From: Auanema rhodensis
Lineage: Eukaryota; Animalia; Nematoda
NCBI GenBank assembly: GCA_964057225.1
Contig: OZ059898.1
Location: forward strand, 10,230,001-10,294,000
DNA length: 64,000 bases
Direction of reading: 5' to 3'
Under the pieces are notes generated by a model. It had not been told where the DNA came from and searched no databases. It saw only the letters and a list, made by a program, of their open reading frames with translations. Below, piece after piece: positions 1-64,000 of this stretch. How positions within the stretch are numbered: position 1 is the stretch's first letter; each line of letters starts with the position of its first letter. The position numbers and the translations under genes were made by a program.

Positions 1-95
1 AAAAACAGTAAAATAAAACTGTGAAAGCGGGTAAAACTGTTGAACTAAAACAGTCTTTATAAAATATAAATGATATTTTTTTATAAAAGTGAAGT

Positions 96-166
96 TGCAT
101 CGGCCGGGAATCGAACCCGGGTCGCCCGCGTGGCACGCGAGCATTCTACCACTGAACCACCGATGC
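96..166 (-). tRNA. tRNA-Gly(GCC), variant C32G
   Basis: 71-nt cloverleaf; TGGCACGC instead of TGGCAGGC on the + strand. Confidence 0.85.
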
Positions 167-950
167 TTCGAAAATGTTAGATTGTTTCCGAAAAATTATG
201 AAAAGTCAAGTTCTACTGATTTGAAGAAAATTGTAAGTTTTAGAAAATAATTAAAAATACGTTCTCTCTACTATTAACTGATTGTCGGCTAAAATATGGT
301 AACAGTTTTTATGTAAAGTTTCCATGATTAGGATTAAACAAAAAAAAGAATTAAAAAGAAACACTTCTTGTTTACTTACTTGATTATACTACTTGAAATT
401 CCAAAAACAGTAGAATAAAATAGAGAAAGAGACGAAAAAAGTTGAACGATTTGAAGAGAATTGTGAGTTTTAGAAAAGAATTAAAGTTTAGCTTTGTCTA
501 CTATTAACTGATTATCGGCTGAAATATGGTGACAGTTTTTTTTTAAAAGTTTCCATGATTAAGATTAATCAAAGAAAAAAAAATCAAAGAGAAACACTTC
601 TTGTTTACTAATTTGATTATAACACTTGAAATTCCAACAAAAGTAAAGTAAAACTGTTAAAGCGAGTAAAACTGTTGAACAATTTGAAGACAATTGTAAG
701 TTGAAGAATAAAATTAAAGTTTAGCTCTCTCTACTATTAACTGAATGTCGGCTAAAATATGGTAACAGTTTTTATTAAAAGTTTCCATGATTAAGATTAA
801 ACAAAGAAAAAAAATCAAAGAGAAACACTTCTTGTTTACTAATTTGATTATAACACTTGAAATTCCAACAAAAGTAAAATAAAACTGTGAAAGCGGGTAA
901 AACTGTTGAACTAAAACAGTCTTTATAAAATATAAATGATATTTTTTTAT

Positions 951-954
951 AAAA
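951..954 (-). terminator. Pol III terminator (T4) of the tRNA cassette; representative, repeated in each cassette
   Basis: Minus strand reads tRNA 3' end-ACTTCAC-TTTT; T5 or longer in some copies (e.g. 34041, 57280, 59392). Confidence 0.6.
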
Positions 955-961
955 GTGAAGT

Positions 962-1032
962 TGCATCGGCCGGGAATCGAACCCGGGTCGCCCGCGTGGC
1001 AGGCGAGCATTCTACCACTGAACCACCGATGC
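962..1032 (-). tRNA. tRNA-Gly(GCC)
   Basis: GCATCGGTGGTTCAGTGGTAGAATGCTCGCCTGCCACGCGGGCGACCCGGGTTCGATTCCCGGCCGATGCA: 7-bp acceptor stem, A box, GCC anticodon, B box; no encoded CCA (array consensus). Confidence 0.96.
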
Positions 1033-1824
1033 TTCGAAAATGTTAGATTGTTTCCGAAAAATTATGAAAAGTCAAGTTCCACTGATTTGAAGAAAATTGT
1101 AAGTTTTAGAAAATAATTAAAAATAAGTTCTCTCTACTATTAACTGATTGTCGGCTAAAATATGGTAACAGTTTTTATAAAAAGTTTCCATGATTGAGAT
1201 TAAACAAAAAAAAGAATTAAAGAGAAACACTTCTTGTTTACTTACTTGATTATACTACTTGAAATTCGAAAAAAAGTAAAAAACAATTGAGAAAGCGACA
1301 TAAACAGTTGAACGATTTGAAGAGAATTGTAAGTTTAAGAAAAGATTTAAAGTTTAGCTTTGTCTACTATTAACTGATTATCGGCTAAAATAAGGTAACA
1401 GTTTTTATTGAAAGTTTCCATGATTAAGATTAAACAAAGAAAAAAATCAAAGAGAAACACTTCTTGTTTACTTACTTGATTATAATACTTGAAATTCCAA
1501 AAACAGTAAAATAAAATTGAGAAAGCGACAAAAACAGTTGAACGATTTGAAGACAATTGTAAGTTGAAGAATAAAATTAAAGTTTAGCTCTCTCTACTAT
1601 TAACTGAATGTCGGCTAAAATATGGTATCAGTTTTTATTAAAAGTTTCCATGATTAAGATTAAACAAAGAAAAAAAATCAAAGAGAAACACTTCTTGTTT
1701 ACTAATTTGATTATAACACTTGAAAATCCAACAAAAGTAAAATAAAACTGTGAAAGCGGGTAAAACTGTTGAACTAAAACAGTCTTTATAAAATATAAAT
1801 GCTATATTTTTATAAAAGTGAAGT

Positions 1825-1895
1825 TGCATCGGCCGGGAATCGAACCCGGGTCGCCCGCGTGGCAGGCGAGCATTCTACCACTGAACCACCGATGC
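1825..1895 (-). tRNA. tRNA-Gly(GCC)
   Basis: Matches array consensus. Confidence 0.95.
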
Positions 1896-2915
1896 TTCGA
1901 AAATGTTAGATTGTTTCCGAAAAATTATGAAAAGTCAAGTTCTACTGATTTGAAGAGAATTGTAAGTTTTAGAAAATAATTAAAAATTAGTTCTCTCTAC
2001 TATTAACTGATTGTCGGCTAAAATATGGTAACAGTTTTTATAAAAAGTTTCCATGATTAGGATTAAACAAAAAAAAGAATTAAAGAGAAACACTTTTTGT
2101 TTACTTATTTGATTATAATACTTTAAATTCCAAAAACAGTAGAATAAAATTGAGAAATCGACAAAAACAGTTGAACGATTTGAAGAAAATTGTAAGTTTT
2201 AGAAAATAATTAAAAATAAGTTCTCTCTACTATTAACTGATTGTCGGCTAAAATATGGTAACAGTTTTTATAAAAAGTTTCCATGATTGAGATTAAACAA
2301 AAAAAAGAATTAAAGAGAAACACTTCTTGTTTACTTACTTGATTATACTACTTGAAATTCGAAAAAAAGTAAAAAACAATTGAGAAAGCGACATAAACAG
2401 TTGAACGATTTGAAGAGAATTGTAAGTTTAAGAAAAGATTTAAAGTTTAGCTTTGTCTACTATTAACTGATTATCGGCTAAAATAAGGTAACAGTTTTTA
2501 TTGAAAGTTTCCATGATTAAGATTAAACAAAGAAAAAAATCAAAGAGAAACACTTCTTGTTTACTTACTTGATTATAATACTTGAAATTCCAAAAACAGT
2601 AAAATAAAATTGAGAAAGCGACAAAAACAGTTGAACGATTTGAAGACAATTGTAAGTTGAAGAATAAAATTAAAGTTTAGCTCTCTCTTATTAACTGAAT
2701 GTCGGCTAAAATATGGTATCAGTTTTTATTAAAAGTTTCCATGATTAAGATTAAACAAAGAAAAAAAATCAAAGAGAAACACTTCTTGTTTACTAATTTG
2801 ATTATAACACTTGAAAATCCAACAAAAGTAAAATAAAACTGTGAAAGCGGGTAAAACTGTTGAACTAAAACAGTCTTTATAAAATATAAATGCTATATTT
2901 TTATAAAAGTGAAGT

Positions 2916-2986
2916 TGCATCGGCCGGGAATCGAACCCGGGTCGCCCGCGTGGCAGGCGAGCATTCTACCACTGAACCACCGATGC
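2916..2986 (-). tRNA. tRNA-Gly(GCC)
   Basis: Matches array consensus. Confidence 0.95.
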
Positions 2987-4006
2987 TTCGAAAATGTTAG
3001 ATTGTTTCCGAAAAATTATGAAAAGTCAAGTTCTACTGATTTGAAGAGAATTGTAAGTTTTAGAAAATAATTAAAAATTAGTTCTCTCTACTATTAACTG
3101 ATTGTCGGCTAAAATATGGTAACAGTTTTTATAAAAAGTTTCCATGATTAGGATTAAACAAAAAAAAGAATTAAAGAGAAACACTTTTTGTTTACTTATT
3201 TGATTATAATACTTTAAATTCCAAAAACAGTAGAATAAAATTGAGAAATCGACAAAAACAGTTGAACGATTTGAAGAGAATTGTAAGTTTTAGAAAAGAA
3301 TTAAAGTTCAGCTATCTCTACTATTAACTGACTATCGGCTAGAATAAGGTAACAGTTTTTATTGAAAGTTTCCATGATTAAGATTGAACAAAAAAAAATT
3401 AGAGAGAAACACTTCTTGTTTACTTACTTGATTATACTACTTGAAATTCGAAAAAAAGTAAAAAACAATTGAGAAAGCGACATAAACAATTGAACGATTT
3501 GAAGAGAATTGTAAGTTTAAGAAAAGATTTAAAGTTTAGCTTTGTCTACTATTAACTGATTATCGGCTAAAATAAGGTAACAGTTTTTATTGAAAGTTTC
3601 CATGATTAAGATTAAACAAAGAAAAAAATCAAAGAGAAACACTTCTTGTTTACTTACTTGATTATAATACTTGAAATTCCAAAAACAGTAAAATAAAATT
3701 GAGAAAGCGACAAAAACAGTTGAACAATTTGAAGACAATTGTAAGTTGAAGAATAAAATTAAAGTTTAGCTCTCTCTACTATTAACTGAATGTCGGCTAA
3801 AATATGGTAACATTTTTTATTAAAAGTTTCCATGATTAAGATTAAACAAAGAAAAAAAATCAAAGAGAAACACTTCTTGTTTACTAATTTGATTATAACA
3901 CTTGAAATTCCAACAAAAGTAAAATAAAACTGTGAAAGCGGGTAAAACTGTTGAACTAAAACAGTCTTTATAAAATATAAATGATATTTTTTTATAAAAG
4001 TGAAGT

Positions 4007-4077
4007 TGCATCGGCCGGGAATCGAACCCGGGTCGCCCGCGTGGCAGGCGAGCATTCTACCACTGAACCACCGATGC
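4007..4077 (-). tRNA. tRNA-Gly(GCC)
   Basis: Matches array consensus. Confidence 0.95.
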
Positions 4078-5103
4078 TTCGAAAATGTTAGATTGTTTCC
4101 GAAAAATTATGAAAAGTCAAGTTCTACTGATTTGAAGAAAATTGTAAGTTTTAGAAAATAATTGAAAATTAGTTCTCTCTACTATTAACTGATTGTCGGC
4201 TAAAATATGGTTACAGTTTTTATAAAAAGTTTCCATGATTGAGATTAAACAAAAAAAAGAATTAAAGAGAAACACTTCTTGTTTACTTACTTGATTATAC
4301 TACTTGAAATTCGAAAAAAAGTAAAAAACAATTGAGAAAGCGACATAAACAGTTGAACGATTTGAAGAGAATTGTAAGTTTTAGAAAAGAATTAAAGTTC
4401 AGCTATCTCTACTATTAACTGACTATCAGCTGAAATATGGTGACAGTTTTTTATTAAAAGTTTCCATGATTAAGATTAAACAAAGAAAAAAAATCAAAGA
4501 GAAACACTTCTTGTTTACTTATTTGATTATAACACTTGAAATTCCAACAAAAGTAAAGTAAAACTGTTAATGCGAGTAAAACTGTTGAACGATTTGAAGA
4601 CAATTGTAAGTTTAAGAAAAGAATTAAAGTTTAGCTTTGTCTACTATTAACTGATTATCGGCTGAAATATGGTGACAGTTTTTTTTTAAAAGTTTCCAGG
4701 ATTAAGATTAAACAAAGAAAAAAAAATCAAAGAGAAACACTTCTTGTTTACTTATTTGATTATAACACTTGAAATTCCAACAAAAGTAAAATAAAACTGT
4801 TAATGCGAGTAAAACTGTTGAACAATTTGAAGACAATTGTAAGTTGAAAAAAAAAATTAAAGTTTAGCTCTCTCTACTATTAACTGAATGTCGGCTAAAA
4901 TATGGTAACAGTTTTTATTAAAAGTTCCCATGATTAAGATTAAACAAAGAAAAAAATCAAAGAGAAACACTTCTTGTTTACTTATTTGATTATAACACTT
5001 GAAATTCCAACAAAAGTAAAATAAAACTGTGAAAGCGGGTAAAACTGTTGAACTAAAACAGTCTTTATAAAATATAAATGATATTTTTTTATAAAAGTGA
5101 AGT

Positions 5104-5174
5104 TGCATCGGCCGGGAATCGAACCCGGGTCGCCCGCGTGGCAGGCGAGCATTCTACCACTGAACCACCGATGC
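5104..5174 (-). tRNA. tRNA-Gly(GCC)
   Basis: Matches array consensus. Confidence 0.95.
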
Positions 5175-5968
5175 TTCGAAAATGTTAGATTGTTTCCGAA
5201 AAATTATGAAAAGTCAAGTTCTACTGATTTGAAGAGAATTGTGAGTTTTAGAAAAGAATTAAAGTTCAGCTATCTCTACTATTAACTGATTATCGGCTAA
5301 AATAAGGTAACAGTTTTTATTGAAAGTTTCCATGATTAAGATTAAACAAAGAAAAAAAATCAAAGAGAAACACTTCTTGTTTACTTATTTGATTATAATA
5401 CTTGAAATTCCAAAAACAGTAGAATAAAATAGAGAAAGCGACGAAAAAAGTTGAACGATTTGAAGAGAATTGTAAGTTTTAGAAAAGAATTAAAGTTCAG
5501 CTATCTCTACTATTAACTGATTATCGGCTAAAATAAGGTAACAGTTTTTATTGAAAGTTTCCATGATTAAGATTAAACAAAGAAAAAAAATCAAAGAGAA
5601 ACACTTCTTCTTTACTTACTTGATTATAATACTTGAAATTCCAAAAACAGTAAAATAAAATTGAAAAAGCGACAAAAACAGTTGAACGATTTGAAGACAA
5701 TTGTAAGTTGAAGAATAAAATTAAAGTTTAGCTCTCTCTACTATTAACTGAATGTCGGCTAAAATATGGTATCAGTTTTTATTAAAAGTTTCCATGATTA
5801 AGATTAAACAAAGAAAAAAAATCAAAGAGAAACACTTCTTGTTTACTAATTTGATTATAACACTTGAAAATCCAACAAAAGTAAAATAAAACTGTGAAAG
5901 CGGGTAAAACTGTTGAACTAAAACAGTCTTTATAAAATATAAATGCTATATTTTTATAAAATAGAAGT

Positions 5969-6039
5969 TGCATCGGCCGGGAATCGAACCCGGGTCGCCC
6001 GCGTGGCAGGCGAGCATTCTACCACTGAACCACTGATGC
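5969..6039 (-). tRNA. tRNA-Gly(GCC), variant G6A (acceptor-stem mismatch)
   Basis: CACTGATGC instead of CACCGATGC on +. Confidence 0.85.
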
Positions 6040-7061
6040 TTCGAAAATGTTAGATTGTTTCCGAAAAATTATGAAAAGTCAAGTTCTACTGATTTGAAGA
6101 GAATTGTAAGTTTTAGAAAATAATTAAAAATTAGTTCTCTCTACTATTAACTGATTGTCGGCTAAAATATGGTAACAGTTTTTATAAAAAGTTTCCATGA
6201 TTAGGATTAAACAAAAAAAAGAATTAAAGAGAAACACTTTTTGTTTACTTATTTGATTATAATACTTTAAATTCCAAAAACAGTAGAATAAAATTGAGAA
6301 ATCGACAAAAACAGTTGAACGATTTGAAGAGAATTGTAAGTTTTAGAAAATAATTAAAAATTAGTTCTCTCTACTATTAACTGATTGTCGGCTAAAATAT
6401 GGTTACAGTTTTTATAAAAAGTTTCCATGATTAGGATTAAACAAAAAAAAGAATTAAAGAGAAACACTTTTTGTTTACTTATTTGATTATAATACTTGAA
6501 ATTCCAAAAACAGTAGAATAAAATTGAGAAATCGACAAAAACAGTTGAACGATTTGAAGAGAATTGTAAGTTTTAGAAAAGAATTAAAGTTCAGCTATCT
6601 CTACTATTAACTGATTATCGGCTAAAATAAGGTAACAGTTTTTATTGAAAGTTTCCATGATTAAGATTAAACAAAGAAAAAAATCAAAGAGAAACACTTC
6701 TTGTTTACTTACTTGATTATATTACTTGAAATTCCAAAAACAGTAAAATAAAATTGAAAAAGCGACAAAAACAGTTGAACAATTTGAAGACAATTGTAAG
6801 TTGAAGAATAAAATTAAAGTTTAGCTCTCTCTACTATTAACTGAATGTCGGCTAAAATATGGTAACAGTTTTTATTAAAAGTTCCCATGATTAAGATTAA
6901 ACAAAGAAAAAAAATCAAAGAGAAACACTTCTTGTTTACTTATTTGATTATAATACTTGAAATTCCAAAAACAGTAAAATAAAACTGTGAAAGCGGGTAA
7001 AACTGTTGAACTAAAACAGTCTTTATAAAATATAAATGATATTTTTTTATAAAAGTGAAGT

Positions 7062-7132
7062 TGCATCGGCCGGGAATCGAACCCGGGTCGCCCGCGTGGC
7101 AGGCGAGCATTCTACCACTGAACCACCGATGC
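7062..7132 (-). tRNA. tRNA-Gly(GCC)
   Basis: Matches array consensus. Confidence 0.95.
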
Positions 7133-7927
7133 TTCGAAAATGTTAGATTGTTTCCGAAAAATTATGAAAAGTCAAGTTCTACTGATTTGAAGAAAATTGT
7201 AAGTTTTAGAAAATAATTAAAAATACGTTCTCTCTACTATTAACTGATTGTCGGCTAAAATATGGTAACAGTTTTTATGTAAAGTTTCCATGATTAGGAT
7301 TAAACAAAAAAAAGAATTAAAAAGAAACACTTCTTGTTTACTTACTTGATTATACTACTTGAAATTCCAAAAACAGTAGAATAAAATAGAGAAAGAGACG
7401 AAAAAAGTTGAACGATTTGAAGAGAATTGTGAGTTTTAGAAAAGAATTAAAGTTTAGCTTTGTCTACTATTAACTGATTATCGGCTGAAATATGGTGACA
7501 GTTTTTTTTTAAAAGTTTCCATGATTAAGATTAATCAAAGAAAAAAAAATCAAAGAGAAACACTTCTTGTTTACTAATTTGATTATAACACTTGAAATTC
7601 CAACAAAAGTAAAGTAAAACTGTTAAAGCGAGTAAAACTGTTGAACAATTTGAAGACAATTGTAAGTTGAAGAATAAAATTAAAGTTTAGCTCTCTCTAC
7701 TATTAACTGAATGTCGGCTAAAATATGGTAACAGTTTTTATTAAAAGTTTCCATGATTAAGATTAAACAAAAAAAAAAAATCAAAGAGAAACACTTCTTG
7801 TTTACTAATTTGATTATAACACTTGAAATTCCAACAAAAGTAAAATAAAACTGTGAAAGCGGGTAAAACTGTTCAACTAAAACAGTCTTTATAAAATATA
7901 AATGCTATATTTTTATAAAAGTGAAGT

Positions 7928-7998
7928 TGCATCGGCCGGGAATCGAACCCGGGTCGCCCGCGTGGCAGGCGAGCATTCTACCACTGAACCACCGATGC
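7928..7998 (-). tRNA. tRNA-Gly(GCC)
   Basis: Matches array consensus. Confidence 0.95.
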
Positions 7999-9022
7999 TT
8001 CGAAAATGTTAGATTGTTTCCGAAAAATTATGAAAAGTCAAGTTCTACTGATTTGAAGAGAATTGTAAGTTTTAGAAAATAATTAAAAATTAGTTCTCTC
8101 TACTATTAACTGATTGTCGGCTAAAATATGGTAACAGTTTTTATAAAAAGTTTCCATGATTAGGATTAAACAAAAAAAAGAATTAAAGAGAAACACTTTT
8201 TGTTTACTTATTTGATTATAATACTTTAAATTCCAAAAACAGTAGAATAAAATTGAGAAATCGACAAAAACAGTTGAACGATTTGAAGAGAATTGTAAGT
8301 TTTAGAAAAGAATTAAAGTTCAGCTATCTCTACTATTAACTGACTATCGGCTAGAATAAGGTAACAGTTTTTATTGAAAGTTTCCATGATTAAGATTGAA
8401 CAAAAAAAAAATTAGAGAGAAACACTTCTTGTTTACTTACTTGATTATACTACTTGAAATTCGAAAAAAAGTAAAAAACAATTGAGAAAGCGACATAAAC
8501 AATTGAACGATTTGAAGAGAATTGTAAGTTTAAGAAAAGATTTAAAGTTTAGCTTTGTCTACTATTAACTGATTATCGGCTGAAATATGGTGACAGTTTT
8601 TTTTTAAAAGTTTCCATGATTAAGACTAATCAAAGAAAAAAAAATTAAAGAGAAACACTTCTTGTTTACTAATTTGATTATAACACTTGAAATTCCAACA
8701 AAAGTAAAGTGAAACTGTTAAAGCGAGTAAAACTTTTGAACAATTTGAAGACAATTGTAAGTTGAAGAATAAAATTAAAGTTTAGCTCTCTCTACTATTA
8801 ACTGAATGTCGGCTAAAATATGGTAACAGTTTTTATTAAAAGTTTCCATGATTAAGATTAAACAAAGAAAAAAAATCAAAGAGAAACACTTCTTGTTTAC
8901 TAATTTGATTATAACACTTGAAATTCCAACAAAAGTAAAATAAAACTGTGAAAGCGGGTAAAACTGTTGAACTAAAACAGTCTTTATAAAATATAAATGA
9001 TATTTTTTTATAAAAGTGAAGT

Positions 9023-9093
9023 TGCATCGGCCGGGAATCGAACCCGGGTCGCCCGCGTGGCAGGCGAGCATTCTACCACTGAACCACCGATGC
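9023..9093 (-). tRNA. tRNA-Gly(GCC)
   Basis: Matches array consensus. Confidence 0.95.
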
Positions 9094-9887
9094 TTCGAAA
9101 ATGTTAGATTGTTTCCGAAAAATTATGAAAAGTCAAGTTCTACTGATTTGAAGAAAATTGTAAGTTTTAGAAAATAATTAAAAATAAGTTCTCTCTACTA
9201 TTAACTGATTGTCGGCTAAAATATGGTAACAGTTTTTATAAAAAGTTTCCATGATTGAGATTAAACAAAAAAAAGAATTAAAGAGAAACACTTCTTGTTT
9301 ACTTACTTGATTATAATACTTGAAATTCGAAAAAAAGTAAAAAACAATTGAGAAAGCGACATAAACAGTTGAACGATTTGAAGAGAATTGTAAGTTTTAG
9401 AAAAGAATTAAAGTTCAGCTATCTCTACTATTAACTGATTATCGGCTGAAATATGGTGACAGTTTTTTATTAAAAGTTTCCATGATTAAGATTAAACAAA
9501 GAAAAAAAATCAAAGAGAAACACTTCTTGTTTACTTATTTGATTATAACACTTGAAATTCCAACAAAAGTAAAGTAAAACTGTTAAAGCGAGTAAAACTG
9601 TTGAACGATTTGAAGACAATTGTAAGTTGAAGAAAAAAATTAAAGTTTAGCTCTCTCTACTATTAACTGAATGTCGGCTGAAATAAGGTAACAATTTTTA
9701 TTAAAAGTTTCCATGATTTAGATTAAACAAAGAAAAAAAATCAAAGAGAAACACTTCTTGTTTACTAATTTGATTATAACACTTGAAAATCCAACAAAAG
9801 TAAAATAAAACTGTGAAAGCGGGTAAAACTGTTGAACTAAAACAGTCTTTATAAAATATAAATGATATATTTTTATAAAAGTGAAGT

Positions 9888-9958
9888 TGCATCGGCCGGG
9901 AATCGAACCCGGGTCGCCCGCGTGGCAGGCGAGCATTCTACCACTGAACCACCGATGC
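9888..9958 (-). tRNA. tRNA-Gly(GCC)
   Basis: Matches array consensus. Confidence 0.95.
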
Positions 9959-11442
9959 TTCGAAAATGTTAGATTGTTTCCGAAAAATTATGAAAAGTCA
10001 AGTTCTACTGATTTGAAGAGAATTGTAAGTTTTAGAAAATAATTGAAAATTAGTTCTCTCTACTATTAACTGATTGTCGGCTAAAATATGGTTACAGTTT
10101 TTATAAAAAGTTTCCATGATTAGGATTAAACAAAAAAAAGAATTAAAGAGAAACACTTTTTGTTTACTTATTTGATTATAATACTTTAAATTCCAAAAAC
10201 AGTAGAATAAAATTGAGAAATCGACAAAAACAGTTGAACGATTTGAAGAGAATTGTAAGTTTTAGAAAAGAATTAAAGTTCAGCTATCTCTACTATTAAC
10301 TGACTATCGGCTAGAATAAGGTAACAGTTTTTATTGAAAGTTTCCATGATTAAGATTGAACAAAAAAAAAATCAAAGAGAAACACTTCTTGTTTACTAAT
10401 TTGATTATAACACTTGAAATTCCAACAAAAGTAAAATAAAACTGTGAAAGCGGGTAAAACTGTTGAACGATTTGAAGACAATTGTAAGTTTAAGAAAAGA
10501 ATTAAAGTTTAGCTTTGTCTACTATTAACTGATTATCGGCTGAAATATGGTGACAGTTTTTATGTAAAGTTTCCATGATTAGGATTAAACAAAAAAAGAA
10601 TTAAAAAGAAACACTTCTTGTTTACTTACTTGATTATACTACTTGAAATTCCAAAAACAGTAGAATAAAATAGAGAAAGAGACGAAAAAAGTTGAACGAT
10701 TTGAAGAGAATTGTGAGTTTTAGAAAAGAATTAAAGTTTAGCTTTGTCTACTATTAACTGATTATCGGCTGAAATATGGTGACAGTTTTTTTTTAAAAGT
10801 TTCCATGATTAAGATTAATCAAAGAAAAAAAAATCAAAGAGAAACACTTCTTGTTTACTAATTTGATTATAACACTTGAAATTCCAACAAAAGTAAAGTA
10901 AAACTGTTAAAGCGAGTAAAACTGTTGAACAATTTGAAGACAATTGTAAGTTGAAGAATAAAATTAAAGTTTAGCTCTCTCTACTATTAACTGAATGTCG
11001 GCTAAAATATGGTAACAGTTTTTATTAAAAGTTTCCATGATTAAGATTAAACAAAGAAAAAAAATCAAAGAGAAACACTTCTTGTTTACTTATTTGATTA
11101 TAACACTTGAAATTCCAACAAAAGTAAAATAAAACTGTGAAAGCGGGTAAAACTGTTGAACGATTTGAAGACAATTGTAAGTTGAAGAAAAAAATTAAAG
11201 TTTAGCTCTCTCTACTATTAACTGAATGTCGGCTGAAATAAGGTAACAATTTTTATTAAAAGTTTCCATGATTTAGATTAAACAAAGAAAAAAAATCAAA
11301 GAGAAACACTTCTTGTTTACTAATTTGATTATAACACTTGAAAATCCAACAAAAGTAAAATAAAACTGTGAAAGCGGGTAAAACTGTTGAACTAAAACAG
11401 TCTTTATAAAATATAAATGATATATTTTTATAAAAGTGAAGT

Positions 11443-11513
11443 TGCATCGGCCGGGAATCGAACCCGGGTCGCCCGCGTGGCAGGCGAGCATTCTACCACT
11501 GAACCACCGATGC
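11443..11513 (-). tRNA. tRNA-Gly(GCC)
   Basis: Matches array consensus. Confidence 0.95.
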
Positions 11514-12768
11514 TTCGAAAATGTTAGATTGTTTCCGAAAAATTATGAAAAGTCAAGTTCTACTGATTTGAAGAGAATTGTAAGTTTTAGAAAATAATTG
11601 AAAATTAGTTCTCTCTACTATTAACTGATTGTCGGCTAAAATATGGTTACAGTTTTTATAAAAAGTTTCCATGATTAGGATTAAACAAAAAAAAGAATTA
11701 AAGAGAAACACTTTTTGTTTACTTATTTGATTATAATACTTTAAATTCCAAAAACAGTAGAATAAAATTGAGAAATCGACAAAAACAGTTGAACGATTTG
11801 AAGAGAATTGTAAGTTTTAGAAAAGAATTAAAGTTCAGCTATCTCTACTATTAACTGACTATCGGCTAGAATAAGGTAACAGTTTTTATTGAAAGTTTCC
11901 ATGATTAAGATTGAACAAAAAAAAAAATTAGAGAGAAACACTTCTTGTTTACTTACTTGATTATAATACTTGAAATTCCAAAAACAGTAAAATAAAATTG
12001 TGAAAGCGACAAAAACAGTTGAACGATTTGAAGACAATTGTAAGTTTAAGAAAAGAATTAAAGTTTAGCTTTGTCTACTATTAACTGATTATCGGCTGAA
12101 ATATGGTGACAGTTTTTATGTAAAGTTTCCATGATTAGGATTAAACAAAAAAAAGAATTAAAAAGAAACACTTCTTGTTTACTTACTTGATTATACTACT
12201 TGAAATTCCAAAAACAGTAGAATAAAATAGAGAAAGAGACGAAAAAAGTTGAACGATTTGAAGAGAATTGTGAGTTTTAGAAAAGAATTAAAGTTTAGCT
12301 TTGTCTACTATTAACTGATTATCGGCTGAAATATGGTGACAGTTTTTTTCTAAAAGTTTCCATGATTAAGATTAATCAAAGAAAAAAAAATCAAAGAGAA
12401 ACACTTCTTGTTTACTAATTTGATTATAACACTTGAAATTCCAACAAAAGTAAAGTAAAACTGTTAAAGCGAGTAAAACTGTTGAACAATTTGAAGACAA
12501 TTGTAAGTTGAAGAATAAAATTAAAGTTTAGCTCTCTCTACTATTAACTGAATGTCGGCTAAAATATGGTAACAGTTTTTATTAAAAGTTTCCATGATTA
12601 AGATTAAACAAAGAAAAAAAATCAAAGAGAAACACTTCTTGTTTACTTATTTGATTATAACACTTGAAATTCCAACAAAAGTAAAATAAAACTGTGAAAG
12701 CGGGTAAAACTGTTGAACTAAAACAGTCTTTATAAAATATAAATGATATTTTTTTATAAAAGTGAAGT

Positions 12769-12839
12769 TGCATCGGCCGGGAATCGAACCCGGGTCGCCC
12801 GCGTGGCAGGCGAGCATTCTACCACTGAACCACCGATGC
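12769..12839 (-). tRNA. tRNA-Gly(GCC)
   Basis: Matches array consensus. Confidence 0.95.
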
Positions 12840-13631
12840 TTCGAAAATGTTAGATTGTTTCCGAAAAATTATGAAAAGTCAAGTTCCACTGATTTGAAGA
12901 AAATTGTAAGTTTTAGAAAATAATTAAAAATAAGTTCTCTCTACTATTAACTGATTGTCGGCTAAAATATGGTAACAGTTTTTATAAAAAGTTTCCATGA
13001 TTGAGATTAAACAAAAAATAGAATTAAAGAGAAACACTTCTTATTTACTTACTTGATTATACTACTTGAAATTCGAAAAAAAGTAAAAAACAATTGAGAA
13101 AGCGACATAAACAGTTGAACGATTTGAAGAGAATTGTAAGTTTAAGAAAAGATTTAAAGTTTAGCTTTGTCTACTATTAACTGATTATCGGCTAAAATAA
13201 GGTAACAGTTTTTATTGAAAGTTTCCATGATTAAGATTAAACAAAGAAAAAAATCAAAGAGAAACACTTCTTGTTTACTTACTTGATTATAATACTTGAA
13301 ATTCCAAAAACAGTAAAATAAAATTGAAAAAGCGACAAAAACAGTTGAACGATTTGAAGACAATTGTAAGTTGAAGAATAAAATTAAAGTTTAGCTCTCT
13401 CTACTATTAACTGAATGTCGGCTAAAATATGGTATCAGTTTTTATTAAAAGTTTCCATGATTAAGATTAAACAAAGAAAAAAAATCAAAGAGAAACACTT
13501 CTTGTTTACTAATTTGATTATAACACTTGAAAATCCAACAAAAGTAAAATAAAACTGTGAAAGCGGGTAAAACTGTTGAACTAAAACAGTCTTTATAAAA
13601 TATAAATGCTATATTTTTATAAAATAGAAGT

Positions 13632-13702
13632 TGCATCGGCCGGGAATCGAACCCGGGTCGCCCGCGTGGCAGGCGAGCATTCTACCACTGAACCACCGAT
13701 GC
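13632..13702 (-). tRNA. tRNA-Gly(GCC)
   Basis: Matches array consensus. Confidence 0.95.
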
Positions 13703-14726
13703 TTCGAAAATGTTAGATTGTTTCCGAAAAATTATGAAAAGTCAAGTTCTACTGATTTGAAGAGAATTGTAAGTTTTAGAAAATAATTAAAAATTAGTTC
13801 TCTCTACTATTAACTGATTGTCGGCTAAAATATGGTAACAGTTTTTATAAAAAGTTTCCATGATTAGGATTAAACAAAAAAAAGAATTAAAGAGAAACAC
13901 TTTTTGTTTACTTATTTGATTATAATACTTTAAATTCCAAAAACAGTAGAATAAAATTGAGAAATCGACAAAAACAGTTGAACGATTTGAAGAGAATTGT
14001 AAGTTTTAGAAAAGAATTAAAGTTCAGCTATCTCTACTATTAACTGACTATCGGCTAGAATAAGGTAACAGTTTTTATTGAAAGTTTCCATGATTAAGAT
14101 TGAACAAAAAAAAAATTAGAGAGAAACACTTCTTGTTTACTTACTTGATTATACTACTTGAAATTCGAAAAAAAGTAAAAAACAATTGAGAAAGCGACAT
14201 AAACAATTGAACGATTTGAAGAGAATTGTAAGTTTAAGAAAAGATTTAAAGTTTAGCTTTGTCTACTATTAACTGATTATCGGCTGAAATATGGTGACAG
14301 TTTTTTTTTAAAAGTTTCCATGATTAAGACTAATCAAAGAAAAAAAAATTAAAGAGAAACACTTCTTGTTTACTAATTTGATTATAACACTTGAAATTCC
14401 AACAAAAGTAAAGTGAAACTGTTAAAGCGAGTAAAACTTTTGAACAATTTGAAGACAATTGTAAGTTGAAGAATAAAATTAAAGTTTAGCTCTCTCTACT
14501 ATTAACTGAATGTCGGCTAAAATATGGTAACAGTTTTTATTAAAAGTTTCCATGATTAAGATTAAACAAAGAAAAAAAATCAAAGAGAAACACTTCTTGT
14601 TTACTAATTTGATTATAACACTTGAAATTCCAACAAAAGTAAAATAAAACTGTGAAAGCGGGTAAAACTGTTGAACTAAAACAGTCTTTATAAAATATAA
14701 ATGATATTTTTTTATAAAAGTGAAGT

Positions 14727-14797
14727 TGCATCGGCCGGGAATCGAACCCGGGTCGCCCGCGTGGCAGGCGAGCATTCTACCACTGAACCACCGATGC
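14727..14797 (-). tRNA. tRNA-Gly(GCC)
   Basis: Matches array consensus. Confidence 0.95.
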
Positions 14798-15591
14798 TTC
14801 GAAAATGTTAGATTGTTTCCGAAAAATTATGAAAAGTCAAGTTCCACTGATTTGAAGAAAATTGTAAGTTTTAGAAAATAATTAAAAATAAGTTCTCTCT
14901 ACTATTAACTGATTGTCGGCTAAAATATGGTAACAGTTTTTATAAAAAGTTTCCATGATTGAGATTAAACAAAAAAAAGAATTAAAGAGAAACACTTCTT
15001 GTTTACTTACTTGATTATAATACTTGAAATTCGAAAAAAAGTAAAAAACAATTGAGAAAGCGACATAAACAGTTGAACGATTTGAAGAGAATTGTAAGTT
15101 TTAGAAAAGAATTAAAGTTCAGCTACCTTTACTATTAACTGATTATCGGCTGAAATATGGTGACAGTTTTTTATTAAAAGTTTCCATGATTAAGATTAAA
15201 CAAAGAAAAAAAATCAAAGAGAAACACTTCTTGTTTACTTATTTGATTATAACACTTGAAATTCCAACAAAAGTGAAGTAAAACTGTTAAAGCGAGTAAA
15301 ACTGTTGAACGATTTGAAGACAATTGTAAGTTGAAGAAAAAAATTAAAGTTTAGCTCTCTCTACTATTAACTGAATGTCGGCTGAAATAAGGTAACAATT
15401 TTTATTAAAAGTTTCCATGATTTAGATTAAACAAAGAAAAAAAATCAAAGAGAAACACTTCTTGTTTACTAATTTGATTATAACACTTGAAAATCCAACA
15501 AAAGTAAAATAAAACTGTGAAAGCGGGTAAAACTGTTGAACTAAAACAGTCTTTATAAAATATAAATGATATATTTTTATAAAAGTGAAGT

Positions 15592-15662
15592 TGCATCGGC
15601 CGGGAATCGAACCCGGGTCGCCCGCGTGGCAGGCGAGCATTCTACCACTGAACCACCGATGC
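15592..15662 (-). tRNA. tRNA-Gly(GCC)
   Basis: Matches array consensus. Confidence 0.95.
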
Positions 15663-16685
15663 TTCGAAAATGTTAGATTGTTTCCGAAAAATTATGAAAA
15701 GTCAAGTTCTACTGATTTGAAGAGAATTGTAAGTTTTAGAAAATAATTGAAAATTAGTTCTCTCTACTATTAACTGATTGTCGGCTAAAATATGGCTACA
15801 GTTTTTATAAAAAGTTTCCATGATTAGGATTAAACAAAAAAAAGAATTAAAGAGAAACACTTTTTGTTTACTTATTTGATTATAATACTTTAAATTCCAA
15901 AAACAGTAGAATAAAATTGAGAAATCGACAAAAACAGTTGAACGATTTGAAGAGAATTGTAAGTTTTAGAAAAGAATTAAAGTTCAGCTATCTCTACTAT
16001 TAACTGACTATCGGCTAGAATAAGGTAACAGTTTTTATTGAAAGTTTCCATGATTAAGATTGAACAAAAAAAAATTAGAGAGAAACACTTCTTGTTTACT
16101 TACTTGATTATAATACTTGAAATTCCAAAAACAGTAAAATAAAATTGTGAAAGCGACAAAAACAGTTGAACGATTTGAAGACAATTGTAAGTTTAAGAAA
16201 AGAATTAAAGTTTAGCTTTGTCTACTATTAACTGATTATCGGCTGAAATATGGTGACAGTTTTTTTTTAAAAGTTTCCAGGATTAAGATTAAACAAAGAA
16301 AAAAAAATCAAAGAGAAACACTTCTTGTTTACTAATTTGATTATAACACTTGAAATTCCAACAAAAGTAAAGTAAAACTGTTAATGCGAGTAAAACTGTT
16401 GAACAATTTGAAGACAATTGTAAGTTGAAAAAAAAAATTAAAGTTTAGCTCTCTCTACTATTAACTGAATGTCGGCTAAAATATGATAACAGTTTTTATT
16501 AAAAGTTTCCATGATTAAGATTAAACAAAGAAAAAAAATCAAAGAGAAACACTTCTTGTTTACTAATTTGATTATAACACTTGAAATTCCAACAAAAGTA
16601 AAATAAAACTGTGAAAGCGGGTAAAACTGTTGAACTAAAACAGTCTTTATAAAATATAAATGATATTTTTTTATAAAAGTGAAGT

Positions 16686-16756
16686 TGCATCGGCCGGGAA
16701 TCGAACCCGGGTCGCCCGCGTGGCAGGCGAGCATTCTACCACTGAACCACCGATGC
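16686..16756 (-). tRNA. tRNA-Gly(GCC)
   Basis: Matches array consensus. Confidence 0.95.
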
Positions 16757-17549
16757 TTCGAAAATGTTAGATTGTTTCCGAAAAATTATGAAAAGTCAAG
16801 TTCTACTGATTTGAAGAGAATTGTGAGTTTTAGAAAAGAATTAAAGTTCAGCTATCTCTACTATTAACTGATTATCGGCTAAAATAAGGTAACAGTTTTT
16901 ATTGAAAGTTTCCATGATTAAGATTAAACAAAGAAAAAAAATCAAAGAGAAACACTTCTTGTTTACTTATTTGATTATAATACTTGAAATTCCAAAAACA
17001 GTAGAATAAAATAGAGAAAGCGACGAAAAAAGTTGAACGATTTGAAGAGAATTGTAAGTTTTAGAAAAGAATTAAAGTTCAGCTATCTCTACTATTAACT
17101 GATTATCGGCTAAAATAAGGTAACAGTTTTTATTGAAAATTTCCTTGATTAAGATTAAACAAAGAAAAAAATCAAAGAGAAACACTTCTTGTTTACTTAC
17201 TTGATTATAATACTTGAAATTCCAAAAACAGTAAAATAAAATTGAAAAAGCGACAAAAACAGTTGAACGATTTGAAGACAATTGTAAGTTGAAGAATAAA
17301 ATTCAAGTTTAGCTCTCTCTACTATTAACTGAATGTCGGCTAAAATATGGTAACAGTTTTTATTAAAAGTTCCCATGATTAAGATTAAACAAAGAAAAAA
17401 AATCAAAGAGAAACACTTCTTGTTTACTTATTTGATTATAATACTTGAAATTCCAAAAACAGTAAAATAAAACTGTGAAAGCGGGTAAAACTGTTGAACT
17501 AAAACAGTCTTTATAAAATATAAATGATATTTTTTTATAAAAGTGAAGT

Positions 17550-17620
17550 TGCATCGGCCGGGAATCGAACCCGGGTCGCCCGCGTGGCAGGCGAGCATTC
17601 TACCACTGAACCACCGATAC
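17550..17620 (-). tRNA. tRNA-Gly(GCC), variant C2T
   Basis: CCGATAC instead of CCGATGC on +. Confidence 0.85.
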
Positions 17621-18415
17621 TTCGAAAATGTTAGATTGTTTCCGAAAAATTATGAAAAGTCAAGTTCTACTGATTTGAAGAAAATTGTAAGTTTTAGAAA
17701 ATAATTAAAAATAAGTTCTCTCTACTATTAACTGATTGTCGGCTAAAATATGGTAACAGTTTTTATGTAAAGTTTCCATGATTAGGATTAAACAAAAAAA
17801 AGAATTAAAAAGAAACACTTCTTGTTTACTTACTTGATTATACTACTTGAAATTCCAAAAACAGTAGAATAAAATAGAGAAAGAGACGAAAAAAGTTGAA
17901 CGATTTGAAGAGAATTGTGAGTTTTAGAAAAGAATTAAAGTTTAGCTTTGTCTACTATTAACTGATTATCGGCTGAAATATGGTGACAGTTTTTTTTTAA
18001 AAGTTTCCATGATTAAGATTAATCAAAGAAAAAAAAATCAAAGAGAAACACTTCTTGTTTACTAATTTGATTATAACACTTGAAATTCCAACAAAAGTAA
18101 AGTAAAACTGTTTAAGCGAGTAAAACTGTTGAACAATTTGAAGACAATTGTAAGTTGAAGAATAAAATTAAAGTTTAGCTCTCTCTACTATTAACTGAAT
18201 GTCGGCTAAAATATGGTAACAGTTTTTATTAAAAGTTTCCATGATTAAGATTAAACAAAGAAAAAAAATCAAAGAGAAACACTTCTTGTTTACTTATTTG
18301 ATTATAATACTTGAAATTCCAAAAACAGTAAAATAAAACTGTGAAAGCGGGTAAAACTGTTGAACTAAAACAGTCTTTATAAAATATAAATGATATTTTT
18401 TTATAAAAGTGAAGT

Positions 18416-18486
18416 TGCATCGGCCGGGAATCGAACCCGGGTCGCCCGCGTGGCAGGCGAGCATTCTACCACTGAACCACCGATGC
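18416..18486 (-). tRNA. tRNA-Gly(GCC)
   Basis: Matches array consensus. Confidence 0.95.
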
Positions 18487-19278
18487 TTCGAAAATGTTAG
18501 ATTGTTTCCGAAAAATTATGAAAAGTCAAGTTCCACTGATTTGAAGAAAATTGTAAGTTTTAGAAAATAATTAAAAATAAGTTCTCTCTACTATTAACTG
18601 ATTGTCGGCTAAAATATGGTAACAGTTTTTATAAAAAGTTTCCATGATTGAGATTAAACAAAAAAAAGAATTAAAGAGAAACACTTCTTGTTTACTTACT
18701 TGATTATACTACTTGAAATTCGAAAAAAAGTAAAAAACAATTGAGAAAGCGACATAAACAGTTGAACGATTTGAAGAGAATTGTAAGTTTAAGAAAAGAT
18801 TTAAAGTTTAGCTTTGTCTACTATTAACTGATTATCGGCAAAAATAAGGTAACAGTTTTTATTGAAAGTTTCCATGATTAAGATTAAACAAAGAAAAAAA
18901 TCAAAGAGAAACACTTCTTGTTTACTTACTTGATTATAATACTTGAAATTCCAAAAACAGTAAAATAAAATTGAAAAAGCGACAAAAACAGTTGAACGAT
19001 TTGAAGACAATTGTAAGTTGAAGAATAAAATTAAAGTTTAGCTCTCTCTACTATTAACTGAATGTCGGCTAAAATATGGTATCAGTTTTTATTAAAAGTT
19101 TCCATGATTAAGATTAAACAAAGAAAAAAAATCAAAGAGAAACACTTCTTGTTTACTAATTTGATTATAACACTTGAAAATCCAACAAAAGTAAAATAAA
19201 ACTGTGAAAGCGGGTAAAACTGTTGAACTAAAACAGTCTTTATAAAATATAAATGCTATATTTTTATAAAATAGAAGT

Positions 19279-19349
19279 TGCATCGGCCGGGAATCGAACC
19301 CGGGTCGCCCGCGTGGCAGGCGAGCATTCTACCACTGAACCACCGATGC
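19279..19349 (-). tRNA. tRNA-Gly(GCC)
   Basis: Matches array consensus. Confidence 0.95.
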
Positions 19350-19911
19350 TTCGAAAATGTTAGATTGTTTCCGAAAAATTATGAAAAGTCAAGTTCTACT
19401 GATTTGAAGAGAATTGTAAGTTTTAGAAAATAATTAAAAATTAGTTCTCTCTACTATTAACTGATTGTCGGCTAAAATATGGTAACAGTTTTTATAAAAA
19501 GTTTCCATGATTAGGATTAAACAAAAAAAAGAATTAAAGAGAAACACTTTTTGTTTACTTATTTGATTATAATACTTTAAATTCCAAAAACAGTAGAATA
19601 AAATTGAGAAATCGACAAAAACAGTTGAACGATTTGAAGAGAATTGTAAGTTTTAGAAAAGAATTAAAGTTCAGCTATCTCTACTATTAACTGAATGTCG
19701 GCTAAAATATGGTAACAGTTTTTATTAAAAGTTTCCATGATTAAGATTAAACAAAGAAAAAAAATCAAAGAGAAACACTTCTTGTTTACTTATTTGATTA
19801 TAATACTTGAAATTCCAAAAACAGTAAAATAAAACTGTGAAAGCGGGTAAAACTGTTGAACTAAAACAGTCTTTATAAAATATAAATGATATTTTTTTAT
19901 AAAAGTGAAGT

Positions 19912-19982
19912 TGCATCGGCCGGGAATCGAACCCGGGTCGCCCGCGTGGCAGGCGAGCATTCTACCACTGAACCACCGATGC
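19912..19982 (-). tRNA. tRNA-Gly(GCC)
   Basis: Matches array consensus. Confidence 0.95.
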
Positions 19983-20774
19983 TTCGAAAATGTTAGATTG
20001 TTTCCGAAAAATTATGAAAAGTCAAGTTCCACTGATTTGAAGAAAATTGTAAGTTTTAGAAAATAATTAAAAATAAGTTCTCTCTACTATTAACTGATTG
20101 TCGGCTAAAATATGGTAACAGTTTTTATAAAAAGTTTCCATGATTGAGATTAAACAAAAAAAAGAATTAAAGAGAAACACTTCTTGTTTACTTACTTGAT
20201 TATACTACTTGAAATTCGAAAAAAAGTAAAAAACAATTGAGAAAGCGACATAAACAGTTGAACGATTTGAAGAGAATTGTAAGTTTAAGAAAAGATTTAA
20301 AGTTTAGCTTTGTCTACTATTAACTGATTATCGGCAAAAATAAGGTAACAGTTTTTATTGAAAGTTTCCATGATTAAGATTAAACAAAGAAAAAAATCAA
20401 AGAGAAACACTTCTTGTTTACTTACTTGATTATAATACTTGAAATTCCAAAAACAGTAAAATAAAATTGAAAAAGCGACAAAAACAGTTGAACGATTTGA
20501 AGACAATTGTAAGTTGAAGAATAAAATTAAAGTTCAGCTATCTCTACTATTAACTGAATGTCGGCTAAAATATGGTAACAGTTTTTATTAAAAGTTTCCA
20601 TGATTAAGATTAAACAAAGAAAAAAAATCAAAGAGAAACACTTCTTGTTTACTTATTTGATTATAATACTTGAAATTCCAAAAACAGTAAAATAAAACTG
20701 TGAAAGCGGGTAAAACTGTTGAACTAAAACAGTCTTTATAAAATATAAATGATATTTTTTTATAAAAGTGAAGT

Positions 20775-20845
20775 TGCATCGGCCGGGAATCGAACCCGGG
20801 TCGCCCGCGTGGCAGGCGAGCATTCTACCACTGAACCACCGATGC
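20775..20845 (-). tRNA. tRNA-Gly(GCC)
   Basis: Matches array consensus. Confidence 0.95.
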
Positions 20846-21637
20846 TTCGAAAATGTTAGATTGTTTCCGAAAAATTATGAAAAGTCAAGTTCCACTGATT
20901 TGAAGAAAATTGTAAGTTTTAGAAAATAATTAAAAATAAGTTCTCTCTACTATTAACTGATTGTCGGCTAAAATATGGTAACAGTTTTTATAAAAAGTTT
21001 CCATGATTGAGATTAAACAAAAAAAAGAATTAAAGAGAAACACTTCTTGTTTACTTACTTGATTATACTACTTGAAATTCGAAAAAAAGTAAAAAACAAT
21101 TGAGAAAGCGACATAAACAGTTGAACGATTTGAAGAGAATTGTAAGTTTAAGAAAAGATTTAAAGTTTAGCTTTGTCTACTATTAACTGATTATCGGCAA
21201 AAATAAGGTAACAGTTTTTATTGAAAGTTTCCATGATTAAGATTAAACAAAGAAAAAAATCAAAGAGAAACACTTCTTGTTTACTTACTTGATTATAATA
21301 CTTGAAATTCCAAAAACAGTAAAATAAAATTGAAAAAGCGACAAAAACAGTTGAACGATTTGAAGACAATTGTAAGTTGAAGAATAAAATTAAAGTTTAG
21401 CTCTCTCTACTATTAACTGAATGTCGGCTAAAATATGGTATCAGTTTTTATTAAAAGTTTCCATGATTAAGATTAAACAAAGAAAAAAAATCAAAGAGAA
21501 ACACTTCTTGTTTACTAATTTGATTATAACACTTGAAAATCCAACAAAAGTAAAATAAAACTGTGAAAGCGGGTAAAACTGTTGAACTAAAACAGTCTTT
21601 ATAAAATATAAATGCTATATTTTTATAAAATAGAAGT

Positions 21638-21708
21638 TGCATCGGCCGGGAATCGAACCCGGGTCGCCCGCGTGGCAGGCGAGCATTCTACCACTGAACC
21701 ACCGATGC
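21638..21708 (-). tRNA. tRNA-Gly(GCC)
   Basis: Matches array consensus. Confidence 0.95.
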
Positions 21709-22500
21709 TTCGAAAATGTTAGATTGTTTCCGAAAAATTATGAAAAGTCAAGTTCTACTGATTTGAAGAGAATTGTAAGTTTTAGAAAATAATTAAAAAT
21801 TAGTTCTCTCTACTATTAACTGATTGTCGGCTAAAATATGGTAACAGTTTTTATAAAAAGTTTCCATGATTGAGATTAAACAAAAAAAAGAATTAAAGAG
21901 AAACACTTCTTGTTTACTTACTTGATTATACTACTTGAAATTCGAAAAAAAGTAAAAAACAATTGAGAAAGCGACATAAACAGTTGAACGATTTGAAGAG
22001 AATTGTAAGTTTAAGAAAAGATTTAAAGTTTAGCTTTGTCTACTATTAACTGATTATCGGCAAAAATAAGGTAACAGTTTTTATTGAAAGTTTCCATGAT
22101 TAAGATTAAACAAAGAAAAAAATCAAAGAGAAACACTTCTTGTTTACTTACTTGATTATAATACTTGAAATTCCAAAAACAGTAAAATAAAATTGAAAAA
22201 GCGACAAAAACAGTTGAACGATTTGAAGACAATTGTAAGTTGAAGAATAAAATTAAAGTTTAGCTCTCTCTACTATTAACTGAATGTCGGCTAAAATATG
22301 GTATCAGTTTTTATTAAAAGTTTCCATGATTAAGATTAAACAAAGAAAAAAAATCAAAGAGAAACACTTCTTGTTTACTAATTTGATTATAACACTTGAA
22401 AATCCAACAAAAGTAAAATAAAACTGTGAAAGCGGGTAAAACTGTTGAACTAAAACAGTCTTTATAAAATATAAATGCTATATTTTTATAAAATAGAAGT

Positions 22501-22571
22501 TGCATCGGCCGGGAATCGAACCCGGGTCGCCCGCGTGGCAGGCGAGCATTCTACCACTGAACCACCGATGC
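22501..22571 (-). tRNA. tRNA-Gly(GCC)
   Basis: Matches array consensus. Confidence 0.95.
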
Positions 22572-23363
22572 TTCGAAAATGTTAGATTGTTTCCGAAAAA
22601 TTATGAAAAGTCAAGTTCTACTGATTTGAAGAGAATTGTAAGTTTTAGAAAATAATTAAAAATTAGTTCTCTCTACTATTAACTGATTGTCGGCTAAAAT
22701 ATGGTAACAGTTTTTATAAAAAGTTTCCATGATTGAGATTAAACAAAAAAAAGAATTAAAGAGAAACACTTCTTGTTTACTTACTTGATTATACTACTTG
22801 AAATTCGAAAAAAAGTAAAAAACAATTGAGAAAGCGACATAAACAGTTGAACGATTTGAAGAGAATTGTAAGTTTAAGAAAAGATTTAAAGTTTAGCTTT
22901 GTCTACTATTAACTGATTATCGGCAAAAATAAGGTAACAGTTTTTATTGAAAGTTTCCATGATTAAGATTAAACAAAGAAAAAAATCAAAGAGAAACACT
23001 TCTTGTTTACTTACTTGATTATAATACTTGAAATTCCAAAAACAGTAAAATAAAATTGAAAAAGCGACAAAAACAGTTGAACGATTTGAAGACAATTGTA
23101 AGTTGAAGAATAAAATTAAAGTTTAGCTCTCTCTACTATTAACTGAATGTCGGCTAAAATATGGTATCAGTTTTTATTAAAAGTTTCCATGATTAAGATT
23201 AAACAAAGAAAAAAAATCAAAGAGAAACACTTCTTGTTTACTAATTTGATTATAACACTTGAAAATCCAACAAAAGTAAAATAAAACTGTGAAAGCGGGT
23301 AAAACTGTTGAACTAAAACAGTCTTTATAAAATATAAATGCTATATTTTTATAAAATAGAAGT

Positions 23364-23434
23364 TGCATCGGCCGGGAATCGAACCCGGGTCGCCCGCGTG
23401 GCAGGCGAGCATTCTACCACTGAACCACCGATGC
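23364..23434 (-). tRNA. tRNA-Gly(GCC)
   Basis: Matches array consensus. Confidence 0.95.
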
Positions 23435-24457
23435 TTCGAAAATGTTAGATTGTTTCCGAAAAATTATGAAAAGTCAAGTTCTACTGATTTGAAGAGAATT
23501 GTAAGTTTTAGAAAATAATTAAAAATTAGTTCTCTCTACTATTAACTGATTGTCGGCTAAAATATGGTAACAGTTTTTATAAAAAGTTTCCATGATTAGG
23601 ATTAAACAAAAAAAAGAATTAAAGAGAAACACTTTTTGTTTACTTATTTGATTATAATACTTTAAATTCCAAAAACAGTAGAATAAAATTGAGAAATCGA
23701 CAAAAACAGTTGAACGATTTGAAGAGAATTGTAAGTTTTAGAAAAGAATTAAAGTTCAGCTATCTCTACTATTAACTGACTATCGGCTAGAATAAGGTAA
23801 CAGTTTTTATTGAAAGTTTCCATGATTAAGATTGAACAAAAAAAAAATTAGAGAGAAACACTTCTTGTTTACTTACTTGATTATACTACTTGAAATTCGA
23901 AAAAAAGTAAAAAACAATTGAGAAAGCGACATAAACAATTGAACGATTTGAAGAGAATTGTAAGTTTAAGAAAAGATTTAAAGTTTAGCTTTGTCTACTA
24001 TTAACTGATTATTGGCTGAAATATGGTGACAGTTTTTTTTTAAAAGTTTCCATGATTAAGACTAATCAAAGAAAAAAAATTAAAGAGAAACACTTCTTGT
24101 TTACTAATTTGATTATAACACTTGAAATTCCAACAAAAGTAAAGTGAAACTGTTAAAGCGAGTAAAACTTTTGAACAATTTGAAGACAATTGTAAGTTGA
24201 AGAATAAAATTAAAGTTTAGCTCTCTCTACTATTAACTGAATGTCGGCTAAAATATGGTAACAGTTTTTATTAAAAGTTTCCATGATTAAGATTAAACAA
24301 AGAAAAAAAATCAAAGAGAAACACTTCTTGTTTACTAATTTGATTATAACACTTGAAATTCCAACAAAAGTAAAATAAAACTGTGAAAGCGGGTAAAACT
24401 GTTGAACTAAAACAGTCTTTATAAAATATAAATGATATATTTTTATAAAAGTGAAGT

Positions 24458-24528
24458 TGCATCGGCCGGGAATCGAACCCGGGTCGCCCGCGTGGCAGGC
24501 GAGCATTCTACCACTGAACCACCGATGC
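24458..24528 (-). tRNA. tRNA-Gly(GCC)
   Basis: Matches array consensus. Confidence 0.95.
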
Positions 24529-25553
24529 TTCGAAAATGTTAGATTGTTTCCGAAAAATTATGAAAAGTCAAGTTCTACTGATTTGAAGAGAATTGTAAGT
24601 TTTAGAAAATAATTAAAAATTAGTTCTCTCTACTATTAACTGATTGTCGGCTGAAATATGGTTACAGTTTTTATAAAAAGTTTCCATGATTAGGATTAAA
24701 CAAAAAAAACAATTAAAGAGAAACACTTTTTGTTTACTTATTTGATTATAATACTTTAAATTCCAAAAACAGTAGAATAAAATTGAGAAATCGACAAAAA
24801 CAGTTGAACGATTTGAAGAGAATTGTAAGTTTTAGAAAGGAATTAAAGTTCAGCTATCTCTACTATTAACTGACTATCGGCTAGAATAAGGTAACAGTTT
24901 TTATTGAAAGTTTCCATGATTAAGATTGAACAAAAAAAAAAATTAGAGAGAAACACTTCTTGTTTACTTACTTGATTATAATACTTGAAATTCCAAAAAC
25001 AGTAAAATAAAATTGTGAAAGCGACAAAAACAGTTGAACGATTTGAAGACAATTGTAAGTTTAAGAAAAGAATTAAAGTTTAGCTTTGTCTACTATTAAC
25101 TGATTATCGGCTGAAATATGGTGACAGTTTTTTTTTAAAAGTTTCCAGGATTAAGATTAAACAAAGAAAAAAAAATCAAAGAGAAACACTTCTTGTTTAC
25201 TAATTTGATTATAACACTTGAAATTCCAACAAAAGTAAAGTAAAACTGTTAATGCGAGTAAAACTGTTGAACAATTTGAAGACAATTGTAAGTTGAAAAA
25301 AAAAATTAAAGTTTAGCTCTCTCTACTATTAACTGAATGTCGGCTAAAATATGATAACAGTTTTTATTAAAAGTTTCCATGATTAAGATTAAACAAAGAA
25401 ACAAAATCAAAGAGAAACACTTCTTGTTTACTAATTTGATTATAACACTTGAAATTCCAACAAAAGTAAAATAAAACTGTGAAAGCGGGTAAAACTGTTG
25501 AACTAAAACAGTCTTTATAAAATATAAATGATATTTTTTTATAAAAGTGAAGT

Positions 25554-25624
25554 TGCATCGGCCGGGAATCGAACCCGGGTCGCCCGCGTGGCAGGCGAGC
25601 ATTCTACCACTGAACCACCGATGC
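25554..25624 (-). tRNA. tRNA-Gly(GCC)
   Basis: Matches array consensus. Confidence 0.95.
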
Positions 25625-26417
25625 TTCGAATATGTTAGATTGTTTCCGAAAAATTATGAAAAGTCAAGTTCTACTGATTTGAAGAGAATTGTGAGTTTTA
25701 GAAAAGAATTAAAGTTCAGCTATCTCTACTATTAACTGATTATCGGCTAAAATAAGGTAACAGTTTTTATTGAAAGTTTCCATGATTAAGATTAAACAAA
25801 GAAAAAAAATCAAAGAGAAACACTTCTTGTTTACTTATTTGATTATAATACTTGAAATTCCAAAAACAGTAGAATAAAATAGAGAAAGCGACGAAAAAAG
25901 TTGAACGATATGAAGAGAATTGTAAGTTTTAGAAAAGAATTAAAGTTCAGCTATCTCTACTATTAACTGATTATCGGCTAAAATAAGGTAACAGTTTTTA
26001 TTGAAAATTTCCATGATTAAGATTAAACAAAGAAAAAAATCAAAGAGAAACACTTCTTGTTTACTTACTTGATTATAATACTTGAAATTCCAAAAACAGT
26101 AAAATAAAATTGAAAAAGCGACAAAAACAGTTGAACGATTTGAAGACAATTGTAAGTTGAAGAATAAAATTATAGTTTAGCTCTCTCTACTATTAACTGA
26201 ATGTCGGCTAAAATATGGTAACAGTTTTTATTAAAAGTTCCCATGATTAAGATTAAACAAAGAAAAAAAATCAAAGAGAAACACTTCTTGTTTACTTATT
26301 TGATTATAATACTTGAAATTCCAAAAACAGTAAAATAAAACTGTGAAAGCGGGTAAAACTGTTGAACTAAAACAGTCTTTATAAAATATAAATGATATTT
26401 TTTTATAAAAGTGAAGT

Positions 26418-26488
26418 TGCATCGGCCGGGAATCGAACCCGGGTCGCCCGCGTGGCAGGCGAGCATTCTACCACTGAACCACCGATAC
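26418..26488 (-). tRNA. tRNA-Gly(GCC), variant C2T
   Basis: CCGATAC instead of CCGATGC on +. Confidence 0.85.
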
Positions 26489-27746
26489 TTCGAAAATGTT
26501 AGATTGTTTCCGAAAAATTATGAAAAGTCAAGTTCTACTGATTTGAAGAAAATTGTAAGTTTTAGAAAATAATTAAAAATAAGTTCTCTCTACTATTAAC
26601 TGATTGTCGGCTAAAATATGGTAACAGTTTTTATGTAAAGTTTCCATGATTAGGATTAAACAAAAAAAAGAATTAAAAAGAAACACTTCTTGTTTACTTA
26701 CTTGATTATACTACTTGAAATTCCAAAAACAGTAGAATAAAATAGAGAAAGAGACGAAAAAAGTTGAACGATTTGAAGAGAATTGTGAGTTTTAGAAAAG
26801 AATTAAAGTTTAGCTTTGTCTACTATTAACTGATTATCGGCTGAAATATGGTGACAGTTTTTTTTTAAAAGTTTCCATGATTAAGATTAATCAAAGAAAA
26901 AAAAATCAAAGAGAAACACTTCTTGTTTACTAATTTGATTATAACACTTGAAATTCCAACAAAAGTAAAGTAAAACTGTTAAAGCGAGTAAAACTGTTGA
27001 ACAATTTGAAGACAATTGTAAGTTGAAGAATAAAATTAAAGTTTAGCTCTCTCTACTATTAACTGAATGTCGGCTAAAATATGGTAACAGTTTTTATTAA
27101 AAGTTTCCATGATTAAGATTAAACAAAGAAAAAAAATCAAAGAGAAACACTTCTTGTTTACTAATTTGATTATAACACTTGAAATTCCAACAAAAGTAAA
27201 ATAAAACTGTGAAAGCGGGTAAAACTGTTGAACGATTTGAAGAGAATTGTAAGTTTAAGAAAAGATTTAAAGTTTAGCTTTGTCTACTATTAACTGATTA
27301 TCGGCTGAAATATGGTGACAGTTTTTTTTTAAAAGTTTCCATGATTCAGATTAATCAAAGAAAAAAAAATCAAAGAGAAACACTTCTTGTTTACTAATTT
27401 GATTAAAACACTTGAAATTCCAACAAAAGTAAAGTAAAACTGTTAAAGCGAGTAAAACTGTTGAACGATTTGAAGAGAATTGTAAGTTTAAGAAAAGATT
27501 TAAAGTTTAGCTTTGTCTACTATTAACTGATTATCGGCTAAAATAAGGTAACAGTTTTTATTGAAAGTTTCCATGATTAAGATTAAACAAAGAAAAAAAT
27601 CAAAGAGAAACACTTCTTGTTTACTTACTTGATTATAATACTTGAAAATCCAACAAAAGTAAAATAAAACTGTGAAAGCGGGTAAAACTGTTGAACTAAA
27701 ACAGTCTTTATAAAATATAAATGCTATATTTTTATAAAATAGAAGT

Positions 27747-27817
27747 TGCATCGGCCGGGAATCGAACCCGGGTCGCCCGCGTGGCAGGCGAGCATTCTAC
27801 CACTGAACCACCGATGC
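27747..27817 (-). tRNA. tRNA-Gly(GCC)
   Basis: Matches array consensus. Confidence 0.95.
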
Positions 27818-29069
27818 TTCGAAAATGTTAGATTGTTTCCGAAAAATTATGAAAAGTCAAGTTCTACTGATTTGAAGAAAATTGTAAGTTTTAGAAAATA
27901 ATTAAAAATAAGTTCTCTCTACTATTAACTGATTGTCGGCTAAAATATGGTAACAGTTTTTATAAAAAGTTTCCATGATTGAGATTAAACAAAAAAAAGA
28001 ATTAAAGAGAAACACTTCTTGTTTACTTACTTGATTATACTACTTGAAATTCGAAAAAAAGTAAAAAACAATTGAGAAAGCGACATAAACAGTTGAACGA
28101 TTTGAAGAGAATTGTAAGTTTAAGAAAAGATTTAAAGTTTAGCTTTGTCTACTATTAACTGATTATCGGCTAAAATAAGGTAACAGTTTTTATTGAAAGT
28201 TTCCATGATTAAGATTAAACAAAGAAAAAAATCAAAGAGAAACACTTCTTGTTTACTTACTTGATTATAATACTTGAAATTCCAAAAACAGTAAAATAAA
28301 ATTGAAAAAGCGACAAAAACAGTTGAACGATTTGAAGAGAATTGTAAGTTTAAGAAAATAATTAAAAATTAGTTCTCTCTACTATTAACTGATTGTCGGC
28401 TAAAATATGGTAACAGTTTTTATAAAAAGTTTCCATGATTAGGATTAAACAAAAAAAAGAATTAAAGTGAAACACTTTTTGTTTACTTATTTGATTATAA
28501 TACTTTAAATTCCAAAAACAGTAGAATAAAATTGAGAAATCGACAAAAACAGTTGAACGATTTGAAGAGAATTGTATGTTTTAGAAAAGAATTAAAGTTC
28601 AGCTATCTCTACTATTAACTGACTATCGGCTAGAATAAGGTAACAGTTTTTATTGAAAGTTTCCATGATTAAGATTGAACAAAAAAAAAATTAGAGAGAA
28701 ACACTTCTTGTTTACTTACTTGATTATACTACTTGAAATTCGAAAAAAAGTAAAAAACAATTGAGAAAGCGACATAAACAGTTGAACGATTTGAAGAGAA
28801 TTGTAAGTTTAAGAAAAGATTTAAAGTTTAGCTTTGTCTACTATTAACTGATTATCGGCTGAAATATGGTGACAGTTTTTTTTTAAAAGTTTCCATGATT
28901 AAGATTAAACAAAGAAAAAAAATCAAAGAGAAACACTTCTTGTTTACTAATTTGATTATAACACTTGAAATTCCAACAAAAGTAAAATAAAACTGTGAAA
29001 GCGGGTAAAACTGTTGAACTAAAACAGTCTTTATAAAATATAAATGATATTTTTTTATAAAAGTGAAGT

Positions 29070-29140
29070 TGCATCGGCCGGGAATCGAACCCGGGTCGCC
29101 CGCGTGGCAGGCGAGCATTCTACCACTGAACCACCGATGC
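29070..29140 (-). tRNA. tRNA-Gly(GCC)
   Basis: Matches array consensus. Confidence 0.95.
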
Positions 29141-29935
29141 TTCGAAAATGTTAGATTGTTTCCGAAAAATTATGAAAAGTCAAGTTCTACTGATTTGAAG
29201 AAAATTGTAAGTTTTAGAAAATAATTAAAAATAAGTTCTCTCTACTATTAACTGATTGTCGGCTAAAATATGGTAACAGTTTTTATAAAAAGTTTCCATG
29301 ATTGAGATTAAACAAAAAAAAGAATTAAAGAGAAACACTTCTTGTTTACTTACTTGATTATACTACTTGAAATTCGAAAAAAAGTAAAAAACAATTGAGA
29401 AAGCGACATAAACAGTTGAACGATTTGAAGAGAATTGTAAGTTTTAGAAAAGAATTAAAGTTCAGCTATCTCTACTATTAACTGATTATCGGCTGAAATA
29501 TGGTGACAGTTTTTTATTAAAAGTTTCCATGATTAAGATTAAACAAAGAAAAAAAAATCAAAGAGAAACACTTCTTGTTTACTTATTTGATTATAACACT
29601 TGAAATTCCAACAAAAGTAAAGTAAAACTGTTAAAGCGAGTAAAACTGTTTAACGATTTGAAGACAATTGTAAGTTGAAGAAAAAAATTAAAGTTTAGCT
29701 CTCTCTACTATTAACTGAATGTCGGCTGAAATAAGGTAACAATTTTTATTAAAAGTTTCCATGATTTAGATTAGACAAAGAAAAAAAATCAAAGAGAAAC
29801 ACTTCTTGTTTACTAATTTGATTATAACACTTGAAAATCCAACAAAAGTAAAATAAAACTGTGAAAGCGGGTAAAACTGTTGAACTAAAACAGTCTTTAT
29901 AAAATATAAATGATATATTTTTATAAAAGTGAAGT

Positions 29936-30006
29936 TGCATCGGCCGGGAATCGAACCCGGGTCGCCCGCGTGGCAGGCGAGCATTCTACCACTGAACCAC
30001 CGATGC
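29936..30006 (-). tRNA. tRNA-Gly(GCC)
   Basis: Matches array consensus. Confidence 0.95.
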
Positions 30007-31030
30007 TTCGAAAATGTTAGATTGTTTCCGAAAAATTATGAAAAGTCAAGTTCTACTGATTTGAAGAGAATTGTAAGTTTTAGAAAAGAATTAAAGTTCA
30101 GCTATCTCTACTATTAACTGACTATCGGCTAAAATATGGTAACAGTTTTTATAAAAAGTTTCCATGATTAGGATTAAACAAAAAAAAGAATTAAAGTGAA
30201 ACACTTTTTGTTTACTTATTTGATTATAATACTTTAAATTCCAAAAACAGTAGAATAAAATTGAGAAATCGACAAAAACAGTTGAACGATTTGAAGAGAA
30301 TTGTATGTTTTAGAAAAGAATTAAAGTTCAGCTATCTCTACTATTAACTGACTATCGGCTAGAATAAGGTAACAGTTTTTATTGAAAGTTTCCATGATTA
30401 AGATTGAACAAAAAAAAAATTAGAGAGAAACACTTCTTGTTTACTTACTTGATTATACTACTTGAAATTCGAAAAAAAGTAAAAAACAATTGAGAAAGCG
30501 ACATAAACAGTTGAACGATTTGAAGAGAATTGTAAGTTTAAGAAAAGATTTAAAGTTTAGCTTTGTCTACTATTAACTGATTATCGGCTGAAATATGGTG
30601 ACAGTTTTTTTTTAAAAGTTTCCATGATTAAGACTAATCAAAGAAAAAAAAATCAAAGAGAAACACTTCTTGTTTACTAATTTGATTATAACACTTGAAA
30701 TTCCAACAAAAGTAAAGTGAAACTGTTAAAGCGAGTAAAATTTTTGAACAATTTGAAGACAATTGTAAGTTGAAGAATAAAATTAAAGTTTAGCTCTCTC
30801 TACTATTAACTGAATGTCGGCTAAAATATGGTAACAGTTTTTATTAAAAGTTTCCATGATTATGATTAAACAAAGAAAAAAAATCAAAGAGAAACACTTC
30901 TTGTTTACTAATTTGATTATAACACTTGAAATTCCAACAAAAGTAAAATAAAACTGTGAAAGCGGGTAAAACTGTTGAACTAAAACAGTCTTTATAAAAT
31001 ATAAATGATATTTTTTTATAAAAGTGAAGT

Positions 31031-31101
31031 TGCATCGGCCGGGAATCGAACCCGGGTCGCCCGCGTGGCAGGCGAGCATTCTACCACTGAACCACCGATG
31101 C
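31031..31101 (-). tRNA. tRNA-Gly(GCC)
   Basis: Matches array consensus. Confidence 0.95.
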
Positions 31102-31896
31102 TTCGAAAATGTTAGATTGTTTCCGAAAAATTATGAAAAGTCAAGTTCTACTGATTTGAAGAAAATTGTAAGTTTTAGAAAATAATTAAAAATAAGTTCT
31201 CTCTACTATTAACTGATTGTCGGCTAAAATATGGTAACAGTTTTTATAAAAAGTTTCCATGATTGAGATTAAACAAAAAAAAGAATTAAAGAGAAACACT
31301 TCTTGTTTACTTACTTGATTATACTACTTGAAATTCGAAAAAAAGTAAAAAACAATTGAGAAAGCGACATAAACAGTTGAACGATTTGAAGAGAATTGTA
31401 AGTTTTAGAAAAGAATTAAAGTTCAGCTATCTCTACTATTAACTGATTATCGGCTGAAATATGGTGACAGTTTTTTATTAAAAGTTTCCATGATTAAGAT
31501 TAAACAAAGAAAAAAAAATCAAAGAGAAACACTTCTTGTTTACTTATTTGATTATAACACTTGAAATTCCAACAAAAGTAAAGTAAAACTGTTAAAGCGA
31601 GTAAAACTGTTTAACGATTTGAAGACAATTGTAAGTTGAAGAAAAAAATTAAAGTTTAGCTCTCTCTACTATTAACTGAATGTCGGCTGAAATAAGGTAA
31701 CAATTTTTATTAAAAGTTTCCATGATTTAGATTAGACAAAGAAAAAAAATCAAAGAGAAACACTTCTTGTTTACTAATTTGATTATAACACTTGAAAATC
31801 CAACAAAAGTAAAATAAAACTGTGAAAGCGGGTAAAACTGTTGAACTAAAACAGTCTTTATAAAATATAAATGATATATTTTTATAAAAGTGAAGT

Positions 31897-31967
31897 TGCA
31901 TCGGCCGGGAATCGAACCCGGGTCGCCCGCGTGGCAGGCGAGCATTCTACCACTGAACCACCGATGC
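31897..31967 (-). tRNA. tRNA-Gly(GCC)
   Basis: Matches array consensus. Confidence 0.95.
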
Positions 31968-32761
31968 TTCGAAAATGTTAGATTGTTTCCGAAAAATTAT
32001 GAAAAGTCAAGTTCTACTGATTTGAAGAGAATTGTAAGTTTTAGAAAAGAATTAAAGTTCAGCTATCTCTACTATTAACTGACTATCGGCTAGAATAAGG
32101 TAACAGTTTTTATTGAAAGTTTCCATGATTAAGATTGAACAAAAAAAAAATTAGAGAGAAACACTTCTTGTTTACTTACTTGATTATAATACTTGAAATT
32201 CCAAAAACAGTAAAATAAAATTGAGAAAGCGACAAAAACAGTTGAACGATTTGAAGACAATTGTAAGTTTAAGAAAAGAATTAAAGTTTAGCTTTGTCTA
32301 CTATTAACTGATTAACGGCTGAAATATGGTGACAGTTTTTTTTTAAAAGTTTCCAGGATTAAGATTAAACAAAGAAAAAAAAATCAAAGAGAAACACTTC
32401 TTGTTTACTAATTTGATTATAACACTTGAAATTCCAACAAAAGTAAAGTAAAACTGTTAAAGCGAGTAAAACTGTTGAACAATTTGAAGACAATTGTAAG
32501 TTGAAAAAAAAAATTAAAGTTTAGTTCTCTCTACTATTAACTGAATGTCGGCTAAAATATGATAACAGTTTTTATTAAAAGTTTCCATGATTAGGATTAA
32601 ACAAAGAAAAAAAATCAAAGAGAAACACTTCTTGTTTACTAATTTGATTATTACACTTGAAATTCCAACAAAAGTAAAATAAAACTGTGAAAGCGGGTAA
32701 AACTGTTGAACTAAAACAGTCTTTATAAAATATAAATGATATTTTTTTATAAAAGTGAAGT

Positions 32762-32832
32762 TGCATCGGCCGGGAATCGAACCCGGGTCGCCCGCGTGGC
32801 AGGCGAGCATTCTACCACTGAACCACCGATGC
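32762..32832 (-). tRNA. tRNA-Gly(GCC)
   Basis: Matches array consensus. Confidence 0.95.
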
Positions 32833-34040
32833 TTCGAAAATGTTAGATTGTTTCCGAAAAATTATGAAAAGTCAAGTTCTACTGATTTGAAGAGAATTGT
32901 AAGTTTTAGAAAATAATTAAAAATAAGTTCTCTCTACTATTAACTGATTGTCGGCTAAAATATGGTAACAGTTTTTATAAAAAGTTTCCATGATTAGGAT
33001 TAAACAAAAAAAAGAATTAAAAAGAAACACTTCTTGTTTACTTACTTGATTATACTACTTGAAATTCGAAAAAAAGTAAAAAACAATTGAGAAAGCGACA
33101 TAAACAGTTGAACGATTTGAAGAGAATTGTAAGTTTAAGAAAAGAATTAAAGTTTAGCTTTGTCTACTATTAACTGATTATCGGCTGAAATATGGTGACA
33201 GTTTTTTATTAAAAGTTTCCATGATTAAGATTAAACAAAGAAAAAAAAATCAAAGAGAGACACTTCTTGTTTACTTATTTGATTATAATACTTGAAATTC
33301 CAAAAACAGTAGAATAAAATAGAGAAAGCGACGAAAAAAGTTGAACGATTTGAAGAGAATTGTAAGTTTTAGAAAAGAATTAAAGTTCAGCTATCTCTAC
33401 TATTAACTGATTATCGGCTAAAATAAGATAACAGTTTTTATTAAAAGTTTTCATGATTAGGATTAAACAAAAAAAAGAATCAAAAAGAAACACTTCTTGT
33501 TTACTTATTTGATTATAATACTTGAAATTCCAAAAACAGTAGAATAAAATAGAGAAAGCGACGAGAAAAGTTGAACGATTTGAAGAGAATTGTAAGTTTT
33601 AGAAAAGAATTAAAGTTCAGCTATCTCTACTATTAACTGATTATCGGCTAAAATAAGGTAACAGTTTTTATTAAAACGAGTAAAACTGTTGAACGATTTG
33701 AAGACAATCGGCTAAAATAAGGTAACAGTTTTTATTAAAGCGAGTAAAACTGTTGAACGATTTGAAGACAATTGTAAGTTGAAGAAAAAAATTAAAGTTT
33801 AGCTCTCTCTACTATTTAATGATTGTCGGCTAAAATATGGTAACAGTTTTTATTAAAAGTTTCCATGATTAAGATTAAACAAAGAAAAAAAAATCAAAGA
33901 GAAACACTTCTTGTTTACTAATTTGATTATAACACTTGAAAATCCAACAAAAGTAAAATAAAACTGTAAAAGCGAGTAAAACTGTTGAAATAAAACAGTT
34001 TTTATTAAATATAAATGATATTTTTTTATAAAAATGAAGT

Positions 34041-34111
34041 TGCATCGGCCGGGAATCGAACCCGGGTCGCCCGCGTGGCAGGCGAGCATTCTACCACTGA
34101 ACCACCGATGC
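34041..34111 (-). tRNA. tRNA-Gly(GCC), adjacent to the retrotransposon 5' LTR
   Basis: Matches array consensus; 57 bp separate its 5' end from the LTR. Confidence 0.95.
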
Positions 34112-34168
34112 TTCGAAAATGTTAGATTGTTTCCGAAAAATTATGAAAAGTCAAGTTCTACTGATTTG

Positions 34169-34232
34169 TGTCGCGATAAGCGAGTGAGTTTGTATAATTT
34201 TTTTATCTTCAACAATTGTTTTATTCGTTTCT

Positions 34233-34289
<57 letters not shown>

Positions 34290-34539
34290 TTCTTCTTTCT
34301 TCTAACTTCCTAAGTAATTTTTATCCGTACCACATGTTGTGTTATACATGTGGCATGACTAACTCTTTGTTTCAGGCTGACGACCGCCCACGAGAAGAGA
34401 TCAGTCTTACATTTTCAACGTTCGCAGTCAGTGATTTTATTCCGTGCTTGTCTTGTTAATTCATCAATAAACCCTTTTCTACATATTCAATTTGTGTTTT
34501 ACTTCCAACCATACTATACACTTGTGGTATATCGCCACA
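34169..34539 (+). repeat. 5' LTR (371 bp)
   Basis: Starts TGTCGCGATA and ends TATCGCCACA (9/10 terminal inverted repeat). Direct repeat of 43580-43942. Contains (CT)25 and AATAAA at 34466-34471. Confidence 0.96.
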
Positions 34540-34542
34540 AAT

Positions 34543-34591
34543 TGGTGCACCGGCCGGGAATCGAACCCGGGTCGCCCGCGTGGCAGGTGAG
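34543..34591 (+). promoter_or_regulatory. Extended primer-binding site complementary to the 3' part of mature tRNA-Gly(GCC), including CCA
   Basis: Begins 3 nt after the 5' LTR: TGG + TGCAcCGGCCGGGAATCGAACCCGGGTCGCCCGCGTGGCAGGtGAG; 47/49 match to the reverse complement of the array tRNA + CCA. Confidence 0.93.
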
Positions 34592-34821
34592 ATACAACTC
34601 GAACCAAGCGTGTTTGAGCAAAAAACATACTTAATAAAAATCGTCGCGATCATAAGTCCACGTCAAGTCACACCAAACAGACTTGAACAATAAGCAAACT
34701 CTGAAATTAGAAACAGAGGTTTCAATTCCCTTACGTTCACATATACTGTGATCACCAAACAAACAAAGAAAAAAGAAAACAAAAAAGGAATATAAGCATT
34801 ATTCCTACATCTACAACAAAA

Positions 34822-37800
34822 ATGTCACTCCTTTTTGTCAATCATATCAAACAATCTAACCAGTTTCTTGGAGAACTGCTTACACGATACGAGATGGAAG
34901 TGAAGGACCTTCCTGGTATTCTGGTAGATTGCGACTTCCACACTGAGGAAGAAGAGGAAACCCTCTCTTGCCTTATCATTCGCTGGACAAAAGTCCAACA
35001 CCAATTCAAAGAATCGTTGAAAAATCATCAAGATAACGAGAAAAAATTCCAAACATTTTACGAAGCATTAGACAAAACGCTTCGTAAAGCATTAGACGAA
35101 CAGTACATCGCCTTCACATCCGATGAAGACTTTGAACCCAACATTAAAAAGGTTCAAAACGCCATTATTGAGCTTGACGAACACATCATGAAAGCCGAAC
35201 GCATACTTAGAAAGCTGAGAAAAACGCTTCATAAGAATGAATCTGAGCACAACAGCAATTGCTCAACAGAAAACAATGAAACAGAAAACAAATCGAATGA
35301 TCAATTTCTGGAAATTATCAAGTCATTCCTACACATCCAACAAACTAGCATCCAAAAACCAGCGATGTCGCTACCTACATTTGATGGCAAACCAGAGAAC
35401 TTCAAATCATTCTGGGGCCGTTTTGATAGACTTGTTCATGATAATGAACAGTTTACAACCTTAGAAAAGGTAAACCTACTCTGTGAAAGCCTCAAAGGCG
35501 ATTCACAAATAGCAATCAGAGGAATAGAACCCTCTGCTCAAAATTATGAGCTCATGCGTGAAGCATTAGTTTCTGAATTTGGAGACTATTCGTCGGATAT
35601 CAACTCTCTTTTAACACAACTACGTAATTTGAGATTTGCAAGCAATAATGCAAAATCATGTAAAGAAACATTTGGGGAAACCAAGGCACTTATCAGGCAA
35701 ATTGAAGCAGCCGGAGCTACAGTATCCCGCGAAATGTGTACCGCGATGATTCTCAACAAATTCCCATACCACATCGTGGAAGACATTCTAATTTATCCAA
35801 ACAACTACCATTCCACTAAAGAAATGCTGACAGCTGTAGACCACAAAATCTATTCCTTTTTTCTAAAAGAACAAACAAGAAATAGTCATGAACAAAAGTT
35901 TCGAAATCCCAAAGAGAATGTCACATCTGTAGCACATAAAGAAAACTCCGTAGAACAACGGAAAACCCAAACTTGGCCATGTGTTTTCTGCGACTCATCC
36001 GAACATCGCTTTTATCATTGCACCACATTTGAAACACCAGAGAAAAGAAGACACCGCATCCGCGGAAAGGCCATCTGTTGGATTTGTTTTTCCGAGAAAC
36101 ACAAAAGTTCCGAATGCAGAAAACAAAAATGTCGAAATTGCCAAGGAGACCATAATTCCTCCTTGTGCTCACAAGGAAGAAACAACGTGCAAAATATCCA
36201 AAAAGATAAAGAAACTTCTACAATTAAAAAAGATCAGGCTTTACTGATCACCACAGAAGAATCATTGAATAAAAAAACAACAGATTATAAACCAGAATCT
36301 GACACTAATCAAATTCCTACTGAGGCACTCAATGCACCAGTATCACTTAATCACATTGCCGACACCCATAATATTGAAGAAAGTCAAGTAATATTACGCA
36401 CAGCAATGGCAAACATATACAATCACAATAGTAAAAAATATGAGCAAGTACGCATGCTCATAGACGAAGGATCTATGAGATCGTTTATATCTAAGGACTT
36501 ATCCACTATGTTAGGATTGCCCATCCTTGGTTCTCAAAAGAAAACCTTTTACGGTATCGGAGCATTGTCCGAAACGCACGAAGTTCAGGACGTAAAGGTA
36601 ATTATTGGAACCTCAAGTGGATCCCTTATCGTAACAAAACTATTCACCAAACCCATGTTAACCACACCCATACGTTGTCCAAAACTATCTAAAGAAGACT
36701 TGAAATTTATAAAGACAAGAAAAATAAAATTAGCCAATCCACAAACAAACGGAGAATTATTTACTCCGGATATACTGATAGGTATGGATAGATACAAACT
36801 GTTCATGCATTTAAACGAAGAAACCGAACTCCCCTCACGTATGAGATTGAAAAATTCGGTATTCGGCCACATGATACATGGAGAAGCTCCTCTTCCCGAT
36901 AATACACAACAAGAAGTAATATTATGCTCTACAGTAGAAGAAATAACAAAAGAAACCTCTCATAAAGAACTCCTCACTAATCTGTTTGAACTGGATTCTA
37001 TCGGCATCAATACAGAAAATGCCAACGCAGACCGCACTATTGATTACTATGAAGAATACTCAAAAGATATAAAAATTGAGAACAACCGCATTATTGCACC
37101 GTTCCCGTTAAAAAATAACTTCAAAAATCTTAAAAACAACAAAATGCCCGCGTACCATAGATTCGTATCCCTATGGCGAAAGTTACTGCACAATCCAGAA
37201 ATGCTCTCACACTATACTACAACCATTGAAAGTTACCTCAAAGATAACATTGTCGAACAAATTCCCAACAATCACCAGGAGCCTTTAGAGTTTTATATGC
37301 CCCACCATGGGGTTTGGAAGCCCAGCAAGGCTAACCCTCTCAGAATCGTTTTTGACGCCTCCGCTAAACAGAAAGACAGCCCATCGTTGAATGAGATAAT
37401 ACACACAGGACGATCATTTATCACATATATACACGACATCATGATCTCCTGCAGAACAAGACCAATATTAATAACATGCGATATCAAAGCCGCATTTTTA
37501 CAAATACAACTGACAGAGAATCACAAAAATCTATGCAAATTCTTTTGGATAAAAAACAAAGAATACCCAATATCTCACAACAATATCATAACCCTTCGAT
37601 TCAACAGATTACCGTTCGGTATCACTGCATCCCCCAGCGTATTGAACATGGGCATAAAATGGTTCTTAGAATCAAAAGTAGACAACCCATTAGCTATGGA
37701 AATACTGAACAACTTATACGTTGACAATATCATTCTTACAGCAAATACAACAGCAGAAGCTATAACGAAATGTAAAGAAACCCAAAAACTATTCACAGAA

Positions 37801-38949
37801 ATAAACATGCATGTTCGCGAATTCTTGTCAAACGATGAACAAGTAATACAGAACCTTCCTGAAGAAGACAGATATCCGAACATGACAACCAAAATACTTG
37901 GCATATCTTTTAATAAAGAACATGACTCTTTCATTATCCCAATAAAAATAACAACGACTCACACAAGTTACACCAAGAGAATTCTACTCAGTCAGCTACA
38001 CTCAATATTTGATCCCATTGGATTAGCAGCACCATTACTGTTACCTCTCAAACTTATCTTGCGAGAAATCATAAACACAAAATTATCATGGGACCAACCC
38101 ATTGAATCAGATAATATCAAACAATGGGAACAACATATTAATCACATTAACAATCAGCAATTGACCATGAAAAGATATTTTAAATTCTCTGAACATAAAA
38201 CACAGTTATGGGTCTTTGCTGACGCAAGCAACCAAGCCATGGCCGCATGTTCATATTTCCAAACAAACGAGCAGATTAGTTCTCTGCTGAACGGTAAATC
38301 CCGCATAGCACCCAAAAATAAGACCACAATTCCTCGATTAGAATTATTAGCCATCCGCTTAGCAGTACGAATGGCATTAGCTATTGTAACCATATGCCCG
38401 AAAGTGGCAAAAGTCAACATTGTAAGCGATAGCAACATCGCGCTATCATGGATTATTTCTCTAAAATCCCTCCCATTGTTCATTAAAAATCAAACCAACA
38501 TTATAAATAAACAGCTACACCAAATCAAACAAGTATGTTGCAATGTAGAATTACATCATGTACACACCTCGTACAATACTGCAGACATCGGATCCCGAGG
38601 TGCAGACATCGAGAAACTACAAGATTCCGACTGGATAAAGGGTCCACATTGGTTAACTAAACTTTCTGCTCATAACCCTCTGACATCATTCGGCTCGCCT
38701 AAGCACTCTAACAGGAATAACGCAGAATCAGAATCGGAGCATCACAATGTGGTCCACATAATTATAGACAATCTTCCAGCCGATGATATTTGGAACATTC
38801 ATGAAAACTATGATGATGTGATCAAAACAATGACAACCGTAGGAAAATTATTCAAAAAATGGTTTCTTAAAGTCCATCCTAACAACGCCAACAAGTTGCA
38901 AACAATAAAACATCTCACGTCAACAGACACGAATAAGACATCAACATAA
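34822..38949 (+). CDS. gag-pol: BEL/Pao Gag-protease-RT-RNase H polyprotein (N-terminal part; truncated by a frameshift near 38937)
   Basis: DUF1759-like LPTFDGKPENFKSFWGRF; three knuckles CVFC..H..C, CWIC..H..C, CRNC..H..C; protease LIDEGS...DILIG; RT motifs YMPHH, LRIVFDAS, DIKAAFLQI, RLPFG, LYVDN; RNase H motifs FADAS, TIPRLEL, SDS, NTADIGSRG. Confidence 0.95.
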   Translation: MSLLFVNHIKQSNQFLGELLTRYEMEVKDLPGILVDCDFHTEEEEETLSCLIIRWTKVQHQFKESLKNHQDNEKKFQTFYEALDKTLRKALDEQYIAFTSDEDFEPNIKKVQNAIIELDEHIMKAERILRKLRKTLHKNESEHNSNCSTENNETENKSNDQFLEIIKSFLHIQQTSIQKPAMSLPTFDGKPENFKSFWGRFDRLVHDNEQFTTLEKVNLLCESLKGDSQIAIRGIEPSAQNYELMREALVSEFGDYSSDINSLLTQLRNLRFASNNAKSCKETFGETKALIRQIEAAGATVSREMCTAMILNKFPYHIVEDILIYPNNYHSTKEMLTAVDHKIYSFFLKEQTRNSHEQKFRNPKENVTSVAHKENSVEQRKTQTWPCVFCDSSEHRFYHCTTFETPEKRRHRIRGKAICWICFSEKHKSSECRKQKCRNCQGDHNSSLCSQGRNNVQNIQKDKETSTIKKDQALLITTEESLNKKTTDYKPESDTNQIPTEALNAPVSLNHIADTHNIEESQVILRTAMANIYNHNSKKYEQVRMLIDEGSMRSFISKDLSTMLGLPILGSQKKTFYGIGALSETHEVQDVKVIIGTSSGSLIVTKLFTKPMLTTPIRCPKLSKEDLKFIKTRKIKLANPQTNGELFTPDILIGMDRYKLFMHLNEETELPSRMRLKNSVFGHMIHGEAPLPDNTQQEVILCSTVEEITKETSHKELLTNLFELDSIGINTENANADRTIDYYEEYSKDIKIENNRIIAPFPLKNNFKNLKNNKMPAYHRFVSLWRKLLHNPEMLSHYTTTIESYLKDNIVEQIPNNHQEPLEFYMPHHGVWKPSKANPLRIVFDASAKQKDSPSLNEIIHTGRSFITYIHDIMISCRTRPILITCDIKAAFLQIQLTENHKNLCKFFWIKNKEYPISHNNIITLRFNRLPFGITASPSVLNMGIKWFLESKVDNPLAMEILNNLYVDNIILTANTTAEAITKCKETQKLFTEINMHVREFLSNDEQVIQNLPEEDRYPNMTTKILGISFNKEHDSFIIPIKITTTHTSYTKRILLSQLHSIFDPIGLAAPLLLPLKLILREIINTKLSWDQPIESDNIKQWEQHINHINNQQLTMKRYFKFSEHKTQLWVFADASNQAMAACSYFQTNEQISSLLNGKSRIAPKNKTTIPRLELLAIRLAVRMALAIVTICPKVAKVNIVSDSNIALSWIISLKSLPLFIKNQTNIINKQLHQIKQVCCNVELHHVHTSYNTADIGSRGADIEKLQDSDWIKGPHWLTKLSAHNPLTSFGSPKHSNRNNAESESEHHNVVHIIIDNLPADDIWNIHENYDDVIKTMTTVGKLFKKWFLKVHPNNANKLQTIKHLTSTDTNKTST

Positions 38950-40290
38950 TTGAAAAAATTTTGATCAGTAACAGCCAATCTAATATGAGCCTCGATGAGC
39001 TACAGCAAAGAAATATAAATTTAAAATTCTTCAAAGATACATGGGACATTTTTCGCGTAAGAAGTCGTTTACAAAATACTCTTCTTCCCGAAGAGACAAA
39101 AAACCCTATATTCCTTCTCAAAACAAACCCCATAGTTAAAAAACTGATCAACAAAATACACAAAGATAATAATCATCAAGGCAAAAATTTCACGCTTATT
39201 CAACTCAGACAAAAGTTCTATATACCAAAAATAACCGGAGTCATTAAGCAAACATTGAAAAACTGTGTGACATGTAAAAGATTTCAATCACATCCTTATG
39301 AATTACCAGATATGCCATCGCTACCAAAAGACAGAGCAATTCTTACAAGAGCATTCTTTTCAACAGGGTGTGATCTTATGGGCCCCTTCACCCTTCGAAA
39401 TGGGTCTAAAGTCCATATTTGTCTGTTTACATGCATGACAACTAGAGCGGTTCACTTAGAGGTAGTCACAAATCAATCCACAGTTGCCTTTATGAATGCA
39501 TTTAATAGATTTATTTCACGCAGAGGTACTCCAGAAATTATGCGCAGTGACTGCGCAGGAAACTTTATTCTGAGCTCAAAAATATTAGAAACCCTTGAAA
39601 AAACCTCGGATTACAATGAAAGAAGCATACTAAACACATTAGCTCAAAGAAAAATTAAATGGATATAGAACACTCCGCTATCTCCTTGGAAAGGAGGTTG
39701 TTGGGAACGCTTAGTAGGTGTCACCAAATCATCCCTCAAAAAATGCTTCGTTCCTAGTCGAATGTCACTAGATGATTTACACACAGCTATTGTAAAAATA
39801 GAAGCCATAATTAATACACGCCCACTCACCCATCCACACCCAGATAATTTAGATGCTTTACCCATAAGACCAATTGATTTTTTAACATCAGCAATAAAGT
39901 TTTCATTACCAGAAAACAATGATAACACTCATATATTCGATATTCACAGCGATATCCAAACGATTCAATCGACAGAACAAGCGCTAGAAGCTCTTCAGTT
40001 ATCAGAAGACTCAGCGTCTAAATTCTGGACACGTTTCCAGGAGGAGTATCTAACTAGTTTAAAAGACATTTTCAAACATAAAAACAAGAGAAAAAATCAC
40101 ACAAATCTCTTTCCTCACGAGGATGAAATAGTAATAATACAAAACGACATGTCGCCACGAGGAACATGGAAACTAGGTCGCATTATTGAAACAATTACTA
40201 GTTCAGATGGCAACATACGTTCAGCAAAAGTTGCAACAAGCAACGGAAACATAATTACTCGATCTATCAATCAGCTCTATCCACTAGAGA
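38937..40290 (+). pseudogene. Integrase domain, out of frame with RT/RH and interrupted by an in-frame TAG (39666-39668)
   Basis: HHCC finger (H-KDNN-H...CVTC), DLMGPF, RSDCAGNF, KWI*NTPLSPWKGGCWERLVG, INTRPL, WKLGRI...DGNIRSAKV...LYPLEI. ORFs 38961 and 39762 share the same frame. Confidence 0.9.
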
Positions 40291-42740
40291 TAAGATGCAA
40301 CACTAGCAACAACAAAATCATAGAAGACAACTCACACATAGTCCAAGAAAATAATAGCTCAACAGATAGAATACCACATACTGATACCGTATTAGACAAC
40401 ATACACTCCGATCATCCTATAGAACATACAGATGAAACAATACATGAGAACAATAACATAAATGATAGCAATCATAATTACGATATTGCATATGAATCAG
40501 ATAACTCTCAACATGATAATACATACACTCCAGAAACAGAGAATAATGAGGATGCAACAAATGATCGACCTCAAAATAAAACAAAGCTATCATCAGTAAA
40601 AACAGCAAAATATACAGAACAAGATGAGGTCACTGAGAAGGAAAATATAAAAGCCTTCCCACTAAAAATGTCCTATGCCACACACCAAAGAAAAAATAAA
40701 ATAAACCCAAAAATAGCAGCTGACATAATGAAAGCCCTTTCATTACCGATTATAATTACTTCGACGTATGCCGAAGAAATCAATAGTTGCAAGGACTCTA
40801 ACATGTTCACCACAAAACTTATAGCGAATCCTCATTGCTCCCCAGAAATGGCAACATGGACAGTGATAATAACCATTATGGCAGTTACCCTCATAGTCTC
40901 TTGTCTATGCCGCATGGGTTACAGCCAATATAGATATAAGACATGGTCCAGAAACACTCAAACCATGCTCAACATCATGAAATTAAAACATAAAACAATC
41001 TCCGAACAAGAAGATCATGAAACTGATCAAAAAATAACAGAAGACCACAATGATACGTTGCAATTAAAACAAACGAACACACAAGACGCTAATATTGTGG
41101 ATCATGAAACCTTTCAAAAGCATATTTACCCTATTTTAAACCATACGAGAAAGCCACCAAAATTCTCTCTCTTTACTAGAGGGTCGCAAACATCTTTACC
41201 ATCGTTACTGGCAATCATCTTGGCTTTATGTATTGGAAGCTGCAGTTCATGTTCCGATGTTCATGTTCAACACTTCGTTAACATACGATGCGATGACAAC
41301 TTAGCTTGTTATCACGAATACAGTCAAGATATCATATTTTCTCCCGGAACAAAACAATTATGCATTACCATAACGCATTCTAATCATGAAATTGGTCAAT
41401 TTAAAATAACTAAACTATATACTGAACATGTCTGCCAGAAGAATACTAGATACTTCACTAGACAGACAACCGTCAACATATTGAGCATATTACGATGCCG
41501 TCACCGGGGCTCGTGTGACGGAACATGTGAAACTAACTCGCTTCATAATAAAATCGAGGAACTACAACCATATACGTTCCCTTCACAATCAGGTTGCTTC
41601 ACATCGTCAGCAAGATTTTACACATGTCCTATGATTTGGACAGATCCGTGCCTTTTCTACAAAATAGAGCATATACCCGTCACTGAGGAAGTATACGAAG
41701 TCTATACTTGTGATAGTTGGTCCACCCAAACCGTATTTAATATAGAAACAACATTACTCCAGCAGAAAAATAATTACAATATCACTCTACAACCTTACAC
41801 GAAAAATCGTGAACAACTTTTCAATATAACAACGTTATCACAATCACAACCTCCTCCAGAAATGTACACAAAATTATTTTTTTCCTCCAAAGAAAACACG
41901 TACATTACGGATATACACACAAAGGGAATAATTCAATGTGGAACAGAGGAAGCCGCATTAAAACATTTTAATAACTGTACAGTATCCTCATTCTGCCCTT
42001 GCACATTCAATAGATTTGATGACATAAAATGTAGGTGTGATACCCCTACTTTTGAAAAAATGTCCAATACATCAGACATAAAATCTCCTAACCAAAACTT
42101 TAAAACTAAAGATAACACGTTATCATTCTCTACGAATTTAGACGAAAATTTAGTTACGGTCGATTCATCCCTATTCTTAAACTCAGTGATCTTCTCCAAC
42201 AATTTGCCTTGCGCACCTGCCCTGACAAAACTATCAGGTTGCTACTCCTGCGGGCAGGGTGCATTCGCAGAATTCCAATGCCTTACGGCAGAAGAAACAT
42301 GGATTTCTATCGAATGTCAAAAAGAAGTATTCATGATAAAATGCTCTCCAAAAGTAGCAATCACAAAAGTAACAATGAAAAGAGAAAATTCTCAGATTGA
42401 TGAATTATGCTACACCACATGCGACAATAAAAAAATTAAGATCATTATTAAAGGAATATTACATCACATAGCAAGCATAGATGAAATAAACGAAAGTGAC
42501 TCAAGTAAGGGTACAGAATCCAAATCCATTGACTTTGCTCCAATCTTCAAGTTAATTTTATCAAAGTTGGGAATCATATTGATAGGCGTTGCAATAACCG
42601 CCACCATAGGATATGTGGCATGTACACCCATCATGTACTGTGTAGTTTTGAATACAGTCTTAACCACACAATGGATAGCTACCAGGATATTCACACTGTG
42701 GATAAAATCAAAAGCCTTATTTCGGGATCAAAGATTTTAA
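39762..42740 (+). CDS. env: Integrase C-terminus fused in frame to an envelope glycoprotein resembling phlebovirus G2/Gc (ectodomain ~41250-42550)
   Basis: Hydrophobic segment WTVIITIMAVTLIVSCLC; signal-like SLLAIILALCIGSCSS; Cys-rich ectodomain with RCRHRGSC, PCLFY, YTCDSW, LSGCYSCGQGA; C-terminal TM LGIILIGVAITATIGYV. Family assigned from recalled motifs, not from an HMM. Confidence 0.82.
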   Translation: MSLDDLHTAIVKIEAIINTRPLTHPHPDNLDALPIRPIDFLTSAIKFSLPENNDNTHIFDIHSDIQTIQSTEQALEALQLSEDSASKFWTRFQEEYLTSLKDIFKHKNKRKNHTNLFPHEDEIVIIQNDMSPRGTWKLGRIIETITSSDGNIRSAKVATSNGNIITRSINQLYPLEIRCNTSNNKIIEDNSHIVQENNSSTDRIPHTDTVLDNIHSDHPIEHTDETIHENNNINDSNHNYDIAYESDNSQHDNTYTPETENNEDATNDRPQNKTKLSSVKTAKYTEQDEVTEKENIKAFPLKMSYATHQRKNKINPKIAADIMKALSLPIIITSTYAEEINSCKDSNMFTTKLIANPHCSPEMATWTVIITIMAVTLIVSCLCRMGYSQYRYKTWSRNTQTMLNIMKLKHKTISEQEDHETDQKITEDHNDTLQLKQTNTQDANIVDHETFQKHIYPILNHTRKPPKFSLFTRGSQTSLPSLLAIILALCIGSCSSCSDVHVQHFVNIRCDDNLACYHEYSQDIIFSPGTKQLCITITHSNHEIGQFKITKLYTEHVCQKNTRYFTRQTTVNILSILRCRHRGSCDGTCETNSLHNKIEELQPYTFPSQSGCFTSSARFYTCPMIWTDPCLFYKIEHIPVTEEVYEVYTCDSWSTQTVFNIETTLLQQKNNYNITLQPYTKNREQLFNITTLSQSQPPPEMYTKLFFSSKENTYITDIHTKGIIQCGTEEAALKHFNNCTVSSFCPCTFNRFDDIKCRCDTPTFEKMSNTSDIKSPNQNFKTKDNTLSFSTNLDENLVTVDSSLFLNSVIFSNNLPCAPALTKLSGCYSCGQGAFAEFQCLTAEETWISIECQKEVFMIKCSPKVAITKVTMKRENSQIDELCYTTCDNKKIKIIIKGILHHIASIDEINESDSSKGTESKSIDFAPIFKLILSKLGIILIGVAITATIGYVACTPIMYCVVLNTVLTTQWIATRIFTLWIKSKALFRDQRF

Positions 42741-43036
42741 AAGCATAAGAGAAGAATTTCTTGTGGAGATAAAATTTAAAATTAAAAATTGAAATAATAA
42801 TGAAACAAAAGAAAAAGAAAGCATTATGTACGAATATAACCATTGTAATAAAACAATATCATTGTTTTTCTTTCTTTTCAATTTATGGTAGTATCAAGTT
42901 TCTTTTATCCAACTCAGTTACATAACACATAACCTTTTGTACAGGCTCTAAAATTCATTGTATCTGTAACAAGATAACCTAAACACATCATTGTACAATG
43001 AACTAATAGATGTTAATCAGCGTTTAAAGTCCAGAT

Positions 43037-43549
43037 GTGAACATGTATATAAGGATGCAGATCATGTCTTTCCTATATTCCATGAAAATGGAAGATATTG
43101 TCTCGAATATAATTGAGAATGCTTCCTTTGAGGAAGAGCTCAAAAAATATTCCCATCTACCTAACACTGCTGCCAATCTGAGGCAACTAATTGTGCTTGA
43201 AAAGAGGCTCTACGAGCACCTAGCTAGCGCGGTGAACCATCTATCCGAACGACTGGACAATATTCAACATTCGTTAAATCTGAAACTAGACAATTTGACC
43301 ATTCAGACTGCTCCTAAAGCTTCATGTGTATTCTGCAATAAACCGACAGCTGATGGGCACCGTACTGCGGCCTGTCCGGTTTATCCTTCCTCACCGGAAC
43401 GCACTCTCCGTCTTCATGAACTGGGGTTATGCATCAGATGTTTGAATCAAAAACATCCAGCGATATGCGAGGTATCCTGCTATAGATGTAAGGCGGATAC
43501 GCATCATGGAGTGGTTTGTGGAGATATAAAACGTAAAAGACCTTTGTAG
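43037..43549 (+). CDS. Accessory 3' ORF: helical/coiled-coil region + three Cys/His zinc knuckles + basic C-terminus (start uncertain; first ATG at 43043)
   Basis: 170 open codons with higher GC than the flanks; CVFCNKPTADGHRTAAC, CIRCLNQKHPAIC, CYRCKADTHHGVVC, KRKRPL; stop 30 nt before the 3' LTR. Confidence 0.75.
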   Translation: MNMYIRMQIMSFLYSMKMEDIVSNIIENASFEEELKKYSHLPNTAANLRQLIVLEKRLYEHLASAVNHLSERLDNIQHSLNLKLDNLTIQTAPKASCVFCNKPTADGHRTAACPVYPSSPERTLRLHELGLCIRCLNQKHPAICEVSCYRCKADTHHGVVCGDIKRKRPL

Positions 43550-43571
43550 GCCTTCTTCTCATTCCCGCATT

Positions 43572-43579
43572 GCCGGGAG
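43572..43579 (+). promoter_or_regulatory. Putative short polypurine tract (plus-strand primer)
   Basis: GCCGGGAG abuts the 3' LTR start; short and imperfect, assigned by position. Confidence 0.5.
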
Positions 43580-43643
43580 TGTCGCGATAAGCGAGTGAGT
43601 TTGTATAATTTTTTTATCTTCAACAATTGTTTTATTCGTTTCT

Positions 43644-43692
<49 letters not shown>

Positions 43693-43942
43693 TTCTTCTT
43701 TCTTCTAACTTCCTAAGTAATTTTTATCCGTACCACATGTTGTGTTATACATGTGGCATGACTAACTCTTTGTTTCAGGCTGACGACCGCCCACGAGAAG
43801 AGATCAGTCTTACATTTTCAACGTTCGCAGTCAGTGATTTTATTCCGTGCTTGTCTTGTTAATTCATCAATAAACCCTTTTCTACATATTCAATTTGTGT
43901 TTTACTTCCAACCATACTATACACTTGTGGTATATCGCCACA
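43580..43942 (+). repeat. 3' LTR (363 bp)
   Basis: Identical by eye to the 5' LTR except (CT)21 instead of (CT)25, which accounts for the 8-bp length difference. Confidence 0.96.
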
Positions 43943-44685
43943 ATTTAAAGAGAATTGTAAGTTTTAGAAAAGAATTAAAGTTCAGCTATCTCTACTATTA
44001 ACTGATTATCGGCTAAAATAAGGTAACAGTTTTTATTAAAAGTTTCCATGATTAAGATTACACAAAGAAAAAAAATCAAAGAGAAACACTTCTTGTTTAC
44101 TTATTTGATTATAATACTTGAAATTCCAAAAACAGTAGAATAAAATAGAGAAAGCGACGAAAAAAGTTGAACGATTTGAAGAGAATTGTAAGTTTTAGAA
44201 AAGAATTAAAGTTTAGCTTTGTCTACTATTAACTGATTATCGGCTGAAATATGGTGACAGTTTTTTTTTAAAAGTTTCCATGATTAAGATTAATCAAAGA
44301 AAAAAAATCAAAGAGAAACACTTCTTGTTTACTAATTTGATTATAACACTTGAAATTCCAACAAAAGTAAAGTAAAACTGTTAAAGCGAGTAAAACTGTT
44401 GAACAATTTGAAGACAATTGTAAGTTGAAGAATAAAATTAAAGTTTAGCTCTCTCTACTATTAACTGAATGTCGGCTAAAATATGGTAACAGTTTTTATT
44501 AAAAGTTTCCAGGATTAAGATTAAACAAAGAAAAAAAATCAAAGAGAAACACTTCTTGTTTACTAATTTGATTATAACACTTGAAATTCCAACAAATGTA
44601 AAATAAAACTGTGAAAGCGGGTAAAACTGTTGAACTAAAACAGTCTTTATAAAATATAAATGATATTTTTTTATAAAATTGAAGT

Positions 44686-44756
44686 TGCATCGGCCGGGAA
44701 TCGAACCCGGGTCGCCCGCGTGGCAGGCGAGCATTCTACCACTGAACCACCGATGC
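44686..44756 (-). tRNA. tRNA-Gly(GCC)
   Basis: Matches array consensus. Confidence 0.95.
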
Positions 44757-45783
44757 TTCGAAAATGTTAGATTGTTTCCGAAAAATTATGAAAAGTCAAG
44801 TTCTACTGATTTGAAGAGAATTGTAAGTTTTAGAAAATAATTAAAAATAAGTTCTCTCTACTATTAACTGATTGTCGGCTAAAATATGGTAACAGTTTTT
44901 ATAAAAAGTTTCCATGATTAGGATTAAACAAAAAAAAGAATTAAAAAGAAACACTTCTTGTTTACTTACTTGATTATACTACTTGAAATTCGAAAAAAAG
45001 TAAAAAACAATTGAGAAAGCGACATAAACAGTTGAACGATTTGAAGAGAATTGTAAGTTCAAGAAAAGAATTAAAGTTTAGCTTTGTCTACTATTAATTG
45101 ATTATCGGCTGAAATATGGTGACAGTTTTTTATTAAAAGTTTCCATGATTAAGATTAAACAAAGAAGAAAAAATCAAAGAGAGACACTTCTTGTTTACTT
45201 ATTTGATTATAATACTTGAAATTCCAAAAACAGTAGAATAAAATAGAGAAAGCGACGAAAAAAGTTGAACGATTTGAAGAGAATTGTAAGTTTAAGAAAA
45301 GATTTAAAGTTTAGCTTTGTCTACTATTAACTGATTATCGGCTGAAATATGGTGACAGTTTTTTATTAAAAGTTTCCATGATTAAGATTAAACAAAGAAA
45401 AAAAAATCAAAGAGAAACACTTCTTGTTTACTCATTTGATTATAACACTTGAAATTCCAACAAAAGTAAAGTAAAACTGTTAAAGCGAGTAAAACTGTTG
45501 AACGATTTCAAGACAATTGTAAGTTGAAGAAAAAAATTAAAGTTTAGCTCTCTCTACTATTAACTGAATGTCGGCTGAAATAAGGTAACAGTTTTTATTA
45601 AAAGTTTCCATGATTTAGATTAAACAAAGAAAAAAATCAAAGAGAAACACTTCTTGTTTACTAATTCGATTATAACACTTGAAAATCCAACAAAAGTAAA
45701 ATAAAACTGTGAAAGCGGGTAAAACTGTTGAACTAAAACAGTCTTTATAAAATATAAATGATATTTTTTTATAAAAGTGAAGT

Positions 45784-45854
45784 TGCATCGGCCGGGAATC
45801 GAACCCGGGTCGCACGCGTGGCAGGCGAGCATTCTACCACTGAACCACCGATGC
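45784..45854 (-). tRNA. tRNA-Gly(GCC), variant G42T (anticodon stem)
   Basis: GTCGCACGCG instead of GTCGCCCGCG on +. Confidence 0.85.
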
Positions 45855-46650
45855 TTCGAAAATGTTAGATTGTTTCCGAAAAATTATGAAAAGTCAAGTT
45901 CTACTGATTTGAAGAGAATTGTAAGTTTTAGAAAAGAATTAAAGTTCAGCTATCTCTACTATTAACTGATTATCGGCTAAAATAAGGTAACAGTTTTTAT
46001 TAAAAGTTTCCATGATTAAGATTACACAAAGAAAAAAAATCAAAGAGAAACACTTCTTGTTTACTTATTTGATTATAATACTTGAAATTCCAAAAACAGT
46101 AGAATAAAATAGAGAAAGCGACGAAAAAAGTTGAACGATTTGAAGAGAATTGTAAGTTTTAGAAAAGAATTAAAGTTTAGCTTTGTCTACTATTAACTGA
46201 TTATCGGCTGAAATATGGTGACAGTTTTTTTTTAAAAGTTTCCATGATTAAGATTAGTCAAAGAAAAAAAAATCAAAGAGAAACACTTCTTGTTTACTAA
46301 TTTGATTATAACACTTGAAATTACAACAAAAGTAAAGTAAAACTGTTAAAGCGAGTAAAACTGTTGAACAATTTGAAGACAATTGTAAGTTGAAGAATAA
46401 AATTAAAGTTTAGCTCTCTCTACTATTAACTGAATGTCGGCTAAAATATGGTAACAGTTTTTATTAAAAGTTTCCAGGATTAAGATTAAACAAAGAAAAA
46501 AAATCAAAGAGAAACACTTCTTGTTTACTAATTTGATTATAACACTTGAAATTCCAACAAATGTAAAATAAAACTGTGAAAGCGGGTAAAACTGTTGAAC
46601 TAAAACAGTCTTTATAAAATATAAATGATATTTTTTTATAAAAGTGAAGT

Positions 46651-46721
46651 TGCATCGGCCGGGAATCGAACCCGGGTCGCCCGCGTGGCAGGCGAGCATT
46701 CTACCACTGAACCACCGATGC
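46651..46721 (-). tRNA. tRNA-Gly(GCC)
   Basis: Matches array consensus. Confidence 0.95.
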
Positions 46722-47516
46722 TTCGAAAATGTTAGATTGTTTCCGAAAAATTATGAAAAGTCAAGTTCTACTGATTTGAAGAGAATTGTAAGTTTTAGAA
46801 AATAATTAAAAATAAGTTCTCTCTACTATTAACTGATTGTCGGCTAAAATATGGTAACAGTTTTTATAAAAAGTTTCCATGATTAGGATTAAACAAAAAA
46901 AAGAATTAAAAAGAAACACTTCTTGTTTACTTACTTGATTATACTACTTGAAATTCGAAAAAAAGTAAAAAACAATTGAGAAAGCGACATAAACAGTTGA
47001 ACGATTTGAAGAGAATTGTAAGTTCAAGAAAAGAATTAAAGTTTAGCTTTGTCTACTATTAACTGATTATCGGCTGAAATATGGTGACAGTTTTTTATTA
47101 AAAGTTTCCATGATTAAGATTAAACAAAGAAGAAAAAATCAAAGAGAGACACTTCTTGTTTACTTATTTGATTATAATACTTGAAATTCCAAAAACAGTA
47201 GAATAAAATAGAGAAAGCGACGAAAAAAGTTGAACGATTTGAAGAGAATTGTAAGTTTAAGAAAAGATTTAAAGTTAAGCTTTGTCTACTATTAACTGAT
47301 TATCGGCTAAAATATGGTAACAGTTTTTATTAAAAGTTTCCAGGATTAAGATTAAACAAAGAAAAAAAATCAAAGAAAAACACTTCTTGTTTACTAATTT
47401 GATTATAACACTTGAAATTCCAACAAAAGTAAAATAAAACTGTGAAAGCGGGTAAAACTGTTGAACTAAAACAGTCTTTATAAAATATAAATTATATTTT
47501 TTTATAAAAGTGAAGT

Positions 47517-47587
47517 TGCATCGGCCGGGAATCGAAGCCGGGTTGCCCGCGTGGCAGGCGAGCATTCTACCACTGAACCACCGATGC
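47517..47587 (-). tRNA. tRNA-Gly(GCC), B-box variant G53C + variable-loop G>A; possible pseudogene
   Basis: TCGAAGCCGGGTTG instead of TCGAACCCGGGTCG on +. Confidence 0.75.
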
Positions 47588-48382
47588 TTCGAAAATGTTA
47601 GATTGTTTCCGAAAAATTATGAAAAGTCAAGTTCTACTGATTTGAAGAGAATTGTAAGTTTTAGAAAATAATTAAAAATAAGTTCTCTCTACTATTAACT
47701 GATTGTCGGCTAAAATATGGTAACAGTTTTTATAAAAAGTTTCCATGATTAGGATTAAACAAAAAAAAGAATTAAAAAGAAACACTTCTTGTTTACTTAC
47801 TTGATTATACTACTTGAAATTCGAAAAAAAGTAAAAAACAATTGAGAAAGCGACATAAACAGTTGAACGATTTGAAGAGAATTGTAAGTTCAAGAAAAGA
47901 ATTAAAGTTTAGCTTTGTCTACTATTAACTGATTATCGGCTGAAATATGGTGACAGTTTTTTATTAAAAGTTTCCATGATTAAGATTAAACAAAGAAGAA
48001 AAAATCAAAGAGAGACACTTCTTGTTCACTTATTTGATTATAATACTTGAAATTCCAAAAACAGTAGAATAAAATAGAGAAAGCGACGAAAAAAGTTGAA
48101 CGATTTGAAGAGAATTGTAAGTTTAAGAAAAGATTTAAAGTTAAGCTTTGTCTACTATTAACTGATTATCGGCTAAAATATGGTAACAGTTTTTATTAAA
48201 AGTTTCCAGGATTAAGATTAAACAAAGAAAAAAAATCAAAGAGAAACACTTCTTGTTTACTAATTTGATTATAACACTTGAAATTCCAACAAAAGTAAAA
48301 TAAAACTGTGAAAGCGGGTAAAACTGTTGAACTAAAACAGTCTTTATAAAATATAAATGATATTTTTTTATAAAAGTGAAGT

Positions 48383-48453
48383 TGCATCGGCCGGGAATCG
48401 AAGCCGGGTTGCCCGCGTGGCAGGCGAGCATTCTACCACTGAACCACCGATGC
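48383..48453 (-). tRNA. tRNA-Gly(GCC), B-box variant G53C + variable-loop G>A; possible pseudogene
   Basis: TCGAAGCCGGGTTG on +. Confidence 0.75.
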
Positions 48454-49481
48454 TTCGAAAATGTTAGATTGTTTCCGAAAAATTATGAAAAGTCAAGTTC
48501 TACTGATTTGAAGAGAATTGTAAGTTTTAGAAAATAATTAAAAATAAGTTCTCTCTACTATTAACTGATTGTCGGCTAAAATATGGTAACAGTTTTTATT
48601 GAAAGTTTCCATGATTAGGATTAAACAAAAAAAAGAATTAAAAAGAAACACTTCTTGTTTACTTACTTGATTATACTACTTGAAATTCGAAAAAAAGTAA
48701 AAAACAATTGAGAAAGCGACATAAACAGTTGAACGATTTGAAGAGAATTGTAAGTTCAAGAAAAGAATTAAAGTTTAGCTTTGTCTACTATTAACTGATT
48801 ATCGGCTGAAATATGGTGACAGTTTTTTATTAAAAGTTTCCATGATTAAGATTAAACAAAGAAGAAAAAATCAAAGAGAGACACTTCTTGTTTACTTATT
48901 TGATTATAATACTTGAAATTCCAAAAACAGTAGAATAAAATAGAGAAAGCGACGAAAAAAGTTGAACGATTTGAAGAGAATTGTAAGTTTAAGAAAAGAT
49001 TTAAAGTTAAGCTTTGTCTACTATTAACTGATTATCGGCTGAAATATGGTGACAGTTTTTTATTAAAAGTTTCCATGATTAAGATTAAACAAAGAAAAAA
49101 AAATCAAAGAGAAACACTTCTTGTTTACTTATTTGATTATAACACTTGAAATTCCAACAAAAGTGAAGTAAAACTGTTAAAGCGAGTAAAACTGTTGAAC
49201 GATTTCAAGACAATTGTAAGTTGAAGAAAAAAATTAAAGTTTAGCTCTCTCTACTATTAACTGAATGTCGGCTGAAATAAGGTAACAGTTTTTATTAAAA
49301 GTTTCCATGATTTAGATTAAACAAAGAAAAAAAATCAAAGAGAAACACTTCTTGTTTACTAATTCGATTATAACACTTGAAAATCCAACAAAAGTAAAAT
49401 AAAACTGTGAAAGCGGGTAAAACTGTTGAACTAAAACAGTCTTTATAAAATATAAATGATATTTTTTTATAAAAGTGAAGT

Positions 49482-49552
49482 TGCATCGGCCGGGAATCGA
49501 ACCCGGGTCGCACGCGTGGCAGGCGAGCATTCTACCACTGAACCACCGATGC
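49482..49552 (-). tRNA. tRNA-Gly(GCC), variant G42T
   Basis: GTCGCACGCG on +. Confidence 0.85.
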
Positions 49553-50358
49553 TTCGAAAATGTTAGATTGTTTCCGAAAAATTATGAAAAGTCAAGTTCT
49601 ACTGATTTGAAGAGAATTGTAAGTTTTAGAAAATAATTAAAAATTAGTTCTCTCTACTATTAACTGATTGTCGGCTAAAATATGGTAACAGTTTTTATAA
49701 AAAGTTTCCATGATTAGGATTAAACAAAAGAAGAATTAAAGAGAAACACTTTTTGTTTACTTATTTGATTATAATACTTGAAATTCCAAAAACAGTAGAA
49801 TAAAATTGAGAAATCGACAAAAACAGTTGAACGATTTGAAGAGAATTGAGAGAGAAGAGAAGTAAGTTGAAGAAAAAAATTAAAGTTTAGCTCTCTCTAC
49901 TATTAACTGAATGTCGGCTGAAATAAGGTAACAGTTTTTATTAAAAGTTTCCATGATTTAGATTAAACAAAGAAAAAAAATCAAAGAGAAACACTTCTTG
50001 TTTACTAATTCGATTATAACACTTGAAATTCCAAAAACAGTAGAATAAAATAGAGAAAGCGACGAAAAAAGTTGAACGATTTGAAGAGAATTGTAAGTTT
50101 AAGAAAAGATTTAAAGTTAAGCTTTGTCTACTATTAACTGATTATCGGCTAAAATATGGTAACAGTTTTTATTAAAAGTTTCCAGGATTAAGATTAAACA
50201 AAGAAAAAAAATCAAAGAGAAACACTTCTTGTTTACTAATTTGATTATAACACTTGAAATTCCAACAAAAGTAAAATAAAACTGTGAAAGCGGGTAAAAC
50301 TGTTGAACTAAAACAGTCTTTATAAAATATAAATGATATTTTTTTATAAAAGTGAAGT

Positions 50359-50429
50359 TGCATCGGCCGGGAATCGAAGCCGGGTTGCCCGCGTGGCAGG
50401 CGAGCATTCTACCACTGAACCACCGATGT
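50359..50429 (-). tRNA. tRNA-Gly(GCC), G53C + variable-loop G>A + G1A; probable pseudogene
   Basis: TCGAAGCCGGGTTG and CCGATGT on +. Confidence 0.7.
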
Positions 50430-51456
50430 TTCGAAAATGTTAGATTGTTTCCGAAAAATTATGAAAAGTCAAGTTCTACTGATTTGAAGAGAATTGTAAG
50501 TTTTAGAAAATAATTAAAAATAAGTTCTCTCTACTATTAACTGATTGTCGGCTAAAATATGGTAACAGTTTTTATAAAAAGTTTCCATGATTAGGATTAA
50601 ACAAAAAAAAGAATTAAAAAGAAACACTTCTTGTTTACTTACTTGATTATACTACTTGAAATTGGAAAAAAAGTAAAAAACAATTGAGAAAGCGACATAA
50701 ACAGTTGAACGATTTGAAGAGAATTGTAAGTTCAAGAAAAGAATTAAAGTTTAGCTTTGTCTACTATTAACTGATTATCGGCTGAAATATGGTGACAGTT
50801 TTTTATTAAAAGTTTCCATGATTAAGATTAAACAAAGAAGAAAAAATCAAAGAGAGACACTTCTTGTTTACTTATTTGATTATAATACTTGAAATTCCAA
50901 AAACAGTAGAATAAAATAGAGAAAGCGACGAAAAAAGTTGAACGATTTGAAGAGAATTGTAAGTTTAAGAAAAGATTTAAAGTTAAGCTTTGTCTACTAT
51001 TAACTGATTATCGGCTGAAATATGGTGACAGTTTTTTATTAAAAGTTTCCATGATTAAGATTAAACAAAGAAAAAAAATCAAAGAGAAACACTTCTTGTT
51101 TACTTATTTGATTATAACACTTGAAATTCCAACAAAAGTAAAGTAAAACTGTTAAAGCGAGTAAAACTGTTGAACGATTTCAAGACAATTGTAAGTTGAA
51201 GAAAAAAATTAAAGTTTAGCTCTCTCTACTATTAACTGAATGTCGGCTGAAATAAGGTAACAGTTTTTATTAAAAGTTTCCATGATTTCGATTAAACAAA
51301 GAAAAAAAATCAAAGAGAAACACTTCTTGTTTACTAATTCGATTATAACACTTGAAAATCCAACAAAAGTAAAATAAAACTGTGAAAGCGGGTAAAACTG
51401 TTGAACTAAAACAGTCTTTATAAAATATAAATGATATTTTTTTATAAAAGTGAAGT

Positions 51457-51527
51457 TGCATCGGCCGGGAATCGAACCCGGGTCGCACGCGTGGCAGGCG
51501 AGCATTCTACCACTGAACCACCGATGC
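51457..51527 (-). tRNA. tRNA-Gly(GCC), variant G42T
   Basis: GTCGCACGCG on +. Confidence 0.85.
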
Positions 51528-52551
51528 TTCGAAAATGTTAGATTGTTTCCGAAAAATTATGAAAAGTCAAGTTCTACTGATTTGAAGAGAATTGTAAGTT
51601 TTAGAAAATGATTAAAAATTAGTTCTCTCTACTATTAACTGATTGTCGGCTAAAATATGGTAACAGTTTTTATAAAAAGTTTCCATGATTAGGATTAAAC
51701 AAAAGAAGAATTAAAGAGAAACACTTTTTGTTTACTTATTTGATTATAATACTTGAAATTCCAAAAACAGTAGAATAAAATTGAGAAATCGACAAAAACA
51801 GTTGAACGATTTGAAGAGAATTGTAAGTTTTAGAAAAGAATTAAAGTTCAGCTATCTCTACTATTAACTGACTATCGGCTAGAATAAGGTAACAGTTTTT
51901 ATTGAAAGTTTCCATGATTAAGATTGAACAAAAAAAAAAATTAGAGAGAAACACTTCTTGTTTACTTACTTGATTATAATACTTGAAATTCCAAAAACAG
52001 TAAAATAAAATTGAGAAAGCGACAAAAACAGTTGAACGATTTGAAGACAATTGTAAGTTTAAGAAAAGAATTAAAGTTTAGCTTTGTCTACTATTAACTG
52101 ATTATCGGCTGAAATATGGTGACAGTTTTTTTTTAAAAGTTTCCATGATTAAGATTAAACAAAGAAAAAAAAATCAAAGAGAAACACTTCTTGTTTACTA
52201 ATTCGATTATAACACTTGAAATTCCAACAAAAGTAAAGTAAAACTGTTAAAGCGAGTAAAACTGTTGAACAATTTGAAGACAATTGTAAGTTGAAAAAAA
52301 AAATTAAAGTTTAGCTCTCTCTACTATTAACTGAATGTCGGCTAAAATATGATAACAGTTTTTATTAAAAGTTTCCATGATTAAGATTAAACAAAGAAAA
52401 AAAATCAAAGAGAAACACTTCTTGTTTACTAATTTGATTATAACACTTGAAATTCCAACAAAAGTAAAATAAAACTGTGAAAGCGGGTAAAACTGTTGAA
52501 CTAAAACAGTCTTTATAAAATATAAATGATATTTTTTTATAAAAGTGAAGT

Positions 52552-52622
52552 TGCATCGGCCGGGAATCGAACCCGGGTCGCCCGCGTGGCAGGCGAGCAT
52601 TCTACCACTGAACCACCGATGC
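52552..52622 (-). tRNA. tRNA-Gly(GCC)
   Basis: Matches array consensus. Confidence 0.95.
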
Positions 52623-53417
52623 TTCGAAAATGTTAGATTGTTTCCGAAAAATTATGAAAAGTCAAGTTCTACTGATTTGAAGAGAATTGTAAGTTTTAGA
52701 AAATAATTAAAAATAAGTTCTCTCTACTATTAACTGATTGTCGGCTAAAATATGGTAACAGTTTTTATAAAAAGTTTCCATGATTAGGATTAAACAAAAA
52801 AAAGAATTAAAAAGAAACACTTCTTGTTTACTTACTTGATTATACTACTTGAAATTCGAAAAAAAGTAAAAAACAATTGAGAAAGCGACATAAACAGTTG
52901 AACGATTTGAAGAGAATTGTAAGTTCAAGAAAAGAATTAAAGTTTAGCTTTGTCTACTATTAACTGATTATCGGCTGAAATATGGTGACAGTTTTTTATT
53001 AAAAGTTTCCATGATTAAGATTAAACAAAGAAGAAAAAATCAAAGAGAGACACTTCTTGTTTACTTATTTGATTATAATACTTGAAATTCCAAAAACAGT
53101 AGAATAAAATAGAGAAAGCGACGAAAAAAGTTGAACGATTTGAAGAGAATTGTAAGTTTAAGAAAAGATTTAAAGTTAAGCTTTGTCTACTATTAACTGA
53201 TTATCGGCTAAAATATGGTAACAGTTTTTATTAAAAGTTTCCAGGATTAAGATTAAACAAAGAAAAAAAATCAAAGAGAAACACTTCTTGTTTACTAATT
53301 TGATTATAACACTTGAAATTCCAACAAAAGTAAAATAAAACTGTGAAAGCGGGTAAAACTGTTGAACTAAAACAGTCTTTATAAAATATAAATGATATTT
53401 TTTTATAAAAGTGAAGT

Positions 53418-53488
53418 TGCATCGGCCGGGAATCGAAGCCGGGTTGCCCGCGTGGCAGGCGAGCATTCTACCACTGAACCACCGATGC
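53418..53488 (-). tRNA. tRNA-Gly(GCC), B-box variant G53C + variable-loop G>A; possible pseudogene
   Basis: TCGAAGCCGGGTTG on +. Confidence 0.75.
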
Positions 53489-54280
53489 TTCGAAAATGTT
53501 AGATTGTTTCCGAAAAATTATGAAAAGTCAAGTTCTACTGATTTGAAGAGAATTGTAAGTTTTAGAAAATAATTAAAAATAAGTTCTCTCTACTATTAAC
53601 TGATTGTCGGCTAAAATATGGTAACAGTTTTTATAAAAAGTTTCCATGATTAGGATTAAACAAAAAAAAGAATTAAAAAGAAACACTTCTTGTTTACTTA
53701 CTTGATTATACTACTTGAAATTCGAAAAAAAGTAAAAAACAATTGAGAAAGCGACATAAACAGTTGAACGATTTGAAGAGAATTGTAAGTTTAAGAAAAG
53801 ATTTAAAGTTTAGCTTTGTCTACTATTAACTGATTATCGGCTAAAATAAGGTAACAGTTTTTATTGAAAGTTTCCATGATTAAGATTAAACAAAGAAAAA
53901 AATCAAAGAGAAACACTTTTTGTTTACTTACTTGATTATAATACTTGAAATTCCAAAAACAGTAAAATAAAATTGAAAAAGCGACAAAAACAGTTGAACG
54001 ATTTGAAGACAATTGTAAGTTGAAGAATAAAATTAAAGTTTAGCTCTCTCTACTATTAACTGAATGTCGGCTAAAATATGGTATCAGTTTTTATTAAAAG
54101 TTTCCATGATTAAGATTAAACAAAGAAAAAAAATCAAAGAGAAACACTTCTTGTTTACTAATTTGATTATAACACTTGAAAATCCAACAAAAGTAAAATA
54201 AAACTGTGAAAGCGGGTAAAACTGTTGAACTAAAACAGTCTTTATAAAATATAAATGCTATATTTTTATAAAAGTGAAGT

Positions 54281-54351
54281 TGCATCGGCCGGGAATCGAA
54301 CCCGGGTCGCCCGCGTGGCAGGCGAGCATTCTACCACTGAACCACCGATGC
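54281..54351 (-). tRNA. tRNA-Gly(GCC)
   Basis: Matches array consensus. Confidence 0.95.
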
Positions 54352-54913
54352 TTCGAAAATGTTAGATTGTTTCCGAAAAATTATGAAAAGTCAAGTTCTA
54401 CTGATTTGAAGAGAATTGTAAGTTTTAGAAAATAATTAAAAATTAGTTCTCTCTACTATTAACTGATTGTCGGCTAAAATATGGTAACAGTTTTTATAAA
54501 AAGTTTCCATGATTAGGATTAAACAAAAAAAAGAATTAAAGAGAAACACTTTTTGTTTACTTATTTGATTATAATACTTGAAATTCCAACAAAAGTAAAG
54601 TGAAACTGTTAAAGCGAGTAAAACTTTTGAACAATTTGAAGACAATTGTAAGTTGAAGAATAAAATTAAAGTTTAGCTCTCTCTACTATTAACTGAATGT
54701 CGGCTAAAATATGGTAACAGTTTTTATTAAAAGTTTCCATGATTAAGATTAAACAAAGAAAAAAAATCAAAGAGAAACACTTCTTGTTTACTAATTTGAT
54801 TATAACACTTGAAATTCCAACAAAAGTAAAATAAAACTGTGAAAGCGGGTAAAACTGTTGAACTTAAACAGTCTTTATAAAATATAAATGATATTTTTTT
54901 ATAAAAGTGAAGT

Positions 54914-54984
54914 TGCATCGGCCGGGAATCGAACCCGGGTCGTCCGCGTGGCAGGCGAGCATTCTACCACTGAACCACCGATGC
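54914..54984 (-). tRNA. tRNA-Gly(GCC), variant G43A
   Basis: GTCGTCCGCG on +. Confidence 0.85.
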
Positions 54985-55548
54985 TTCGAAAATGTTAGAT
55001 TGTTTCCGAAAAATTATGAAAAGTCAAGTTCTACTGATTTGAAGAAAATTGTAAGTTTTAGAAAATAATTAAAAATAAGTTCTCTCTACTATTAACTGAT
55101 TGTCGGCTAAAATATGGTAACAGTTTTCATAAAAAGTTTCCATGATTGAGATTAAACAAAAAAAAGAATTAAAGAGAAACACTTCTTGTTTACTTACTTG
55201 ATTATACTACTTGAAATTCGAAAAAAAGTAAAAAACAATTGAGAAAGCGACATAAACAGTTGAACGATTTGAAGAGAATTGTAAGTTTTAGAAAAGAATT
55301 AAAGTTCAGCTATCTCTACTATTAACTGATTATCGGCTGAAATATGGTGACAGTTTTTTATTAAAAGTTTCCATGATTAAGATTAAACAAAGAAAAAAAA
55401 ATCAAAGAGAAACACTTCTTGTTTACTTATTTGATTATAACACTTGAAATTCCAACAAAAGTAAAGTATAACTGTTAAAGCGAGTAAAACTGTTGAACTA
55501 AAACAGTCTTTATAAAATATAAATGATATATTTTTATAAAAGTGAAGT

Positions 55549-55619
55549 TGCATCGGCCGGGAATCGAACCCGGGTCGCCCGCGTGGCAGGCGAGCATTCT
55601 ACCACTGAACCACCGATGC
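55549..55619 (-). tRNA. tRNA-Gly(GCC)
   Basis: Matches array consensus. Confidence 0.95.
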
Positions 55620-56643
55620 TTCGAAAATGTTAGATTGTTTCCGAAAAATTATGAAAAGTCAAGTTCTACTGATTTGAAGAGAATTGTAAGTTTTAGAAAA
55701 TAATTAAAAATTAGTTCTCTCTACTATTAACTGATTGTCGGCTAAAATATGGTTACAGTTTTTATAAAAAGTTTCCATGATTAGGATGAAACAAAAAAAG
55801 AATTAAAGAGAAACACTTTTTGTTTACTTATTTGATTATAATACTTTAAATTCCAAAAACAGTAGAATAAAATTGAGAAATCGACAAAAACAGTTGAACG
55901 ATTTAAAGAGAATTGTAAGTTTTAGAAAAGAATTAAAGTTCAGCTATCTCTACTATTAACTGACTATCGGCTAGAATAAGGTAACAGTTTTTATTGAAAG
56001 TTTCCATGATTAAGATTGAACAAAAAAAAAATTAGAGAGAAACACTTCTTGTTTACTTACTTGATTATAATACTTGAAAGTCCAAAAACAGTAAAATAAA
56101 ATTGAGAAAGCGACAAAAACAGTTGAACGATTTGAAGACAATTGTAAGTTTAAGAAAAGAATTAAAGTTTAGCTTTGTCTACTATTAACTGATTATCGGC
56201 TGAAATATGGTGACAGATTTTTTTTAAAAGTTTCCAGGATTAAGATTAAACAAAGAAAAAAAAATCAAAGAGAAACACTTCTTGTTTACTAATTTGATTA
56301 TAATACTTGAAATTCCAAAAACAGTAGAATGAAATAGAGAAAGCGACGAAAAAAGTTGAACGATTTGAAGAGAATTGTAAGTTTTAGAAAAGAATTAAAG
56401 TTTAGCTCTCTCTACTATTTAATGATTGTCGGCTAAAATATGGTAACAGTTTTTATTAAAAGTTTCCATGATTAAAATTAAACAAAGAAAAAAAAATCAA
56501 AGAGAAACACTTCTTGTTTACTAATTTGATTATAACACTTGAAAATCCAACAAAAGTAAAATAAAACTGTAAAAGCGAGTAAAACTGTTGAAATAAAACA
56601 GTTTTTATTAAATATAAATGATATTTTTTTATAAAAGTGAAGT

Positions 56644-56714
56644 TGCATCGGCCGGGAATCGAACCCGGGTCGCCCGCGTGGCAGGCGAGCATTCTACCAC
56701 TGAACCACCGATGC
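56644..56714 (-). tRNA. tRNA-Gly(GCC)
   Basis: Matches array consensus. Confidence 0.95.
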
Positions 56715-57279
56715 TTCGAAAATGTTAGATTGTTTCCGAAAAATTATGAAAAGTCAAGTTCTACTGATTTGAAGAGAATTGTAAGTTTTAGAAAATAATT
56801 AAAAATAAGTTCTCTCTACTATTAACTGATTGTCGGCTAAAATATGGTAACAGTTTTTATAAAAAGTTTCCATGATTAGGATTAAACAAAAAAAAGAATT
56901 AAAAAGAAACACTTCTTGTTTACTTACTTGATTATACTACTTGAAATTCGAAAAAAAGTAAAAAACAATTGAGAAAGCGACATAAACAGTTGAACGATTT
57001 GAAGAGAATTGTAAGTTTAAGAAAAGAATTGAAGTTTAGCTTTGTCTACTATTAACTGATTATCGGCTGAAATATGGTGACAGTTTTTTATTAAAAGTTT
57101 CCATGATTAAGATTAAACAAAGAAAAAAAAATCAAAGAGAGACACTTCTTGTTTACTTATTTGATTATAATACTTGAAATTCCAAAAACAGTAGAATAAA
57201 ACTGTAAAAGCAAGTAAAACTGTTGAAATAAAACAGTTTTTATTAAATATAAATGATATTTTTTTATAAAAAAGGAAGT

Positions 57280-57350
57280 TGCATCGGCCGGGAATCGAAC
57301 CCGGGTTGCCCGCGTGGCAGGCGAGCATTCTACCACTGAACCACCGATGC
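57280..57350 (-). tRNA. tRNA-Gly(GCC), variable-loop G>A; 7-bp 5'-flank deletion
   Basis: CCCGGGTTGCC on +; followed by TTGTTAG. Confidence 0.88.
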
Positions 57351-57659
57351 TTGTTAGATTGTTTCCGAAAAATTATGAAAAGTCAAGTTCTACTGATTTG
57401 AAGAGAATTGTAAGTTTTAGAAAAGAATTAAAGTTCAGCTATCTCTACTATTAACTGATTATCGGCTGAAATATGGTGACAGTTTTTTTTTAAAAGTTTC
57501 CATGATTAAGATTAATCAAAGAAAAAAAAATCAAAGAGAAACACTTCTTGTTTACTAATTTGATTATAACACTTGAAATTCCAACAAAAGTAAAGTAAAA
57601 CTGTTGAACTAAAACAGTCTTTATAAAATATAAATGATATTTTTTTATAAAAGTGAAGT

Positions 57660-57730
57660 TGCATCGGCCGGGAATCGAACCCGGGTCGCCCGCGTGGCAG
57701 GCGAGCATTCTACCACTGAACCACCGATGC
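57660..57730 (-). tRNA. tRNA-Gly(GCC)
   Basis: Matches array consensus. Confidence 0.95.
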
Positions 57731-58758
57731 TTCGAAAATGTTAGATTGTTTCCGAAAAATTATGAAAAGTCAAGTTCTACTGATTTGAAGAGAATTGTAA
57801 GTTTTAGAAAATAATTAAAAATAAGTTCTCTCTACTATTAACTGATTGTCGGCTAAAATATGGTAACAGTTTTTATAAAAAGTTTCCATGATTAGGATTA
57901 AACAAAAAAAAGAATTAAAAAGAAACACTTCTTGTTTACTTACTTGATTATACTACTTGAAATTCGAAAAAAAGTAAAAAACAATTGAGAAAGCGACATA
58001 AACAGTTGAACGATTTGAAGAGAATTGTAAGTTCAAGAAAAGAATTAAAATTTAGCTTTGTCTACTATTAACTGATTATCGGCTGAAATATGGTGACAGT
58101 TTTTTATTAAAAGTTTCCATGATTAAGATTAAACAAAGAAGAAAAAATCAAAGAGAGACACTTCTTGTTTACTTATTTGATTATAATACTTGAAATTCCA
58201 AAAACAGTAGAATAAAATAGAGAAAGCGACGAAAAAAGATGAACGATTTGAAGAGAATTGTAAGTTTAAGAAAAGATTTAAAGTTTAGCTTTGTCTACTA
58301 TTAACTGATTATTGGCTGAAATATGGTGACAGTTTTTTATTAAAAGTTTCCATGATTAAGATTAAACAAAGAAAAAAAAATCAAAGAGAAACACTTCTTG
58401 TTTACTTATTTGATTATAACACTTGAAATTCCAACAAAAGTAAAGTAAAACTGTTAAAGCGAGTAAAACTGTTGAACGATTTCAAGACAATTGTAAGTTG
58501 AAGAAAAAAATTAAAGTTTAGCTCTCTCTACTATTAACTGAATGTCGGCTGAAATAAGGTAACAGTTTTTATTAAAAGTTTCCAAGATTTAGATTAAACA
58601 AAGAAAAAAAATCAAAGAGAAACACTTCTTGTTTACTAATTCGATTATAACACTTGAAAATCCAACAAAAGTAAAATAAAACTGTGAAAGCGGGTAAAAC
58701 TGTTGAACTAAAACAGTCTTTATAAAATATAAATGATATTTTTTTATAAAAGTGAAGT

Positions 58759-58829
58759 TGCATCGGCCGGGAATCGAACCCGGGTCGCCCGCGTGGCAGG
58801 CGAGCATTCTACCACTGAACCACCGATGC
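58759..58829 (-). tRNA. tRNA-Gly(GCC)
   Basis: Matches array consensus. Confidence 0.95.
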
Positions 58830-59391
58830 TTCGAAAATGTTAGATTGTTTCCGAAAAATTATGAAAAGTCAAGTTCTACTGATTTGAAGAGAATTGTAAG
58901 TTTTAGAAAATAATTAAAAATTAGTTCTCTCTACTATTAACTGATTGTCGGCTAAAATATGGTAACAGTTTTTATAAAAAGTTTCCATGATTAGGATTAA
59001 ACAAAAGAAGAATTAAAGAGAAACACTTTTTGTTTACTTATTTGATTATAATACTTGAAATTCCAAAAACAGTAGAATAAAATTGAGAAATCGACAAAAA
59101 CAGTTGAACGATTTGAAGAGAATTGTAAGTTTTAGAAAATAATTAAAAATTAGTTCTCTCTACTATTAACTGATTATCGGCTAAAATATGGTAACAGTTT
59201 TTATTAAAAGTTTCCATGATTAAGATTGAACAAAGAAAAAAAAATTAAAGAGAAACACTTCTTGTTTACTAATTTGATTATAACACTTGAAAATCCAACA
59301 AAAGTAAAATAAAACTGTAAAAGCGAGTAAAACTGTTGAAATAAAACAGTTTTTATTAAATATAAATGATATTTTTTTATAAAAATGAAGT

Positions 59392-59462
59392 TGCATCGGC
59401 CGGGAATCGAACCCGGGTCGCCCGCGTGGCAGGCGAGCATTCTACCACTGAACCACCGATGC
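59392..59462 (-). tRNA. tRNA-Gly(GCC)
   Basis: Consensus gene; 7-bp 5'-flank deletion. Confidence 0.94.
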
Positions 59463-60484
59463 TTGTTAGATTGTTTCCGAAAAATTATGAAAAGTCAAGT
59501 TCTACTGATTTGAAGAGAATTGTAAGTTTTAGAAAAGAATTAAAGTTCAGCTATCTCTACTATTAACTGATTATCGGCTAAAATAAGGTAACAGTTTTTA
59601 TTAAAAGTTTCCATGATTAAGATTAAACAAAGAAAAAAAATCAAAGAGAAACACTTCTTGTTTACTTATTTGATTATAATACTTGAAATTCCAAAAACAG
59701 TAGAATAAAATAGAGAAAGCGACGAAAAAAGTTGAACGATTTGAAGAGAATTGTAAGTTTTAGAAAAGAATTAAAGTTTAGCTTTGTCTACTATTAACTG
59801 ATTATCGGCTGAAATATGGTGACAGTTTTTTATTAAAAGTTTCCATGATTAAGATTAAACAAAGAAGAAAAAATCAAAGAGAGACACTTCTTGTTTACTT
59901 ATTTGATTATAATACTTGAAATTCCAAAAACAGTAGAATAAAATAGAGAAAGCGACGAAAAAAGATGAACGATTTGAAGAGAATTGTAAGTTTAAGAAAA
60001 GATTTAAAGTTTAGCTTTGTCTACTATTAACTGATTATCGGCTGAAATATGGTGACAGTTTTTTATTAAAAGTTTCCATGATTAAGATTAAACAAAGAAA
60101 AAAAAATCAAAGAGAAACACTTCTTGTTTACTTATTTGATTATAACACTTGAAATTCCAACAAAAGTAAAGTAAAACTGTTAAAGCGAGTAAAACTGTTG
60201 AACGATTTCAAGACAATTGTAAGTTGAAGAAAAAAATTAAAGTTTAGCTCTCTCTACTATTAACTGAATGTCGGCTGAAATAAGGTAACAGTTTTTATTA
60301 AAAGTTTCCAAGATTTAGATTAAACAAAGAAAAAAAATCAAAGAGAAACACTTCTTGTTTACTAATTCGATTATAACACTTGAAAATCCAACAAAAGTAA
60401 AATAAAACTGTGAAAGCGGGTAAAACTGTTGAACTAAAACAGTCTTTATAAAATATAAATGATATTTTTTTATAAAAGTGAAGT

Positions 60485-60555
60485 TGCATCGGCCGGGAAT
60501 CGAACCCGGGTCGCCCGCGTGGCAGGCGAGCATTCTACCACTGAACCACCGATGC
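60485..60555 (-). tRNA. tRNA-Gly(GCC)
   Basis: Matches array consensus. Confidence 0.95.
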
Positions 60556-61348
60556 TTCGAAAATGTTAGATTGTTTCCGAAAAATTATGAAAAGTCAAGT
60601 TCTACTGATTTGAAGAGAATTGTAAGTTTTAGAAAATAATTAAAAATTAGTTCTCTCTACTATTAACTGATTGTCGGCTAAAATATGGTAACAGTTTTTA
60701 TAAAAAGTTTCCATGATTAGGATTAAACAAAAGAAGAATTAAAGAGAAACACTTTTTGTTTACTTATTTGATTATAATACTTGAAATTCCAAAAACAGTA
60801 GAATAAAATTGAGAAATCGACAAAAACAGTTGAACAATTTGAAGACAATTGTAAGTTGAAGAAAAAAATTAAAGTTTAGCTCTCTCTACTATTTAATGAT
60901 TGTCGGCTAAAATATGGTAACAGTTTTTATTAAAAGTTTCCATGATTAAGATTAAACAAAGAAAAAAAATCAAAGAGAAACACTTCTTGTTTACTTATTT
61001 GATTATAATACTTGAAATTCCAAAAACAGTAAAATAAAATAGAGAAAGCGACGAAAAAAGTTGAACAATTTGAAGACAATTGTAAGTTGAAGAAAAAAAT
61101 TAAAGTTTAGCTCTCTCTACTATTTAATGATTGTCGGCTAAAATATGGTAACAGTTTTTATTAAAAGTTTCCATGATTAAGATTGAACAAAGAAAAAAAA
61201 ATCAAAGAGAAACACTTCTTGTTTACTAATTTGATTATAACACTTGAAAATCCAACAAAAGTAAAATAAAACTGTAAAAGCGAGTAAAACTGTTGAAATA
61301 AAACAGTTTTTATTAAATATAAATGATATTTTTTTATAAAAATGAAGT

Positions 61349-61419
61349 TGCATCGGCCGGGAATCGAACCCGGGTCGCCCGCGTGGCAGGCGAGCATTCT
61401 ACCACTGAACCACCGATGC
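61349..61419 (-). tRNA. tRNA-Gly(GCC)
   Basis: Consensus gene; 7-bp 5'-flank deletion. Confidence 0.94.
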
Positions 61420-62208
61420 TTGTTAGATTGTTTCCGAAAAATTATGAAAAGTCAAGTTCTACTGATTTGAAGAGAATTGTAAGTTTTAGAAAAGAATTAA
61501 AGTTCAGCTATCTCTACTATTAACTGATTATCGGCTAAAATAAGGTAACAGTTTTTATTAAAAGTTTCCATGATTAAGATTAAACAAAGAAAAAAAATCA
61601 AAGAGAAACACTTCTTGTTTACTTATTTGATTATAATACTTGAAATTCGAAAAAAAGTAAAAAACAATTGAGAAAGCGACATAAACAGTTGAACGATTTG
61701 AAGAGAATTGTAAGTTTTAGAAAAGAATTGAAGTTTAGCTTTGTCTACTATTAACTGATTATCGGCTGAAATATGGTGACAGTTTTTTTTTAAAAGTTTC
61801 CATGATTAAGATTAATCAAAGAAAAAAAAATCAAAGAGAAACACTTCTTGTTTACTAATTTGATTATAACACTTGAAATTCCAACAAAAGTAAAGTAAAA
61901 CTGTTAAAGCGAGTAAAACTGTTGAACAATTTGAAGACAATTGTAAGTTGAAGAATAAAATTAAAGTTTAGCTCTCTCTACTATTAACTGAATGTCGGCT
62001 AAAATATGGTAACAGTTTTTATTAAAAGTTTCCATGATTAAGATTAAACAAAGAAAAAAAATCAAAGAGAAACACTTCTTGTTTACTAATTTGATTATAA
62101 CACTTGAAAATCCAACAAAAGTAAAATAAAACTGTAAAAGCGAGTAAAACTGTTGAAATAAAACAGTTTTTATTAAATATAAATGATATTTTTTTATAAA
62201 AATGAAGT

Positions 62209-62279
62209 TGCATCGGCCGGGAATCGAACCCGGGTCGCCCGCGTGGCAGGCGAGCATTCTACCACTGAACCACCGATGC
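62209..62279 (-). tRNA. tRNA-Gly(GCC)
   Basis: Consensus gene; 7-bp 5'-flank deletion. Confidence 0.94.
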
Positions 62280-63067
62280 TTGTTAGATTGTTTCCGAAAA
62301 ATTATGAAAAGTCAAGTTCTACTGATTTGAAGAAAATTGTAAGTTTTAGAAAATAATTAAAAATAAGTTCTCTCTACTATTAACTGATTGTCGGCTAAAA
62401 TATGGTAACAGTTTTCATGAAAAGTTTCCATGATTAGGATTAAACAAAAAAAAGAATTAAAAAGAAACACTTTTTGTTTACTTATTTGATTATAATACTT
62501 GAAATTCCAAAAACAGTAGAATAAAATTGAGAAATCGACAAAAACAGTTGAACAATTTGAAGACAATTGTAAGTTGAAGAAAAAAATTAAAGTTTAGCTC
62601 TCTCTACTATTTAATGATTGTCGGCTGAAATATGGTGACAGTTTTTTATTAAAAGTTTCCATGATTAAGATTAAACAAAGAAAAAAAATCAAAGAGAAAC
62701 ACTTCTTATTTACTTACTTGATTATAATACTTGAAATTCCAAAAACAGTAAAATAAAATAGAGAAAGCGACGAAAAAAGTTGAACAATTTGAAGACAATT
62801 GTAAGTTGAAGAAAAAAATTAAAGTTTAGCTCTCTCTACTATTTAATGATTGTCGGCTAAAATATGGTAACAGTTTTTATTAAAAGTTTCCATGATTAAG
62901 ATTGAACAAAGAAAAAAAAATCAAAGAGAAACACTTCTTGTTTACTAATTTGATTATAACACTTGAAAATCCAACAAAAGTAAAATAAAACTGTAAAAGC
63001 GAGTAAAACTGTTGAAATAAAACAGTTTTTATTAAATATAAATGATATTTTTTTATAAAAATGAAGT

Positions 63068-63138
63068 TGCATCGGCCGGGAATCGAACCCGGGTCGCCCG
63101 CGTGGCAGGCGAGCATTCTACCACTGAACCACCGATGC
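63068..63138 (-). tRNA. tRNA-Gly(GCC)
   Basis: Consensus gene; 7-bp 5'-flank deletion. Confidence 0.94.
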
Positions 63139-63926
63139 TTGTTAGATTGTTTCCGAAAAATTATGAAAAGTCAAGTTCTACTGATTTGAAGAGAATTGTA
63201 AGTTTTAGAAAAGAATTAAAGTTCAGCTATCTCTACTATTAACTGATTATCGGCTAAAATAAGGTAACAGTTTTTATTAAAAGTTTCCATGATTAAGATT
63301 AAACAAAGAAAAAAAATCAAAGAGAAACACTTCTTGTTTACTTATTTGATTATAATACTTGAAATTCGAAAAAAAGTAAAAAACAATTGAGAAAGCGACA
63401 TAAACAGTTGAACGATTTGAAGAGAATTGTAAGTTTTAGAAAAGAATTGAAGTTTAGCTTTGTCTACTATTAACTGATTATCGGCTGAAATATGGTGACA
63501 GTTTTTTTTTAAAAGTTTCCATGATTAAGATTAATCAAAGAAAAAAAATCAAAGAGAAACACTTCTTGTTTACTAATTTGATTATAACACTTGAAATTCC
63601 AACAAAAGTAAAGTAAAACTGTTAAAGCGAGTAAAACTGTTGAAGAATTTGAAGACAATTGTAAGTTGAAGAATAAAATTAAAGTTTAGCTCTCTCTACT
63701 ATTAACTGAATGTCGGCTAAAATATGGTAACAGTTTTTATTAAAAGTTTCCATGATTAAGATTAAACAAAGAAAAAAAATCAAAGAGAAACACTTCTTGT
63801 TTACTAATTTGATTATAACACTTGAAAATCCAACAAAAGTAAAATAAAACTGTAAAAGCGAGTAAAACTGTTGAAATAAAACAGTTTTTATTAAATATAA
63901 ATGATATTTTTTTATAAAAATGAAGT

Positions 63927-63997
63927 TGCATCGGCCGGGAATCGAACCCGGGTCGCCCGCGTGGCAGGCGAGCATTCTACCACTGAACCACCGATGC
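63927..63997 (-). tRNA. tRNA-Gly(GCC)
   Basis: Consensus gene; flank begins TTG as in the deletion haplotype (window ends). Confidence 0.94.
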
Positions 63998-64000
63998 TTG

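Follow-up and report, generated by a model that had tools for sequence, protein, structure and literature searches.

The window, that is, the whole 64-kb stretch of invertebrate-type DNA analysed here, is filled by a tandem array of tRNA-Gly(GCC) genes. ARAGORN and the Rfam family RF00005 detected the same 58 genes in it, each 71 nt long and all on the minus strand. RF00005 scores range from 52.2 to 66.6 bits over the 58 copies (gathering score 29), ARAGORN places the anticodon GCC at its canonical position in 58/58 copies, and the cloverleaf of the consensus tRNA has a folding energy of -26.5 kcal/mol. Forty-five of the 58 copies are identical, the other 13 carrying one to three substitutions. 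RF00005 was the only Rfam family matched in the array, so the gene is not a 5S rRNA gene. The units follow each other head to tail in a single orientation with one gene per unit, and a retrotransposon (34169-43942) is the only interruption. The first gene occupies positions 96-166 and the last 63927-63997; the array is thus open at both ends of the window, and flanking unique sequence is absent from the window. With the retrotransposon subtracted, the array measures 54,221 bp and contains about 1.07 genes per kb. Its two parts are:

1-34168, minus strand: left array part, 35 tRNA-Gly(GCC) units including 4 variants; continues beyond the window start
43948-64000, minus strand: right array part, 23 units including 9 variants; continues beyond the window end

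Each repeat unit is composed of a near-invariant cassette of 172 bp and of n position-specific monomers of 231 bp. No homology between cassette and monomer was detectable. A representative unit contains:

962-1032, minus strand: consensus tRNA-Gly(GCC), 71 nt, with A box (nt 8-19), anticodon (nt 33-35) and B box GGTTCGATTCC (nt 50-60)
1033-1083, minus strand: upstream leader, 51 bp, near-invariant (pi 0.005); TATA-like ATAATTTTT at -33 to -25 (1057-1065)
912-961, minus strand: cassette trailer, 50 bp; TTTT terminator at 951-954, starting 7 nt past the 3' end of the gene
1084-1774, minus strand: example of a spacer, three AT-rich monomers of about 231 bp

The elements expected of a Pol III gene are kept throughout. 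A run of at least four T at +6/+7 is found in 58/58 copies, the A-box region is identical in all 58, and 54 of the 58 have a perfect B box. Sixty B-box matches stand against 2.4 expected from shuffles, which excludes chance. Perfect B boxes recur about every 0.95 kb over at least 54 kb. A tRNA-derived SINE or a tRNA pseudogene repeat was rejected as an identification, the tRNA being full-length and high-scoring and followed by a terminator 7 nt past its 3' end.

TRF resolves every spacer into tandem monomers of 228-233 bp. The distance between starts of consecutive genes equals 172.99 + 230.53 n bp, where n is 1-6 (residual SD 2.7 bp, 55 units). Spacing classes, computed after excision of the 9774-bp retrotransposon together with its 5-bp target duplication, comprise 1 unit with n = 1, 5 with n = 2, 29 with n = 3, 17 with n = 4, 4 with n = 5 (one irregular unit of 1279 bp included) and 1 with n = 6. 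Two units are irregular:

32833-34040, minus strand: irregular 1279-bp unit, partial monomers and a 64-bp local duplication (33643-33772)
57351-57659, minus strand: shortest spacer, in the 380-bp unit, one truncated monomer

The 193 monomers of the array fall into position-specific types A-H, whose consensuses diverge by 3-16%, and the GC content of the spacers is 28%. Monomer A comes first in 49 units, and C, E, D or H comes last, a higher-order repeat organisation as in satellite DNA. No relative was found in the sequence collections searched. Several types are mosaics: G combines D (5') with B (3'), E is D continued by C, and H is E continued by C. The mosaic types show in-register unequal exchange; such exchange, or conversion, between subrepeats evidently adds and removes whole monomers, and the spacing is quantised because monomers are gained or lost as wholes. 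Four pairs of units, their members 1-5 units apart, are 100% identical, the longest self-matches in the array extend over 2-3.9 kb at 97.4-98.4% identity, and subfamilies of units are arranged in an ordered local structure. Judged from these sequences, duplication at the level of units, together with conversion, clearly keeps the units alike.

The array had been described in the first-pass annotation as 58 co-oriented full genes, 45 of them matching the consensus, embedded in a satellite with quantised spacing and open at both ends. Gene finding by ARAGORN and RF00005 and the positions of the outermost genes bear this out, and the structural description proved right. The periods given there (633, 864, 1095, 1326 and 1555 bp) and the spacers of 1-6 monomers agree with the spacing fit and with TRF. 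Its extent of about 54 kb corresponds to the array length without the retrotransposon; the gap of 10.6 kb between the genes at 34041 and 44686 was missing from it.

This gap is the insertion of the retrotransposon, which comprises the following features:

34169-43942, plus strand: BEL/Pao LTR retrotransposon with an env-like ORF, 9774 bp, inserted where leader and monomer meet, 57 bp upstream of the tRNA gene at 34041-34111
34164-34168 (left, ATTTG, plus strand) and 43943-43947 (right, ATTTA): target-site duplication, 5 bp
34169-34539, plus strand: 5' LTR, 371 bp, TG...CA ends, (TC)n run inside
34543-34606, plus strand: primer-binding region, TGG followed by antisense tRNA-Gly(GCC)
34822-38949, plus strand: ORF 1, 1375 aa, gag-like DUF1759, RVT_1 and Peptidase_A17
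38961-39668, plus strand: ORF 2, 235 aa, zinc-binding domain of the integrase and a portion of its core
39762-42740, plus strand: ORF 3, 992 aa, integrase C-terminal DUF5641 fused to env-like Phlebovirus_G2 and Phlebo_G2_C
43580-43942, plus strand: 3' LTR, 363 bp, the same as the 5' LTR save for 8 bp fewer in (TC)n

Assignment to BEL/Pao follows from the TG..CA LTRs, the target-site duplication, the primer-binding site and the DUF1759, RVT_1, Peptidase_A17, integrase and DUF5641 domains. ORF 2 lies in a frame different from that of ORF 1 and ends at an in-frame stop within the integrase. The insertion is young, and its excision in silico restores a unit of 866 bp. The leader of the element would pair with almost the whole tRNA-Gly(GCC), the primer-binding region being an antisense copy of nearly full length: the primer-binding region matches the 3' 46 nt of the tRNA plus CCA at 47 of 49 positions and continues into a degenerate D-arm part.

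The 13 mutated copies contain no compensating changes. Variants make up 9 of the 23 copies on the right-hand side of the retrotransposon, and mutations affect 7 of 10 copies in a decayed sub-domain at 45.7-53.5 kb. Four copies share G44A and G51C, which break the closing T-stem pair and the B box:

47517-47587, 48383-48453, 50359-50429 (also G1A) and 53418-53488, minus strand: G44A+G51C copies, all in units without the first A monomer

By its sequence, this B-box-defective variant is evidently one that has been amplified to four copies. The variants (U41, U2, A44/C51) can serve as natural barcodes, making expression of defined parts of the array testable by tRNA sequencing.

Diversity is distributed very unevenly along the unit. 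Over the same 51 units, pi is 0.005 in the leader and 0.0085 in the tRNA, whereas it reaches 0.036 in the trailer and, in the adjacent monomer A, which is of the same type in all, 0.038; leader and tRNA are thus 4-8 times less diverse than this monomer. Segregating sites number 9/122 in leader plus tRNA and 48/231 in monomer A (p=0.0012, 51 units). The difference is also present within 3-monomer units only (5/122 vs 135/693, p=6e-6) and within 4-monomer units only (3/122 vs 166/924, p=6.5e-7). The consensus is matched by 44 of 56 copies of the tRNA window, and by a median of 10 and a maximum of 24 copies in the 339 monomer windows of 71 nt. The most conserved window extends from -39 to +32.

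These results suggest that the locus is a maintained array and not a dead satellite, since gene and promoter are far more uniform than the spacer. It had been proposed earlier that tRNA positions as variable as comparable flank positions would make the array an inert satellite; the low diversity of leader and gene speaks against this at the level of sequence. We therefore regard it as probable that we are dealing with a real, concertedly evolving tandem array of complete Pol III-type tRNA-Gly(GCC) genes, organised in a 5S-like manner and supplying tRNA-Gly(GCC) dosage. The diversity valley leads us to infer purifying selection, which would act on the output of the array and not on each copy, keeping the promoter-proximal leader and the gene near-invariant; defective copies would occasionally drift and even amplify. 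The array would supply a high dosage of tRNA-Gly(GCC) genes for decoding of GGC and GGU, and could do so constitutively or in cells with high glycine demand.

Another explanation, which we hold to be possible yet rather unlikely, is an essentially silent heterochromatic satellite whose higher-order repeat happens to include a tRNA gene. Satellite dynamics, not tRNA supply, would have amplified it, and it would be at most an epigenetically locked reserve of the kind seen in the Arabidopsis clusters. In that case the cassette would be uniform because a conversion or recombination hot spot at the tDNA homogenised it, or because it arose recently. A local hot spot of conversion, or a sweep that carried the cassette through not long ago, could account for the low-diversity valley in place of selection for tRNA output. 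Spacers of 28% GC with higher-order repeat organisation, the tolerated insertion of a retrotransposon, the amplification of defective copies along with their units and the sub-domain with 7 of 10 copies mutated are all consistent with silence, and clustered tDNAs of Arabidopsis are silent despite intact cis-elements (PMC7544208). However, the diversity minimum coincides with the stretch that a Pol III pre-initiation complex is expected to cover, about -60 through the gene's end. Part of this minimum is the AT-rich non-coding leader, which could not have been made uniform by ectopic conversion with dispersed tRNA genes as donors. Moreover, the terminator is kept in 58/58 copies, and 78% of tRNA copies are free of mutations, compared with about 18% (median) for a neighbouring monomer stretch of equal length.

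A more far-reaching proposal, which we consider speculative and improbable, is an epigenetically gated "tRNA factory", turned on where cells produce structural proteins very rich in glycine (of the silk, cuticle or collagen type) and serving also as a source of primer tRNA and a preferred landing zone for the env-bearing BEL/Pao element. If this were true, a host dosage array and a retrovirus-like element would be coupled via one tRNA.

Very improbable, in our view, is a mainly architectural role, in which a dense series of tDNAs bound by TFIIIC/TFIIIB would serve as boundary, as nuclear-positioning element or as pericentromeric domain, with the tRNA itself of secondary importance. The regular supply of perfect B boxes, about one per 0.95 kb over at least 54 kb, and the peak of conservation over leader and A box, i.e. 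over factor-binding sites, would suit such a role, and tDNA repeats have been proposed as boundary elements, e.g. the human 1q23.3 tRNA VNTR (PMC4041453). On the other hand, the anticodon arm, the acceptor stem and the terminator are conserved too, none of which is needed for factor binding alone, and a search of the monomers revealed no extra B-box sites, so the idea of a TFIIIC chromatin domain gains nothing from the sequence. Nor does the window offer any clue to position, be it centromere, telomere or flanking genes. That unit copy number or order is an assembly artefact, a shorter array having been inflated or mis-joined, is highly improbable: four 100% identical unit pairs and many units more than 99% alike do make the region hard to assemble, but most units differ in private substitutions and monomer number, the longest self-matches reach just 2-3.9 kb at 97.4-98.4% identity, unit subfamilies are locally ordered, and the unique retrotransposon has a clean 5-bp target duplication and leaves an 866-bp unit when excised.

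Three readings had been offered side by side in the first-pass annotation, with no choice made among them: an array serving gene dosage, capture of a tRNA gene by a satellite, and a TFIIIC domain. They are supported in part, the discriminator applied at sequence level favouring a maintained gene array. Capture by a satellite fits only by half, the 172-bp cassette having no detectable homology to the monomer, and the sequence adds nothing in favour of the TFIIIC domain.

In animals, tRNA genes are generally described as scattered or as grouped in small clusters of mixed composition. An array of one isodecoder on the scale of a satellite, its sequence pointing to constraint on gene and upstream promoter, would offer a clean natural setting in which to study how the dosage of tRNA genes is set and buffered, what a Pol III gene does within satellite-like chromatin (whether it is active, gated by tissue or, like the Arabidopsis clusters, silenced) and how the effects of selection and of concerted evolution are divided over the repeat unit. 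Should the array be silent, it would represent a well-resolved case of a satellite with an intact gene.

The reading as a maintained gene array invites comparison with 5S rRNA arrays. Xenopus oocyte-type 5S DNA has an AT-rich spacer with a variable number of short subrepeats. Common to 5S arrays and the present one are head-to-tail units with one small Pol III gene each, an internal promoter and a T-run terminator, an AT-rich spacer that varies by whole subrepeats, and a gene much more uniform than its spacer, by concerted evolution and selection, with occasional pseudogenes. The differences are a tRNA gene with a type 2 promoter here as against type 1 in 5S, and satellite-sized, position-specific subrepeats of 231 bp as against a repeat of the 15-bp type.

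Nearly all tRNA genes of Entamoeba lie in arrays, of which there are 25 unit types; a unit has up to five different tRNAs, some units include 5S, and the intergenic repeats are microsatellite-like STRs (PMC2652664). Tandem units bearing tRNA genes, variable-number intergenic repeats and near-uniformity of units within an array are shared with our locus (PMC2652664), which differs in its one isoacceptor, one gene per unit and 231-bp monomers. The tRNA sequence and the presence of a BEL/Pao element point to an animal as the host of our array. Identification as an Entamoeba-type tRNA/STR array was rejected, the spacers being 231-bp monomers and a single isoacceptor being present.

Arabidopsis possesses Ser/Tyr/Tyr (SYY), Pro and Cys tDNA clusters (PMC2886086, PMC7544208, PMC12308677, PMC10701932). 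They resemble our array in consisting of tens of tDNAs in tandem, which tandem duplication has multiplied within repeat-like surroundings and whose Pol III cis-elements are intact. Clustered tDNAs such as SYY can meet a demand for particular amino acids in specific cells (PMC12308677) and satellite-like AT-rich tandem clusters can be silenced (PMC7544208), a precedent for silencing and cell-type-specific reactivation tied to amino-acid demand. The Arabidopsis clusters differ in being plant clusters with three genes per SYY unit, and a satellite subrepeat with quantised spacing is not reported for them in the available text of these papers.

The human 1q23.3 VNTR is likewise a copy-number-variable tandem repeat with tRNA genes in an animal genome; its unit is 7.3 kb long, GC-rich and CTCF-binding, contains several tRNA genes and is present 9-43 times per allele (PMC4041453), whereas the units here are 0.4-1.6 kb long, AT-rich and single-gene. 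Finally, the array resembles higher-order-repeat satellite DNA in its AT-rich monomers of about 231 bp, position-specific types, mosaics from unequal exchange and local runs of identical units. Unlike in such satellites, each unit here carries a complete, constrained Pol III cassette whose sequence is unrelated to the monomer.

Run over the whole window, ARAGORN found 58 tRNA-Gly(GCC) genes, without exception on the minus strand, from 96-166 through 63927-63997. The Rfam tRNA model, whose gathering score is 29, recovered the identical 58 genes at 52.2-66.6 bits. Forty-five copies are identical; the other 13 carry one to three substitutions and make up eight variant forms. The genes stand at a density of 1.07 per kb across 54.2 kb with a GC content of 28%, and the array is open at both window ends. 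Every spacer consists of tandem monomers of 228-233 bp, as detected by TRF. The gene-to-gene distances were analysed after excision of one transposon:

34169-43942, + strand, LTR retrotransposon of 9774 bp, BEL/Pao with an env-like gene

The 57 distances then follow 172.99 + 230.53 n bp (residual SD, 2.7 bp), n being the number of monomers in the unit. Two units are off register, one of 380 bp by 24 bp and one of 1279 bp by 47 bp.

Units in each spacing class of the array
n = 1: 1 unit
n = 2: 5 units
n = 3: 29 units
n = 4: 17 units
n = 5: 4 units, one of them the irregular 1279-bp unit
n = 6: 1 unit

The first-pass annotation had described 58 co-oriented genes, 45 of them consensus, in an array of about 54 kb running past both window ends, with spacers of one to six whole monomers of about 231 bp; the two gene searches, the TRF monomers and the linear fit bear out this description in each respect. 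The array is thus a very regular series of complete tRNA-Gly(GCC) genes whose spacing is quantised by the 231-bp monomer.

Read in the tRNA sense (minus strand), each unit opens with a nearly invariant 51-bp leader. It holds ATAATTTTT at -33 to -25, a position which we take to be that of the TATA-like TFIIIB element in insect-type tRNA promoters. Next comes the 71-nt gene, whose sequence is presumably an invertebrate-type Gly(GCC); all 58 copies agree throughout the A-box region, and 54 of 58 have a perfect B box, GGTTCGATTCC. In the 50-bp trailer, the first run of at least four T starts 6-7 nt past the gene 3´ end, again in 58 of 58 copies, and n monomers of about 231 bp complete the unit. 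The 193 monomers cluster into position-specific types. Type A stands directly after the trailer in 49 units, the second monomer is mostly B or D, and the last is C, E, D or H, so that formulas such as ADC, ABC, ABH, ABD, ABFE and ABGC (monomers in order after the trailer) recur. Consensus sequences of the types diverge by 3-16%.

Insertion of the tRNA gene into a monomer was ruled out, because alignments of leader, trailer and the two joined flanks to the monomer are no better than those of shuffled sequences; judged by these alignments, the 172-bp cassette of leader, gene and trailer is not a modified monomer. Likewise, derivation of the monomers from tRNA, SINE or another known RNA was rejected, as the Rfam scan gave no match outside the tRNA genes even at E<=1. 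A recurrent ORF of 96-98 amino acids is spurious: it starts inside the tRNA, occurs in some units only and has no Pfam match.

The monomer consensus contains eight runs of at least four T on the tRNA-sense strand versus two on the opposite strand. Any Pol III read-through would therefore be expected to halt quickly, and the spacer T runs could serve as back-up termination. Strand asymmetry is strong in every monomer (for example 1084-1774), the tRNA-sense strand being T-rich, and the AT skew of the plus strand is about +0.15 across the whole array. A short inverted repeat, ACTGTT...AACAGT, spans the junction of trailer and first monomer (912-925 region of each unit). Within the monomer, the AACAGTTTTAC / AAACTGTT motif repeats in both orientations and could be a candidate protein-binding or recombination motif.

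Next, per-site diversity was compared along the unit, as the first-pass annotation had proposed for tRNA and monomer positions. An alignment of +/-290 bp around 56 genes gave the lowest diversity for leader (0.0046) and tRNA (0.0082), with 0.039 for the trailer and 0.044 and 0.062 for the first and last monomers. Low diversity thus forms a valley from about -60 to +60 that covers the gene and its promoter-proximal leader. Among 3-monomer units, segregating sites number 5/122 in leader plus tRNA versus 135/693 in the monomers (p=6e-6), and among 4-monomer units 3/122 versus 166/924 (p=6.5e-7). The difference persists under a control restricted to the adjacent, same-type monomer A of the same 51 units, with pi of 0.005 (leader) and 0.0085 (tRNA) versus 0.038 and with 9/122 segregating sites in leader plus tRNA versus 48/231 (p=0.0012). 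As an empirical null, copies matching the consensus were counted in 339 windows of 71 nt placed entirely inside monomers: the maximum was 24 and the median 10, versus 44 of 56 for the tRNA window. The most conserved window overall is -39 to +32, from the TATA-like region to the A box. Since GC and CpG content within the unit are highest in the tRNA, the comparison would be conservative if anything.

We consider it reasonably probable, from these sequence patterns, that the stretch is a gene array. Its genes would be transcribed by Pol III, and purifying selection on tRNA output (dosage) would keep leader and gene uniform. The main competing explanation, a largely silent satellite, draws its principal support from the defective copies. 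No tRNA substitution is compensated and the majority disrupt a stem pair (G6A, G1A, G42A and G41T, the last at a U-G pair). G51C, which abolishes both the T-stem closing pair and the B box, occurs in four copies (47517, 48383, 50359 and 53418). The four units all lack the first A monomer; three are 99.8-99.9% identical to one another and the 50359 unit about 95% to those, so a dead copy has been amplified along with its unit. To the right of the transposon, 9 of 23 copies are variant, versus 4 of 35 to the left (p=0.023). In a decayed sub-domain (45784-53488), 7 of 10 tRNA copies are mutated and two unit subfamilies interleave, ABGC with G41T, which marks three such units, and BGC/BLE with G44A plus G51C, where the B box is killed. 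Near the right end, five copies (57280, 59392, 61349, 62209, 63068), with 63927 as a probable sixth, have in common a 7-bp deletion at -1 to -7, which brings the TATA-like element 7 bp nearer to the gene and gives units of 859-860 bp versus 866 bp (57280-63997). However, the first-pass annotation had tied an inert satellite to tRNA positions as variable as the flanks, and at sequence level leader and tRNA vary far less. The silent satellite is, in our judgement, unlikely, and the variant pattern is what selection on the array's total output, rather than on individual copies, would be expected to produce. For a human 7.3-kb tRNA VNTR, a role as boundary element has been proposed (PMC4041453); for the present array, an architectural role, such as the TFIIIC chromatin domain considered in the first-pass annotation, appears very improbable.

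The monomers also record how the array has changed. Type G is a mosaic with a D-like 5´ half and a B-like 3´ half; types E (D-like, then C-like) and H (E-like, then C-like) are mosaics too. Such mosaics are, by their composition, the expected footprint of in-register unequal crossing-over or conversion between monomers, and such exchange accounts for spacer length shifting in steps of a whole monomer. Identity reaches 100% in four pairs of units lying 1-5 positions apart and exceeds 99% among many units, so homogenisation of the array is recent. Judged by these patterns, both unequal exchange and recent homogenisation have shaped the array. In the irregular 1279-bp unit adjoining the transposon, a 64-bp local duplication (33643-33772, 98% identical) represents an out-of-register event, unlike the in-register exchanges elsewhere. 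The longest self-matches within the array reach just 2-3.9 kb at 97.4-98.4% identity, so short and diverged that the array is a patchwork instead of a plain repetition, and this makes an assembly artefact scarcely credible.

Both LTRs of the retrotransposon interrupting the array (371 and 363 bp) have TG...CA ends. Their sole difference is 8 bp in a (TC)n run; the insertion is thus very young. A 5-bp target duplication, ATTTG/ATTTA, lies at 34164-34168 and 43943-43947. The element sits exactly where leader meets monomer, 57 bp upstream of the tRNA gene 34041-34111 and in divergent orientation, and excision gives back an 866-bp unit, the commonest class. Its position recalls retroelements targeted to Pol III genes, although one insertion cannot show targeting.

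The proteins were searched ORF by ORF, without read-through of stops, and gave the Pfam domains DUF1759 (gag-like), RVT_1, Peptidase_A17, Integrase_H2C2, rve, DUF5641, Phlebovirus_G2 and Phlebo_G2_C. By these domains, the element is a BEL/Pao retrotransposon bearing a phlebovirus-type fusion glycoprotein, its phlebovirus-G2-like env being fused to the integrase C-terminal DUF5641 within a single ORF. To our knowledge, BEL/Pao elements occur in non-mammalian animals only. A word-based protein search found scattered gag-pol relatives of at most 29% identity (sand fly, fish, bryozoan, moth, mosquito) and a single relative of the env part, at 26%; one protein relative, also within 29% identity, has the same DUF5641+G2 architecture. 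The pol region is broken by a frame change at about 38934-38949, between the RT/protease and integrase ORFs, and an in-frame stop (39666-39668) lies inside the integrase core, although the LTRs are identical but for the (TC)n run. The copy may be non-autonomous, or the split may combine a programmed frameshift with a single nonsense change.

The primer-binding region (34543-34606, + strand) begins 3 bases past the 5´ LTR with TGG, followed over 46 nt by the complement of the tRNA-Gly(GCC) 3´ part. It matches the array tRNA plus CCA at 47 of 49 positions, CGAC variable loop included, and a degenerate D-arm match follows. Such regions usually measure about 18 nt and this one is far longer; together, the two matches give the element an antisense copy of the mature tRNA that is almost full-length. 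This might be a fossil of primer read-through copying, or an adaptation. By the extent of the match, the element is primed by the same tRNA species that the array encodes.

Neither the cassette flanks nor the monomer had a relative among the metagenome, prokaryotic-genome and viral contigs searched, and an exact scan of metagenome contigs with the invariant leader gave no match. A pattern scan with the 3´ 41 nt of the tRNA found five small metagenome contigs and one MAG contig, and no match among viral contigs. By BLAST, the matching contigs share the tRNA alone, without leader, trailer or monomer; on this evidence they come from other eukaryotes that have this tRNA variant too. Two of these small, unrelated metagenome contigs (L001:1-713 and L004:589-1496) hold two to three identical copies of the variant, 360-840 bp apart and with other flanks, so other eukaryotes also have small homogeneous tRNA-Gly clusters.

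In a survey of 2010, Entamoeba was the only known source of tandem tRNA repeats (PMC2888827); in the Entamoeba arrays, variable-number STRs lie between the genes and function is unclear (PMC2652664). In Arabidopsis, one report describes tandem Ser/Tyr/Tyr, Pro and Cys clusters that keep their cis-elements and are silenced by DNA methylation (PMC7544208), and another describes the SYY cluster as reactivated in root-cap cells, supporting a Ser/Tyr/Pro-rich glycoprotein (PMC12308677). A grasshopper satellite DNA paper was dropped as precedent, its tRNA-Gly being mitochondrial only. Our literature search found neither a description of a tRNA-Gly(GCC)/231-bp satellite array nor the sequence string of the tRNA variant. 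By mechanism, 5S rRNA gene arrays whose spacers contain subrepeats are presumably the closest analogue. The A. rhodensis array belongs, as a variant, with the known tRNA tandem arrays and with Pol III gene arrays that evolve in concert.

Follow-up and report, generated by a model that had tools for sequence, protein, structure and literature searches.

The window analysed here, a stretch of 64,000 nucleotides from the nematode Auanema rhodensis, is a single array of tRNA-Gly(GCC) genes and satellite DNA, into which one endogenous belpaovirus has integrated recently, immediately upstream of a gene for its own primer tRNA and with a primer-binding site that pairs to that tRNA over an unusual 49 nt. 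The primer site, which ends at tRNA position 27, is a firmer and more unusual fact than the insertion site; as evidence for targeting, one young insertion in a tRNA array is suggestive at most. Together with an extra open reading frame related to zinc knuckles, the 49-nt primer site is the most notable feature of the element.

Structure and coding content of the element

The LTR element spans positions 34169-43942 on the plus strand (9,774 bp) and is organized as follows.

34169-34539, plus strand: 5' LTR, 371 bp, TG..CA ends
34540-34542, plus strand: spacer between LTR and primer site, 3 nt
34543-34591, plus strand: extended primer-binding site, TGG and 46 nt, complementary to tRNA-Gly(GCC) from position 73 to position 27
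34592-34821, plus strand: leader to the start of gag
34822-42740, plus strand: gag-pol-env coding region, one long frame, interrupted twice
35380-35775, plus strand: gag domain, DUF1759 (Pfam, E = 1.5e-15)
35980-36117, plus strand: two CX2CX4HX4C zinc knuckles after the gag domain
37423-37815, plus strand: reverse transcriptase, RVT_1, with motif YVDN (Pfam)
37972-38433, plus strand: Peptidase_A17, a Pao-retrotransposon signature (Pfam, E = 9.5e-41)
39135-39575, plus strand: integrase zinc-binding domain (H2C2) and part of the catalytic core (rve) (Pfam)
39996-40286, plus strand: integrase C-terminal domain, DUF5641 (Pfam)
41250-42650, plus strand: env, phlebovirus G2 (Gc) fusion domain and G2 C-terminal domain (Pfam)
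43037-43549, plus strand: extra 170-aa open reading frame between env and the 3' LTR, with zinc-knuckle likeness
43575-43579, plus strand: polypurine-tract position, purine run GGGAG abutting the 3' LTR
43580-43942, plus strand: 3' LTR, 363 bp, TG..CA ends

The sole difference between the two LTRs lies in a perfect (TC)n run in their U3 part (34236-34286 in the 5' and 43647-43689 in the 3' copy), which is 8 nt shorter in the 3' LTR, while no substitutions separate them. As the LTRs are identical apart from this microsatellite, the belpaovirus is young. The LTR lengths of 371 and 363 bp, the total of 9,774 bp and the 5-nt flank repeat with one difference all lie within the description of the Belpaoviridae, i.e. 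LTRs of 0.2-1.2 kb, a genome of 4.2-10 kb and a short target-site duplication (PMC8742986). The GGGAG purine run is 5 nt long, as compared to about 10 nt in the family description (PMC8742986).

The BEL/Pao identity proposed in the initial annotation is borne out by Peptidase_A17, by DUF1759, by the domain order (RVT_1, Peptidase_A17, integrase H2C2/rve and DUF5641, as Belpaoviridae require), by the YVDN motif and by the env protein. Among solved structures, the nearest to env is that of Atlas virus Gc (7A4A, E = 5e-20), with phlebovirus and bandavirus Gc proteins ranking behind it. The Pfam E-values for env are 1.2e-42 (Phlebovirus_G2) and 9.7e-07 (Phlebo_G2_C). Nematode belpaoviruses have been reported to be marked by YVDN instead of YXDD in the reverse transcriptase, by an atypical env and by a single Gag-Pol-Env frame (PMC9094657). 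Based on YVDN, the phlebovirus-like Gn-Gc env and the single long frame, the element is, judged from its coding sequence, a divergent Cer13/Atlas-type belpaovirus (BEL/Pao), a type that by itself makes a nematode the probable host; no close protein relative names one. The protein relatives found by search all have the same domains, and those of gag-pol, found in insects, a fish and a bryozoan among others, are distant only, none exceeding 29% identity. The env search yielded no relative within its length range, and for gag-pol no solved structural relative was found. When the coding region was searched piece by piece, each piece separately, no chromodomain was detected in any of them (Pfam, E <= 0.01).

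Like Atlas virus of Ancylostoma ceylanicum and Cer13 of C. elegans, the element measures 9-10 kb, holds gag-pol-env in one frame, and has a YVDN reverse transcriptase motif and a phlebovirus-like Gn-Gc env of the class II fusion type (PMC9094657). Identical LTRs, indicating recent insertion, are likewise shared. However, the relationship to Atlas/Cer13 is only distant, as reflected by the E-value of env against 7A4A, and the integrase is interrupted twice, whereas Atlas virus is uninterrupted. Further differences to Atlas/Cer13 are the extra 3' open reading frame with zinc knuckles and the 49-nt primer site; the Atlas virus papers mention neither a tRNA, a primer site nor integration sites.

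Both interruptions of the frame fall in the integrase part of pol, one being a change of frame and the other an in-frame stop, and the integrase pieces align in order on the continuous integrase of a relative. Identical LTRs combined with an interrupted integrase fit three readings, namely that proteins are provided by other copies, that recoding signals are present, or that the interruptions are assembly errors. At 39996-42650 (plus strand), a single stop-free frame covers both the C-terminal domain of the integrase and the Gn-Gc env, as in Atlas virus.

For the extra 170-aa open reading frame (43037-43549), no Pfam family was found. The C-terminal third displays CX2CX4HX4C-type spacings and is similar to the zinc-knuckle region in gag of the same element (27% over 94 aa, pairwise E = 4e-6). 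The frame may represent an accessory gene or a duplicate of part of gag.

The host array and the insertion site

The element and its surroundings are arranged as follows in the window.

1-34168, minus strand: host array, left part, 35 tRNA-Gly(GCC) genes
34041-34111, minus strand: tRNA-Gly(GCC) gene adjoining the insertion (ARAGORN; Rfam tRNA, 66.6 bits)
34112-34163, minus strand: conserved 5' cassette, 52 nt, undamaged
34164-34168: target-site duplication, left copy ATTTG, the first bases of the first satellite monomer
43943-43947: target-site duplication, right copy ATTTA, one difference to the left copy
43943-64000, minus strand: host array, right part, 23 tRNA-Gly(GCC) genes and satellite

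The window thus represents one array, with 58 tRNA-Gly(GCC) genes in 54.2 kb, all on the minus strand, or one gene per ~935 bp. Each unit comprises a gene with its conserved 52-nt 5' cassette and T5 terminator, followed by an AT-rich satellite of ~230 bp in 2-6 copies, and the gene spacings cluster near 633, 865, 1095 and 1325 bp. Identical sequences are found for 45/58 genes, and the remaining 13 carry single or double substitutions, some of them in stems. The only non-array DNA in the window is the element itself, all else being similar to the standard unit; the G+C content is 28% for the array and 37% for the element. Searched by BLASTN with the complete element, the remaining 54 kb of the window gave no second copy, only a 46-nt block matching the 58 genes, and neither a solo LTR nor an element fragment is present at the other 57 genes of the window. 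Rfam identifies tRNA genes only in the window, apart from one sub-threshold tmRNA-like match at the primer site. No description of such a tRNA/satellite array was found in the literature.

Two irregularities of the array were observed. A 64-bp local tandem duplication (98% matches) is located at 33643-33772, within satellite DNA on the 3' side of the gene adjoining the insertion; the unit concerned has an odd length of 1,279 bp. At 57280-57730, two tRNA genes are only 380 bp apart from start to start, with less than two monomers in-between, the shortest unit of the array.

The 5' end of the adjoining gene points towards higher coordinates, and the belpaovirus on the plus strand and the tRNA gene on the minus strand are consequently in divergent orientation. 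The gap from the gene's 5' end to the first LTR base (34169) is exactly 57 nt (34112-34168). The gene is the majority allele of the array, the one present in 45/58 genes, with a T5 run starting 7 nt 3' of the gene and no encoded CCA in the 3' trailer, and its 52-nt 5' cassette is identical to the majority cassette. Satellite homology begins at G34163, so that the flank repeat (34164-34168) starts 1 nt past the cassette/satellite junction. On the right-hand side of the element, the nearest gene is located at 44686-44756.

These coordinates, with which the ARAGORN and Rfam calls agree, uphold what the initial annotation had noted, i.e. an element divergent from a tRNA-Gly(GCC) gene and 57 nt 5' of it, a gene and a 5' cassette that are undamaged (both equal the majority forms of the array), and a repeat starting just past the junction. 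The earlier observation is hence confirmed overall, with a correction of the right flank repeat: the target-site duplication had been given as ATTTG, which is correct for the left copy (34164-34168), but the right copy reads ATTTA (43943-43947). Since all other intact cassette junctions (56/56) are CTGATTTGA, the duplication is preserved at 4/5 positions, with the difference residing in the right copy. Subtraction of the element and one copy of the flank repeat from the spacing of the two bounding genes leaves 866 bp. As this equals the standard three-monomer unit, the commonest unit length, the insertion is clean.

An extended primer-binding site

Belpaovirus primer sites are 18 nt long and complementary to tRNA-Arg or tRNA-Gly (ICTV profile, PMC8742986). 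The choice of primer tRNA in the present element is therefore ordinary for the family, whereas the length of 49 nt, compared with these 18 nt, is unusual. The site matches mature tRNA-Gly(GCC) at 47/49 positions, beginning with TGG, the complement of CCA, and the 46-nt block that follows agrees with the plus strand of the gene at 44/46 positions; the complementarity to the tRNA of the adjoining gene, already pointed out in the initial annotation, is thereby established. The complement of the B box is unchanged. The site ends at tRNA position 27, the first base of the anticodon stem, with a differing base opposite G26. Of the two differences within the site, one faces tRNA position 69 (an A.C mismatch) and the other position 30 (which would be a G.U pair in RNA), and both are found in 0/58 array genes. 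Because the A.C mismatch at position 69, the one mismatch in the first 18 nt, falls inside the classical primer site, the primer may be another isodecoder, absent from the window; one with G at position 69 would fit the site better.

Since CCA is not encoded by the genes but its complement is present in the block, the block reflects mature tRNA and not gene DNA; an origin as captured gene DNA was rejected on these grounds. The LTRs have no substitutions and none of the 58 genes shares the two differences, which means that the differences predate the insertion and that the long block was inherited. The 49-nt primer site is accordingly a heritable feature of the lineage. Two further origins were considered and discarded: gene conversion from the array after insertion, in view of the two differences that no local gene contains and of the LTRs free of substitutions, and derivation from a 3' tRNA half, as the block extends past the anticodon loop to position 27. 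No long primer site was found reported for nematode belpaoviruses in the literature.

We propose that the long primer site marks how far the primer tRNA would be copied by plus-strand strong-stop synthesis in this host. Copying of tRNA-Gly(GCC) would then halt at position 26 rather than at position 58, and complementarity across the whole copied length would keep the second strand transfer matched. A parallel exists in HIV-1, where the complementarity to the primer tRNA-Lys3 reaches a second stop site, and where copying beyond the stop on the primer leads to DNA that is mismatched after transfer (PMC8599865). In both cases, complementarity beyond 18 nt would coincide with a further stop of reverse transcription on the tRNA; in HIV-1, though, the extension covers a few nt, to just before position 54 (PMC8599865), whereas the block of the belpaovirus is contiguous to position 27 and crosses the T arm, the variable region and the anticodon arm. 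By this analogy, a primer site reaching position 27 would suit a host tRNA with a copying stop at position 26, an explanation that we regard as plausible, if somewhat short of an even call. If shared by relatives, the primer site would represent a natural record of the reverse transcription stop on the host primer tRNA.

A tRNA-length sequence with a CCA end at the boundary of LTR and primer site has also been described for cqgypsy_1 of Culex quinquefasciatus (PMC3286476). That element, however, belongs to Ty3/gypsy, and its insert, two tRNA-like units of 149 bp together, is flanked by a 26-nt LTR duplication and has been called a putative Twin element (PMC3286476), while the belpaovirus has a single, partial antisense tRNA copy at the position of the primer site itself.

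Downstream of the block, the leader (34592-34606, plus strand) shows a weak collinear likeness to the D-arm/A-box part of the tRNA gene (12/14 and one gap; shuffle p about 0.01-0.03). This hints at a decayed rest of an older copy of the whole tRNA, which would have stayed intact only from position 27 on. Read on the minus strand, 34543-34605 forms a tRNA-like unit whose B box is unchanged and whose A box is degenerate. The sub-threshold tmRNA-like Rfam match (18 bits) lies on this antisense of the primer site and reflects the tRNA-like block, for which there is no ARAGORN call.

Possible targeting of tRNA genes and its alternatives

In compact genomes, retroelements that home in on tRNA genes follow the textbook 'safe haven' strategy. 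For the insertion described here, we consider regional bias or chance, that is an ordinary event in a tolerant array, the likeliest explanation of the location, at about even odds. In such an event, integrase would have inserted the element into one standard 866-bp array unit through a staggered 5-nt cut at -53 to -57 relative to the tRNA gene, where the first satellite monomer starts. The nearness to the gene would follow from the density of one gene per 0.9 kb in a highly redundant, insertion-tolerant array, and recognition of the gene would not be required. Positions within 57 nt 5' of a gene make up 6% of the array, and those within 57 nt of either gene end 12%. With a gene every ~0.9 kb and such a frequency by chance within the array, proximity alone is weak evidence; the caution in the initial annotation that a single insertion may be due to chance is in this way given numbers. 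The sparing of the gene adds little, since selection offers no explanation where so many genes are redundant, and since gene and cassette occupy a small share of each unit and are easily missed by chance. That the gene is the one for the element's own primer provides no extra evidence either, as tRNA-Gly is a usual primer of the family (PMC8742986) and simply coincides with the isotype of the array. On the other hand, a true preference for Pol III genes would look identical with one insertion, and if the array is small in the genome, an untargeted landing there and at -57 is improbable a priori. Furthermore, position -57, just outside the 52-nt cassette, resembles the ~50-bp insertion distance of TRE5-A in Dictyostelium.

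That resemblance is equally part of the case for tethering to the Pol III complex, in which integrase or another element protein would bind TFIIIB, TFIIIC or a Pol III subunit and thereby direct insertion to the upstream border of the transcription complex, as happens with Ty3, Tj1, DGLT-A and TRE5-A. We rate this explanation as possible but rather unlikely. It agrees with an insertion at -53 to -57, immediately beyond a cassette that is conserved in all units, at a distance comparable to that of TRE5-A, and with a gene, cassette and terminator that are all undamaged. In addition, compact genomes have repeatedly given rise to tRNA-gene targeting (PMC5006619), and an array with 58 targets would attract such an element. 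Ty3, Ty1, Tj1, DGLT-A and TRE5-A likewise insert upstream of a tRNA gene, at a distance of a few tens of nt, leaving the gene undamaged (PMC5911963, PMC5006619). Their preference, however, is documented by many insertions and by protein contacts, whereas here one insertion is available in a dense tRNA array, and they belong to other superfamilies (Ty1/copia, Ty3/gypsy and non-LTR) in unicellular hosts. Against tethering also stand the other 57 genes of the window, where copies, solo LTRs and fragments of the element are all absent, the chance frequency of 6-12% within the array, and the integrase tail, in which Pfam detects DUF5641 only and no known targeting module.

The reviews of Pol III-directed retroelements PMC5911963 and PMC5006619 describe targeting in yeast and Dictyostelium elements only, and contain no precedent for BEL/Pao elements or animal hosts. 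Our literature search found no report of tRNA-gene targeting by BEL/Pao either, in agreement with the remark in the initial annotation that none is known to have been established for these elements. That this belpaovirus lineage truly aims at Pol III genes, which would make it the first case in BEL/Pao and in an animal host, appears unlikely to us. If true, an animal belpaovirus targeting tRNA genes would extend the convergence to a new superfamily and a new kingdom, and would point to a contact between integrase and Pol III.

A preference for the array itself, with the gene as a bystander, would require that integrase favours the sequence at the monomer start (ATTTG context), AT-rich DNA or satellite chromatin. 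The duplicated bases are indeed the start of a satellite monomer, and the motif ATTTGAAGA occurs 185 times in the array, 56/185 of these sites being gene-proximal, so that such a preference would yield a proximal insertion with a chance of ~30%; the lower G+C content of the array (28% as compared to 37% for the element) is in line with it. Nonetheless, the window contains one insertion among ~185 equivalent sites, and neither a chromodomain nor another chromatin reader was detected (Pfam), leaving an array preference, in our view, distinctly improbable.

Guidance by homology, raised in the initial annotation, supposes that integration is steered or brought about by pairing between the tRNA-like block of 46-49 nt and tRNA-gene DNA. 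Although block and tRNA genes form direct repeats on the plus strand (44/46 identical) and the element resides in an array of exactly that gene, we dismiss it as very improbable, given integrase-type junctions (TG..CA, 5-nt flank repeat) that lie outside the homology, at distances of 57 nt to the gene and 374 nt to the block, a block that starts with the CCA complement absent from the genes and carries two differences seen in 0/58 of them, and a unit without rearrangement that still measures the standard 866 bp.

More speculatively, the antisense-tRNA block could take part in a targeting of Pol III genes, as its intact B box (the TFIIIC recognition site) next to U5 could, in double-stranded DNA, draw the incoming DNA to TFIIIC-rich tRNA arrays, a route that would need no change of the integrase.
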